DNA of 64,000 bases from Takakia lepidozioides (taxonomy: Eukaryota; Plantae; Bryophyta). Where the stretch lies: the NCBI GenBank assembly GCA_030704615.1, contig CM060732.1, forward strand, positions 39,866,001-39,930,000, in the 5' to 3' direction. Position 1 is the stretch's first letter; the number at the start of each line of letters is the position of its first letter. The translations under genes and the position numbers were made by a program. Shown piece by piece: positions 1-64,000 of the stretch. Under the pieces are notes generated by a model that was given only the letters and a program-made list of their open reading frames with translations, searched no databases and was not told the origin of the DNA.

Positions 1-1190
1 GTCCCACCCCATTGCAAGCCTGCAATTGGCTGCTCCCTCATACTATCTGCTTTGGACCTTCTGAAATAACCCTTGCCAAGATTTGGAACCCTGGGGTGAA
101 AGAAAGAAGGGAGGGCCATGTTTTGCTTCTAGCTGCTAGTAATGAATAAAAGTCTAGATGCACAACTGCCAATTCAAGAACCTGTCATGTTGAGAACAGC
201 CCAAAGCGGAAAATTTGAAACTTAATGGGGACCAGAAAGGTAAATAAAATGGGAGCTGTAAGACTGAATCTCTAGCAGCCCACTTCAAACTGGAACTGCA
301 AATAAGTTATACACGAAGAGCTGCCCAACACTGCTATGAACCCACGTAAAGTGGCCTTGTGCCTTAATCATATCATCTGTTGGATGGTTAGTGAAAATTA
401 TACCTAGTCAAAGAGCTTTAGGCCCTCCACAAGCAGTCCAAAAACAACTCAAAAAGAAAGAAAGAAACCTTCCATCTAAGAAAGCAAGAAGACCAGAAAA
501 TCTGCCAAGGGTTGCAAGTGAGAGAGTGATGAAATTCAGCTCTGACATCCGGATGCCGTAGATTGGCAAAAAGAGAATGGCACAAAGAGGTCGACAACCT
601 TCCAGACATGGCATTGGCAGCTTCGAGGAGTTAACCTATGATTGTAATGGTTATTTTGTTAACGTGTTATTTTTCCTCTTTTACCTGGAACAATTTGCTC
701 GATTAATTTTCAATATTCCGCACTATACAAAATACACCAAGATGGCATCAGGAGAACCCCTTCCGAAATCTAGCTTTACAAACTACTAATCATGAAGAAA
801 GAAGTGACACTGGACTGCGTGTATCCTTAACATTTTAGAGGAGCCACGCGCAGTGGCATATATACTACCTCTTGGAATTTCTCATCCTCCATCATCATCA
901 CCGAGGCCTAGTAAAATGAATCTGTTTCTCTCCCGTTTCTATCAAGTCAACTAGACATCTCCCCCCCCCCCCCTCCCTGCCTTCTACACTGTAGTTACCC
1001 CCTTACGGCCTCCAGACTGTTGCAAATGTGGTGTTATGAGTTCACTACCACTCCCTTACCATACTGTAAAGAAACAGAGATACATCTCCATTTTTACTGA
1101 TCGTACAGGCATGAGCATGGATGTTGATGACACAACTCTTAGCCCACATAATGAACATGCTATCATGGCTTTGCAAATTAAGAACATGGA

Positions 1191-4100
1191 CTAACTCAGA
1201 TCAAAACCTGCGCCTGCAGTAATGGCGTATATCAGCTTCTCATGGATAATCTCTTTGCTGCACAAGCGGACACAAACAACCATTAACAGAGAATCTCGAT
1301 GAAGTGAAAAGCTCAAAAGTTCTTTAGAGAATGCGAGAGATAAGTATATAGCCTAGGAGCTCCTACCACAAGCCATTAGATTGTAGATATATTTAGCCAA
1401 GGAAAACACACCAGCTAATAGTGCAAGACAGTTATGGATGTATTCAGTGGGGTAAACTTGCTATAGCCTTGTGGCTAATACACACGCACAGAACAAGGCA
1501 GTCTGCACACCTTCTGTAAGGCGGGAGTTTGAGAAGGTTCATGCAGGTTGCCGAAGTTGGTAAGCGATCCGTCTCTCCTGATGCATCATCAGGGACAGTT
1601 CTGTGCACAGAAGAAATCTCCATCAGTTTTTGACCCTGTCCGAGAAATCTTTGGAGGCTAAGGCAGTCATTTGAAAAAGTTTGTTTCAATTTTCACGACT
1701 GAAATCAATCACTATATTCTCAAACAATGTTTCTCTTATAAGGTGAAAAAGGATGCATAACTAAGAAGTAGGAAGAAAGTACCTCTGTATGCAAAATTTG
1801 GGTTCCAGATATTTGAACCCAAGCAATGGTCCTCGAGAGCATCCTGTGACAAACCTAGGAAGCATCCCATCATATCCACTCAGGACATCTTTTTGAGTAT
1901 CATCCCATTCATATCCCATCCCATGCAAAAATCAAAGAAATGCAAATGGCTCTACACAGTGAGAAAGATTTGAATGATTCCAGCCTGACAGGTCCTGCCC
2001 TTTCCCTCCCCCCACAGGAAAGCTTGACAAAGGGTACTTACTTGAGAAATTTTTGTTGGAGATCTGAATCCAGTGTCTTCATGATGTCCCAAAACATTTC
2101 AATGACTGGGTGGTGCTGCAGACCCCAAACACATACCATATCAGAAATACTTTCAGGCCATCATCTTTGCGATGGTGGGGTGCAATCCAATCTAGTTGAA
2201 AACCACCCATTAGTTTCCAAACTTCCCATTTCTTCAATACCAACACAAAAATCACAAGTTTGTGTGAGGTGAGGTGAGGTGTGAGGTGTGAGAGTGTGAG
2301 GTGTCAAGTGGGACAGATGGAACCCGCAAACAACACAAATCCAGGAACACACAGAAAAGAAAGAAAGAAAGAAATGACGAGAAGAGGAATAAGGATCTTC
2401 CTGTACCTGGTGGTAGCCACCTGAATAATTTACGTTGTTCCGCAAATCATTCACATCCATACCTTCTTGTGAGCCGGATATGAGTATCTGTAATGACAAG
2501 AACAAGTTGAAAGAGTAGAAGAGGAGCTACAACTCCTCATTCTTCGACATCCAGGCAAACCCACACAAAGAATGACCAACAACAAGTCTTCCAGCCTTCA
2601 TAGAAACCACTAGTGCAGTACTAACCGACGCATACTAGTTTTGTAGAACTCAGGATGCTTCAAGCCTCCATGCACAAGAAGGGGAAGCGAGCCAGTGAGA
2701 CATGGAAGAAAGGAGGGGCATGTGAGAATACATACCTGTAGTTCTTGTTCATTGAACATGTCAATCCATTCTGTCTTTATAAGTTGTTGGAACCCACGAA
2801 GGAAGTGGTAACTTTGTTGACGGATCTGCATCAACCACCCACTCATAGACCCTGAGACAAAAGGCAACAACCTGATGCAAGACTCACAAAAACCATCAAA
2901 AGCTCCATAAAGTACTGTCCTTGTAACATCGCAGTCCAGCAAGAAAGTTTGCTTCAGTCAACAGAACTAGATCCACAAGGAGCATCTGAGACATAGAACG
3001 AGCGGTTTGTTGAGGTTTGTCATCTACAAAGTTTGATGTTCAGTATTCCCTCGCAATACACAATACGAAGTTTGATGTGCAGCATTCCCCTTCAACCATG
3101 CAGGTGGAAAAGAACTTTGAAGTTCATCTTGGCAGAGATTTTCTCTCCTGTTCACTACTGGTCTCTGAATTTTGTGCTTGTGGCATCTAAAATCTGTAGT
3201 TTGGTTTGCTCTAAATCGGACAGATGATGAACTGTTCTTCTTGCAACGAAGTTCTTACAAATATATACATAACCGGAGAAATACCTGAACATTGAGGCGA
3301 TGCCTGGCAACTAAGTGTATGTATTTGATCACATTGGACTTAGTGACCAGAATATCCTTTCCGCCTGGCACCAACTCCACCTCAACTTGCTCCCCGTACT
3401 CATTATTCACAACTACAAAGTACACAGACAGTTGTGCTAGATCGCCATCGTAGTGCTGCAAATTTTAGTTTCACAGATTTTGCTTGAGTCTAGAGAAGAA
3501 AGAGCACACTGGATTGGTATAATTGGTGAATAGAAAGCCAACTCCCTGCCTCCCCTCTCACCCCTGCCTCCAGGCACTAAGGAATGTTCGAGCTGAGATT
3601 CCATAACTCTGTATGGACAAAGCCCACAACTGGCTCTGGAAGGGTCATTAACCCAAGGAGTGTATTTCAAGAGTCATGATGACCATTTGCAGGGAATGAT
3701 CACTGAGAACATCTGTTCTGTCTATTTTCAGCTAGGGAGCTAAAGCATTATGGCTGGAATGAACCTCATGCTCTCTAGTATGATGTCAACGACATACATG
3801 AATATTCAATTCCCCTCGACTGCCATGCACTAGATGATGTCGATGACATACATGAATATTCAATTCCCCTCGACTGCCAGGCACGAGTGCATGGCAATAA
3901 CAGGTGAGTCTTATATCTAATAGAAACCATCACAATCCCACAGGGACTACTCCAACAAGGGTCAACCGATACCCACCATATTAATGAATACAGCCTCTCC
4001 AAGGCCCAACTATTCTGCCTAGCATGTCTCCAGCTTAGAGACCTGAGAGAAAGACATTGCACCTTGAGAAAGAGCAGGCTTCGATATAGCTCTGGGTCCA

Positions 4101-7100
4101 ATGACGGCAGGTCATGCAGATAGTTATGCCTGGGAGCAATGAGCAACAAGTACCACTAGATCAACTCCACTAGTGCCTGGGCTTCGTGTACACCCTCCAA
4201 GATGCTCAATGCAATGCTCCTACAATACTTTTGGTGTGCTTCCTTTAGGGACCAGTTGTTTTTACTTCAAAGTGCAAACTATGAGCAAAAGCACAAATCA
4301 AAATCTTTATAGGATTGGATGCCTACTTCTTCCGTAGCTTGCTTAAGAAGAATGTGGCAAAGGGTATGTCCACTAAAATTCCTTCAAACATGGCCTGCAC
4401 ATACAAAAGTAGCATCATGCCACCACAGCTGAAAGTCAAATGAATTGGGCATACACATCAGAATAGCTCAATTTCTAGCTTTCAATGCTGTTATTTCACA
4501 GAAACTGTTGTTTCTGGAGGCTGGTCAGTCAGTGTGCTATATTTTTGTTCTGATAGTTTGTTTTGAGCCTTCGCTGCTTGTTTTTTTCGGTGTTTCTGAC
4601 TTATGAGGTGTTGTAGGGAGAGATTTCGTAATCAAGTTTGATCTGGGGTCTTCGCCTTCAAAGAAAGAGAAGAGAGAAAGAAAGACACTTTATAACGCCA
4701 ATGGGAAGCTGATTGGACAAAAGAAAGCAGGATACAAGGAATACTTCAAAGTCAAGAGATTATCTATGGTGACATGCCTTGTGTAGAATGAAGCCAAGCA
4801 TTTCTGGTCCTTATTATGAAAGACCTCAGCAAGCGATCCTATCTTGGAATAGACTATACTATTGACATGGATCTCATAGTAGACAGGGCAGTAAATGCTC
4901 TTCAGTCTCAATCTCTCGTGAACATCTCTAGTGCAAGCAGGGGACAAGCGGTCAGCATGCTATAGGTTGTCCCATCTACCAGTCTCTATCTGTAGGCTGG
5001 TCAAGGCTTATCAAAGCAAGTCAGAGTGAGCCCCTCACAAATGTAGTTTCTGGTCCCTTCTGTTCCGCCCAAACTGGGCACGGGGTCTATGGCCACAAGG
5101 CTACGGCAACAAAGTCTTATGAGTACATCTATCTGTAGGCTGGGTGAGCCCACCCTGAACCTCCCATCCCCATAGAAGAGCTGGAGATAGAGCTGCAAAC
5201 AAGTAATTGAGCTGTAAGATTCTATCATCACATAGGACTAGGAAGGTGTCATGGTAGAACTGCAGCTTTGTTGTAAGCTTCTCTGGTTTCCAGGTCCGCG
5301 GAACATCGACTCCTGTCTAGTAAGATTGTTGGGGTCATGCCAAGAGAAAATTCCAGTGTTCTGGATTTGTGGCAGTAGAGATGCAACAGAAAGGTCGTCC
5401 TTCAAGAGACCCGAGCATACCAACAGGTCTTCAAACCAGCTGCTTTGAGTCTCGTAGAGGTTGAGGGCATGGACATGAAACCATTTGAGGTGGTAGATGC
5501 CAGCCTTGTCAAGAAGATTGTTAGTCGAAATAGGGCTTCAGGTTTGGGTGGTAGAATCTTAGATGGTGTTGTACATCATGAAGGAAACATGCCTGTAGGA
5601 GTTCCAGATTTTCTCCCAACAGGAACAGGGATCCAGTGGCCCAGAACTCAAAAAGAAAAGATAGCTTCCAGGGTATCTCAAGGTGAGAGATTGTACTCAT
5701 AAGACATTTGCCGTAGCCTTGTGGCCATTGACCCCGCGCCCAGTTTGAGCGGGAATCTCAAGGTGAGAGAATGTAATCGTAAGACGTTTGCCGTAGGATT
5801 GTGCTGTGCAGCTTACCTGCATCCAGCACCTTGTCTTCTAGACACGAGAGAAGGGAGATTGAAACTGAAGAACAGTTCTTTCGCTGGCCTCTGTACTATA
5901 AGATCAGGGGGAGATACTTTTGCCTAGTCTGAGATAGCCAATCCCTTACAGAGGCGTTCCAGTATGAGAATCAGAAATGCTTGGCAGTATATCTGTATGA
6001 GGCGTTACATGTTAGATAATCCCTTGATGAATATCTCTTGTTGAGCTGCTTGTGGAGGGCCCACTCTCTTTCTTTTATCCTGCTTTCTCTTGGCCCATGA
6101 GCTTTTTAAGCTTTCCAAGGACGTTACGCAGTGTCTTTCTTTCTTCCTCTCTCACCTTCAGATCATTTATATCACAGTAAGTCCCACTACTGGAGTGAGC
6201 CACTCACAACGGTAGGGTCTGTTCTCTTTTGTTCTGCCCAAACTGGGCATGAGTGCTCCCCTCCCCATAGAATAAAGAAATTAATCAGTAGAAACAAATT
6301 AGGAAAAAAAAGAACACATGTTGGTAATGGGGCAGATTGTGTTGCATACCTTGCCAAGAACTTTGCCAAGAAATTCAAAATAGTGAAGATGCTCATCATG
6401 GACCATATGTGAGGCCGGATTAGGATAAAGAAGGTGATCAGTTGTTTCCTGCCAATGAACAAAGTGTAAATATACAACTAAGTACTTTATTTCAACCATT
6501 GAAAATATCAGAGAAAAGGAAGAATATGTACTACAACCAGGACTCGGTTTATGTCTGTGGTGGAAGTCAAATCTATCATACTGGTTGCATGTTTTCTAAG
6601 ACTTGCGCTTAAGAAGGTCTGCAATGTTGAATGGAGAGCTTTTTCGGTCACTCTGTCCTCAGAAGGTAAGAGATCCTGACACGTTCGGCATTGAGTGTTG
6701 GATTGTATCTTACAATTCGAGGAGGCTATCCGTTTGGTTGAGATTGCTCTGTGTTATTCTTCAGGTCTACCCTTGACGAGAAGTTAATTAGGCGTCCAAT
6801 CTTGAATGGAGATGAAATCAAAAGGGCATATAAATCCAAAAGAGGAAGCTTGCAAGCTACTATCCACTACTCCAATGCATATAATGTCTCATGCTCCACC
6901 TTCTTCGGCACTTGTCAAAATGGCCTATCTTTGTGTCACATGGTAACCAAACAGCTTGAATAGTTTCATGAACTATTTTATTACAAATCATAAACAGTTT
7001 TCTAAAACCTGCCGTCAGGCTATGCTTGAATGCTCCCTTGTTAATCTTAATTCTGACAGGCCCATCCATCCAAAGTTCCAGTCTTCCCCCTTCAATGATA

Positions 7101-10100
7101 CTACAAAATGATATATGAGAGGTACCTTAAACAGGCCGTACTGTATATCAAAGGCGGCTTTCGTTATGTTCTCCATGAAATCCTTAAATATGCCTCCTCC
7201 ATCAACACCTGCTTCCTCTACTCCCAGCTCATTGACAAAAGTGACTTGAATCTGACAAAAGACAACACCCTTGATAGTCAGTTCTTCTGAAACTTGCCCC
7301 TCTGTTGGTAAAGTCAGTTCTGCTTCAATCACATTCCACTCATTCCTGACGACAATGTCACATTCAATACATAAACTCGAAGTAACTAGACATAGTAAAG
7401 GGGCTTACCGTGCCCCTCAGAGCCTCTTCCGGAAGTGTGTTGAGCTGGGCGAATGCATCCTCCGTGATTCGATCTCTGCGGATCTTCACTTTTACTCTTG
7501 CAAAGGGAGGGTGTAGGCCGTCTTGCTGCCTCGCAGATGCCAGCTGTGACTGAAATTACACAACATATATTATTTGACCTCATCTCATGCTATGCATCCC
7601 GTCCTGCTTTCCCTTTTCTTTGGAAAAAGACTAATCAGACCCTGCTTGTAATTGCCCTTCACCATTTTATATCAGACAGGGTAGAGAGAGCAGAGGAGCC
7701 TCACCGTGTAGATACGCACTCTATCTGTAAATGGAACAAGAAAAGGTGCTTGTCGAAGTAAATCTCGTGCCCTTGTGTGTTCTCCTTCAGCCTGCAATCA
7801 AGAAACCATCCAAATAAGTGGGCATAGAGTTCACACACCAAGAGATTTCTGAAAAGCCACAGTAGCCAAACATGCTAGCAAAAAGATAACCAGGGGACAC
7901 CGGAAGAGCTATAAGTTGACAGCTCAAGACCTGTAATTCGTTCCCTACTTTGCTGCTTTCCACACAATTAACAAACACTGAGAACTGTAGAGACATATGG
8001 TGTTAGTTGAAGTGGTTGAGCACATCTGAAAATACCTTCACCAAACGCTGACCAGAAAAAACACTTTTGTTGGGTAGGTAAATGACATATCCAACACAAC
8101 CTTGACCAATACTGAGAGTTAGGAAAAATCCCAAAAATCAGCCAGCTGTGAAATCTCATGAATTACAGACCTGGGCAAAGAAATTATCATCCACAGCTTC
8201 TCGTGCATGAAAATCTTGGGGTGATGTGAATTGCCGCCTGCTGTTGCGGTCATGCAACTGCAAGAAGGATGAAATTAGGCTTACTACCCAAAAACTCCGT
8301 ATACCCACTTCCCCTAGATTCTCATGATTGGCCGAGCAATGTCTGGCTGCTTTATACACTACACTTGCATAACACTGTGCTGGGAAGAAATAGTGAAGGG
8401 TGCCAGAATGAACCCAGAGTGAGATTGTCCCATAGAACATTAGGGCAACCTGATACTGCTTGCAATCAAGGATAAGAAACTATATGGCCAGTGCTAGGAC
8501 AGACCACAATCCACGTAGCATACACTTCCTTCACAAAATACGAGCATGTTCCAAAATGAATGCCTAGTACTTGAAGCTCCTATCTACAAATCATCGGCTG
8601 TTTTCATCATACTCCCAAGCTCATCTCCTCACTTTACCCACAGAAAAGGGTCTCACATCGATAGAAGGTTTGCATATATCAGCCTTCTTTCCTCCAAATT
8701 TTAGCACTACCGAACATTTTGCAACAGAGAGTGTAAAGCATGAGAGCACAAACCTCTGCTAAGAGCCGGGCTGCAACATTGCTGACATGCTCTCGAAACG
8801 GCTGGGAGGAGAAAATCCGACGTGAAGATGAGACTACTTGACCAGGCTTCTGTGCAGGGCTAGTAGACGATTTGGAGGTTAAGACCCAGAGTAGCTGCCA
8901 CAGGGCCTGCACAAACACATGCAAAAGATCTTGGAACTGTAATAAGCTGTAAAACCATTTCTCACTCTTTAGCTGTTACCTTACCATGACAATGGAGTAA
9001 AACCCCTGAATTGCATGTAACTGCGAAAGAGAGATACAACATGGGACCCAAACAAAGACACTTTTCTCTCTTTCCCTTTTCCTTGTCTTGCAAAGAAAAC
9101 TGGAAACAGACTCACAAAACTCAAAAAACAGCACTAAACATTCTCTAGATCCTTTCTTTATGGGGAGAGAAGAGGGTATTGGTCTACTCCTGATTGACAA
9201 CTCATTGTTGCACAGAGTAGCAAATTCTGAAAAACACAGTCCTACCGCTAGGCATTGTTAGTAAATAAGATTGGACATTGCTACCTGGCAGGCAAATACC
9301 TCTTTCAAGACGATGACCAACTGTACAAGATCATCAAGAGGAAGTGGCCGCTGCTGCTCGTAAAATTCCTCATTGTCAACGCTCATTAGCAAATAGCTGG
9401 CCTCCACACATCCAATCCATCCCCCATTTAAACTCAAAGATGCACAGCAGAGATTACAAACCGAACTCCACCCTCTGAAACACTCCATGGAGGGAACCTA
9501 AGCTTCCAAGTAAGAGACCAAAACAAAGGAGTTTAACTAAACACGTGCGCTGCAAAAAACCATATGCCCTTTGTCCTTGCTTCCTTTCGAACCCAACTAA
9601 CCAGAAAGGGATAGTAGCTCTCCAAGAGCTTGGTATCAAGAAGCTCAATCAAGCTTGTAGGATAGCAACTGATTCTTTTGGTCCTTGTACTTATAGTATG
9701 CTTGAATTCTGCAATCTAAGTAAATGTTGCATTTTGCATTTATTCTTGTGATTTAATTAGGAGTCCCTCCAAGTATGGAGTGGGCAAAGGCTTAGCACTC
9801 ACTATATAGAATCCCCACTTCTGCTTCTATCCGTGATTTCATCGAGTCCTTCCATATGTCTGTTTCAGATGCAATTTCTAATTAGTATTATAGCATCTAG
9901 GGACACACTCAGCCAAAAAATCTCTCAAGTTTAGTCTGGTTTACGTGTCTCTGGTAACACAGCTAGTATTACAGCAAACTCAATGTCTTCTCATCTGTTT
10001 ACGTAGTCTTCATTTGTTTACTGTAAGAACTTGACCAAGTTCTTCGAGGAACCAATGACATTCAGAAACATGAAGCCTAAGTTTTCTAGCTCTCTAAAAT

Positions 10101-13100
10101 AGTGGATGTTCCCTCTTAGGAAAAACTGGGAAGCCCTATCAATTATCTGTTCAGCCACTCCACCATGCTTGGATGCATGGCAGACAAACACATGGGAACT
10201 CAGCCATGTGACCAAGGGGCAAGAGAAATTCACACCTAAGTTCTACCAATGCTATTTTCCATTTACCTGTGATAATTTTCCTTGATGAGATTCATGCACC
10301 CACTAAGCAAACCAGCACATATGTCTAACAGATAACTGCCAATTGGACCTGGAGGCTCTACCTGTATGCCTTCGTCAAGGATTTGAAAAAGGAAAGACAC
10401 GGATATGAATTGTTTCTGTCAATATAGAGCTTCTTCTTTGGTGATCTTTCATCATGAAAGAGAATAATTAATTGGGTAAAAATGTGCCCTTAGTACCATT
10501 TCGAAATACGGTACACTTTTCAGCTGCCCTCTCGACTCTGCACTTCTTTGCAGAAGCTTCTTGCAACATGGACATGCACTCAATGGTCAGTCACATGATG
10601 TTGAATGCAAGCGATTGTCTCACCTGTACACAGGGCAAAAGACAGACAGGGGTAGCATCCATCCGAGCAGCTCAGCTGGCAACTGCGTTTCAGTGAAACT
10701 CCTTCCCACAAGCTCAATGGAAGGCCAAGACTGGTACAATTGGCATCGCTTCATGTATGGCCACAGCTGTGGTACAAGCTGGGCAGCGTATGCCAAGCCC
10801 GTGATGACAACTGCGGTAGGCAGAATCATCGAAGTAGCATACAAAAATGCACAAGTTGCCCCAACTGCTGCTGCCTCAGCCTCTGTTGGGGGTTCGGTCG
10901 ATGTGCTCCCGGAGAATGTAACCCTGACCTAAGGGAAAAATCAAGTAACCCACCAAAATCCTTAATACTACTGACTATTGAGTCACTTATCTGCCCATCT
11001 CACAATAGCAGCTCTCTCGAGCCCGAGCTAAGAGGTGCTGCCCAGGCCAGAGATCTATCCCCCACTCAAATTCTTCATTATCTCAATGGCAAACCTCCTA
11101 AAGAAGTCAGTGGAGGAGGTGAGGAAGAAGCTCAAAAAGGCCAGACAGGAATTGTTGCTCAAAAAGTGAAGGAGCATGGTCCAGATTCCTAGCTAAGATG
11201 ACAGGGAGCATATTCCATGAGTTCATCAGTTCAGCTCTCTCTCTCTCTCTCTGCCTTCCACACTACTGGAGTGAGCCCCTTACACAGATGGTGCTTATTC
11301 CATATGTTTCTGTCCCAACTGGGCACGGGGTCTATGGCTACGGCAAAAAAAGTCTTATGAGTACATTCTCTCTGGCTTCCACTGGGGATCTCTTCTTCCG
11401 CTTCTTTCCCTTCGTAAGCACTCTGAACTTCAAGAACCCCTTTTCAACAAGGTGCAAAGAAGGCATACCAGATGCTTCAGCAACTCATAATTGGTAGCAT
11501 GGAGAAGCTGTTGCTCCAATGCAGGCTCTGGAACTATTGTCCTTCCAGTCCCATCAATTTCCATCTCATCTTCACCATCTACACATGCCAATATGGACAG
11601 GATCAGACCTTGTGCAATTAGAGGCCACTGCAGAGGTTGGTTACACGTGCAAGCACAGAATTTTCTAAACCTCATGTAAGCTTTGGGATACAGGAAACAA
11701 CCCTCGTCCATGGTCTTCACAGATTTCAAAAAGGAAGGCGGAAGCTCCTCCATCAAATATCTAGCAACCACTGCAAATTCTGTTGCCTGTAATTACAAGG
11801 AAAAAACATGACAACTGTCACCACAAGCATTTCAGCAGCAAGGCACTGCTCATTGGCATAAATAAATCTCACTTTTTCTTTCTCTCCTTTCCTTTCTTTT
11901 TGTCCCTGTGGACATTACAAAGTTTCTTTCTTTCGTTTCTTTCCTCTCGCGCTTCTCCCACATAAAGTCCTCTTTAATAGACTTTACAGGCTTCTTGTGG
12001 ACCTTACGATGTTTCTTTCTTTCTTTCTTTCTTTCTTTTCTTTTTGATATAAAGTACCTGTTTGAATATGTTATAAAGTACCATTTCATTTCCTTTTGTT
12101 CTGTCTCCAGCAAGCAAGTGTAAAAAGTGCATCCCTTTCTGTGGTTTTACAGTGTTGCTCTACTTGTCCCATTGGCCCTCAGAGCCCCAAGTCGACTTTG
12201 TACAGTTTCTTTCTTCCTCCTCCTTCAGCCCAAAATGGAATGCAGACCAAGACGACTAGCAAAAGTAGAGGATAGAGGATTTTACCAGCTGTAAGGTGCA
12301 GTCTACTCGGGAGAGACCTGACCCTGCCACATCTACAAGGTTGCCAAGGAGACAAATATCCGAGGGAAGTCCTGGTGCAATATCTGGAGGTAGTGAGCAC
12401 AGGAACCCCGGCAAAGATGATGCTATTTGGTGAATAGAGTGCGCCCATAGACCCTCATTCACACACACCTGACACACCCAAATGTCCCAAGAAAATAAAT
12501 GGAAGGAAAGATTTCCCAGGGAAGACTTCCAACAACTAGCATATATGGAAGTAGAAGTTCATGCACAGTACACATACATATTCTATTTTTCTCTCTCTCC
12601 ATGGGCCTTCTCTGGTGTAATAATTCCTTCTTATTCTTCTTCTCCCACTCGTGGGGTCTATGTCCACAAGGCTATGGCAAACATGTCTCACCTACAGTAC
12701 TATATTTGGAATGTGAAAAATAGGGACGTTGATAGTTCGAAACCTACGCAGACAAGTATGCTGCCATTTTCTCTCATGGACCATTCTCGCTAATGCTCTT
12801 TTCTTGTTCTACCAGTTTTCTAGTTTGTTTTGGTCAGAGGAGCCCTTCAGGCTTCTAGTCAGCATTAAAATGTCGTTCTCAAAGATGTCAAATGCATATA
12901 CGTATAATGCTACATCTTGGTCTAAACCACTGCCACATATAGATGCTAAAATAGGTGGAACGAGGGTAACAAATGGGTCAAATGCACTTAACAAATTCAA
13001 GCAGATAGAAGAGCCTCGTACCTGCTTAAACATGGGAAAGCACTGCCAAAGCAATGGGATGGATAGTATCTGAGATGGAAAGCTCCATTGTGGTAGGACT

Positions 13101-16100
13101 GTAGTCCCAGCCTGCAATCTTTGGATGTATTTTTTGGCCAAACTGCACACTGCATGCTCCAAGAAGCTCTTCACCCCTGTTGTAGCTCCTCTATCTTGTG
13201 GTTGCTACCCACAGCAAAAAAGCAGAGAAACAAATTGGTGAGTTTGAGGGCCATACAGTCCACTACTTCAAGGCATCCTTTTGCTCAAATGTTGGGGTTT
13301 GTGCAAAACGTGTACTGCAAATTATAAACATGAAGACTAAGGCAAACTCTGTTGAAATGATTATCTTCTTTTCTCCTTGCAGAGGAACTGTTTTGCATGT
13401 TTGTGTGTACTCATTAATTGTGTACAGTAAAGTCTGAGCAGTTTTGCATCCCTCCCCATTTCCTGCCGGAACTTCCAAAGGGAAAAATTGATTCAATTGT
13501 GATGGCATTTTGTAAGGTAATGAAGTGAGGCAAAATATGGTAGCGCAAAATAAGCTAAATAATTACCACTGTAACAAGAATGCCACGGACGAAATAGAAA
13601 AATTTGTTCCGGAGGAGATGGTCCATAATGGAGCCTGCCCTGGGATTGTCATTCCCTGTCAAGGTCAGTAGAGTTTCCAGTAAAACTGTAGCTGAATCGC
13701 TTGCTGTCGTTGGCGAATGGGCAGGCCTTAACAGCTCTGATTTCAGGGTTGCACTACACACGCACAGAGATACGCACAAGAGTGGGACACTGACAGAGTA
13801 TCACTTGGATTTCTCAAGAAGCTTTAAAATTTAAGTCTCAACAATTATATGGCAACATGGTCTTCATAGAGCAATAAGGGTGCAACTCCTATCTATCACC
13901 ATTGTCATGCTAACCACACATATGTGAACACGCGAAAGTGACAAAAATATTCAACACTACTTGTGCACTAGCCAGTGATGGGACTTTAATAGCTGCAATG
14001 TCTTGCACAGGATGGTGCCCAATAGTGGTTAGCAAATCAGAGACAAACACAGCCTACCACTGGCTCATCACACTTACTGCATCAAGGCTAAGAGGTTCAC
14101 AGCCTCAGCACCCAACAGTTTTCTGCTGTTGTTTTCCTGCAAAAAGTAGATGCCAACTTGCCCCACTAAAGGACAAAAAGGTGTACTTAATGGATACAGA
14201 GATTTATCTGATGTATAGGTTAACAAGAAAACAGTACTCACCAATTATGATAAAGGGCATCAACACACATGCATGCAAGACGCTTCAGCCTGTACTCTGC
14301 AACGCACCAGTCTGGAGCTTTGCCATCTTCAGTGAATAGGGCCTCTATGCTAGCTGCACAACAAAATTGCCATTAGGGTAGTCATCTCTGGCTTTCTCAC
14401 CCTCACACCTAAGGCTAGCCTCACAACGCAAATACCTTATGAAAGCTTGCTACTCAACAACATTAGGACAAGGCTGAGTACAACCTATATCTCGGCAAAA
14501 AAAGCCACACTGAAACTGTTCACATACTCACTCAAGAATCACTGACAAGCCATTGGCAAAGGCATGGGAAGGGTGAGAGCAAGGACAGGAATAGACTAGG
14601 GAAAATGACTAGTTTGTAATACAACTTGCATGTTTAATACCATATGCTTGCCACAGTGATCCCACATGCGAGAGGGAAAGAGAAGAAAAATAGATCCCCA
14701 TCTCCGAACCCACGACTAACAGTAGCTTTCAAAGCAAAGCAATTAATTTTGCCTCTCTTCCAAGCACAAGTACATGTCAAAGGATGCCTCTTACTTTTCT
14801 GTCTCAGACACTCATGGAGAAGGCGACAAGCTCCCACAAGACGTCGAACATCCCCAGTGTTACTTGCACGAAAGAAAAAAAACAGTTGTGGGAGGTACTT
14901 CGAAGACGGATTGAATGCCTTTCTGCACACATCATCCAAAACCCTCATATTCTGCACAATAAGCACATGGTCCTAACCACGGCAAACCAAGCCGAAAGAG
15001 ACAAAGAGGTTTGATACGGATTTTATCCTACCTGCATTTGAGAATATTCAGTCAAGAAAAGGCTGAGAAATTTGACCTGTCTGCCTTCTCACCAAATTCA
15101 CCATAGACTGCACAAAACTCCCGTCGGATGACAGGCCGTTCTGCGGCAACTGCCTTTCTTCCTCTTACAAATTTCTGTACAATTACAAGAGTAAGTCATA
15201 ATGTCAATATATCCAGTTGGCAGAAGCTCCAGACTCTCATCCTTTCTCTCCCAACATATGGACGACATTTGCGAAGCATGTTAGGGCTGGAGTCAATTCA
15301 TATGTTCCCTGTGCTAAATGGACTCTTATTCAGTTCTAACCTAATTGCCAATGTCTGTACCAGTCAACCTTATGCTCTGTGGTCTAGCAGCACTGAGAGT
15401 TCAAATCAAACAATCCATTGTCATCAGTTTTCATCAACTGTACGCAACTGCAATGGCAATTTCAGGTTGAGTGGGGTGACCCCTCACCACCACCTGTGGG
15501 AGGGGTAGCATCCAAGGAGAACTATGCCTTTAAAGGCACATCATAGCCACAGTACGTAGGGAATGGTCATTTGATAGTCATTATACCTATGCCTAGATAG
15601 AGCTGAAAAGTTGCAATCTCCTGCTGCCACCAATGTAAGACAAAGTACTGGAGGGCAAGGCTCACAGGAACCAGGGACACAGTTTAAGTTTGACAATTCA
15701 TAGTTGCTGATTTCTTGTGAAGACGTAGACTGAGAGAATCAGATTGGTGGGGGGGGAGGAGAGGCAACAGTGAATACATGGTTCCACACATAGAACGTAC
15801 TATACTCAATTTTCTGGGAGCAAACAATGTTAAAACAGGGGATGCCCCAACGGAAGGGCCTCTTATTCACTAACTATAGAACAGAGGCCAGTAATGCCAG
15901 TCAATTTAGTTTTTCAATTACAAAATCCAAGCCGCCATGTAGAAGCTGCAGGCGATTTTCATACCCCCGATGACGCAAGTGGAGCAAGATAGGTTGAAAA
16001 GTTTGCAAAGGTTGAAATAGCTTGCCGTATCATTGTGGAAATAGACCCTGTGCTCAGTCTGCGTGAGACGGAGAGGGAGAGAGAGAGAGCGGGGGGGGGA

Positions 16101-16286
16101 GAAAAGCCGAAATGACTAAAGACAGACCTGAATTTTCGTAGCACTTTGAGTTTGAGCACGAAATCTTTGCCGCTGCTCTCGATCAGCCCTGGTCTGCTCC
16201 ACCAGTTTATTCCGATCTCTCTCCTTGTTGCTCCTTCCTCCGAGATCGACCTTCTTCTTGATAGTCGAATCCCCCGAGAAAAACAT
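1191..16286 (-). CDS. UPL6: HECT-type E3 ubiquitin ligase, UPL6-like (IQ motif + HECT domain), multi-exon
   Basis: First exon (ATG 16286) reads [53 protein letters not shown], next exon KFVRGRK (IQ motif), as in plant UPL6 N-termini. HECT exons: [25 protein letters not shown] (~7126-7253), [19 protein letters not shown] (~4063-4129), [18 protein letters not shown] (1783-1854), [17 protein letters not shown] with catalytic Cys (1511-1600), last exon [15 protein letters not shown] (1191-1257). GT-AG junctions where checked. Confidence 0.95.
3781..3884. repeat. ~54-bp tandem duplication in a UPL6 intron
   Basis: TGATGTC...GACATACATGAATATTCAATTCCCCTCGACTGCCA.GCAC occurs twice. Confidence 0.85.
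4700..4975 (-). mobile_element. Old LINE C-terminal (zinc-finger region) remnant, second family
   Basis: EIETEEH...CPVYYEI...KDQKCLA-like residues; homologous to 5800-6060 in the opposite orientation. Confidence 0.55.
5001..5127 (+). mobile_element. Short 3'-tail insertion of the TC-targeting LINE in a UPL6 intron
   Basis: Tail GCCCAAACTGGGC...TGGCCACAAGGCTACGGC...GTCTTATGAGTACA; perfect 16-bp TSD TCTATCTGTAGGCTGG (4985-5000, 5128-5143). Confidence 0.88.
5691..5797 (-). mobile_element. Two stacked short tail insertions of the same LINE
   Basis: Insert 5691-5754 with 16-bp TSD ATCTCAAGGTGAGAGA (5675-5690, 5755-5770), immediately followed by a degraded second tail at 5771-5797. Confidence 0.83.
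5800..6060 (+). mobile_element. Old LINE C-terminal remnant, inverted relative to 4700-4975
   Basis: GAGATTGAAACTGAAGA...TACTATAAGATC...CAGAAATGCTTGGC...AGATAATC blocks shared with the reverse complement of 4700-4975. Confidence 0.55.
11262..11366 (+). mobile_element. Short tail insertion of the LINE at a (CT)n end
   Basis: TSD TCTCTCTGCCTTCCAC / TCTCTCTGGCTTCCAC (11246-11261, 11367-11382, 1 mismatch); ends GTCTTATGAGTACAT. Confidence 0.82.
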
Positions 16287-17071
16287 AACTACTGTCTTTT
16301 ATCTGTCAACTTCTCGTGCTCCTTCTTGATGCTCCGCAGCCGCGCTCTAGTGTAACTTTATCGAAGTCCCGCAAAAAACATCACTGTGCCCGAATCCCTC
16401 GTGATTACATCTCTGATTCTTCCAATTCACAGAGGAAGCTGCATGCAACCATCGGTCGGTGCACTACTCCTACCTCCGCTTTCTCCACTAATTGCACACC
16501 AAGAACAGCACACAAATGTCAATCCCCGCTGCTGCTTGCTTGATTGTGCACGACACAGAGCACATGCTGCGATTTAGTTAAGGCAGCATCCACGACACCC
16601 TTCTGGACCCCTTCATGCTGTGCTTCACTTTCCAGAGCTCCACTGAGCAGACTTCCACACCCACCCTGCCCGGCCCGCCCCTTCTTCCGCCACCACCGGC
16701 CAGACCCTCCATTTCCGAGGGTCCGCCCCACTATTCGAATAGAAAATCTAGACCTAGATATTCACGAATATATATATATATATGTCCCATGGTCCCGCGG
16801 GGACGGGACATCCATGGGACATTCATAATTCTCGAAGTGTTTGTTATGTCTGAAGTCTGAACCAAGTGTGCGAGGCCCAGGTGGCGGGCAGCCCTGGTTG
16901 TTGGTGGATAGATGATGATGAAGGGGCTTGTATGCTTCTATCTATCATGAATCTCTTCACAGGAACTGAGAGTGTGGCGAGCTGAAAGATTTGTGAGAGA
17001 AAGAATGAGTAGGTGGAGGATGTGAAGCGTGCGAAATAGCAAAGGAGTGCAGGTAGAATTTAGTTGCAGCC
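16287..17071. promoter_or_regulatory. Short divergent (head-to-head) intergenic region between UPL6 and the TPR gene
   Basis: 785 bp between the two ATGs, with a GC-rich core and a (TA)n run near 16768-16783. Promoter function is inferred from the geometry. Confidence 0.55.
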
Positions 17072-20000
17072 ATGATGTGCGCAGCTGTCGGGGCGTGTCA
17101 TTCTTCTCCGTGCGTCCCTGTTTGTTTGAAGTTGATATCTCCTCAATTTAGCTGTCAGTCTGAGTTAAAGCAATCTGGTGGTGCGAAAGCCATAAAGAGG
17201 AGAGGGTGTAGGAATTGGTGTTTGCTTGCGTTTCGTAGGCAATGGAGCTCTTCCCTTAGCCATGATGAATTAGATACTAGCGGAGTTAGGAGCGTAATTT
17301 TGAGAGTTGTGGAAAACAAGCGCCTAGAGCAACATTATATCACTGTAAAAGATGAGAATAGAGGAAGGAGCGGCCAGGCAGAGAGACGACTACAAGATGG
17401 TAATGCCGGTATCGCAGGGCACTCGTCAGTAACTGCCCGACGCCAGCTGTTATTCAGCCTTTCTGTGGCACTTGGAGCACTAATGTTGGGCAATGTTGAT
17501 CTTCCTGCAAAAGCAGCAGTTTCAACGAGAGTAAAGCTCAAAGATGTTGAAAATCCCAAGCTGCAGGATGCTCTCAGGGCGGCGGTTGCTGGAGACCTGG
17601 AAACTGCTGAAGAATTGTTTTCAGCTTTGATAGATGAGGATTCCGCAAATGCCAGTGTCTGGTCCAACCGGGGGAGTGTGAGGGTCTCCCTTCTGAAGTT
17701 TGAGGAGGCGGCCCAGGATTTCAGTAAGGCTATTGAGCTGGCTCCCGAGGCCCCAGTCCCATTTCTTAATCGCGCCATTTCTTACGAGGTAACTATAACC
17801 ATCAATCCAAAAAGATAGAACTGATTTGCTTTGTCTGGAGTGCACCTTTTTTCCAGAGCAGTTTCTGGCTTTAAGCCAAAGAGTGTCGCACTATAGGTTA
17901 TCCTGACGGTCACAAAAAAAGCACTATGAATGGCTACGACAAATTTTAACTGTTCAAACAAAGAACGGATGCCTTTTTGCAATTTGTCATTGACATTGAT
18001 GCGCGAGGTCTCAACCAGACTGAAGGATTCCAGAGCAGGTGCAGCATATTTTGGGGCTCGTTGTAGACAGATTTCAGACAAGGAACTACATTTGTGGCTC
18101 CTCAACTAGCCAGTTTTCAATTTCTATTGAAGGCATTGCAGCATTAAGAAGCAGTGGCACAGACTTCATTTTATATGTAAAATTCATGCTAATAATGTTT
18201 GCTCAACGTTATTTAAGAATGTGTATTTCAATTATTGAACTGGTGAGAATTTTAGTGCTAATCAACAAACATACAACCTCAAAGATCATACTGTGGTGAG
18301 AGATTTTGCACTAACACTATGGGGCTTTGACCTCTTTGGCATGTATAAGACCTGCTAACATCAATAACGTTTCTGTCTCTTCCCTTCTCTGTATCTCTTT
18401 GTCACCCGATAGGCACTTGGACGCTATCAGGAGGCTATTGCCGACTGCAAAACTGCCATTGTCAATGACCCTGAGGTGCCCCGTTTTCTTTCAGTTTTTC
18501 GTGATTAATGTGTTGTTTGTTCAATGCTGGCTCCCTAAGTACAATGTTGGGAGACACAGTTACTGTCATAAGCTTATGACTAGCAATACCTTTCTTACCC
18601 AATCTTCTTCAATGATTCAGCTGAGCAGAACCATGATTCCGTCATTTCGATTCATAGAAGAAATATCCTCTCTACAGGATGGCAATAGAAATTCCATTTG
18701 CAGTTCCTTGTTTATAGTAACACTTGAACAGACTGAAATTCCAAAGCACCATATGATATTTTAGAATTATGGCAGGCACTAACAGCTGTTTGGGTGGGGC
18801 CAGGAGTTTGCAGCTTGGTTTAACTTGGGAAATGTGGAAGCACGAGTACGTGACTATGACACTGCTTTGACTGCTTATTCCAGAGCCTCAGTGCTGGCTC
18901 CTGGAATTGCAGGATACCGACTCAAGCAAGCTCTGGTTCTCTTTCAGGTTTCATGCTGCATCTTTGTGGATGAAGTGGTGTTTTCAGCTTGTGTATGGCA
19001 TGGGCTAGATGTATTGGTGTCAGAAGTAGAAGATCTGAGATCCATAGGATATCACATGAAGGTGCCAACTAACGCCTTTCTGGCATTGTAAACGGAAATT
19101 TAGAAGTGGGAGTCCAAATAAGCAGGTGAGGTTGGGTAGCTGGCCCCCCTCCTCCTTTTTGTACTCGATTGACGAGGCATGATTATGGTGTGTTTCATTC
19201 TGGGGGAAGAAAAAGAAGAAGATGATTTCAAGGTTAAAAAGTTTGAAGGTCGTACCGGACGAAGTACCAAATTGACCAGGTTGATAGTCCTTACAGCTTC
19301 TGTAGCTCATGCACTTACACGTATAATATACTCTGGATGAAACCTCCAGGTAGAGCAATGCACACAATTGAAGTTGCGTATGAAGTTGGTCTTTGTTAAA
19401 CTAGTATGACTGTATTGACGAAGCATTTGAGGGCAATGTACTGAAGGCAATTTACTGAAGGGTGTGCCACTGGCTGTTTGCAATGTGGGTGAGTCATTAT
19501 ATTGAGTTGAAATCTTAGTGTTGCAATCTACAGCTCGACAGATTGGGAGAGGCCAAGAAACTGATACAAGGCCTTGTCCGGAAGTATCCAAATTACACTG
19601 AGGCTCATGCAGCTCTAGCGGCAGTGCTGTGGAAAGAAGGTGACCGCAGCCGGGCAGAGGAACAGTTCTCTGAGGCCACTTCTCGGGAACCGCAGTACAG
19701 CAATATCAGGTAGAGAGTTTGTCTCTCTCTCTCCTCTCTCTCCCTCTCTCAATATCCACAAGGCTACAGCTAAACGTATGAGTACATTCTCTCAATATCT
19801 GAGGATTGTCTGGAAGGCAAGAACTCCTTCAATCTGCCAAGGTGCGGCCTACTAGCCACTGGACTGGCTTAATTATTACCATCTCATATTTATGTGTTGG
19901 ATTATGTCAACTGCTGTGTTTTTAATGCATTGAACTGTTGTCTCAAAGCAAATTCTATCAGACATCCACTTTTTGCTCATTCAATTGAGGTATGACCTCC

Positions 20001-20224
20001 TATGGTCAAATTTCAAAAGTGCTTAGCAGGGAAAAATGTCATGTTGCCGCAATGTTGAACAAGGCATTTAATTGCATTCGACATTGACATGATGGCCTGT
20101 TACTGGTACTGAACCTCGCATTTTGTGGATTTATGTGGGTCTCTGCAGGTGGATTGGTGCAGAGCTGCAGTGGCCACCAGGTGCCGTGGAAGCCATGGCC
20201 AAGTTTCTTAATATCACTTACTGA
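17072..20224 (+). CDS. TPR-repeat protein with predicted plastid/thylakoid targeting N-terminus (5 exons: 17072-17788, 18413-18475, 18804-18947, 19534-19709, 20149-20224)
   Basis: TPR motifs VWSNRGSVRVSLLKFEEAAQDFSKAIELAP, PFLNRAISYE-ALGRYQEAIADC, AWFNLGNVEARVRDYDTALTAYSRA. C-terminus RKYPNYTEAHAALAAVLW...WPPGAVEAMAKFL. Exons join in frame at GT-AG. Ser/Arg-rich leader followed by RR-hydrophobic-AKA motif. Confidence 0.88.
19757..19787 (+). mobile_element. Minimal (~31 bp) tail insertion of the LINE in TPR intron 4
   Basis: CACAAGGCTACAGC...TATGAGTACA between TCTCTCAATATC direct repeats (19745-19756, 19788-19799). Confidence 0.72.
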
Positions 20225-21857
20225 GATAAGATTTTGCCAAGCATCGTCTTCAAGTAAGCGAAGCGGAAGTCTACAATTGTTGGGGTAAGCCGGGGACAAG
20301 TAGACCATTGCCGTTGTATCCCTTTTGTAGACCTCTACGAAGTGGAATTGTTGATTCTTCCCGGATGAATGCAATTTGGATGGCAAGTATTGCAGTCATC
20401 GGAATGGATGGACCCCTAACGATGCTCTCGTCTTTGCTAGCTATGCAGGCGGCGTTCTCTCTATTCGTGAGCTATATATGTGCTACAGCTCCAGCTCTTT
20501 GTATTAGGTTTCCAGTGCATCCGTTTGCTGTCTTCTTCAGCCCTGGGTTTGATAGTAGCTGTGTTTCTTATCTTGTTTCTGATGTCGGAAGGCCTCATAG
20601 TATCTGGTGGTGCGAGCATGCCTTTGCAAGCTATGACGGGTTCACCTCGTTAGGCAGACTACATCGAATTTGCCGGGGTTTTGTGACGTGGATTGGGTCC
20701 TTGTTTCCTTCTCACAGTACTTTCTACTTCGCAAAGTTGTGACTTCCATCTTCTGGAAGACGCTATTGTATGCCCAGTCACGTCTGCAGTGGTGTGGTGA
20801 TTATTTTGTAAGTGTTAGTGATAATCAGGATGTCCGTGTTTGAGAAGTCGCCTGGAGTATTCAATGGTGTTGAACTGAAGAGGTTAACATTTGTTGTTCG
20901 TCTATGAGCGTAAGTCAAATGGCCAAGGATGGAAACTCTCGAGCGCAGTTGCAGCTGGTGCTGAGTCCTTGCTTGCAAGGAGAACCTACTCAGTGTGCCT
21001 CTGCATTTCTATGACGCATAAACTTTTACTGAGGCCGTCGTATGGTTTCCCAAGAATAGCAAGTGTCGTGCTTACCAAAGGCTTACTAATGCATTGAGAA
21101 AAGTGAGGTGGAAGCTTTTGATTCGTGTAGGATATTGAAATAGAACCTTTTGGAAGAGCTGGATTTTGAATGTGCCGAGGATAATTTTCGTTCCTTTCCT
21201 ATGAGTGAACCTTCATGTCTGCGCTTTTGAGGAGCAACTTCTGGTACGTATGTTTCGTTTCATGCAGCGAAGTCCCATGTTCTTGGCGATTGCTAGTAGC
21301 TTCATCGTAGACCCGATCTAGGTCTAGCAGTGGTTGCAGGGGAAGTTCTGGTCTGTCGGGAAGTGATGACGATACATCTCGACATATCCGAAAGCATGTT
21401 TATTACATGCATGTGGATTTGCGTTTGATTTGCACGTCAGTCTGATCCCTTCACAGTAGCACTTCCACGATTCTAGAACTCTTCCGAGAGCTGTTGATCA
21501 GCCACCGAGTTGGAGCCTTGATAGACTTTTAAAGTCTGCTTTGCATTGAATTCCGGATCTTTGAGTTCTGTTGTTGAAGTAGATAATCATCGATGATTAG
21601 TGATTCCCCATCCAATTATCACCATCTTCGATTGCTGCTACAGTCAAACTTAGTGCCCATTAAAATAAAGCCCCCCAAGTTTGGGTGGCCCCTGTTCATT
21701 TTTTATTTTGTTTTTTATGCAAAGGGAGCAGAGGCCCTTTTGATCAAATTAATAATAAAAGGTTTAACAGAAATGAAAAAATAACCATTGATGAGGCTGT
21801 GAAGGCTTAATGCGGGAAACTTTTCGCTACTGAGGAAGCAATGGTGCCTGGTCATTC

Positions 21858-22110
21858 TAGAGTGGTCCAAGAATTAGAAAGCTGGCCATATAGTAAGCTA
21901 CATAGGGATTTGAATTAATAATTGTTATGTAAAGGGGGCAAAGAAAAAAGCAAGATCGCGACCCCCATTAAATAGGGGATGGTTCAGGCCCAATTTCAGT
22001 GGTTGGTGTACACGTGTCAAGTGGTGAGAGTAGGTGTCATTAGGGTCTGATATGTATGTGTCATGTGTCAGACCCTTTTGGAAGGGTCCCTCCGCCCTTA
22101 GAGGCTACCT
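21858..22110 (+). repeat. Unclassified dispersed repeat, second copy at ~44647-44895
   Basis: Collinear blocks AGAGTGGTCCA.GAATTA.AAAGC, ATATAGTAAGC, TTGAATTA, ATGTAA.GGGGG, ATTAAAT.GGGA, GAAGGGTCCC at both sites. Confidence 0.65.
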
Positions 22111-23614
22111 ACTCACCTCAGCAGATAAATCACAACAAATTTGTGCTATGGTAGTACCTGGCCCCAAATCTTTTCTAGTGGACAAAACCGAACCGGAACG
22201 AGACCTCTTAATGTCTCTCTCCGTCTTTCGTTATGGCTCAGTCTCCTCCCACCTTGCTCTGTAGCAGCCTCCTTTGTAGTGTGAAGCCATACTATTGTGA
22301 AGCCATGATATTGGGAAGCCCTGAATCGTGAAGGCTTGTCTTCTAGTGACATATTTGCAAATCAATTTTCTCAAAGCGTGCATGACCTTCATGCAAAATG
22401 ATCCTACAAAATCCAGGATCATCTAGGCTATGCATAGGCAAAGCACAAACACCCAACCACTTGGCAACCTGCTCAAGTGCAGATAGTGACATGCCATGGG
22501 TCAAGATTGTGAGGATGGAGAGCTTCGGGAATTAGCTTGCAAAGAAAGATGAGAAGAGAGAATGTTATGTTTGAATGCAATGATATTGAACGAGTCTTGA
22601 TATTCAGATTCATGATATTGAATGCAAAGATGAAGATGCAAGATATAGACTTACTCGAGTAAGATATAGCCTTGCTCGAGTAAGGCTATAGAGTGGGGTT
22701 GCAATGGAGAGGAGGGTAGGAAGGCAATTCTATATAAATCGCCATATGACGTCAAAATGAAACAAGCGGCCAGTGGCGTATGGCTCCTCTTTGTGAATAG
22801 TGGAATCTACTTCCATCCATACTAAACTTGAAAAATCATCCATTTATTTTTCATACGTTGTTCAATAACAAAAATGTTACATGACGGAGGTGTTATGTTG
22901 AGATGGAGAGGAGGTGACCCTTGGGAAAGGCACAACATGGGCTTAGTGATTTTTGACACTGATGCGTGGTCTCTTCTTTAGAGTAAAGAGGAGCCAACAA
23001 ACGTAAGAATGCCCAATAGTGCCAAAAAGAAGGACGTCAACTTCAAAATGACACATGCCATATTTCGGCTGTCTTCCCACGTCCCCAGCAACACCATGAG
23101 GCTCTTTAAGCCCTCCTTCCCGCTTAAACTCATCCTCTCTAACACGACATCTATTGCTCCTTTGCAGGCTATCGTCAGATTAGGTGGGCCAACGGTCAGG
23201 TTATCCGATGGACTAGCAGTCCCTCTTCTTCGCCTCTGCTTGGGGAAGAGCGTACGTGGCGTTTCAAGCTATGGTTGAAGTGAAACTGTTACCCATAATT
23301 GAGTAGATGGCTTGTGTTCTATTGGGGCAACTAACAAGTTGGCCGCTTGCTGGCATTATTGCCTCAGCTTGCGCTTGTTTCTCGGGCTTTGATGGTCATG
23401 CCCTAAGTGCATTGTTCAAGTAATTTTAAGCAAAAAACTCGCTCTTGCAGTCACACATGATAACCTATTACATACAAGATGCTCATGTAAAAAAAAATAT
23501 AGCCACCTTCGAAGTTGTTTTGTTTGTGATTATTTTCTTACAAATATGTGGCAAATATATTTTTAATGCAAAAGCGGCACTGGACTGCACATCTAGGTAC
23601 ATGTGGGTATATTC

Positions 23615-24151
23615 CAGTGTTGGGCGGATATAGAGTCATAAGGATATCAACCCGGATATCAACATATCCGGATTCGGATCCGGCAACTATTTGATATCCG
23701 GCTATTATTTATATCCGGAGCCTACCCGCCGGATATAAAAAGGTTTAATAACCGGATTGTATCTGGATATGTAGCCAAAATACCGGATCTCAACCGGATA
23801 CAAGAAATAAAATAAAATTTTATATTTTATTGAAATTTTAATAATTTAAATTTAAAATTTAAAAAATGCGAGTAAATCTCAATAAAGTTAAATCAGGGCC
23901 TGTTTTTTAAAACAATTATATTTCATGATTATTTATATCCGGATTACTCTATAACCGTCCGATATTAAAATCTAAATTTCCGGACTTATTTATATCCGGC
24001 AGATTTTTAAAAACTTCCACTATGCATAACCGGCGGATATTAGAAATGCAAATTATTCTAATATCCGGATCCGCAGGATATTTCATTCTCTAATTTGTCA
24101 AGTATCCGGACCCGGCAGATATTAGAAAAAACTAAGAACCGCCCAACACTG
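23615..24151. mobile_element. hAT-family MITE sharing termini with the 50108-54477 element
   Basis: TIR CAGTGTTGGGCGG; 8-bp TSD GTATATTC (23607-23614, 24152-24159); many TATCCGG/CCGGAT subterminal motifs around an AT-rich core; 537 bp. Confidence 0.92.
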
Positions 24152-25787
24152 GTATATTCCCAACAACAGCCCCAGAAATTTGTCTCCAGTGAGCTCCGAA
24201 GACATAACTGGTAAAATAAAATAAAATAAAATGTATGACACTCCTGAAAGGAGCGTAAACTACTATGGTGGCTCATGACTTTTGAATGGCTACTGCCTTC
24301 TGGCGAGAAGGTGGACACCTTTATGAGACCAATTGGGAGATTGAACCCACAACCACTTCTAAGGTGATATGGGCCCAGTACCAGCGTATAGGTAAATCTG
24401 GCATGTGCATGTTTGAATATTCCCAGTATATATTTTGTCCACTTCCTCTAATATATTCCGGCTCCATCCAATCTTTAAAATTTAAAAAAAAAATGTTATG
24501 CTTCTGAATTATGTGCACGACTCTCTTTGGTCTTCTTGCCCAGCGTGTCAGCATTAAGAGCTCATACCTTATGGAATATTTGGAAGGATAGATGTGGGTT
24601 TGTTTTCCATTGTTTAAGGCTCACTCGGACTTGATGTCTGAGGCCAGAAAGGCATGGCGGGTTGGGGGTGAAGCTTCTGGCAGGTGCAGAGAGAGACGCA
24701 GAGCACAACTTTTCTCATAATTTGATAGCTCCTGGGGAAGATGTGATCGTATCTGCACCAGACAATCGGACCCGAAGGTGCTATGGAAGGAAGACATCCC
24801 GCCAAGCTGGCAACTCTCATAGCTCTAAGTGTGTTCCCCTTTTGGGCGAGGAATCAGATGTTAATTGGACGCACCGTAGATCCAACAATAGGAACGGTAG
24901 ATCTCGTGTGCACCTCTCCATTGCTAGTCTTGGTAACAATTAGTGTAACTTATCCTGGCAGTCGACTGGTCTGATCCTAGTAGACCCTCCTGCCTATCTC
25001 TTTGTGTTCTTGATTCTCTTCTTGTCTCGAAGCAGTGTCTTTCGATTTCAGCCTCTATGGCACCCTTTTGGAGGTTATTTTTTCCTCCTCTTGTATCTTG
25101 GCCTGGCCGTGTTTTTTTAATATGATTTACAGGGCCTCTGTCCCCTTTTGTTTAAAAAAGAAAAATAGAAAAAGAAAAATAGAAAAATAGAGTGAGTTCA
25201 ATCATCTCCAAGAAAAAGTGCACATCCTTCACGCCCCTGGGTGGCTATTTTTCCCACCTCTTTGTAATATTTTAATTTAATTTGAGTAAAAGGGCCTCCG
25301 TCCCCTTTCTCTAAATAAATGTTTGTTTTTTTTTTAAAAAGGTGCACAACTTGAACCCTGAAACTCCGACCATGAGTGATGGACAAACATCCTTCCAGAT
25401 AAATGTAAAATAATCCATCCATCCATATCTACAGTTGGATGAACGTATTTGAAAAGTAGGAGGGGTGCAGAGAGGGGCAGCCATAGTCCAGCAGCCATAG
25501 GTATCTGCCCTGCTCTCAAACACCAGCCAGTGTCCACCCAGGAGCTGCGCAAAATTGTCATCTTTGCCCGTCGATGCTGTTCAGGATTCATTGGGCTGAA
25601 CTAGTTGTCTTTCTTTTGGTGTAGAATGTAGCCACCGATTCTGTGGAGTAGCAGTAGTGGGAATAGAGCACAATCTCTCTCTCTCTCTCTCTCTCTCTTT
25701 CTCAGAGTCTCTCGGACGTTGAAAATTTGTTTTGTTTCTTATTTCTATCTGTGCAATGAGCCTGGATACGCACTCTCAGTAGGGTCG

Positions 25788-28700
25788 ATGGCCGTTGTGG
25801 TGGGTCAAATCCACAGGGGAGTAATAGGTGCATGGCGTCACTCCACGGTGGCATCCCTACACTCCCTCGTATCCCATCTGAAGGTACCCCCTCTCCCCTT
25901 CTCTCTCTCTCTCTCCCCAAAGTCTGGATGCATACCCTAAGTCCTGGCTCAAATGCGCAGGGAGGAGTAGGGACATGCCGTCTCTCCACGGTTGTATATC
26001 TCTACTCCCTGGCATTTCATCTGAAGGTATCTTTTTTGGATTCCAAGAGCTTCAGAGGGATTACATGCAACTCCCTCAATTTCTGTGTCTCAATAGCAGG
26101 TGTTTTTCGGTGGTAAAGAAAGGATAATCTCCAAGTTCTCTGTCATGGACTCAATATCAGGGGCATGGAACCAATTCCCTTAACCTCAGGAATGGCTTAA
26201 ACCCTGATATATAGTATGTTCTCCAGAAACCCTAGAAATACCTGCAAGTGTTTGCTGCCAATATTTCTAATAGCACTGAATCTCTTTCATGTTCTCTCTC
26301 TCAGCATTCATTGTATTGAAGGTTTATGAAGATCAATTTCATGTTTCTGTACAGGATGTTGCCATGTCGGAGGGCAACATCGCAGGTGCAGAGGTAGAGG
26401 CCATGCAGGATGCCATCTTTGAAAGAGAGACATCTCCCCAAGCAGGCGACAACCTAACTCCTCCATCCCCTTCACAAGGTATCCAATAAATTTTTGCTGC
26501 ACATCATTACTAGTGTAAAAGATAACTACATTGAGCCTAAAGCAGTGAAGAAAGACCAAAAATAACATATTGCAGTTGCAAGGGAGGGGGGAGGTGGCAG
26601 AGAGAGAGAGAGTAGACAGTTCATGATCAAAACTGAAAACGGTCCCACATAGAAACACATAGAGAGTATAGCATCTCACTGTACAGCCTTTTCAAGCACC
26701 CTCATAGTTTTTCAGTCCTCATTATGGCAGTAGGAGGAGACATAGCTCATACCCCAAACATATAAACTCCATTACAGTTGCTTAGAGATTCCTGACTTCT
26801 TAGTGAAAAAAGTTAAAAAGAGCAGATTTGTAAGATATACAGCTATACTTAAGAGGGAGGGTGGGTGTATGTATACTCGCCCTTTTGGAACTGTTGGTGT
26901 CAACCATTGATATAGTAAGCTCACCCTAACCCCAAGGATGGGATGGTGAGCTTAGTGACTTCAAAATTAACAAACACTCAAAATCTCTCGACCCAGTTCT
27001 GCCTTTACAAATCCTTACTGGAAATCCAGTTTTCAGGTGCTCTAAGTGGTAATCAGATGCACACTAGGTAGGCCCTTCTCACAAACAGATCTGCCTCCTC
27101 ACTTTCATATCTTATGGAAGCAACAATAGGAGGAATGTCTCCTTAAAGGCAACTTTTTTCCATGAAGGTGCAAGGTCATAGATCCTTCAACCCCAGAGGA
27201 AAGCAGCAGTGGTATGTTTAATACATACAAAGATTGAGGTTTGAGAGAGCTCAAAACCTCACTAGTCTCTTGCCCTTAGTAGCATTCCTGCAAGAAAAGA
27301 AGGTGAACTGGATCCATCACAGCCAAGCAACAAACCAATAGGTTAGATCCCTGTGGAACCTCAGGCGTAAACCACTTCACATTCCTATCAATGACATCCT
27401 GCAGCAGGTCATACTAGCAAAGAGAGGGGGGGTACGGGAGGTCCTTTCAGCCATTTCAGCTAGCAGTAGATATACAACTCAGCAGTACCTATTTTAGCCC
27501 ATGCTTTAGGTTAAGAACCCTAATCAGTAATTCCAATGAGTCATCCTGTTCCCTGTTTTCCCTTTCTGTTCTAGGCAAAAACTCTGATTAATGGGATCAG
27601 GCAGTTCATGAGTGCTGTGACAAGGACTTTGCCTCATTCAAGGAAAGAGACAATGTACTCATAAGAGGTTGTTTGCTGTGGCCTTGTGGCAATTGACCAT
27701 TTTGAGCGGAACACAAAGGGACAGGAACTACCTTTGTCAGGGGCTGACGCCTGTAGTATGACTTACCTTGGAACAGACAATTGATCCGAGTTTTCCAGAT
27801 ACCAGATATCCTCTAGAAATCCCTTTACACAAGCATCAAGGAAAGAGAGAGGGAGAGAGAGAGAGAGAGCCTCTCATTTTCAGGTTTCCTAATTCTGACA
27901 CAAAGCAGTAGCTACAGTAGACTAGCTAAGAGGTCAATGTACATTGACCACATCATGTAGAAGGTGTACACATATACTGCAGGATGCTGCTGCTACAGGG
28001 CCTTAACAAGAGATCATGGATTAGTTCGCCATCCAATGTCATGTTCGATCACTAGGAACCTTCATGAACACACCATTCTCCTTGCCTTACCAATAGAAAT
28101 TTACAAGCAGCTCAACAAGCAATATCTCAACACCACGACAGGATTAAGTAATCCAAGAGTGGAGTTAGCCATATTCAAGGATAGAAGAGAGCCAGAGGCC
28201 TGATCAGGCAATTCTTTAGTGTTGTTACAAAGAACTTTGCCACGTTCAAGGAAAGAGAATGTACTCACAAGACTTTGTTTGCCGTAGCCTTGTGGCCATA
28301 GACCCCGCACCCAGTTTGGACGGACAGATTGTACTCATAAGACGTTGTTGCCGTAGCCTTGTGGCCATAGACCCCGCACCCAGTTTGGACGGACAGATTG
28401 TACTCATAAGACGTTGTTTGCCGTAGCCTTGTGGCCATTGACCCCGCGCCCAGTTTGAGCGGGAACAAAAGGGACAGAACCTACCTCTGTCAGGGGCTGA
28501 CGTTGGTAGTAAGACTTACCTCCATATAAAGAATTAATCCGGGTTTTCCAGATTCTTCTAGAAATCCCTTCACACAAGCATCAATCTGCTGTGTGTGATT
28601 TGCCCAAAAACTAGGCCTCAGGAGGGCCTGGGCTTTTGGCTCAGCCTCGAGACTTTCAAAGTTGGTAAACAGGGGTACAGGCACAATTCCCTTAATAGAT

Positions 28701-31700
28701 TTGAAGAGAGCGTCTCTTTGGTGAGAGAACCCCGGACAGTGTATCAGAAAATGAATACTGTCTTCAGATTGCCCACACAACGGGCAATTGCACTCTCCCT
28801 TTCCTCTCTGCTTCTGTTTGCTGTTCAAAGGTAGGCTTCCTGCCCTGAGTTTAAATTTCAGTCTAGTGCCGAGAGTGGGTAGACCCTTGAGGTCATCCAA
28901 GATGTCCTCCCCCATGTCACAGACTGGAAACAAGTTCAGGGAAGTTTTCTGCCTAACTTCATTTTCATCAGACAATCTCATGGCAACAGACATGGCTGAG
29001 GACACTACAGCCTCTAAGTCAGATTTATCCAGCAGGGTCAAGACTTGCGGATCCAAGTCCAGGTCCTTGAGGATCTTTTCTACTCTCTTCTGCCAGGACT
29101 TAGCCTGTTTGACAGGGCGGTCCTGTTTCCAAGATATAGAGTCGATTAATTTAGGATATCTGGTGTTGGGCATATGTTGCAGCTGACCCCACCATCTGAC
29201 CTTGAATTCATCTCGTCGGGAGCTTAAGGACGGAATGCCAAACTCACCCTGAACAGCCACATTGGCTGTTTTGGAGCATGCTGACATACACTCCTTAAGC
29301 ACCCCCACTTGAATGGATTCTAGAGACTTAGCCTGGTTGGAGTTATCAACCCATATAGCAGATCCGTACTCCAAGGCAGGTCTAATAATGCGACAAAGCA
29401 TGGTTTTCTTAACCTCAGAGTTGACCCCTCTGCAGTGGAAAAATTTAGTGAGCCCCAGAGCTTTGCCCTTGCCAGTTTGAACAACTTTCCGGATATGTGC
29501 ATCCCAATTACAATTGGAGGAGAACTCAACGCCCAGGTAAGTGTAGAAAGGGAGGACCGGGATCTCTTGGCTACCCCACTGCCACTTAAGATCACTTCCT
29601 CCCTCTCCTCTATCGTTGAATGCTACCACTGCACATTTGCTGACATTAGCTAGCCCCCAAAGATCAAAGTATCTCTTCGCGCAATCAATCAACTCCTGGA
29701 GATTGGTTGGAGTCTCCCGTATGCCTGCGAAGTCATCCGCAAACATAAGGTATGGTGGTAACACCCACCCTTAACCCAAATCCCTCACTTTCCACATCCT
29801 CGAGGAGTTGATTGATGAAAACATTGAAGAGCAGAGGGGAGAGAGTACATCCTTGAGCTACACCTTGGTCTATGTCAAAGAAGTTGGACTTCTGTCCGTT
29901 AACAGTGACACAGCTTTTGGTGTGAGCATACAAGTTGTGGACAACTCTCCACATCTTTCCCTTGATCCCACAAGACCAGAGGCGGAACCATAGGCCATCC
30001 TCCACACTGTGTCATAAGTCTTTTTGACATCCAGGAAAAAGACATAAGTGGGTTTCCCTTCTTTTTTCCTTCCCTGGATAATCTGGCTTAGAGTGAAGAT
30101 ATGATCCACACAGCCCCTGTTTCGCCGAAAGCCAGCTTGGCCTTCGTGGAAACAACCTCTAGACTCCAGATCAACCTCGAGACGAGTACTTATAACTCTG
30201 CAGAATGTCTTGCCAACAGCATTGAGGAGCGTGATGCCACGGTAGTTCCCCAGTCCTTCTCTGTCACCCTTCTTGTATAGATTGACAATGACCCCCTGTC
30301 GCCAGCGAAAGGGATCATTTCAGTCTTCCAGATAAGGTTAAAGTGGAGAACTAGGGCCTCTATCATGGGATCGCCACCGTGCTTGATAAGCTCGTTGACA
30401 ATACCATGAGGTCCACCAGCTTTATATCCATTTAAATGTTCAATTGCTTCCACAATCTCAGAAGAACTAATGGGAGCATTATAAGCCATTGAAATATACT
30501 CCAGTACATCAGGGCTGTTTTGAATCATAGGAACAGTTTTTCCAACTGTGTCCCTCCATTCAGCAGAAGACCCCTCACTGTTAGACCTAGAAGTTCTGCC
30601 AAGGATACTGTAGTGAATTTCAAAGGTTTTGACAATGTCAACCGATGAAGTCACCACTGCACCTTTAGTAGTCTTCAGCGCTTGTACTTGCTGACCGTTT
30701 TTCGGTTTGTACACCAACCAGAATTTCTTGTCATTACCACCATGGTGGTTTGAGTTTATTTCACTGTATAACTTGTCCCAGTATAATTTCTTCTGAGACC
30801 TAACAAGCTGATTGATATCTTTACGGAGCTGGTAGTACCTCGCCCACAATTCTCTGTTGGTTTCCAAATTGCAGCACTCTTTATAGAGGGCTCGTCTCTC
30901 AGCTATCTTGAGTTTAATCTCATTAGTCCACCAATTAACTGCTCTACCGCAGACAATTAGTTTCCTCCCAATTATCTTGTCAGCCACGGAGGAAACGAAA
31001 CTCTCCCAAGAGTCCACTGCTCTTTCGACTTCATTTCTTGCGTTAACAGAGCGTGACTGAAGTTCTTGGAGCGATTGGACAAAATGAGGGAGAGCAGGGA
31101 CAGACAGAGAGAGAGAGAGAGAGAAAGGGTGAGAGAGTTGCTGGTGAAGGTTGTAACTACGGTATGTATGGGTGCAGATGTGACGGGAATCCAAGCTCGG
31201 TTGCGTGTGCTGAAGAAAGAAGAGCACAGGCTTCATGACAATCTTATCCCCACTGCAACTTGGCAAGTTCTTAACCGTCTACATGAGATAGGTGAGCTCC
31301 TCCCAGCCGCCCCAAATGATACGCCCATCAGACAACCCCATGTACTTGACTGCAAGAAAAGAGTTCAGAGTCTGCTTGCAGGATTCTTCCCTACCCCATA
31401 CCCTGTTTGGATATGTGTGAAAGGTGAACTCTGTGCGGACTCTTCTTGCCGTTAGGCTTCTGGCCAACTGAAGGTGTTTATAGCAAAAATGGGGAGAGGG
31501 GTTATGGAGCGGACTGGACAGCAGAACGGGCCCCACTGCTAATGCTGAAGGTTTTGCTCGTGAAGTGGATCCGCCTTTGTGAAACAGTGATTTTTGCCTG
31601 TCCCATAACCCTATTACTGCCCCCCAAGAATGATCACCTTTGATGAGGCACAATCTGTGCTCATGTGACTTGATGATAAGGAAATGTTTGGCCCTCCGCT

Positions 31701-34700
31701 GGAATGTCTTTTTTCCCGCTCCCTATCATGTAGTACATTCAGAATGACCATCTCTCGCCACTGTGACTGAAGAAAATTTCATGCTGGGGAGTGGGGTTGC
31801 AGGTTATGAGAGCTACCTGGTTGGAGGGAGTGTGAGAGATTTGCTGCTGAACCAAATTCCAAAAGATTTTGATGTCCTTTCTACGGCTGAACCTATTGAG
31901 GTATCTGTCTTTTCTGATATTGCAGTAAATTTCAACAGAAGAGAACTGTACTCGTTAGTTATGCTGCTCGTGCATTAGAAATAATGGCAGAACCTTGCAG
32001 CCATGACCGATTCTCTTTGCTGGTGAAAAGCCAAGCATTTCGCATCTGTGAGATTGTTTACTGCAGCTGGCAATCCGGAATGGAGTCATAGTGAGCAATG
32101 GTGGTAGCATCGTGTGATGATATCATAAAGATGAATAATATAGTGAAGATGAATTGCTGGACGTGCCAACAGGGTGCGTTACTCCCCGGAAAGTTTTTGG
32201 CAGTAGATCCTATTGTGTATTGAGGATGACCTGCCTGGGACATCCCACATTCTCCCATGGTTCTTCACTATTTTGTAGGTGTCAATCCCATTGTGCATTT
32301 CTGGTGTTATAGAAGGTGTATATGAGCATTCAAAATGGATTTCTTACTGGATTTCTTAATTTGGCATGGAGAGTATGTATATGATGAATGTCCTGTGTGC
32401 ACAACTCATACATCCCGATAACATGTCGATTAGCAGTCACACTGTAAAGCATGCCAGCAGAGAGAGGGAGCAGAATATTGTTTTGAGTTGCCAATGGTTG
32501 TTACAGATAAAGAAGAGCTTCCGAGGCCGGTGCATTATAGTAGGGAAGCGCTTTCCTATCTGCCATGTCAACTCAATGGACAGTGTTATTGAGGTGTGTT
32601 TCTTTACCAATTTATCTTTCCCTCTGGAAAAGTGGCATTCTCTCGCAGAAAGAAAAGCAATTTACAGAGAGAGTTCATGTACTTGCATAACCTCACTCCT
32701 CATTTTGTGTTGGCAATACCTCTTGTTTTGAGCTTTCTGAACCTTGGGTCAACTGTGAGTCAGGTTTCAAGCTTCAGCACAAACTCACACAACAAGGAGA
32801 CGGTGGCTGCTCATGGGTTGATAGAAGGTACCAAAGATTGGGGTGAACGTGATTTTGCCCGCTGGAAAAATGCTTTCAAGCGAGACTTCACTATCAATGG
32901 GTATGTATTTCCTTCACTCTCACCCTTTTTCACTTCTCTGATGCAACTATCAATTACTAGATTGAGAAAGAAAGAATCATAATAACATCAATAGGGGTCT
33001 CAAGAATCCAGGGGACAAGGAATGAAAGAACGTATTTAACTTTATAATGTCCAGAAGAGAAAGATTGGCTTGTGTTGGAAAGCAAAGGTGAAATGAGTGG
33101 CAACTGATAACTTCTCTCTGTAACTGCAGGCTTATGTATGATCCCTTCCTCAGCATCGTGTATGATTATGTGGGTGGCCTTCGAGATTTGAAGAAACTTA
33201 AGGTGAAGTCTGTGCTCTGGCCGCCCTCTTCTGGTTGGCTCATGTTGTGACTGCCAGTGTGCATTTATCTATAGTGCGTTACCTTGCCCTATGCTGTGTT
33301 TCTATTCTTAGTGGATTAGTGCTAAACCAGTGGTATTTGTTTCAATTTCTTTGGCCACTGGAAAGTTGCTGAAGTCTTCGTGTCCAGCTAGAGTTCCGTG
33401 GCTGAGATTTTCACCTGACAAGAAGGGATTGTATCTTCAGTGGTGATGCTCTCAGTGCTATTGTACCTGTGTAATGAGTGTGCTATCTTGAGCTGCCCTT
33501 TCTGTGAAGGTTGACATTTGTATAGTCTAGGAGGAAGACTCTTGCCGAAGCAAGCGTAACTTATGGTGTCGCTTCACCCCGAAGGGCTACTACCTTCCGT
33601 TTGGAAGGTGGACACGTTCTAATGGCGGTAACCAGGGCAACGTGCCCCTAGGACTTGAAAGTCCGTAGGTACTCACACAATAAGTAACCAGTTGACCAAT
33701 TACCCCCATTTTATAGCTTGGTTGGGCATAGTGGGTGACATCCAACATACACCTATGTGGCTTCGAATCCACACCACTTGTAAGGTGGCCTTGTGCCCTA
33801 ATCACTGGGTCATCTATTGGATGTTTTGTAGAGTCTAGGATACCATAGAGTCCTCTCTCCCTTCCTCTCTCATGTCTCAATTGTGCTTATATTACACTAA
33901 TAGACTCTTGTTTGCTGAGAAGGTGCGGACAGTGATCCCTGCAGATGAGTCATTCCAAGAAGACTCCGGTAGGTAATACTCGATTCTCCATCTCTTGTCA
34001 ATAGCTGTACAGTGTACTTCATGAGGAAGTTCTTGTTCTGGCAGTTACTTCAATGCTTTCTGATAAGGTGGTCATTAGCAATTCAATTCAATGGGTGGAT
34101 TCACATCAGATAAGTCAGGAGAGAGAGATTTACAAAAGTGATGGTTGGAGGTTCTGTATTTAAGATGTCTTTTGAGGAGGCTCTTGACTCCTTTCTCTGG
34201 GTGCTTTCTTGTATTTAAGATGTCTTTGAGGAGGCTCTTGACTCCTTTCTCTGGGTGTTTTCTTGAGGCACTATTGTGCCTCTGTTGTTGGAAACGTTCA
34301 TAAGTTTTTCACCCAATGCTGGGATGCAGCAAGGATACTGCGTGCAATTCGCATTGCAGCGCGCCTGGAGTTCACTTTTACCAGAAGCACAGCACGTGCT
34401 ATCCTTGATCATAAGCTCTCTCTACTTGATCTGAACAAGGTGAACATTTTAGTTTTCTTGCTTTGTTTGATATGAACAAACTGTTTGCGTGATCAAAACC
34501 CCTGGAGTTCATTCTTGTGTCTCTATCCCTCCCTCACTGCTGCAATGCCAACCCCTGCAATATTACCCACTAGAATTTCTTGCGGCTCCCACATCTTTTG
34601 AGGACTGTGCTCAACACATGTAGGCCTTGGCCATGGCACACACTTCCATATTCTGGCAATCCACTCCTTTGAAATACAGCTCGCGGGGTATTTCTAGATT

Positions 34701-36989
34701 CCTTCCCATATTGTGGCAGCTGGACAAAGAGCATTTAGCTAGGACCTTCTTGCCAGCTCTGTGAGGAGCCTGTCAGCTGGATGAGGGAGGAATATGGAAC
34801 TCCAAACACAAATCCACTAGAATGAATGGTGGATTGGAAATTAAGGGTATTCAGTAAGGCAAATCCCATCCCTGCAATCAGATGGCAGACAACTGAGAGA
34901 GCACAGGTCTGCATGGACTTATTACATAAAGGGTGAAAGAGAATTTGCTTATGGCCAGAGAGTGGTAACAACCCAAGGGGTGACTGTCTCTCTCTCTCTC
35001 TGCAGACAAGATTGCAGTTAGAAGCCAACATGATGCTGGCCTACGGTGCATCAGAGCGATCAGTGCGTCTGCTATGGAAATATGGGATCCTTGAATACTT
35101 ATTCCCTCTTCAGGTCTTTCATTCTCATAATTGTTTGGCAGCGTCCCTGCATGTTGCACCTCATCTCTGCCTTTATTTTGGTCTTTCGATATAGTTTCTT
35201 CAGGTTCCCTATGTATATTCAAAGTTCGTTCTTCTCTGTTTCTGTCTTTGAGCTTCTGTGGACATTAGGAAGTTTCATTTCATTTCTCTTTGTTCATTTG
35301 GTTTTGGATTCTGGTATGTTGTTGTGCATGTACTGAGTTGGTTGTGGGGAGCAGGCACAATATTTTGAAGGCCGATTCTTCAAAAGACGGGACTCAGGGA
35401 CAAATCTTCTTCTGGTGGGTTTTCCATGTTTTGTTGTTTGTTGCAAATCCTGCTTGACTGAGTATCCTGGCATCACTCACATAGAGATAAGGAAAGAATC
35501 TTGATAATCTCCCCAGAATGGAAGTTGGACGCCAGTATAGTGAGTGTCTTGTTCTTCAGACTTAACAGTGGGCGTATTTGTCAGAGTAAGCAAGCACTAG
35601 TGTGTCCGGCATGACTCTTTCATGAAGATGCACTGCTTGTTCTTGGAACATGCAGGAACTGTTGGCGAATCTCGATAAGGCCACGTCTCCAAACCACCCC
35701 TGCCACGGTGGCTTGTGGTAGTGCCAAACCTACCTCCAAACTTCCTTCACTGAAATTGTGACATATTCCCTTTTCTGGTTTTCCCTTCTTTTGTGTGTCT
35801 CCCTGCGAATTCAGCAATTCTCCTATGCACATGTCAGTAGTCTGTACAAAAGTTTCTTCCTTCACCCATACAGCAATGTAGGCTGGGTCCTTGTTGTCAT
35901 CTGTTATTGTATTAACTCTGCAGAGTGAGAAAGAAAAGTCACAAAGTACTCCTATGCACATGTCAGTAGTCTGTACAAAAGTTTCTTCCTTCACCCATAC
36001 AGCAATGTAGGCTGGGTCCTTGTTGTCATCTGTTATTGTATTAACTCTGCAGAGTGAGAAAGAAAAGTCACAAAGTACTAAAAGAGACCAAGCTTCGAAA
36101 TCAATTTTGAAGCACGAGCCATCTCTTGTTCTCAATTCTTGAATGCACCAAAGCCTTGTTGAACCAGTCAGGCCACTGGATGTACAAAAGCACTACCCAC
36201 AGAAGACTTCTCAACTTCCTTTTCTGAGGTCGGAAGCCTCAGGTAGAAGCCCTCTGGGTCATGGCACCCTCTCTCTCTCTCTCTTTCTTTACAGAAAACA
36301 ACGTCTTATGAGTACGCTCTCTCTCTCTTTCTCATAATGTGGGTGCGAACCCCGCAAAAGGCCCAGGAGGGTGAGTTTCCTGCGGGGTCAATGGCCGCAA
36401 GGCTACGGCAAGCCAATGTTTGCAAGGAACAGCATGAGTACATTCTCTGATTGTTTCGGGAAAAAATGTCTTTTGGGAATAGGGCTGCCGTGCTGGCATT
36501 TCATCTTGCGTTGATCAACAGGCGACGAAGGCCGGTGGCGGTATCTGCTGTGGCACTGGCAATGTACCATGAAGAGGGTCTATCGAGAGCGTTAGTGAAG
36601 GCCAGAAGGATACATGAAAGAGCTGACAGAGAAGCTACAACTGTGTGGAGTGAACTCGCGTAAGTAGATGCACCTTTTTGGTTTGCTGGCTTCTCTTTTG
36701 GCATTTACCAATCAAGAACCTTGAACATTTTGTCGAAGGAAGGGAGAGGGATGAAATTCTTAGTGTTCAATGTGATCCCCATAGGCATGCCAACAGCAAA
36801 TGTGACAGAGGTACTATGGGTAAGGTTGATGGAACAGTTCAGAAACAGCTGAGATGGATGAGGTCACTCTGGACGACTGTAAAGGGCTATTGAATGCATC
36901 ACTTGACTACTTGAGTCACATGTCAAGCCCTTCAATTACTGGCCAGGCCATGCACACGCTGACGGGTGACGATCCAGCATCAGATCGGG

Positions 36990-37031
<42 letters not shown>

Positions 37032-38699
37032 GGGATTAATATCCTAAGTTAATCGACTCTATATCTTGGAAACAGGACCGCCCTGTCAAACAGGCTAAGT
37101 CCTGGCAGAAGAGAGTAGAAGAGATCCTCAAGGACCTGGACCTGGATCCGCAAGTCTTGACCCTGCTGGATAAATCTGACTTAGAGGCTGTAGTGTCCTC
37201 AGCCATGTCTGTTGCCATGAGATTGTCTGATGAAAATGAAGTTAGGCAGAAAACTTCCCTGAACTTGTTTCCAGTCTGTGACATGGGGGAGGACATCTTG
37301 GATGACCTCAAGGGTCTACCCACTCTCAGCACTAGACTGAAATTTAAACTCAGGGCAGGAAGCCTACTCTCACCAAAGAGACGCTCTCTTCAAATCTATT
37401 AAGGGAATTGTGCCTGTACCCCTGTTTACCAACTTTGAAAGTCTCGAGGCTGAGCCAAAAGCCCAGGCCCTCCTGAGGCCTAGTTTTTGGGCAAATCACA
37501 CACAGCAGATTGATGCTTGTGTGAAGGGATTTCTAGAGGATATCTGGAAAACCCGGATTAATTCTTTATATGGAGGTAAGTCTTACTACCAACGTCAGCC
37601 CCTGACAGAGGTAGGTTCTGTCCCTTTTGTTCCCGCTCAAACTGGGCGCGGGGTCAATGGCCACAAGGCTACGGGAAACAACGTCTTATGAGTACAATCT
37701 CTTTGGGGATTAATGAAGTTAGGCATAAAACTTCCCTTAACTTGTTTCCAGTCTGTGACATGGGCGAGGCCCTTGAGGATGATCCAAAGGGCATACCTAC
37801 TCTTGGCACTAGGATGAGATTTAAGCTCAGGGCAGGGAGCCTACCTTTGAACAATAAGCAGATGCAGAAAGGAAAAGGAGATTGTAATTGCCCGATGTGG
37901 TGGGCAGCCTGAAGACAATATCCATTCTCTGATGTATTGTCTGGGTTATTCCCACCAGATAGTGACCCTCATCAGGAAAATCAAGAACGTTGTTCCTGCA
38001 CCTCTGTTCACCAACTTGAGGCTATCTTGAGGCTATCTAAAGCCCTGACCCTGTTAGGGTCTAACTGCTGAGCAGCTCACACACAGCAGATGGATGCTTG
38101 TTCGAAGGGCTTTCTAGAGAATATCTGGAAGGCCAAACTAGTCTTTTACAAGGGAAGTCCACTACTGCAGTGCCCCTCACAAAGGTAGCGTTTGTTCCCT
38201 GTTGTTCCCCCCAAACTGGGCGCAGGGGTCTATTGGTCCGAAGGCTACGCAAACTTCGTGTGAAGAGTACATTGTCTTCTTCTGCAGAAACTGGGAGTGG
38301 GGTCCACGGCCACAAGGCTATGGCAACCAACGTTTTATGAGTCGTCTTTCTGGGGATTCTGTAGCTGTTGTAAAGTTTGTTTCTAGTTCTATCTCATTGT
38401 TCTCTTAGCATGTTATTCGTAAGTTGTGTTCAGATGGTTGGCTTGATGGTGGGCATGAACAGGTTGTAGTATCGAGGCCGTATTTCTACAGAGCGGTGCG
38501 GTTATTTCAGAGGGCAAATGCCCCTGATGAAGAGGAAGAGCAACGACAAAGTAGAGATAGGAAGATCGAGAGTCCCGACCAGCCTGGGGCTCTAACAAGG
38601 GGAAACCTAGAGGAACTTAGCTTTGTATTTTCTCGCATTGTGCTGAACACTTTGTATCCCAATGGTGTGAAAAACAAAAACACCTCAGCTTTCTCCTGA
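25788..38699 (+). CDS. Bacterial-type (PcnB-like) poly(A) polymerase, class II nucleotidyltransferase, probably organelle-targeted, multi-exon
   Basis: Exons: [28 protein letters not shown] (~31803-31900, motif A GG..RD...DxD); [12 protein letters not shown] (~32507-32593, the PAP signature that distinguishes these from CCA-adding enzymes); KRDFTING; LMYDPF...[10 protein letters not shown]; [15 protein letters not shown]; [13 protein letters not shown]; last exon ...[16 protein letters not shown]...* at 38699. Start placed at [11 protein letters not shown] (25788), spliced in phase to DVAMSEGN (~26355). The 5' end is less certain. Confidence 0.88.
27651..27835 (-). mobile_element. Short 5'-truncated copy of the LINE
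   Basis: Homologous to ~28398-28585; 13-bp TSD TCAAGGAAAGAGA (27638-27650, 27836-27848) abutting (GA)n. Confidence 0.85.
28260..28397 (-). repeat. Two extra ~69-bp copies of the LINE 3' tail stacked behind the long copy
   Basis: TGTACTCA(C/T)AAGAC...GCCGTAGCCTTGTGGCCATAGACCCCGCACCCAGTTTGGACGGACAGA at 28260-28328 and 28329-28397. Confidence 0.9.
28398..31097 (-). mobile_element. 5'-truncated non-LTR retrotransposon (RT + C-terminal CCHC finger, RTEX-like), frameshifted, in an intron of the PAP gene
   Basis: RT motifs [51 protein letters not shown], and zinc finger [17 protein letters not shown], split over several ORFs. TSD GGACGGACAGA (28387-28397) / GGACAGACAGA (31098-31108) next to a (GA)n run. 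No endonuclease domain retained. The clade assignment is inference. Confidence 0.92.
34156..34264. repeat. ~55-bp near-perfect tandem duplication
   Basis: TGTATTTAAGATGTCTTT(T)GAGGAGGCTCTTGACTCCTTTCTCTGGGTG occurs twice. Confidence 0.85.
35820..36077. repeat. Perfect 129-bp tandem duplication in a PAP intron
   Basis: CTCCTATGCACATG...GTCACAAAGTA at 35820-35948 and 35949-36077. Confidence 0.9.
36289..36443 (+). mobile_element. Two stacked tail remnants at (CT)n, the second with a variant hairpin
   Basis: ACAACGTCTTATGAGTAC between CTCTCTCTCTCTTTCT repeats, then CCCCGCA...TGCGGGGTCAATGGCCGCAAGGCTACGGC...ATGAGTACA. Confidence 0.7.
37041..37697 (+). mobile_element. Young 5'-truncated copy of the same LINE, with an internal deletion of the zinc finger
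   Basis: Near-identical to the reverse complement of ~28400-29158. Perfect 17-bp TSD TCTCTTTGGGGATTAAT (37024-37040, 37698-37714) at the end of a long (CT)n just after a splice donor. Confidence 0.93.
37712..38345 (+). mobile_element. Older diverged copy of the same LINE family at the same target site, with a doubled 3' tail
   Basis: [18 protein letters not shown]...[13 protein letters not shown]...CNCP homology; tail motifs at ~38205-38272 and ~38280-38345; followed by TCTTTCTGGGGATT, resembling the target. Confidence 0.82.
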
Positions 38700-40247
38700 A
38701 TTGTAGATTGACGGGGAAGGATAACGTTCTCCCTTACAAGTCAGGCTTAAACACAAGTGTAACTCCCAATCTATGAGTGAGCAACACAATCTTAAGCAGC
38801 TCATATCTAGCACACTAGTTGTCATTTGGCTGTTTGATGAAGGAATTCTGGGGTATTGTTGGTGGTGTTTATCTGAACAACCCCTTCTTTTTTTCACTCA
38901 TCCAAGTGGAAACATGAATATTCATAATTCCATGGTACCTTGCCTGTACGGGAAGACAGGATTTAAATTCCCTCTTAATTCCTTTACCTGTCTTCACATG
39001 AGCGGTACCAAACCCAACTTGGCTAAATGGAGTGGTTGTCAGTTGAACCAGTTGAAAGCTTGGGCAGGTGCAATCTATAACTCAGTTTATTGCTGATCAA
39101 TGTGGTGACAACAAGGATTTTCTTTAGGCTTTATTGTTGGGGTGGTGGTCCATCAAGCACTGAGGTGAACATGAAATTCAAAGTCTCTAGAGTTTCCCAA
39201 GAAACTTTTCCAGGGCATGGTACAAAAATGTACCATATGACAACAGTCTATGAACAACAAATAATGAACCGCCTGCCAAGTTCTATGGATCTTCTACTTC
39301 AATTTTCTGCAGGCCCGCTCGTAGTTGGTCTCATTCAACAACCTCACCGTCTTGCACAGATCAGTCATAGATGCCCTTATGTAATTCAAGTAACCAACCG
39401 GAAGCTGTGGCTTGGTTGAGTCCAGTAAAGGTATAGGTCTCAGGTCAGCACCCACAGCACCCAAGCCGCCAAGCACCTTGTTCTTTGTCCATGCAAACTT
39501 GTAACAAACCAACAAAAGACCAGTGCTACAAAGGCACAGTATGCAGGGCACTATGGCAACAACCAATTGCTTTTCAACAATTTCCCAGTGGTCTCCTGAA
39601 ACAGTTCAGATGCAATCCCAGAGCAATTTCAATTTCTCCCACTAACAATTCTGCTGCTCTCTCTTCCAAAAATCTGTATGTTACAAGCATACCTGGTGAC
39701 AAACGCATCTTCTAGGATACAATTTTTCTAACTGTCACTCTTACTTCCAACATGCTACAAGATGTCAATGTACAATGCTTACAACATTAAATCAACGGCA
39801 GGCAAACCATTAGCTTTGAAGGACCATGCCCTTAAGAGTATTGCCAATAAAGCCAACAAAGATCTTGTTCAATGCCTCACATTGTGTGCAGCAGCGGCCC
39901 TTGTCACCTGCAAAATTTGAGGGTACCATTGGTTGATTGACCACAATGAGCCTGACCCGTTCCTCGTCTGGACAGAAGTGTGGGCACCCCTGATCATAAC
40001 AAAAAAAGATGGCTACACAGCCAGTGCTTCATGACATACACTGCAAAAGTGCAACTGCTGCTTCAACCTTACACCTTTACCTTGTGTACAGCTTCCATAT
40101 CCCCGCATTCAAGAATGGAAGAGTGAGCTCTGCAAGCAGTTCAGACATTGTTCCACTTGCTTTCCCTGCCCATTTTCACCAACTCCATGCTTCCCCTGCT
40201 GGTCCAGTCTCTTCACCCGAACATATTTCCCAGGTGTTGGCTGGGGA

Positions 40248-42428
40248 CTAGCAGCTCTTCCCCAGGTCCTGTGAGTGAAGGTGGTAGCTGCCTACAATCA
40301 TTGCAGAACTTGTTTCTTGTTCACTAGCATCTTGAGTCTGTGCAGTTGGAGGGGACTCAGTAAACAAGGCAGGTAAGGCAGGTAAGGCTGATTCGGCTCT
40401 TCTGCCGGACAAAGAGTCAGTGGCAGCCAGAGGAGACCCCACTGACAATGGTGACAGGGCTGCCTGGCCTTTTACAACCAATACAAGACTTGTGATCTGT
40501 CCACCATCTTGAATTTGAGCTGTTGGAGAAACAAACAAGGGTGACAAGGCTGCCTGGCCTTTTGCAGGACCTTTAAGCTGGCCACGAGCATGAGGAATGA
40601 GAGAGCTTCCACTCTTTCCACTAGCATATTGATTCTGTGCCATTGGAGGGGAGGAAGAGCAGGGTGACGAGGTCGCCTGGCCTTTCACACACATAGCAGA
40701 ACTTGCATATTGTGGACTAGAATTTTCAATCTGTGCCTGGGAGGCAGCCGAGGGTGGCAAGGCTGCCTGGCCTTCCATTCGTCTCAGATCAAACTTGTAG
40801 ACAAACCTGCCATCTACCCCAGGTTCATACCTCATGTTCACGATTTTGTAGAGCCCAATATAAATGTAGGACTCCCCAGTTGGACTCTTCTTATCCTTCT
40901 CCCCTCTGATAACCCGAATAGGAAAAGTACGCTCAAAACTGTTTTTGAGAGCCTCGTTTCCCCGTTTCAGTTCCTGGTCAGCAATGTGGTGTGCATTGCC
41001 AGATCTGCAAGACAGCCCTCCTTGCCCTGTATAGGTAATAAAATCACCCTTATCTTCATCGTCTTGATATGGATTCGCAGCATCAGTTTTCATAACGATG
41101 CTGGTGGCCAATGCTACCCCACAGGCCAGCTTGTGCTTACTTACGTAGGCAATGCCCGCTTCAGTCTGTTGGTGGAGTCCTACCATCACCATCTCAACTC
41201 TGTACCAAAATTGATCACCCACTTTCACCCCAGGTACATTGCCAATGAACTGGTCAGTATTCACCCGTAGACCTTCTAAAGTCATTTGCTTGCTGGCCCG
41301 TAGGTCTGGTCTCTCCCTGCAAGGTTGACCCTTTAACTTGCATGTAGCCGCTCGAGCCTCTTCTACCTCAATGAAGGTCTGCCGGTACTGCTCGAAGGTA
41401 TAAATTGCTTGTACCACCTTCTGCCTGTCCACACCAGGATTGACAAGCACCCATTGTAAATGTATCTGCCAAACTCAAATCACCACGAGTGACCACTTCT
41501 AAGGGCTGCAACAGCAGGTTTAAGCAAACACTACACGGACATGCATACACCACATGGGCCTACAGACCGGATAAGCTTACCTGTCCACGTCCATTCCTTC
41601 TCCATTTTTCATCATCTTCTCCCAGTCTCGGGCCCCTCTAGGAAGTACCTTCTTACTTGGCGATGGTGAACATGCATTTCCCTTCAAAGCCCCTGCTAGA
41701 AGCTGGGTTATCCTGCTTACTGTCTTCCCCCCAGAGCCATCGCAAGTTTCGTTGCCACTACTTCCCCAAGAGAGTTCGTCCCGATTATAGCCAGGGGAGG
41801 GGGTCGTCAAAGATGTAAGGAAAGAGCCCCCAAAGGGCGGATAAGTTCCTGAACTGGAAAAATCATTCAGTCTCTTCTGAATCTCCTCTTCTTCACCCCA
41901 ACCCATCAACATGTCTGAGGCCCTCAGCAGTGCACCACCCTCCACGCACTGCCTCTTACTTGAAGTGTCTTCCACCTCACGCCAATTGTCACCTGGGGAT
42001 AAATGCTTGGACTGTAGAGGCTGGACAGACAGGGCATATAATTGGCATTCGCTGGGAGCAAGTGTTGCGTTGCGGACAAGAGAGACTGGAGGAGATCCCT
42101 CGCAACACACACAGCTGTCTCCGGAAGTTGTATAAGTTTCTCCTCCTCCCAGGTGCTCCTGTACGTTGCCATCCAACAGTTCTGCAGAGGAAGGCTCACG
42201 ACAGCCAGAGCCGACTCTGAACTCGTCCCCACAGCAATTCTTTGTCGAACTCTCAGGCGTAAATCCTACACCTTTCTTCTTGCAATCATCAAAACAAGCT
42301 GGAGAGGGCTTACTTATAAAATTACGCACCCCTGCTGCACCTGGGACGATCTTTGTGATAACGCACTCGCCATCCTCGTTGGAAATACACATATCCAACT
42401 CTAAGCTCAAATCACCCATTCCAGACAT
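40248..42428 (-). CDS. SRA/YDG-domain protein (SUVH-like helical region + SRA, no pre-SET/SET seen)
   Basis: RQKVVQAIYTFEQYRQ...RPDLRASKQM, then IGNVPGVKVGDQFWYRVEMVMVGLH...AGI...ATSIV...YQDDEDKGDFITYTGQGG...DQELKRGNEALKNS...PIRVIRG...GLY...VYKFDLRRMEGQ in ORF 40248-41450. A low-complexity upstream ORF (41577-42515) probably supplies the N-terminus. The splice model is tentative. Confidence 0.8.
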
Positions 42429-43641
42429 CGGACCTCCCTCCCTAGGACTTAAAACCTTCCAGACTCTTGGATTCCCCTCAAACCCAACAGCTGAAGAGGG
42501 CCAGAAGGGTGACACACTCTGCTACTTACCCAGCAACATGAGCGCTCCCAACCCAAAATCCTGCCCAGAGAGACAGCAAAGGCCGAGAGACAAAAGCCTT
42601 CGTACAACCTGAGACCGACGTTGCAATGGGTCCATAGGGCGGCATGGCAGCAGCTGCGCAGCTTGTGGGATTTGCTGCAATCCTGGCAAAGCACGCGTAC
42701 ACAGTACCCAGTGCGGCGTAGATTGCATATCACATCTCAACAGAACAGACCTCCTTGTTATTTGCAGCAAGTCTTGTTTGTCATTTGATGGATCCTCTCA
42801 CTCTTTGCAAAACTTAGTAACTTCCAATGTGCAATTGCTACCAAATTCAATTGTATGTATAGGTACTACGGTTGGTTGCCGATTGCGACAGTGCACTCCA
42901 TGCAAATGATGGGTTGATTATTAGAAAAGCTTCCCATAGTCAGTCATGATCGCGCGAAACAGCCCAACACCACCATATCATTACACGAAACAACTGAAGC
43001 ACGCAGCTGATTTTAAGCTTAGTCTGCTTCTTGATGTGCACTCGAGACAGTATTGATCACATTAATGGAACACATTCATTTTTGACGGCTCCTTTAGTAG
43101 GCCAATACACAGTTTTCATCATAACAGAGCCGTCGGAATCACACGTGTGGAAGGGCAGTATAACCGAGAGTCATTCTGGGGCCCAGTCAGGCCGCTGAAT
43201 GTAGGGAAGAGGAAGTGGGAGTAAAGTGCAAGTCAAGTGCACTTGCTAAAATTGATAACTGAATGTGGACAAAACTTGGTCTGTTTCTGAGCAAAATTCA
43301 GAGGGTGAGTCACGCATGCCTTGTATGGCATGAGTAGAGAAAATTTTTGTTTTTGCAAAATGAGAAACCTGGGAGCGACAGCCCACAATTCATGCCCTTG
43401 AGGAGGGAGGAAAAATTAACCCCCTTTCATTTATGGGCCATGAGACCTACACAGGACGATCAACACCCCGACATACCGTCACCAACAATCCCACACACAC
43501 CACACACGGGGCAGGGCAGCGGGTTTGAACTCCGAACCAACTGTGCACTTGACTTGAAATTCACCCTCTTATTATTATTATTTTTAAAATCGATACTGTC
43601 CGTTAAAGATCTATACAAAAACATTTACTATAAATATAGAC

Positions 43642-44459
43642 CAGTGTTGTGCGGGTTCTGCCTTTGTAAGGAACCCGCCGGGTATGGGTCCAGGTTTGTC
43701 AACACGGACTCGGGTTAGGGTCGGGGTAGTTGTTGGGAAATATTAGCGGGTTCACGGGTTCGGATCCAGGTCCTAATTTATTGATTAAATAAATTATTAA
43801 AAATAAGATTAATTAGGGATAAAATTATTTTTGACTGGAAAAAACTTTAAATCCTAATAATGAATTTTATTTTAAGAGACATTCCTTCAAAATATGCCAT
43901 GAATATGAATATGTATACCACGAATAAGAATTAAAATAGAAGTTTGAGTTCCATTTTCTATTTTTCAATATTAATTCTTTAAACATGTTAAGAATAGTAA
44001 TATGCCTCAAGGGTAGATCACTAGGGCATGGATGTGTGGAATCTGGCATAATAATAATATATGACGTCTCTTTTGGGAGGTGTAAATTATGGTCCCAAAG
44101 GGCACAACTTTGTGACACCACTCCGTGGATTGAGCCCACAACCGCTTTTGAGGTGGTATGTGGGCATTACCACTGGCCTACCACGTGGTGGGGCTGGCTG
44201 CTGGAGTGGCCTATTGCTGCTCGTCCCCTCCACACATATGACAAAACCTACCGCATGCCCCATCTAAAATTAAGACCCGACCTGCTACATTTGCCCCGTG
44301 GGTAGGGTAGCGGGTTTAACGGGTTCTGGACCCAGCAGGTCAGGGTCCAGGTTATTTCTGATAGCACGGGTCCGGGTGCGGGTCCGGGTGCGGGTCCGGG
44401 TAAACCGGATCCTAACCCGCCGGGTACCCGCCTTCAAAACCGGGACCCGCACAACACTG
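43642..44459. mobile_element. hAT-family MITE of a related subfamily
   Basis: TIR CAGTGTTGTGCGGGT; 8-bp TSD ATATAGAC (43634-43641, 44460-44467); CGGGT/ACCCG subterminal repeats; 818 bp. Confidence 0.9.
44095..44190 (-). mobile_element. tRNA-like SINE head (related copies at ~24285-24395 and ~33580-33815)
   Basis: Minus strand reads TAGGCCAGTGG (A-box-like)...GGTTGTGGGCTCAATCC (B-box-like). The homologous block TTGAACCCACAACCACTTCTAAGGTG / TTCGAATCCACACCACTTGTAAGGTG occurs at the other two sites. Confidence 0.45.
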
Positions 44460-45753
44460 ATATAGACCCCTTATTATGAGAAAATCTCGCGTTATGTACC
44501 AAGCCCAGCATGGTCTTGCCCTCAACCTCACCAAGAGGTATGCAATAGGTTTGTTGTATGGTAACAGAAACTATGGAGAGGGGATATTCACAAAGGTACA
44601 TAAGGGGTCAGGTTTGAAAAGGGGGGGGGTGGGGTGTGAGGATTAGAGAGTGGTCCAGGAATTAAAAAGCAGGTGATATAGTAAGCCACACCACGACTTG
44701 AATTAGTAACCATCATGTAAGGGGGGTAAGAAAATAGAAGGCATGAAGCCGACAACTATTAAATGGGGAGGGTTCGGGTTGCAAATAAGAAGGTATGGCA
44801 TGCCGGTTTCTAGGGCTCACATGTGTCACAGGGCAACCTTCTACCTCGTGAGGATTCGGCGGGCTTTTAGAAGGGTCCCACCATCCTGAGAGGGTATATA
44901 AACGAGAGCCCTTGCCCAGTACTTACTATCACTTACTAGTTAATAAGTGGTGGGCTCTGCAGGCACAGGCCCCCAAAAAAAAGCATAAACACAAACCATA
45001 GGTATATTAATTAATAGGGACCAGCAAGGTGAATAAGCCCCCCCAATCATGGAGCAGTGGAGAGTTCTTTTGGAAGAGCTTTCCATAAATCTCATATATA
45101 CTCTTGGGAGGTGTGGGCCAGGATTTTTCCCCCCTCCTCTTTTATTCGACTTTAAGGATGGATGAACGGTAAGTAGAAAGGGATGTACCTATTTTTGGCT
45201 TAGTCACCTTGTTTTATTATAGCAGCTAGTTTAAAATTAGAGACTATCCTAGATGCTCGCTGCTGAAGCACATGGAATGTAATCTGGACAGCCAGTTAGC
45301 TGTTGCCACCTATCATTCCTAATTAACCATTTGGCACTTCTATTTAAACAAGGCCTTCGCGCCTAAATGGTGGTGGATTTGATTTCAAGAGTGCATGTGC
45401 GAAGTATTGGATGCTTGATTTCATCTAGTCCTCTAGTGGAGATTTTGTCTTCTCGGCAGGCAAGCTTTGCCAAGCAAACATCCTTGTTTATTGTTAAACC
45501 GGTAGAAGAACGGTAGAAGAAAGGGAACAAGGCGTGACATACACGCAGGCCCTGCCATCTACATAGATAAAACATAAATTTACAATTTGTATATGTTACA
45601 TCTATATGATGTAAGATGTTTTAATACTAGTGTCATTTATAATTTATCTGAATTAATAATTAATACCCAAAATTTTGAAATGAAAGATGGAATATTTCCA
45701 ATGTATTATTTTGCATAAAGTTTGAATATGTGAAACCTTTTATTCTTTATAAA

Positions 45754-46467
45754 TGTTGGAGTGACTTTCACCGATATAGCCCAGAAGAATTTATCAAGAG
45801 TAATTATAAAAAGTTACCAAGTTACCAAATTATCAAAAGTTATCAAATTATCAAAAGTTATCATGATTTATTATGATTTACCAAAAATTATCATAAATTA
45901 TCATAAATTATCATAAATTATCATAAATTATTATAAGTTATCAAATTACCAGAAGTAACTACCAAATTACTGAGAGTAACTCAAGAAACTGCTCAGGAAG
46001 CTTCCTAATGGATGAAACTTCTCAAGAGACTTCTCTTGGTCAATGAAGCTTCTCATGAGACTTCCTTCAGTTGAGGAAGCTTCTCAGGAGACTTTCTTTG
46101 GTTGAGGAAGCTTCTCAGGAGATTTCCCTTGGCTGGGGAAACTTCTTATGAAACTTCCTAGTAGCCAGTATATATAGGAAGCGAGACTGAACACCCTTTA
46201 GTCTCGCCAACACAAGTTCATTGAGCTATTTTTGTTTCCAGTCTCGGTACGCCAGTCTAGCTTCCAGTACTTTAGTCCAGTTTCCAGTATTCCAGTATTC
46301 AATTCGAGTTCCAGTATCTTGTACTCTTGTCCATTGTTATAAAGATCATCTTAAATATTAATGTTTATCCATCATGCATTCGGTCACACCGACCTTGACT
46401 TCTTGTCTAGTCTTATATCTCCAGTCTAATCTTTTGTTTGTGTTCAGTCATGTTCTCGTCCCTGACA
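45754..46467 (+). mobile_element. LTR-like remnant with internal minisatellites
   Basis: TG...TGACA ends, TATATATAGG box at ~46168, (AAATTATCAT)-like array ~45810-45960, ~31-bp array 45986-46165. No TSD found. Confidence 0.45.
45986..46165. repeat. ~31-bp tandem array, about 6 degenerate units
   Basis: Units such as GAAGCTTCTCAGGAGACTTTCTTTGGTTGAG lie head-to-tail without spacers. Confidence 0.8.
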
Positions 46468-47864
46468 GTGACAATTGACTAGTGGTTGATCAATTTTCTG
46501 ATTGTGTCAAACATTTGCAAATTATTTCTTGTACGTGTAGATTAGCTGTTTTATCATGCTGTGGGGACAAACATGAATCATTAGTAAAACTACAATTCAT
46601 TAACAAATAAATCGTATATAAGAAAAAATCCATAAATTTGCGTTGTGTTCTCGCTCGGCAAGGTACCATTTAGTGTCCACATCAAAAGAAAGAAAACATA
46701 AAGACCTCCATCAAAATAAAAAATGGCTTTTTAAGTCGACAATTAAAAATATAATCCCACCTTTTTATGAAAAAAGAAAAAAAAAAGAAAAAAAAAAGGC
46801 CGAACTGAAAATAACTAGGGAAAAATTATGTTTGCATAATACGACATGTCTAGAAACTTAACATTAAAAACAGGACACAATTACTTTTTATACATGACAC
46901 ATGCTTATATTGACAAAGATAGGATTCAACCCACCTAAAAGAGACCAATTAGATTAAACGTAGTGGAAATGCTCATGTAACCATTAGTGGACCATCAATC
47001 AATAGCACATTTTCACTCAATTTTGTGTTGGGTAAGTAGTGGCTAGCAAGCTTAGTAAGCCTTTATATCCAAATGACACTTCAACCTAAAAACACAATCA
47101 TAAAAAAGATACATAATGAAGTTGAAAAGTAATAAAATAGCACATATTCGCCTCAATACTTCAATCAACGCAACACTCATTTGTAGCACTTATACATATC
47201 ACTCATACATAACACTGATAATGGCACTTAGACCAATGTTCATTATGTGGGATTACAAAAGGTGGGATTACATTTTTAATTGTCGACTTGAAGAGCCATT
47301 TTTTTATTTTGATGGAGGTCCTTATGTTTTCTTTCTTTTGATGACGTTAAAACCATATTGTCGTTAAAATAAGTTACATGTTGGAATTGAAACCTTTATA
47401 TAATTCAAACATGTAGAGCGACACAACATCGAATTCAACACTTCAAAACAAAACTCAGTTCCAGAATTTATTCACAACACTTACTTATTAATACTGATAG
47501 TAAGGTCAAAACGTCAAAACGTTAGAGAAGAGAAGAGAAATTATCTATAATACAAATTGATATCATTAGGAAATTAATAAGATCTACATACTAAAATTGA
47601 TACTTTGATTTTTATTTTTTATTTTTAATGAAACCCCTGAACAAGGAAAAAACAAAAGTGTTAAAAAAACAAAAACTTTCTTTTTTTCTCTGCTAGTGGG
47701 AACTTATACAACTTGGCAGCAAGCTTCATTACATCCCTGCAATAAGAAAATAAGATCGTTAAAAACATAATCAATAAACAATGCATGAACCCTCTGCACT
47801 TAAATGAAAGACCTGTGTATTACCAAACACAAACTAACTCTTTTGGCAACGGTCATAAGAAGAT

Positions 47865-48457
47865 TTAGTCAAATTTGAGGGTATGACAGCGGGTGGCTAG
47901 GTTGGCAAGACCATTCATATCAACATCCACCAATTTTGTGAGTGTTATATCCAGCACTTGAAGAGATTTTGCAGTTTCTGCTAGGGTTGCAAGGCACTGA
48001 ATAGCCCCATAACTGTGAACTACAGCTTCTGTTAGGTTTAAAAAAATCAAGTTTTCGCAAAGCATTTGCACATCCGTGATTAACAAACGCTTCAACCTCA
48101 AGTGTGTCAACGATTTGTAATTTCTGGTCAGGATTTTGACCCAAGGAGTGGTGCATGCCCCCCAAAGGTTCGGTAACAACAATAAAATATCAATTTCAGA
48201 ATTTTTCAAACAAAATTGAGGAATTTACTTTAGTTCTGCAGCCAAATTCTTCTACTCCATCCTGCAAGCACTCTGTAGTACTGTTGTAAAATCGGCCTCC
48301 CACAATTTGTACGCCTCGAAACAAACTAGGTAGTTGTTTTGAAATTCCTTCATGTAAGAACGACAACTCTTCCGATGCTTTCTCAAGGGTCCCAAGATAC
48401 TTCATCAACTGCTACATCCAAGGACGGCAACTACTCTCTCTTCCTCATCCAATCTCC
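47865..48457 (-). pseudogene. Degenerate COI1/TIR1-type F-box-LRR gene fragment
   Basis: LWGACTTPWVKILTRNYKSLTHLRLKRLLITD resembles the TIR1/COI1 WGGY..PW...L..L.LKRM.VTD motif; LATLAETAKSLQVLDITLT...LANLATRCHTL resembles WL.ELA....SL..L....T...L..LA.NC..L. Frameshifted and internally deleted. Confidence 0.65.
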
Positions 48458-48535
48458 TGTAAAATAACAAGAACATAAACTAGTAAAGAAGACAAACTTG
48501 ACCAAACCAAGAACAAAAATTAACTACTCTCTAAA

Positions 48536-50079
48536 GCCTCTCATTTTAAGATAATAGCGTCTTCAATGGGCACGAGCGAGGTGGCCGGTGGGCCCCGCGC
48601 ATGGAGGCCCGGCTCCGCCCACAAGCGCCTGCACCCGCCGCGCGGCCAGTCCCCGCCCATGAGTCCGCTGCCCTCCAATCTGCCAGTCCGTTGCCCTGCA
48701 GTCTGTCCTTGGGGTGCACCCCAGCCAACCTGTACCAGCCACGTGCGTGCATAGGAGGGGGTATTTTAAACCCCCCCATGTACAACATTATACATACATA
48801 GGGGGGGTGAGAAACACCTTAAATTCTAGCGACGACCCTTCGGAAGCTAGTTTAGCGTAGAGCAGGAATAGGGTGCCATAGTGCCACATCATCGTCGCCA
48901 CGTTTCGTAGACACGTTATCGTCGTCGTCAATTTCTTTGGACCCTGCCCGAAATGCCCGAAATCACCGAACTTGTCCCTCACGCGTTGCCGCTTCTTTCT
49001 CGCTCGCTGTCTCTGTGCACGTCTGCCTTTGTGCGCTAGGTGTGGTTGCTGGAATCATGGCTGGTGTGGAGGATAGCACCAACAATGCAGGAGAAATTCA
49101 CAACGGGGAGGAGAAGAAGCCTTTTGGAGGGGGGGAGGTCACATTAATCTGAAAGTGAAGGGTCAGGTATGGAAGCCCGTGGCATTTTTGTATGGGTTGT
49201 TTCCCATTTTTGTCAAATGCAGGGCTTCTAACTGCCAGGCCCAACTCCAGAGCTGTCACTGAGGACGGAGAGGAGATTTCAGCTGTACAAGCTCTCAAGC
49301 TCGCCGGAGTTGAGAAGCCCTTTGAGCTGCAACCAAAAGAGGGCCTCACCCTTGTTAATGGGATGGCAGTGGGGTCAGGCTTGGCATCAACGGTCTGTTA
49401 TGATGGAAATGTATTAGCCCTACTTGCTGAGGTTCTCTCAGCCCTCTTTTGCGAGGTGATGCCATTAACTCACAAGCTGAAGCACCACCCAGGTCAGATG
49501 GAGGCAGCAGTCATCATGGAGTGGATTCTTGATGGAAGCTCTTACATGAAGGCAGCTGCTGCATTGCACGAGACTGACCCGTTTGAAGAAACCCAAGCAG
49601 GATCGTTGCTGCTGCGTACTTCCCCACAATGGCTGGGTCCGCAGGTACACCTCTTATGTGGTTCACAAATATATTTGGTTACATCAAATGACAGGGACTC
49701 TCAGTAGATTCTCCTCGTGAAGAAAGCTGCGAGAATTATGGTAATGGCAGGGGACTAGCCAACGGACTGGCGGGCAGACTGGCGGACTGGCAGACTGCTG
49801 GGCAGCGGACTGGCAGGCAGACTGACAGACTGACAGACTGCTGGGCAGTGGACTGGCAGACTAGAGGGCAACGGACTCATGGGCGGAGGACTAGCCACGC
49901 GGCGGACGGGGGCGCGGGAGCGGGCGCTGCTGGTGGGCCACGGTTGCTGCAACCGCACCCGCGGCTGGGCGACCGCGCGCAACGACGGACGGGGTGGGGG
50001 AGCCGTGCGTCTGTGCGCGGGGCCCACCGGCCACCTCGCTCGTGCCCATTGAAGACGCTATTATCTTAAAATGAGAGGC
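48536..50079. mobile_element. Non-autonomous Mutator-like element carrying captured gene sequence (Pack-MULE-like)
   Basis: 66-bp perfect TIRs GCCTCTCATTTTAAGATAATAGCGTC...CCCCGCGCA (48536-48601, 50014-50079), with imperfect inverted homology further inward; perfect 9-bp TSD CTCTCTAAA (48527-48535, 50080-50088); no transposase. Confidence 0.87.
49219..49646 (+). pseudogene. PAL: Captured internal fragment of phenylalanine ammonia-lyase
   Basis: [13 protein letters not shown]...[22 protein letters not shown]...[39 protein letters not shown]...[12 protein letters not shown]. It lacks the upstream ASG (MIO) motif and the QGKPEFTD stretch, and is frame-disturbed near KPKQDR. Confidence 0.92.
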
Positions 50080-50107
50080 CTCTCTAAATGCGCCCATGCA
50101 TTATTAC

Positions 50108-53100
50108 CAGTGTTGGGCGGTTATGAACTTTGGCCGGTTATAACCGTCTATTATTAGACCGGTTATATATATATATATATATCCGGAGAGGTGCAAAAAT
50201 AAAAAAACCGGATATAAACAGATCCGGCGGAGGCTAGGGGTTGAGATAACCGACGGGCTTCGAGAACCGGCGAGCAAGTTTGGTTTTTTATTTATTGGTA
50301 TCCGGCCATGGCCTTAAAAAGGGACCCGGTTATCAATAAATATTGTCAGCATATACCCTTGCTAAGATTAATGTGACACATCATTCCAAGGCGATCGGGT
50401 TTAGAAACAAGTTTCGCCACTAGGTTTGGTGTGAAGAATGCTTTTTGTCTTTTCATGGTGGCTAAAAAGATCCGTAGTAAACCTCCATTCATTGTGAGGC
50501 GGCTGCTGGATTCGACTGCTGGAGTACGTAATTAATTAGGTGTGGAAGGGCGGCAACCACCTCTCAAGCTATTGAGGTAGTATGCGGCCCCTCTTTCCAT
50601 TTTGTTATTATGTTGGTTTAGTTTAGGATCTATGGAGCATGCACTGGCCTCTATGATTTGTGGTGGAACCCACTTGAGAGTATGGAGGAGTCTTCAGATA
50701 GGAGCAAGCTATCTTACACAGATGTATGATGTGTGGTGGAACCCACATTTTGTGTGAAATAGCTAGAGGGACAGTGGGGCAGGTCCGATTGCAGGCCCAT
50801 CTTGACTTGTAATTTAGGGTGTCTGGAGCATGGATGTCGTGGCCCTGCATCGTGTGATCATGTTGGAACCCACACTTTGTCGAGTAGTTAAAAGCTTTTC
50901 ATGTGTTGTCTCTTGATCAACTTTTAGCTCTGCAACCAGATTTCTATCTTGAGGGCATTAAGTTACTACGAATTGAATGAGATGTGGGCAATGGATAGTC
51001 AATGTGCAGGTGCTTCTATGCATGATTTGATTTCTGATCACTCTGCCCCTATACGGGAATCTTTAGGATCTGCCAACAGTAACCATGCTACAGAATCATT
51101 GAATCCACATGTGGAGATTGGGAGTTTTGGGGGGCCCACGGAGAGCCGGGGACCAAGTGAGCAAGTGGTGTCATCTAATGATGAGGAAGGGGAGCGACTA
51201 TTGTTGGACAGTCAGCTACGACTCTTGTGTGAACAGGCCCGATTCTGGAAACCTCACAATCGAAACTCTCCAACATGGGCGTTTTACAACATCAATGACA
51301 ACATGCCAGTGGATGTAGCTAAGCCTTAGGTAATGCGATGCATTATCTGTCATACTGCGCAGTTGGTCCCGCCATATTAGCATTACGCACCAGATGTCGA
51401 AAAGGTCTCATCACGTACTTCAAGGCCAACGACATCACAACGACGAGAAGACACGTTGAGGTAGAGCACTTGCGGGTGTCTTCAAAATATGAAGAGGAAG
51501 TAAATAGTAGAGAGAGGAATACTTTGGATCGACAGCCTGCTAAAAAATGTCATGGTGTCAGTCCAACTGCAATTTCAGAATATTTTGGGGCTGTCAACCC
51601 ATTCAAGAAAGATGACCTAGTCCAAAAGGCCTTTTGGAGGATCTGGTTTTGATGGTCATTAAACAGTACATGCCTCTTAGGACAGTCGAGTCGACCTGGC
51701 TACAAAGAATGGCCCTCCGTCTATGTCCCAGGGTAGTCTTCCCAAGTAGAAAAGTTTTCACTGATGAGGTGCTGCCTTCACTAGTTGAGAGAACCTTACA
51801 AACTTTTGTTGTTCCTGCTTTGGCCTCTTGTGTCTCGACTACAGCGAGCTTTGATTTGTGGATGTCCAAAGGAGCCTATGATGTTTTTGCCCTCGTCATT
51901 AACTTCTTGTCATCTGATTGGGAACCAAAACATGTAACCATAGGCCTGTTTGAAGCCACAGAAACAAGTGGTCAGGCCATGGCCATGAAACTTCAGCAAC
52001 TTCTTGCTAAGTTCTCTTTGACAAAAAAAATATTGTGCTATGTAAAAGACGAGGGTTCAAATTTGGCAAGCATGACACAAACACTCAAGTCAGTTGTGAG
52101 TTGTGACAATTTACAGTTGAAGGAACCTTTCTCTGGATCATGCTTTGGACATGCTATATCAAAAGCATGCCAATACGTCACCACGGATGAGAAAGTATGT
52201 ACAGGGTTATCTTATGTCTCCATCAAGGCTGCCCAAAGTGACATACAGAAATGCATTACATGGCCTAAGAAGTCAGGTAAGGGCCGCCAGGAATGGCAGA
52301 AGGCATGCATAGATTCTGACATGCAGCCCCGCAAGCTTAATACTCCTGTCAAAACAAGGTAAGTTTGTTATTTTATGTTTGTTTGTACTATGATCATAAT
52401 TAATGCATATGTAATCTGATGTAGGCCTAGTAATAATTATGTCTTTACTGTGTATACTTCTTTTGATGCTTTGTGACAATCTGGTCATCACTATTAATAT
52501 TAATGTAAGCTGGTTATAATTACGTTTTGTAATCTGGTTGTTTATTGTTTATAACCTAATCAATTTTCTTGCAATATTGTGGTCACCATTGATTGTTCAT
52601 GATATTTGTTATGTGGTCACTCGTTGAATTTTGATGTAGTATCTATGGGGAGGGTGTAGGTTTGCAAGTAGGGTGTTGATGTTTGAGGATGCTCTACGTT
52701 TCCGAACCGCCATCAATTTATGCTACAGCCGTCAAACATTGGTCTTGCAAGCTCGAGTTCCCACCGGTAAAACTTGGGCTATTGCTGGGGCTGTTGTGAA
52801 AACACTATCTCCTGTTGTCACTAGTTGCGTGCTCAACCAAAGTCGAGGCCATTGGTTGCTCACCGACGCTTTCAATGTGGCAGTAACCATGTCGTTGCAA
52901 TTCCAGCGAGAGTGTGCAGCGATTACGATTGAAAATAGGTTTGTCGAAGCCTCACAAACAAATGGCTTTGACCGGGAGTTGGCTGATTTGAGTGTTGCAA
53001 ATGAAGAAAGAAGTAATTGGTGTTTTGTCACATTTCTTGGCTTTCATGCATAAGTACGACAAGTTAAAAGCCCATAATATCCTTGCTTTGATGCTTGATC

Positions 53101-54477
53101 CTCGCTTCAAGGGCATGGCTTTGGTTTCAGAGTATGTAGGCCGAGAGGTGGCCCTCCGAATCGTGGAAGAATATGACACGGAATCTTTACATCCATTGCT
53201 TCTCGCATGTTTCCAAGCTTTGGTACCATCTAGCCCCTTGGAAAGTGATTGTGGTCGAGTGCATGACAACACTCATGATTTATTCACGACCTCCGAAACA
53301 ACGGCTGAAACCACCAAAGACATTGTCATCTGAGAATTGGCTTTGTTCCGACGTTTTGCAATTAATGTAGAGAATTGCAGTAACCCTCTGACCTGGTGGA
53401 GGTCTCATGAACTAAAGTTTCCAACTATTGATCATCTGGCTCGGCAGATATTGGGAATCGTTGGCAGCCAAATTGAGACAGAACGAATATTTTCTATTGC
53501 TGGAATCCTCACTGCTTTACGTCGTTGTCGTTTGCAAACAAACAATCTTGACAAGATGATCTTTTGTTGCAAAAAATTGGCCTAATGATCCGAGAGAGGG
53601 TTGCAAGAGTTTCAAAGTGCTGGCTGATATGAAGGAACTTGAGGATGAATTGGAAGAGCAGCTTGACGAGGAATTTGATGATGAAGTTGAACATGAGGAA
53701 TTTCCCGAGGGCGATGAGACTTTCTAGTGTTGTGCTAATGGTAAGATTCATTTCACTTTTTCTAGTTTACAATGTTGATTAGCAATCTATCCATTTATAT
53801 TAAAATTATATGTGCTGATTGGGTTTTTTTGGCTGCTTTGTCTTGACAGAAATCTGAAGCAAGAAGAAGGGCTCTACAATGAAAATCCTTGCCATGGGAT
53901 TATGGTAGCTGCCTAGAGTGTGTAGGATATACAAAAATCAGTGTATGTGAAGAAGGTATTGATGGATGCCGTAATATTTCTTCAAATCATTGAATAACTT
54001 ACCCTACATAATGAAAAAATCTATATGAAACCAATCTGGTAACTAAGATGTCCATTATTGATCATCTGGATGATCCAGTTTCAAGGGCTAACCATCTTGC
54101 ATGGCTGGTCAATCCATGCTTGGCATTTATTTAAAGTTTTTTTTTTATAGAAATATTTTCATCATTTCAATATATGTAATTTTTTATTTTATAAATAGTT
54201 CATTTACATGACCGCAATATAACCGTTTTAAGGACCGCCGGTTATCTACCGGTTATGAAGTATATTGAACTTCCAGATCCGGTTCAAAAAACTGCCTGTG
54301 CAAAGGTCTTTAATAACCGGAATTGAACTTAACCGGGTTTTTTGAAAACATCAAAGAACCGCCTCCGGCAGGTCATTTAATTTTTTCTTTTGTCCATTTA
54401 ACCGCCTCCGGAGGTTCTAAAGAAGGGGCAATTGGCAAAGAAGGAGCTCACGAAAACATGATAACCGCCCAACACTG
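50108..54477 (+). mobile_element. Full-length hAT transposon with disabled transposase
   Basis: 17-bp perfect TIR CAGTGTTGGGCGGTTAT; 8-bp TSD ATTATTAC (50100-50107, 54478-54485); CCGG-rich subterminal repeats. Confidence 0.93.
50982..53727 (+). pseudogene. hAT transposase (BED finger, DDE core, hATC dimerisation domain) with stops and frameshifts
   Basis: WAFY...CIICH...RRH (BED), SFDLW, KDEGSN, CFGH, MLDPRFK, PLTWW...LARQILG..GSQIETERIFS. Intron ~52359-52660. In-frame stops at ~51327 and ~53331 plus several frameshifts. The ends are approximate. Confidence 0.9.
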
Positions 54478-57400
54478 ATTATTACAAGTATTCAAAAATT
54501 TTGAAGCCTCAAAACCATGAAGGGACTGAGTGAAAGGTCGTGCCATAAGAAAAAAAGGAGTGGTGCTGGTTCACATACCATGGTTGTTGTAGCGGAGTAG
54601 CCTGCTGCCCAAGAACAGAGCTCTGAGCACGGCGATGGCGGCAAGCGACCCAGAGTGCCTTCTCTTCTTTACCAAACCTACAACCCCACTGATGCCAGGC
54701 CTGAAGCCACTGATTTCAGCAGTTCCGTCTTATCGTTCTTGTTGCTCTTGATTCACCCCTCTTCTTTCCCTTAGTTGCTTCTAAGTATCTTCCTTCGCTT
54801 CCTTGTGGAGCTCTCGCTCTTACTTAGGACTGGTTCGGAGCAGAGACACTTCTATCAGCCTTCAAGGCTTTTACAAGGTTATTTTTTCCTTGACTAATAA
54901 AGTTTTTCAAGGGCCACTGTCCCCCTTTTTGCAAAAAAAGAAAAGAAAAAGATATCTACAATTTTCCTTTGTGTTTGGGTCTCGCTCTCTCACCTCAGAT
55001 CTTGCGAAGAGGCTCTCCCAAAAACTGAGCAGTTTTGAGAATCCTGAAGGAAATTCAAGCATATTGGACCTGCATCACTCGTCTCTATGGCAACCCCAGC
55101 GGCACTTCCCTGCCAACCCCGTCGGACAGCCCGCACTCAATTGGAGCAAGTTGTTGAGCCTCCCCTATCGGCTGCCCTTCTAACAACTGCTAGCTTGGGT
55201 CCCTCTTGGCCAAACGGACCCCTTTTTATCAGCAGGACACAATGGCACCGTACCCAACAGGGCTCCTCCAAGCCAACAGCTCTCACAAATTGTGGACGTC
55301 AACCATGTGCAGGCATGTCAGCTCCAGAACTATGGCACGGAATGGGAGGAAGACAACGTCTCACCTGATGAGAATGCTGACAGTTTCCAGGGCTTTCAGC
55401 AGGACGGGCATGGTTATACCTTGGGAGAATTACAACAAATGCAGTGGCACGCAAAAGCCCTTCGGCAGCGGCTAGAGAGTGTGTCTGTTGTAAAGAACCT
55501 GGCAGATCGGCAACGTGAGTCGACCAATTCTTCATCTCTCTCAGGCCCGTACCTAGAATGCGCTTAGCACTGCTTCCTTGTCACTGGGAAGTCAAACAAT
55601 CCCCGGAAGCCAACAAACACTCAGCACTGAAGCTGCACCTTTCAATCCCCCTGCTGCAACGCCGAAGGTACCCCAGCAGCCCATTGCCTCTATCAACGAA
55701 ACAATGTTCCCTGGGCGGGCCATCGGAGACCGGCCACCTCTCACTTTTGATCGGCCAACGAGCTTCGCAATGTGGCAAATAGCAATGGCTCGGGAGGGCT
55801 TGGGGAGATGGTGTAGCCAAGCAGTCCCGCATTGGATGGATAAAACCATTTAAGAGCTCAACAGGTAAGACGTTGCTCCAAATGGTTGCATGCAAAGAGT
55901 GTGCATGTCTACAAGCTGTTCCTTGGCTTATTAGATTGCTCGGAGTGCATACACTTCAATCTAGAAATTTTCCCTCTCCTCTAATGAAGTACCAGGTCCA
56001 TGTTACATTTAGTATATGCTAAAGTTCTGTTCGGTCCTGAACATGGAGATTTAGTGTGTCAGGCTGGTTGTTTGCAATCTCACAGATCAAATCACTTGAC
56101 AGTGAATACAGTGCGGCTTCCCCCCCCACCCCTGCAGCAACAACAGCTCATGGGCACCACAGGACTACCCCCTTTGCACAATGGAGGCACCATGGGCAAG
56201 CGGGGTCGGACTTTCACCCCTGTGAATGAAAAGACCGAGTCCTTGGGGTCCCCTCGGATTCACCGCCAGCCCAGGGGATCTGGACTTTGGCTGCACGGAT
56301 AATGGGGTGGACAGTGTCTTTCAAAATCCCCCACTCACCTCAGCAGTTGTGTCCAAGGAGTGCCCTTGAACGAGGAGAAATCGAGTCTCTCCAAGGATGT
56401 TTCAGTTCAAGGAGCTGGAGATAAAGCACCACCGAAGGCTGAGAGTATTCCAGGTGATGACACTCTCTGCCAGCCACCAGGCCTGAGACGGGACGTTTAG
56501 AAGCTACCTTCTCTTCCTTCCTGTGCATATTGCAAGCCTAATCTCCACTTGAAGTCCGTCCATTTCGTCAAATTCTTATCAAAAGGCTTAAATCATTTCC
56601 AAAAGAAGTTTCTCTGCAAAAGCCACGCCGCAATCCACTTGCATGGGTGATGTGCACATAACCCTTCTCCTTCCTAGTAGGCAGTCACAGTCCTCTCTGC
56701 TGCATGGATTTTAAGATGAAGTTCCACAGGAAGATGGCCATTCCAGGTGTAGAGGGATGAAGTTGGAGCCCTTAACTTCGTCTTCGCTTTTATCATACCT
56801 TCTTAACAAAGCAGGGGCTGGGAGAGAGGAACTATAGATGAGGTACACATACATTTGGTCAGCTTGGCTTTCTACGACCCATCCACTCTCATGCTGTAGA
56901 AGCACCAACCTTTGGTCAACATGCATGGCTTGGAATAGCCAACCAACTGTCATAGATGAGTACTACCACTACCATCCACCTCAAGATAATCTGTGCCTGC
57001 CTCCCCAAGGCTGCCAAGTCCACAGCACTCCCAAAATATGGGACTCCAACTTTCCTTCAGAAGTTGGTGCTGCCATGATGAGTTTTAGACAGATCATGTA
57101 TATCTGCAGATACAAGCTGAGAGTTTACTCACATTGCAAAAGACTGTCATACCGCAAGCCAGGCAGGCAAGATCTGCAAAGGATCAGGTCCTCCTCGCCA
57201 CAACCTGTCAAGCAAGGAGAAGGCGAGAAGAGAGGAGCAAGGAGGGGGTACAACGGGGAGGTTTGTAAATTTCCTCCTCCTGCCCAAGCGGGCTAAATTT
57301 AATACGTGGGGTGGGGGGGCGTGTATGGGTCAAATGGCGGGGCAAATAGGCGGGGTAGTTAGCAAATCTTAGCTGTGGCTAAGATTTAGCCATGGTTTAA

Positions 57401-58516
57401 AGCTGTAGTGCAGCAGACTGATAGATGTAGCCACGGCTAAATCGTGCAGTGCGGCCAGGGGTTAGGTATGATTGACGGCTACATACGAAGCTTGGCCTTC
57501 AAGGGCTGTAGCTGTCAAGGCTTAGGCGTAGCCCTGCTTTAATTATGTTGGTCGAGCTTCCTACACATATAGGGAAGCCATGACTTCCATTTTCACACAA
57601 ACAGGAAGTGGTCTCAGCCTTTATCTGCTTTTTGCAATTGCTTGCTGTGGATACGCGCAATGACTCCAGCAGGTCTACCTCAAGCTTACAAGGTTCTGTC
57701 CAGGGACACACCTTTACTCTCACAATCTTTCACTTGCTTACATCGCATGTTGGACAGCCATAGCAAGCATGAAGACCTGCCACTCACCTCGCGCATCCTC
57801 ACTAACACACATTCTGTTGGATGTGGGTCCTACACTTTTCATGGGTCTCCAAGCTGTATGTGTAAGTTTTGCTACAGTATGTACTCATAAGATGTTGTTT
57901 TCTGTAGCCTCGTGTAGTTTTGCTACAGAGTACTTAGGAAAAAAGGTGGAAATCACCTGTTGCATGAAGTAACCGCTGCCTAGGCAGAATGGTACAACGA
58001 TTGGTGTACTTCCATGCTTCTTTGAAGGAAGTATTAGACGAAAGTGATCTACCCTTGTGATGTCATACCAGAAGACTTGGAGTAATCTCAGTCTTGAGAC
58101 ATGTGATCTTTGAGGAAACTGTACTAATCTCCTTGCTTTGCAAAGTGATCAGTCCAGATATGCTACTAACTCTTCATACTCACATCTAGAGTGGACTCCT
58201 TGACTTCTTAGGTCTGGTGCTATCTCTAATTCTCTGTACCTTAACACCTCTAGCTAGTTCTGAAATGACATGGATAACAGCTGTGAAGGGGCTCTGAAAC
58301 CTGGCATTCCTCATTTTACCACTAACTTAGTTATTGTAGTTCTTGTGGAATGGTGCCAGGTGAAAGTCGAAAGGTGTAGCCATATCTTACTTTGAAGAAG
58401 CTGATGAGAACTCTCTCTCCAGCAAGAAATACAAACTTACCGATGGAAGACACATACTACCCTCATAACAAGAGCCACATACTGAAACAAGGTTCACTTG
58501 CACACAGGTACTGAAC

Positions 58517-58889
58517 AGTCAATGGTCGCTTGTATGCCCTAGACCCCACAAGCTCCATGGATGGCAGCAAGGTCAAGGTGTACGACTCTGAGCAAGATGT
58601 CTGGAAGGTTGTGCTGAGGAAGGTCCCCATTCTGTTGGACCTCATGGATTCAGAATCACCATACCTGTTGGCCGGATTTGGTGGTAAGCTCCATGTGATA
58701 ACCAAGGACATCAATGACAATGTGGCAGTACTAAGGGCAGAACTGCGTGAGAACAGCAACAGCAATCTGCCCCCTTCTACGGCTGAAGGTGGTGAAGCTG
58801 AATTGGGCTGGAAAAGCATTGTGAGGGGGAGTTTCGGCTCGGTGGAGTTGGTCACTTGTCAGGTTCTTGACCTGTCACATAACCACTGA
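58517..58889 (+). pseudogene. Isolated C-terminal fragment of an F-box/kelch-repeat gene
   Basis: VNGRLYALDPTSSMDGSKVKVYD...DVWKVV...DSESPYLLAGFGGKLHVIT...FGSVELVTCQVLDL matches the C-terminus of plant F-box/kelch proteins. There is an in-frame stop just upstream and no F-box or earlier kelch repeats are visible. Confidence 0.72.
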
Positions 58890-61800
58890 GGCCATTGACT
58901 AACTCCCAACTCTAAACCATTGACTACAGAATTTGGGCCCTGCTTCATGAATCCTCTTAACCCAAACTATAGAAGAAGGCCCCTGAAATAACAAAGTGGC
59001 TTCACTGCTCTGTTTCTTTACTAAAACTTACTGTAGATTCTGTACAGGCAGGCCCTAACTCGGTTGTCCCACTTTGCCCTTTACACCCTTCACAAACATT
59101 TATATAATTGTGAAATTGATACTGTACTATTCATTAATTTGATCCAGCTAGTTATCTGTGTCCTTCCTAAGATGAGGACATAACTTTGCTGTTGCAGTCG
59201 GAATCCTCATTGGCTCTTCCGCACACATATAGGGCCTGGTCTCTTTCTTGTTCTCTCTTTCTCCCTTAGCCACACAGGGTCTATGGCCACAAGGCTATTT
59301 CAGACAACTATCTCAGATCATCAGAGAGATATCTAGTATTTAGAGTTGCACTAAAGCTGTGCAGGTAGGAAAGGAATGAAGGTGGGGGGATTAGTCGCTG
59401 ACCAATACATAGCGTTTGGCAGCACCCTCACAGTCATTGTCCATCTCCAAAACCCAGTCCTGTGATATGAATGTATGAAAGATGATTTGAGGGAAGTCGC
59501 AAAGGTGATCTATCTGCGAAACTTCAGTGAATTGCGTGAAGTAATTCATATAACCAGTTTGATGCATATTGTGATAATTCTGCTTTGAGACAGAGTGAGT
59601 GAAATAGTGTCAGTCTGTCTAGATGCAGGAGGGCCTATTCATATCTTTAGTCCCTCTTGTTCACTTAGAGCAGCTATGAAGAAGGTCAGAGTGCGACTGC
59701 TTCACTTTTGAGCAACATTTCCTCTCTTACCCTCCCCATGACTTCCCCGAAGGTCGTTAATTTATGTTTCTAGAGATTTGATAGAAAGTAAGAAGAACCT
59801 CTTAACGTCGTAACCGTTTTTCAGTTTTGAAAGAGAGCGAGGTATACGAGACAGGTGCACGGACATAGAAACACCAAAGTTGGTGTCTATTCGTTTGATC
59901 AATATGATATGCTATGCTCAATCCAATTTCTTGTCAATAGGTTCATATGGATCTGGGGGAGGGGGTAGGCCCAGCCAAGAGGGCAACGTACTCCTGGCAT
60001 TGGACTGGGCCAGTGTCCCTGTGCTGGGCAGCCTGCAGCATTTCACTGCCCTCTTGCTCGGTCACTGTGTTTCAGTGACTCTGTCATCATGATCTTCTTT
60101 AATGTAAGATGATCCATGGTGGGTTTGCCTCCACAAAGGAGATGCAATGCTTTAAGAATCTTCTCTTTAGGGTGGTGCACGAATGCAGTAGGCTCAAAAA
60201 ACATGAACTCCGCCACCCTTTGATCAAAGTTCTCAGAGTCAAAACGATTTCTTGCTGTTCTTGGCATCTCCTTTGATCACTGCGATTTGTGAGTCTGTGG
60301 GATTGAAGCATAATGCCGGCAACGTCGATGCAACATCCTTTTCATGAAGTTCCATATTCTTCTTCTGTCCTTTCTGAATGAAAAGAGGGAAAGGTTCTTG
60401 CAGTATTTTCTGGAAGCACGGGTATATGAACTTTACTTTCCATAACCTTAGTATCCTTTCTTCTTCTGTCTCTTCGAAGGCCAACTCCTCTTCAGCACAT
60501 TCAGCCTCGACCTCTGCAGGGTTCCCTTCCGGAGCAACGGGAGGAGCTGCAGGGGTGTCCGCTGCTGGGGCTATGAACCTCTGCCATCCTCTGGATGAAT
60601 CTTCCACAGATTACAGTCTTTTGGTCAGATTATCTTCGGCCTCTTGGTAGGACCTCTCCTCGTTGTTGATCTGCTCCGCGTTTTCCTTTCCAAGTTGACT
60701 GTCAACAAGCCTGACAGATGCCACAATGAGCTGGTCGCATTTAGGAATAGTAGTATCTAGTAATACCACACAACCATCCGCTACAAATCTGGAGGACTGC
60801 CAATATCCCATCACTTGCAATCCCTCCACTGGGAAGATGCAGTTTCTCCCCACACCGCAAGTCAATTGGAGGGTTTTAACATAGTGTACGCCTGAGAGAT
60901 CACTGGGACTTCTTGAAGATCTTATTAGGGAGAGAGGGAGAGGAAGGAGGAGGGTGAGATGGGATGGGACGCAGTGCGATAGCCAACTTCTCCATAATGT
61001 TTATCAATCTGCACATACCCGTTCTTTCATACTGATACAACAATTGCAACGTTCACATCAACTACAGTACCTTGACAAGTTTTGTAGCTGATTTGGTTAG
61101 CTGATTTGGCCACAAATTCTTCATTGGCGTATCACCTCTCTCAGATTTTCCGTTCTTTTCCCTCTGTAATGCCTCAGACAGTTTGTGTAAATCAGGAAGG
61201 TCAACCTTTCCTACAGCATTGACTGTTTTGTGGGAGTCTTCCTTAAATAGTTGACAGCTATTTCCTTGCTTGTGGTAACTACATGTTTGATACTCTTATG
61301 GTTGTTTATATATCAGCTCTCTGTGCGCTCCTTGGGAAGCTCATCAGATTGTGTAAATGCTGCAGAGGCATGCTTCACAAACTTGCTGTTATTTCATTGC
61401 AAGAGAATGTAAGAAGCAAATAAAAGACTGAAAAACAATTTGCTCATGGGTTTAGTTCAGCATTTTGAGACCCTTGAGGAGTTCAGAAGGTTGAAAGCCA
61501 CCCATCCACATAAAGCAGCGCTGAGCAGGGGTCTTCCACATGCCAGATACAAGGTGGAAAACATCGGCCTTGGCAGCTGACTTTAGGCAGAAAATATCCT
61601 CACAATGTGCCATGCCACCAAGCTAAGCTAAGCTTCAGGACAAAATGCATGCGGCACACCTGCAAAACCTGACCGTCTTCAAATCCTCGAGGCTATGACA
61701 CGAAATCCCCCGAACAAAAGAGTGCACTGCTGGGGTGAACAGAGGCTGTCTGTTGGGTGTTGCACAGGAGAGAGTGCCCAGGGTGGAGCTCCGATTCACG

Positions 61801-63216
61801 TCCATTTGCATTATCCACGTGTGCCGTGTTTGTCTATCTGGATCCTATTCTTGCAAACTACAACGATCAAACAGATCACCCATCAAAGCGAGCAGGCTAC
61901 TCCAAACAGGTCTCGCAAATCCACTTCAATCTTGCACCCAATATTCTACAAACACTCCAATGCTGAACTCAATGGCCCACGGCGCACAAATGCTAAAACC
62001 CTTGTTAAACACTTGAGGAAAGGCAGAGCGGCGACGCCGTAGAGATATCAAACACGTATTGCAGAATGTAACGCTGACCTTGGAATCTACTTAGAATGTC
62101 CTAATACTGTACGATTAGGGTTAAGGGCTATACGTTCTCCTTGAAATGCTACTCGAACACAGAAGTTCAGATTCCAGAATTTCCACAAGTACCAATCCCT
62201 GGATGACGACGAACTTCTGATCCCAGGCCACCGACCCATTTCACGTCAACGTCGTCGCATTCAAAGGTGTTTCAATCTCGATTTCCCAGTACCCACACCC
62301 CAAGAGGCGGCAGATGTTGTGCAGGCGGCTTTAGAATCTTTCGTGACAAAAACTTCTCATCTCAAGGGCACCAGCTGGCCGCCTCATATGCAATACAGAC
62401 ATCGCAGATTCTGGGAGCGATATGATATAAAGGAGCACACAATGCTCGTGAAGGGTGACTGGAGCACACGCAATGCACATGATTTTAAGAATATGCACCG
62501 TGCATGCAGTCTTGTAATCAACTTTTTCACGTCTCTAAGAGGCCACATGGAATTTGAAGTCTGGTTGAACTTGTCGTAGTAGAACTTTAGTATACTGCAT
62601 CTCGTGAACATTACATTCTAGTCATGAGTGACAGAACGGAACTTATCTAGACTAGAATCCTTGTAGCGACGCTGAATGGCGTCTACAAAAGACCTCTGAT
62701 CCTAGATATCGAGTCCTCACTGGAAGGTTTAACGCGGTGAGCACTCGATGAAGTTCCATGTGAGCAAAAGATTGCAGGTGTGAGCAGAATTTGTACACCG
62801 CGGTCGACGGAGCCATAGATTGCATGGATGCAATCCACCCTCCTCGCACAGCCTGCTTGTGGTCGAGGGACTGGGAGCGTCGTTCTGGCCCTTTGCAATT
62901 GGTGGTTCTTAAGAGTTGCACGAGTCCATAGATTTATAAAAATCCCTGAGCGCAAGTCATTCATGAGACATCGAGCAGTAGTTGTCGGCTCAAAGTGCAA
63001 GTGCTCAGCTAGTAACGCCAGAGCGGATTTACAGACTATAACATGCTCGACACAGTTCAGTTACGGTTCTCAATTTATGTATAACTAGACCAGATTACAC
63101 AAAACATTCCTGGGGGACATGCACAGGGAGGGGCAGAAGCAATTAGCAAGGAGCAACTCACTGTTAGTTAGTAAGCAGATAGATGCTCCTGTGCACAACA
63201 ACTCCATTTTTGCACC

Positions 63217-64000
63217 ATGGTGCCACGAACAAGTCTAGCAAGACGAACAAAGATTACGACCGTAATGTCTGGAGTAATTCTCCTCACTTGTATTCACTTG
63301 GCAGAATCGGCAAGGTGGCAATCGGCACTCCAATTCAAACTTCATAGAGATGACAATCGAACGCCTGAAGGAAATTGGCGACACAATGCTAATGCTAGCA
63401 TTTTACAGCAGGCGAATTCAGGAACAAGGTGGCCAATGAGGTTGCCAGCCAATACAGTGATTGTTGTTAGCAAGGACGGAACTGGAAACTACACCGCAGT
63501 CCAGGAGGCCATAGATTCCGTGCCGGATGACAATCCTGCTGAAGTAACCATTCAAGTTAACTCAGGAACCTACGTGTAAGGTCATGCTTGGGGAGAATGT
63601 CCCTACATCATCACACACATACACAATCCCACGGTCTACCATTTCCAGACTTTCCATATATGTGAATGCGCACTACTAGTATACTGTATAGTATCGCGCA
63701 AATGGGATGATTGATGGATACTGCTGGTGCAGCTGTTTGAAAAGCTTAGTCTTGGTTGTCTATAGGACTGTCATGAAGCCGGCCAACATGAGCTATTTTG
63801 ACAATTTCAATTCAGGCGCCCCTAGCAATGAAAGGAGAAGTTCTGGCTGATATAAAGTCCATGCACCCAGAAAGTGAAGTTCTTCGCTTGAATCTGTTGC
63901 AGGGAGAAAGTAACTGTTGCAAGCAACAAGCCCCACATAACAATCCAGGGAGCTGGGAGAATGGTGACAACAATCTCTTGGGGTGATACGAGCAGTTCAG
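63217..64000 (+). CDS. Pectin methylesterase (pectinesterase, no PMEI pro-domain), 5' part running off the window
   Basis: Signal-like N-terminus, then IVVSKDGTGNYTAVQEAIDSVPDDN...IQVNSGTYV (exon 63217-63575) spliced to EKVTVASNKPHITIQGAGRMVTTISW (63903-64000), the typical PME N-terminal motifs. Confidence 0.9.

Follow-up and report, generated by a model that had tools for sequence, protein, structure and literature searches.

TCT at the insertion sites of an RTE-X-like LINE family in Takakia lepidozioides

A 64-kb stretch of Takakia lepidozioides DNA (the window) carries many pieces of what looks like one LINE, and this raises the question of what determines where such an element lands. A tail profile search of the window finds about 20 fragments that share one LINE 3′ tail and represent at least 15 insertions. 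A 14-mer from the tail matches the window 12 times against 0.5 matches expected, and an 18-mer 13 times against 0.03 expected. An initial annotation, made from the sequence alone, had proposed a single family with at least 12 insertions, and this is borne out. Most of the tail sites it listed stand as well; those at 6180, 12650 and 59275 are decayed, with no end that can be read. The copies, with their target-site duplications (TSDs), are as follows.

5001–5127, plus strand: 127-bp copy; perfect 16-bp TSD (4985–5000 and 5128–5143) with a TCT start, outside a CT run
5691–5754, minus strand: handle-only mini copy of 63 bases; 16-bp TSD (5755–5770 and 5675–5690)
6162–6253, plus strand: decayed fragment, 3′ end missing
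11261–11366, plus strand: 105-bp copy preceded by an 18-bp (CT)n run; TSD of 15–16 bp with one mismatch, TCTCTCT at 11246
12640–12687, plus strand: decayed tail fragment
16016–16078, minus strand: decayed tail fragment immediately after a CT run of 13 bp
19756–19787, plus strand: 31-base tail copy where a CT run ends; 11-bp TSD (19745–19755 and 19788–19798) starting TCTCT
27651–27839, minus strand: copy B, 79% identical to copy A, preceded by a CT run; linker TTG
27840–27848 and 27638–27650, minus strand: TSD of copy B, starting TCTCT
28260–31095, minus strand: copy A, the longest; 5′-truncated, with reverse transcriptase (RT) and C-terminal CCHC region, frameshifts and an RVT_1 match
28260–28467, minus strand: tail of copy A; three tandem tail units close the 3′ end
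36290–36316, plus strand: 27-base tail copy within a CT run; 16-bp TSD (36274–36289 and 36317–36332)
36375–36443, plus strand: older tail copy with no clear 5′ limit or TSD, TCTCT directly after it
37024–37039 and 37698–37713, plus strand: TSD of the young copy, starting TCTCT; a 37-bp (CT)n run precedes
37040–37697, plus strand: young copy, 99% identical to copy A, with a 104-bp internal deletion
37712–38342, plus strand: old copy, 77% identical to copy A, with a second mini tail at 38276–38342
57880–57914, minus strand: 35-base tail copy; TSD of 13–14 bp, upstream copy starting TCTG
59224–59310, plus strand: decayed tail fragment

Clear TSDs of 11–17 bp are found for the copies at 5001, 5692 (minus strand), 11262, 19756, 27654 (minus strand), 36290, 37040 and 57880 (minus strand), and for the old composite at 37712–38342, where one decayed TSD starting TCTTT flanks old copy and mini tail jointly. 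The upstream TSD copy starts with TCT in seven of eight insertions with a clear TSD (P = 3e-8 against local base composition, 6e-5 when three registers are allowed), in a defined-TSD sample of 8–9 events that all lie within this one 64-kb window. The sole TSD without this start is that of the copy at 36290–36316, which begins CTC. The 57880 copy was considered as a second exception and rejected, as its upstream TSD copy does begin with TCT; it is the downstream copy that has its first base altered. A TCT start had been claimed for seven named cases, and the rule holds, but one of these cases, 28398, is a unit of a tandem tail array with no flanking TSD. The 3′ junctions point the same way: TCT follows the terminal GAGTACA of the element, with 0–3 linker bases between, in 13–14 of 15 readable junctions, where the chance rate is about 0.09 given a TCT frequency of 0.022 per position in the window. 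There is thus an excess of TCT at the nick site, and the family has an insertion preference at the level of single bases. A scan of metagenomes with the tail pattern gave no matches, and the TSD sample comes from the 64-kb window alone.

The relation to CT runs is looser. Seven of the 11 (CT)n runs of at least 12 bp are followed immediately by a copy of the same orientation, and four runs of 14–25 bp carry no LINE copy. Insertion had been described as usually occurring at the 3′ end of a run. This fits six run-associated events, but runs are not required, since three of nine events are at an isolated TCT. In five of the six the nick falls in one of the final three registers of the run; with this number of events the preference for the run boundary is only a trend. 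In the run-associated TSD events the run always reads CT, never AG, on the sense strand of the element, and the downstream flanks are unique sequence after 3–12 bases of CT. It was also asked whether the runs might belong to the end of the element itself, as tails of older copies. This was rejected, since no LINE handle is found upstream of any CT run in the window. The earlier suggestion that intronic CT tracts serve the element as a safe harbour is a conjecture; a Pfam scan covering 10 long ORFs gave no clear placement of the copies in introns.

Copies also stack: a new copy may follow an older tail directly, or it may use the CT-run site of an older copy and come to lie immediately upstream of that copy. 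The mini copy at 5691–5754 used the very TCT that follows an older tail fragment of 26 bases (5772–5797), and the young copy at 37040 landed later at the same site as the old copy at 37712. The proposal of recent activity stands, in that two copies are 99% identical and are reported with different TSDs, although copy A has no clean TSD; a search 0 and 60 bp downstream of it gave only weak matches (p ~0.02) in low-complexity sequence.

The conserved part of the 3′ end is a handle of about 70 bases that ends in GAGTACA plus a subfamily-specific linker. Young copies that are 99% identical, and the tail units adjoining them, have A as linker; T is found in five other copies (the last tail unit of copy A among them), and TTG in the two old copies that are 77–79% identical to copy A. 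The linker tracks copy age and is therefore templated, not randomly added. The handle comprises two hairpins. In hairpin 2 the pairing GGCC/GGCU of the window is replaced by GGCG/CGCU in the related loci L001 and L004, GGCU/AGCU in L002 and GGUC/GACU in L008, and hairpin 1 is likewise altered on both sides in relatives with pairing kept; only a small sample of compensatory changes is available, and in single-sequence folding, shuffles reach energies that are at least as good. In Rfam the handle has no family; its matches there, to an unrelated lncRNA model, all lie below threshold.

LINEs of the stringent type, such as UnaL2 of the eel (L2 clade), have a conserved 3′ stem-loop and a short repeat that are apparently recognised by the reverse transcriptase, and very short tail-only copies of such elements exist. 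The Takakia family shares with UnaL2 the conserved 3′ stem-loop with compensatory changes and the tail-only copies, and a similar role of its handle is predicted, but it does not belong to the L2 clade.

By sequence comparison, the family belongs with the RTE-X LINEs, which are the closest curated relatives of the window element. The window protein is 32% identical to RTEX-1_Ec32 of the brown alga Ectocarpus over 413 residues (E = 2e-62), and its 3′ handle matches too, so that the RTEX-like identity proposed earlier is upheld. Ectocarpus locus L003 codes for the C-terminus published for RTEX-1_Ec32, and protein P0029 matches that element as well (PMC12477816 supplement). A word search with the window protein gives only 6 relatives, and further ones were reached via P0002. 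The handle of the window can be aligned at the DNA level with those of Ectocarpus and of metagenome loci from ENA (four) and JGI (two); locus L006 is 3′-truncated. Copies in the window are 5′-truncated and have no endonuclease, whereas the related proteins P0016, P0022 and P0048 combine Exo_endo_phos and RVT_1 in one ORF. The protein of copy A is 32–34% identical to P0016 and P0029 over the RT and C-terminus, from about residue 197 of P0016. Solved structures match only as LINE RT (L1 ORF2p and R2). The initial annotation knew of no described RTEX-like example in plants; RTE-X LINEs have, however, been annotated in bryophytes before (bioRxiv 10.1101/827881).

RTEX-1_Ec32 and RTEX-2_Ec32 of Ectocarpus (PMC12477816) have much in common with the family: a homologous RT and C-terminal CCHC region, a DNA-alignable 3′ handle without poly(A), a short homopolymer or repeat end mirrored in TSD composition, and short tail-only or non-autonomous partners in tandem. 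They differ in that (C)n forms the end and the target is C-rich, where the window family has TCT/CT, the host is a stramenopile and not a plant, and protein identity is only about 32%.

What, then, ends the window copies? No A run is present at any of their 3′ junctions, so the poly(A) tail of L1-type LINEs is absent, and a repeated TC tail is not seen there either. Relatives do carry repeats. In two metagenome families (L007 and L008) the 3′ end is the handle plus long (TC)n; in L001 and L004 it is (TTA)n, and TSDs start with TTA; Ectocarpus RTE-X elements have a curated (C)n 3′ end and C-rich TSDs (PMC12477816). The tails of relatives thus match their targets, on TSD evidence from two loci and one curated table, and the TCT can accordingly be read as a single tail unit pairing with the target at its nick. 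The earlier observation that poly(A) is lacking is correct for all copies, but the supposed absence of a tail probably reflects a (TC) tail of one unit.

These features suggest a form of target-primed reverse transcription guided by the handle, carried out by a LINE that probably belongs to the RTE-X clade and encodes a predicted endonuclease of the apurinic type, and this explanation, in which the primer pairs with UCU(CU), is considered rather probable. The reverse transcriptase would recognise the 3′ RNA handle of about 70 bases, with its two hairpins, GAGTACA and subfamily linker. The bottom DNA strand would be nicked to leave a primer ending in AGA, which would pair with UCU(CU) at the 3′ end of an element RNA that presumably extends into the TCT. 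The short (UC) tail would be renewed at each insertion, since the TCT of its own TSD follows every copy. Such pairing would lead TSDs to start with TCT(N)T, CT runs to be hit often and new copies to stack on older ones. L1 offers a parallel: it inserts at TTTT/A, the start of its TSD matches its tail, and tail-target pairing helps priming. The match between TSD start and element tail is common to both, but L1 ends in poly(A), and its target is loose and AT-rich, against a match of 3–5 bases to TCT(CT) here.

An endonuclease preference for TCT would yield the same junctions as pairing. Perhaps, then, the endonuclease alone sets the site, recognising and nicking TCT(C)T, with an RNA that ends at the linker and does not pair; a site choice of this kind has been proposed for Kibi of fish at TC repeats. 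The precise nick register fits this, as do the three events at an isolated TCT outside runs, and the position of five of six run-associated nicks in the last three registers agrees with a preference for the DNA shape of a tract end. However, the closest relatives have (TC)n tails, and the TSD starts of the (TTA)n and (C)n families match their own tails; pairing is simpler than endonuclease and tail changing together each time. An endonuclease acting alone is possible but rather unlikely. The site preference may well come from RNA-target pairing, with the endonuclease possibly helping.

A more specific proposal, regarded as doubtful, is that the endonuclease recognises where a polypyrimidine (CT)n tract ends on its 3′ side, from DNA shape together with sequence, and that each insertion rebuilds the landing site. 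If true, a land plant would have an integration system that renews itself and is specific to tract boundaries. Somewhat less likely still is that the upstream CT runs grew by slippage after insertion, so that the boundary position is secondary, which would be compatible with pairing as the main explanation. Insertions do lie at the 3′ end of runs, long pure runs are unstable, and run-associated events number only six. The runs that carry no LINE copy nevertheless indicate that such runs exist on their own, and the 37-bp run predates the insertion of the young copy next to the old one.

It is very improbable that TCT/CT is merely the element's own short microsatellite tail at random insertion sites: the long (TC)n ends of L007 and L008 speak for it, but upstream TSD copies consist of target DNA, and their TCT start in seven of eight cases contradicts it. 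A purely regional bias, with copies piling up in CT-rich DNA (introns, open chromatin) without choice at the base level, is hardly credible, because although the flanks are CT-rich (local TCT frequency 0.07 against 0.022 in the window), the register is non-random even against the local frequency, with the P values given above, and run-associated TSD events all read CT and not AG on the sense strand.

Insertion targeted to repeats or motifs is already known from fish, insect and brown-alga LINEs, the last being RTE-X. PMC3812793 summarises Kibi as Tx1-clade fish LINEs specific to TC microsatellites. In both cases a LINE lands at TC/CT repeats, with an apurinic-type endonuclease that is predicted for the window family, but Kibi belongs to a different clade, whereas the nearest curated kin of the window family are RTE-X, and Kibi is reported to target TC microsatellites, whereas window copies lie at the 3′ edge of a run or at a single TCT and are followed by unique sequence. 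Of the features of a Kibi-type insertion, a repeat on both flanks of the copy is not seen in the window, where three of nine events are outside any run; a fixed short nick-site motif is seen, as TCT in seven of eight TSDs.

No report of a TCT-type insertion rule for a land-plant LINE was found in the papers searched. The rule gives a plant repeat an insertion preference defined at the base level, which is of use in annotating repeats. It also accounts for the stacking of tails into arrays and for the frequent occupation of CT runs by copies. The family further offers a practicable natural setting in which to compare endonuclease and RNA-target pairing in the site choice of LINEs.

Apart from the LINE copies, a plant host is evident from a plant snoRNA in the window and from an ORF with an SRA domain whose best named matches are plant SUVH proteins.

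The LINE sequences of the window make up a new RTE-X family, one from a land plant, whose insertion follows a TCT/CT target rule. Of the two tail motifs quoted in the initial annotation, one matches 12 times in the window (0.5 expected) and the other 13 times (0.03 expected), and BLAST with the longest copy (A) together with two profile searches of the window reveals ~20 fragments with a common 3′ end, which stem from at least 15 insertion events. The absence of poly(A) holds as well: an A run follows the tail in none of the ~20 fragments in the window. The copies and tail arrays discussed here are:

28260 to ~31095, minus strand: copy A, the longest copy, 5′-truncated
37040-37697: young copy, 99% identical to A, with its own target site duplication (TSD)
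28260-28467, minus strand: tandem tail units of A; the spacer between units is TCTG both times
38191-38342, plus strand: tandem tail units of the old composite copy (37712-38342); the spacer has three TCT units

Copy A encodes a reverse transcriptase (RT; Pfam RVT_1) that is split over three frameshifted ORF pieces, and its end is formed by three tail units in tandem, each of ~69 bases; no clean TSD was found for this copy. The young copy is 99% identical to A yet has its own TSD, and therefore the family was recently active, as had been proposed. It should be pointed out that all statistics cover one 64-kb window; a metagenome scan for further copies found none, so they rest on this window.

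The host is a plant, in line with the annotation, because the window contains a plant snoRNA and an ORF whose nearest named proteins are plant SUVH:

21355-21452, plus strand: C/D-box snoRNA Z122, 46.4 bits vs a gathering score of 38
40248-41450, minus strand: ORF of 400 residues with a SAD/SRA domain, E = 1e-45

Among named proteins, the ORF matches plant SUVH best, at 35-44% identity; metagenome SRA-only proteins are closer, with 57-63%.

Every copy ends in GAGTACA followed by a short linker that tracks copy age. Young copies at 99% identity, along with the tail units that adjoin them, have A as linker; a further five copies, among them the final tail unit of copy A, have T; and TTG occurs in the two old copies with 77-79% identity to copy A. 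Since the linker goes with copy age, it is templated. TCT lies 0-3 bases past the end in 13-14 of 15 junctions, where chance is ~0.09 per junction. Eight events have clear TSDs of 11-17 bp, and the TSD around the old composite is decayed. The upstream TSD copy represents target DNA, not element DNA, and starts with TCT in seven of the eight events, most commonly as TCTCT; in the eighth, which is inside a CT run, it starts with CTC. With the TCT frequency of every reconstructed empty site as background, at least 7/8 TCT starts would arise with a probability of 3e-8, or 6e-5 when three registers are allowed. At 57880 the exception is only apparent: the TSD copy upstream opens with TCTG.

The observation made from the sequence is confirmed, and its interpretation partly supported. 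Siting at CT runs stands insofar as 7 of the 11 (CT)n runs of at least 12 bp in the window have a copy directly behind them, on the CT-reading strand, and four have none. A run is not required, however, since three of nine events are at a lone TCT. In 5/6 run-associated events the nick falls in one of the run's three final TCT registers, a trend (crude p 1e-3 to 1e-2). The empty runs, of 14-25 bp and with no LINE copy behind them, are at 25674-25698, 25900-25915, 34987-35001 and 26599-26612; the first is followed by TTTCTC and resembles occupied sites.

The proposed RTEX-like kinship is borne out. The window protein has few relatives; its second-best match, the metagenome protein P0002, leads to full-length proteins (1000-1130 residues) in which an RT is combined with an apurinic-type endonuclease, and to many Ectocarpus proteins. 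In Ectocarpus, RTEX-1_Ec32 and RTEX-2_Ec32 have been curated as LINE/RTE-X elements whose only ORF encodes EN-RT, whose 3′ end is (C)n and whose TSDs are rich in C; a non-autonomous partner has the last 60 bp in common and “can be present in tandem” (PMC12477816). The Ectocarpus protein P0029 contains exact motifs of the published RTEX-1_Ec32 protein, whose C-terminus is encoded almost letter for letter by the Ectocarpus locus L003. Identity between the window protein and P0029 is 32% over 413 residues, CCHC motif included, and the 3′ ends of the two elements can be aligned as DNA. RTE-X LINEs have already been annotated in the liverwort Marchantia (bioRxiv 10.1101/827881).

The conserved 3′ RNA end, or handle, folds into two hairpins that are alike in the window and in the metagenome loci L001 and L002; in L003 the first hairpin alone is clear. 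Both stems retain pairing despite two-sided changes in relatives, including L004, L007 and L008. Single-sequence folding energies are no better than those of shuffles, and therefore covariation, within a small sample, is what supports the hairpins. The mini copies start near the base of hairpin 1. A third hairpin is found 5′ of the handle (28490-28510, minus strand; 5030-5050; 11265-11285), as GUCAG-CCC-CUGAC or GUGAG-CCC-CUCAC depending on the copy, a two-sided change that preserves pairing. The copy A version of this hairpin overlaps the stop codon.

Relatives have tails that match their targets. L001 and L004 have (TTA)n ends and TSDs that start with TTA, the (C)n end of the Ectocarpus elements goes with their C-rich TSDs, and L007 and L008, the loci of the P0002 and P0008 families, end in the handle followed by a long (TC)n. 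On this basis we infer that TCT is a one-unit (TC) tail that pairs with the nicked target. The nicked bottom strand would end in AGA, which would pair with UCU at the RNA 3′ end, and this UCU would be renewed from the TSD at each insertion. A TCT preference of the endonuclease yields identical junctions and may act alongside pairing. That the CT runs are themselves tails of older copies is ruled out, as no LINE handle is found upstream of any run in the window.

Sites are also reused. For the young copy at 37040, the insertion site was the upstream TSD of the old one at 37712, and a 63-base mini copy (5691-5754) was placed exactly behind an older tail. A single TSD flanks the old composite, and therefore its two tails arrived together or came from the source copy. 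In Ectocarpus L003 (5530-5660 and 2486-2600), short C-run-ended elements are stacked directly behind RTEX-1 C-run tails, which resembles the stacking of tails at TCT in the window. The last tail unit of A with the next 55 bp (28202-28304) is 83% similar, unbroken, to the tail and 3′ flank (27595-27698) of copy B (27651-27839), all on the minus strand. The two stretches are 600 bp apart, and B still has its own perfect 13-bp TSD; a local duplication or 3′ transduction could account for the shared tail and flank.
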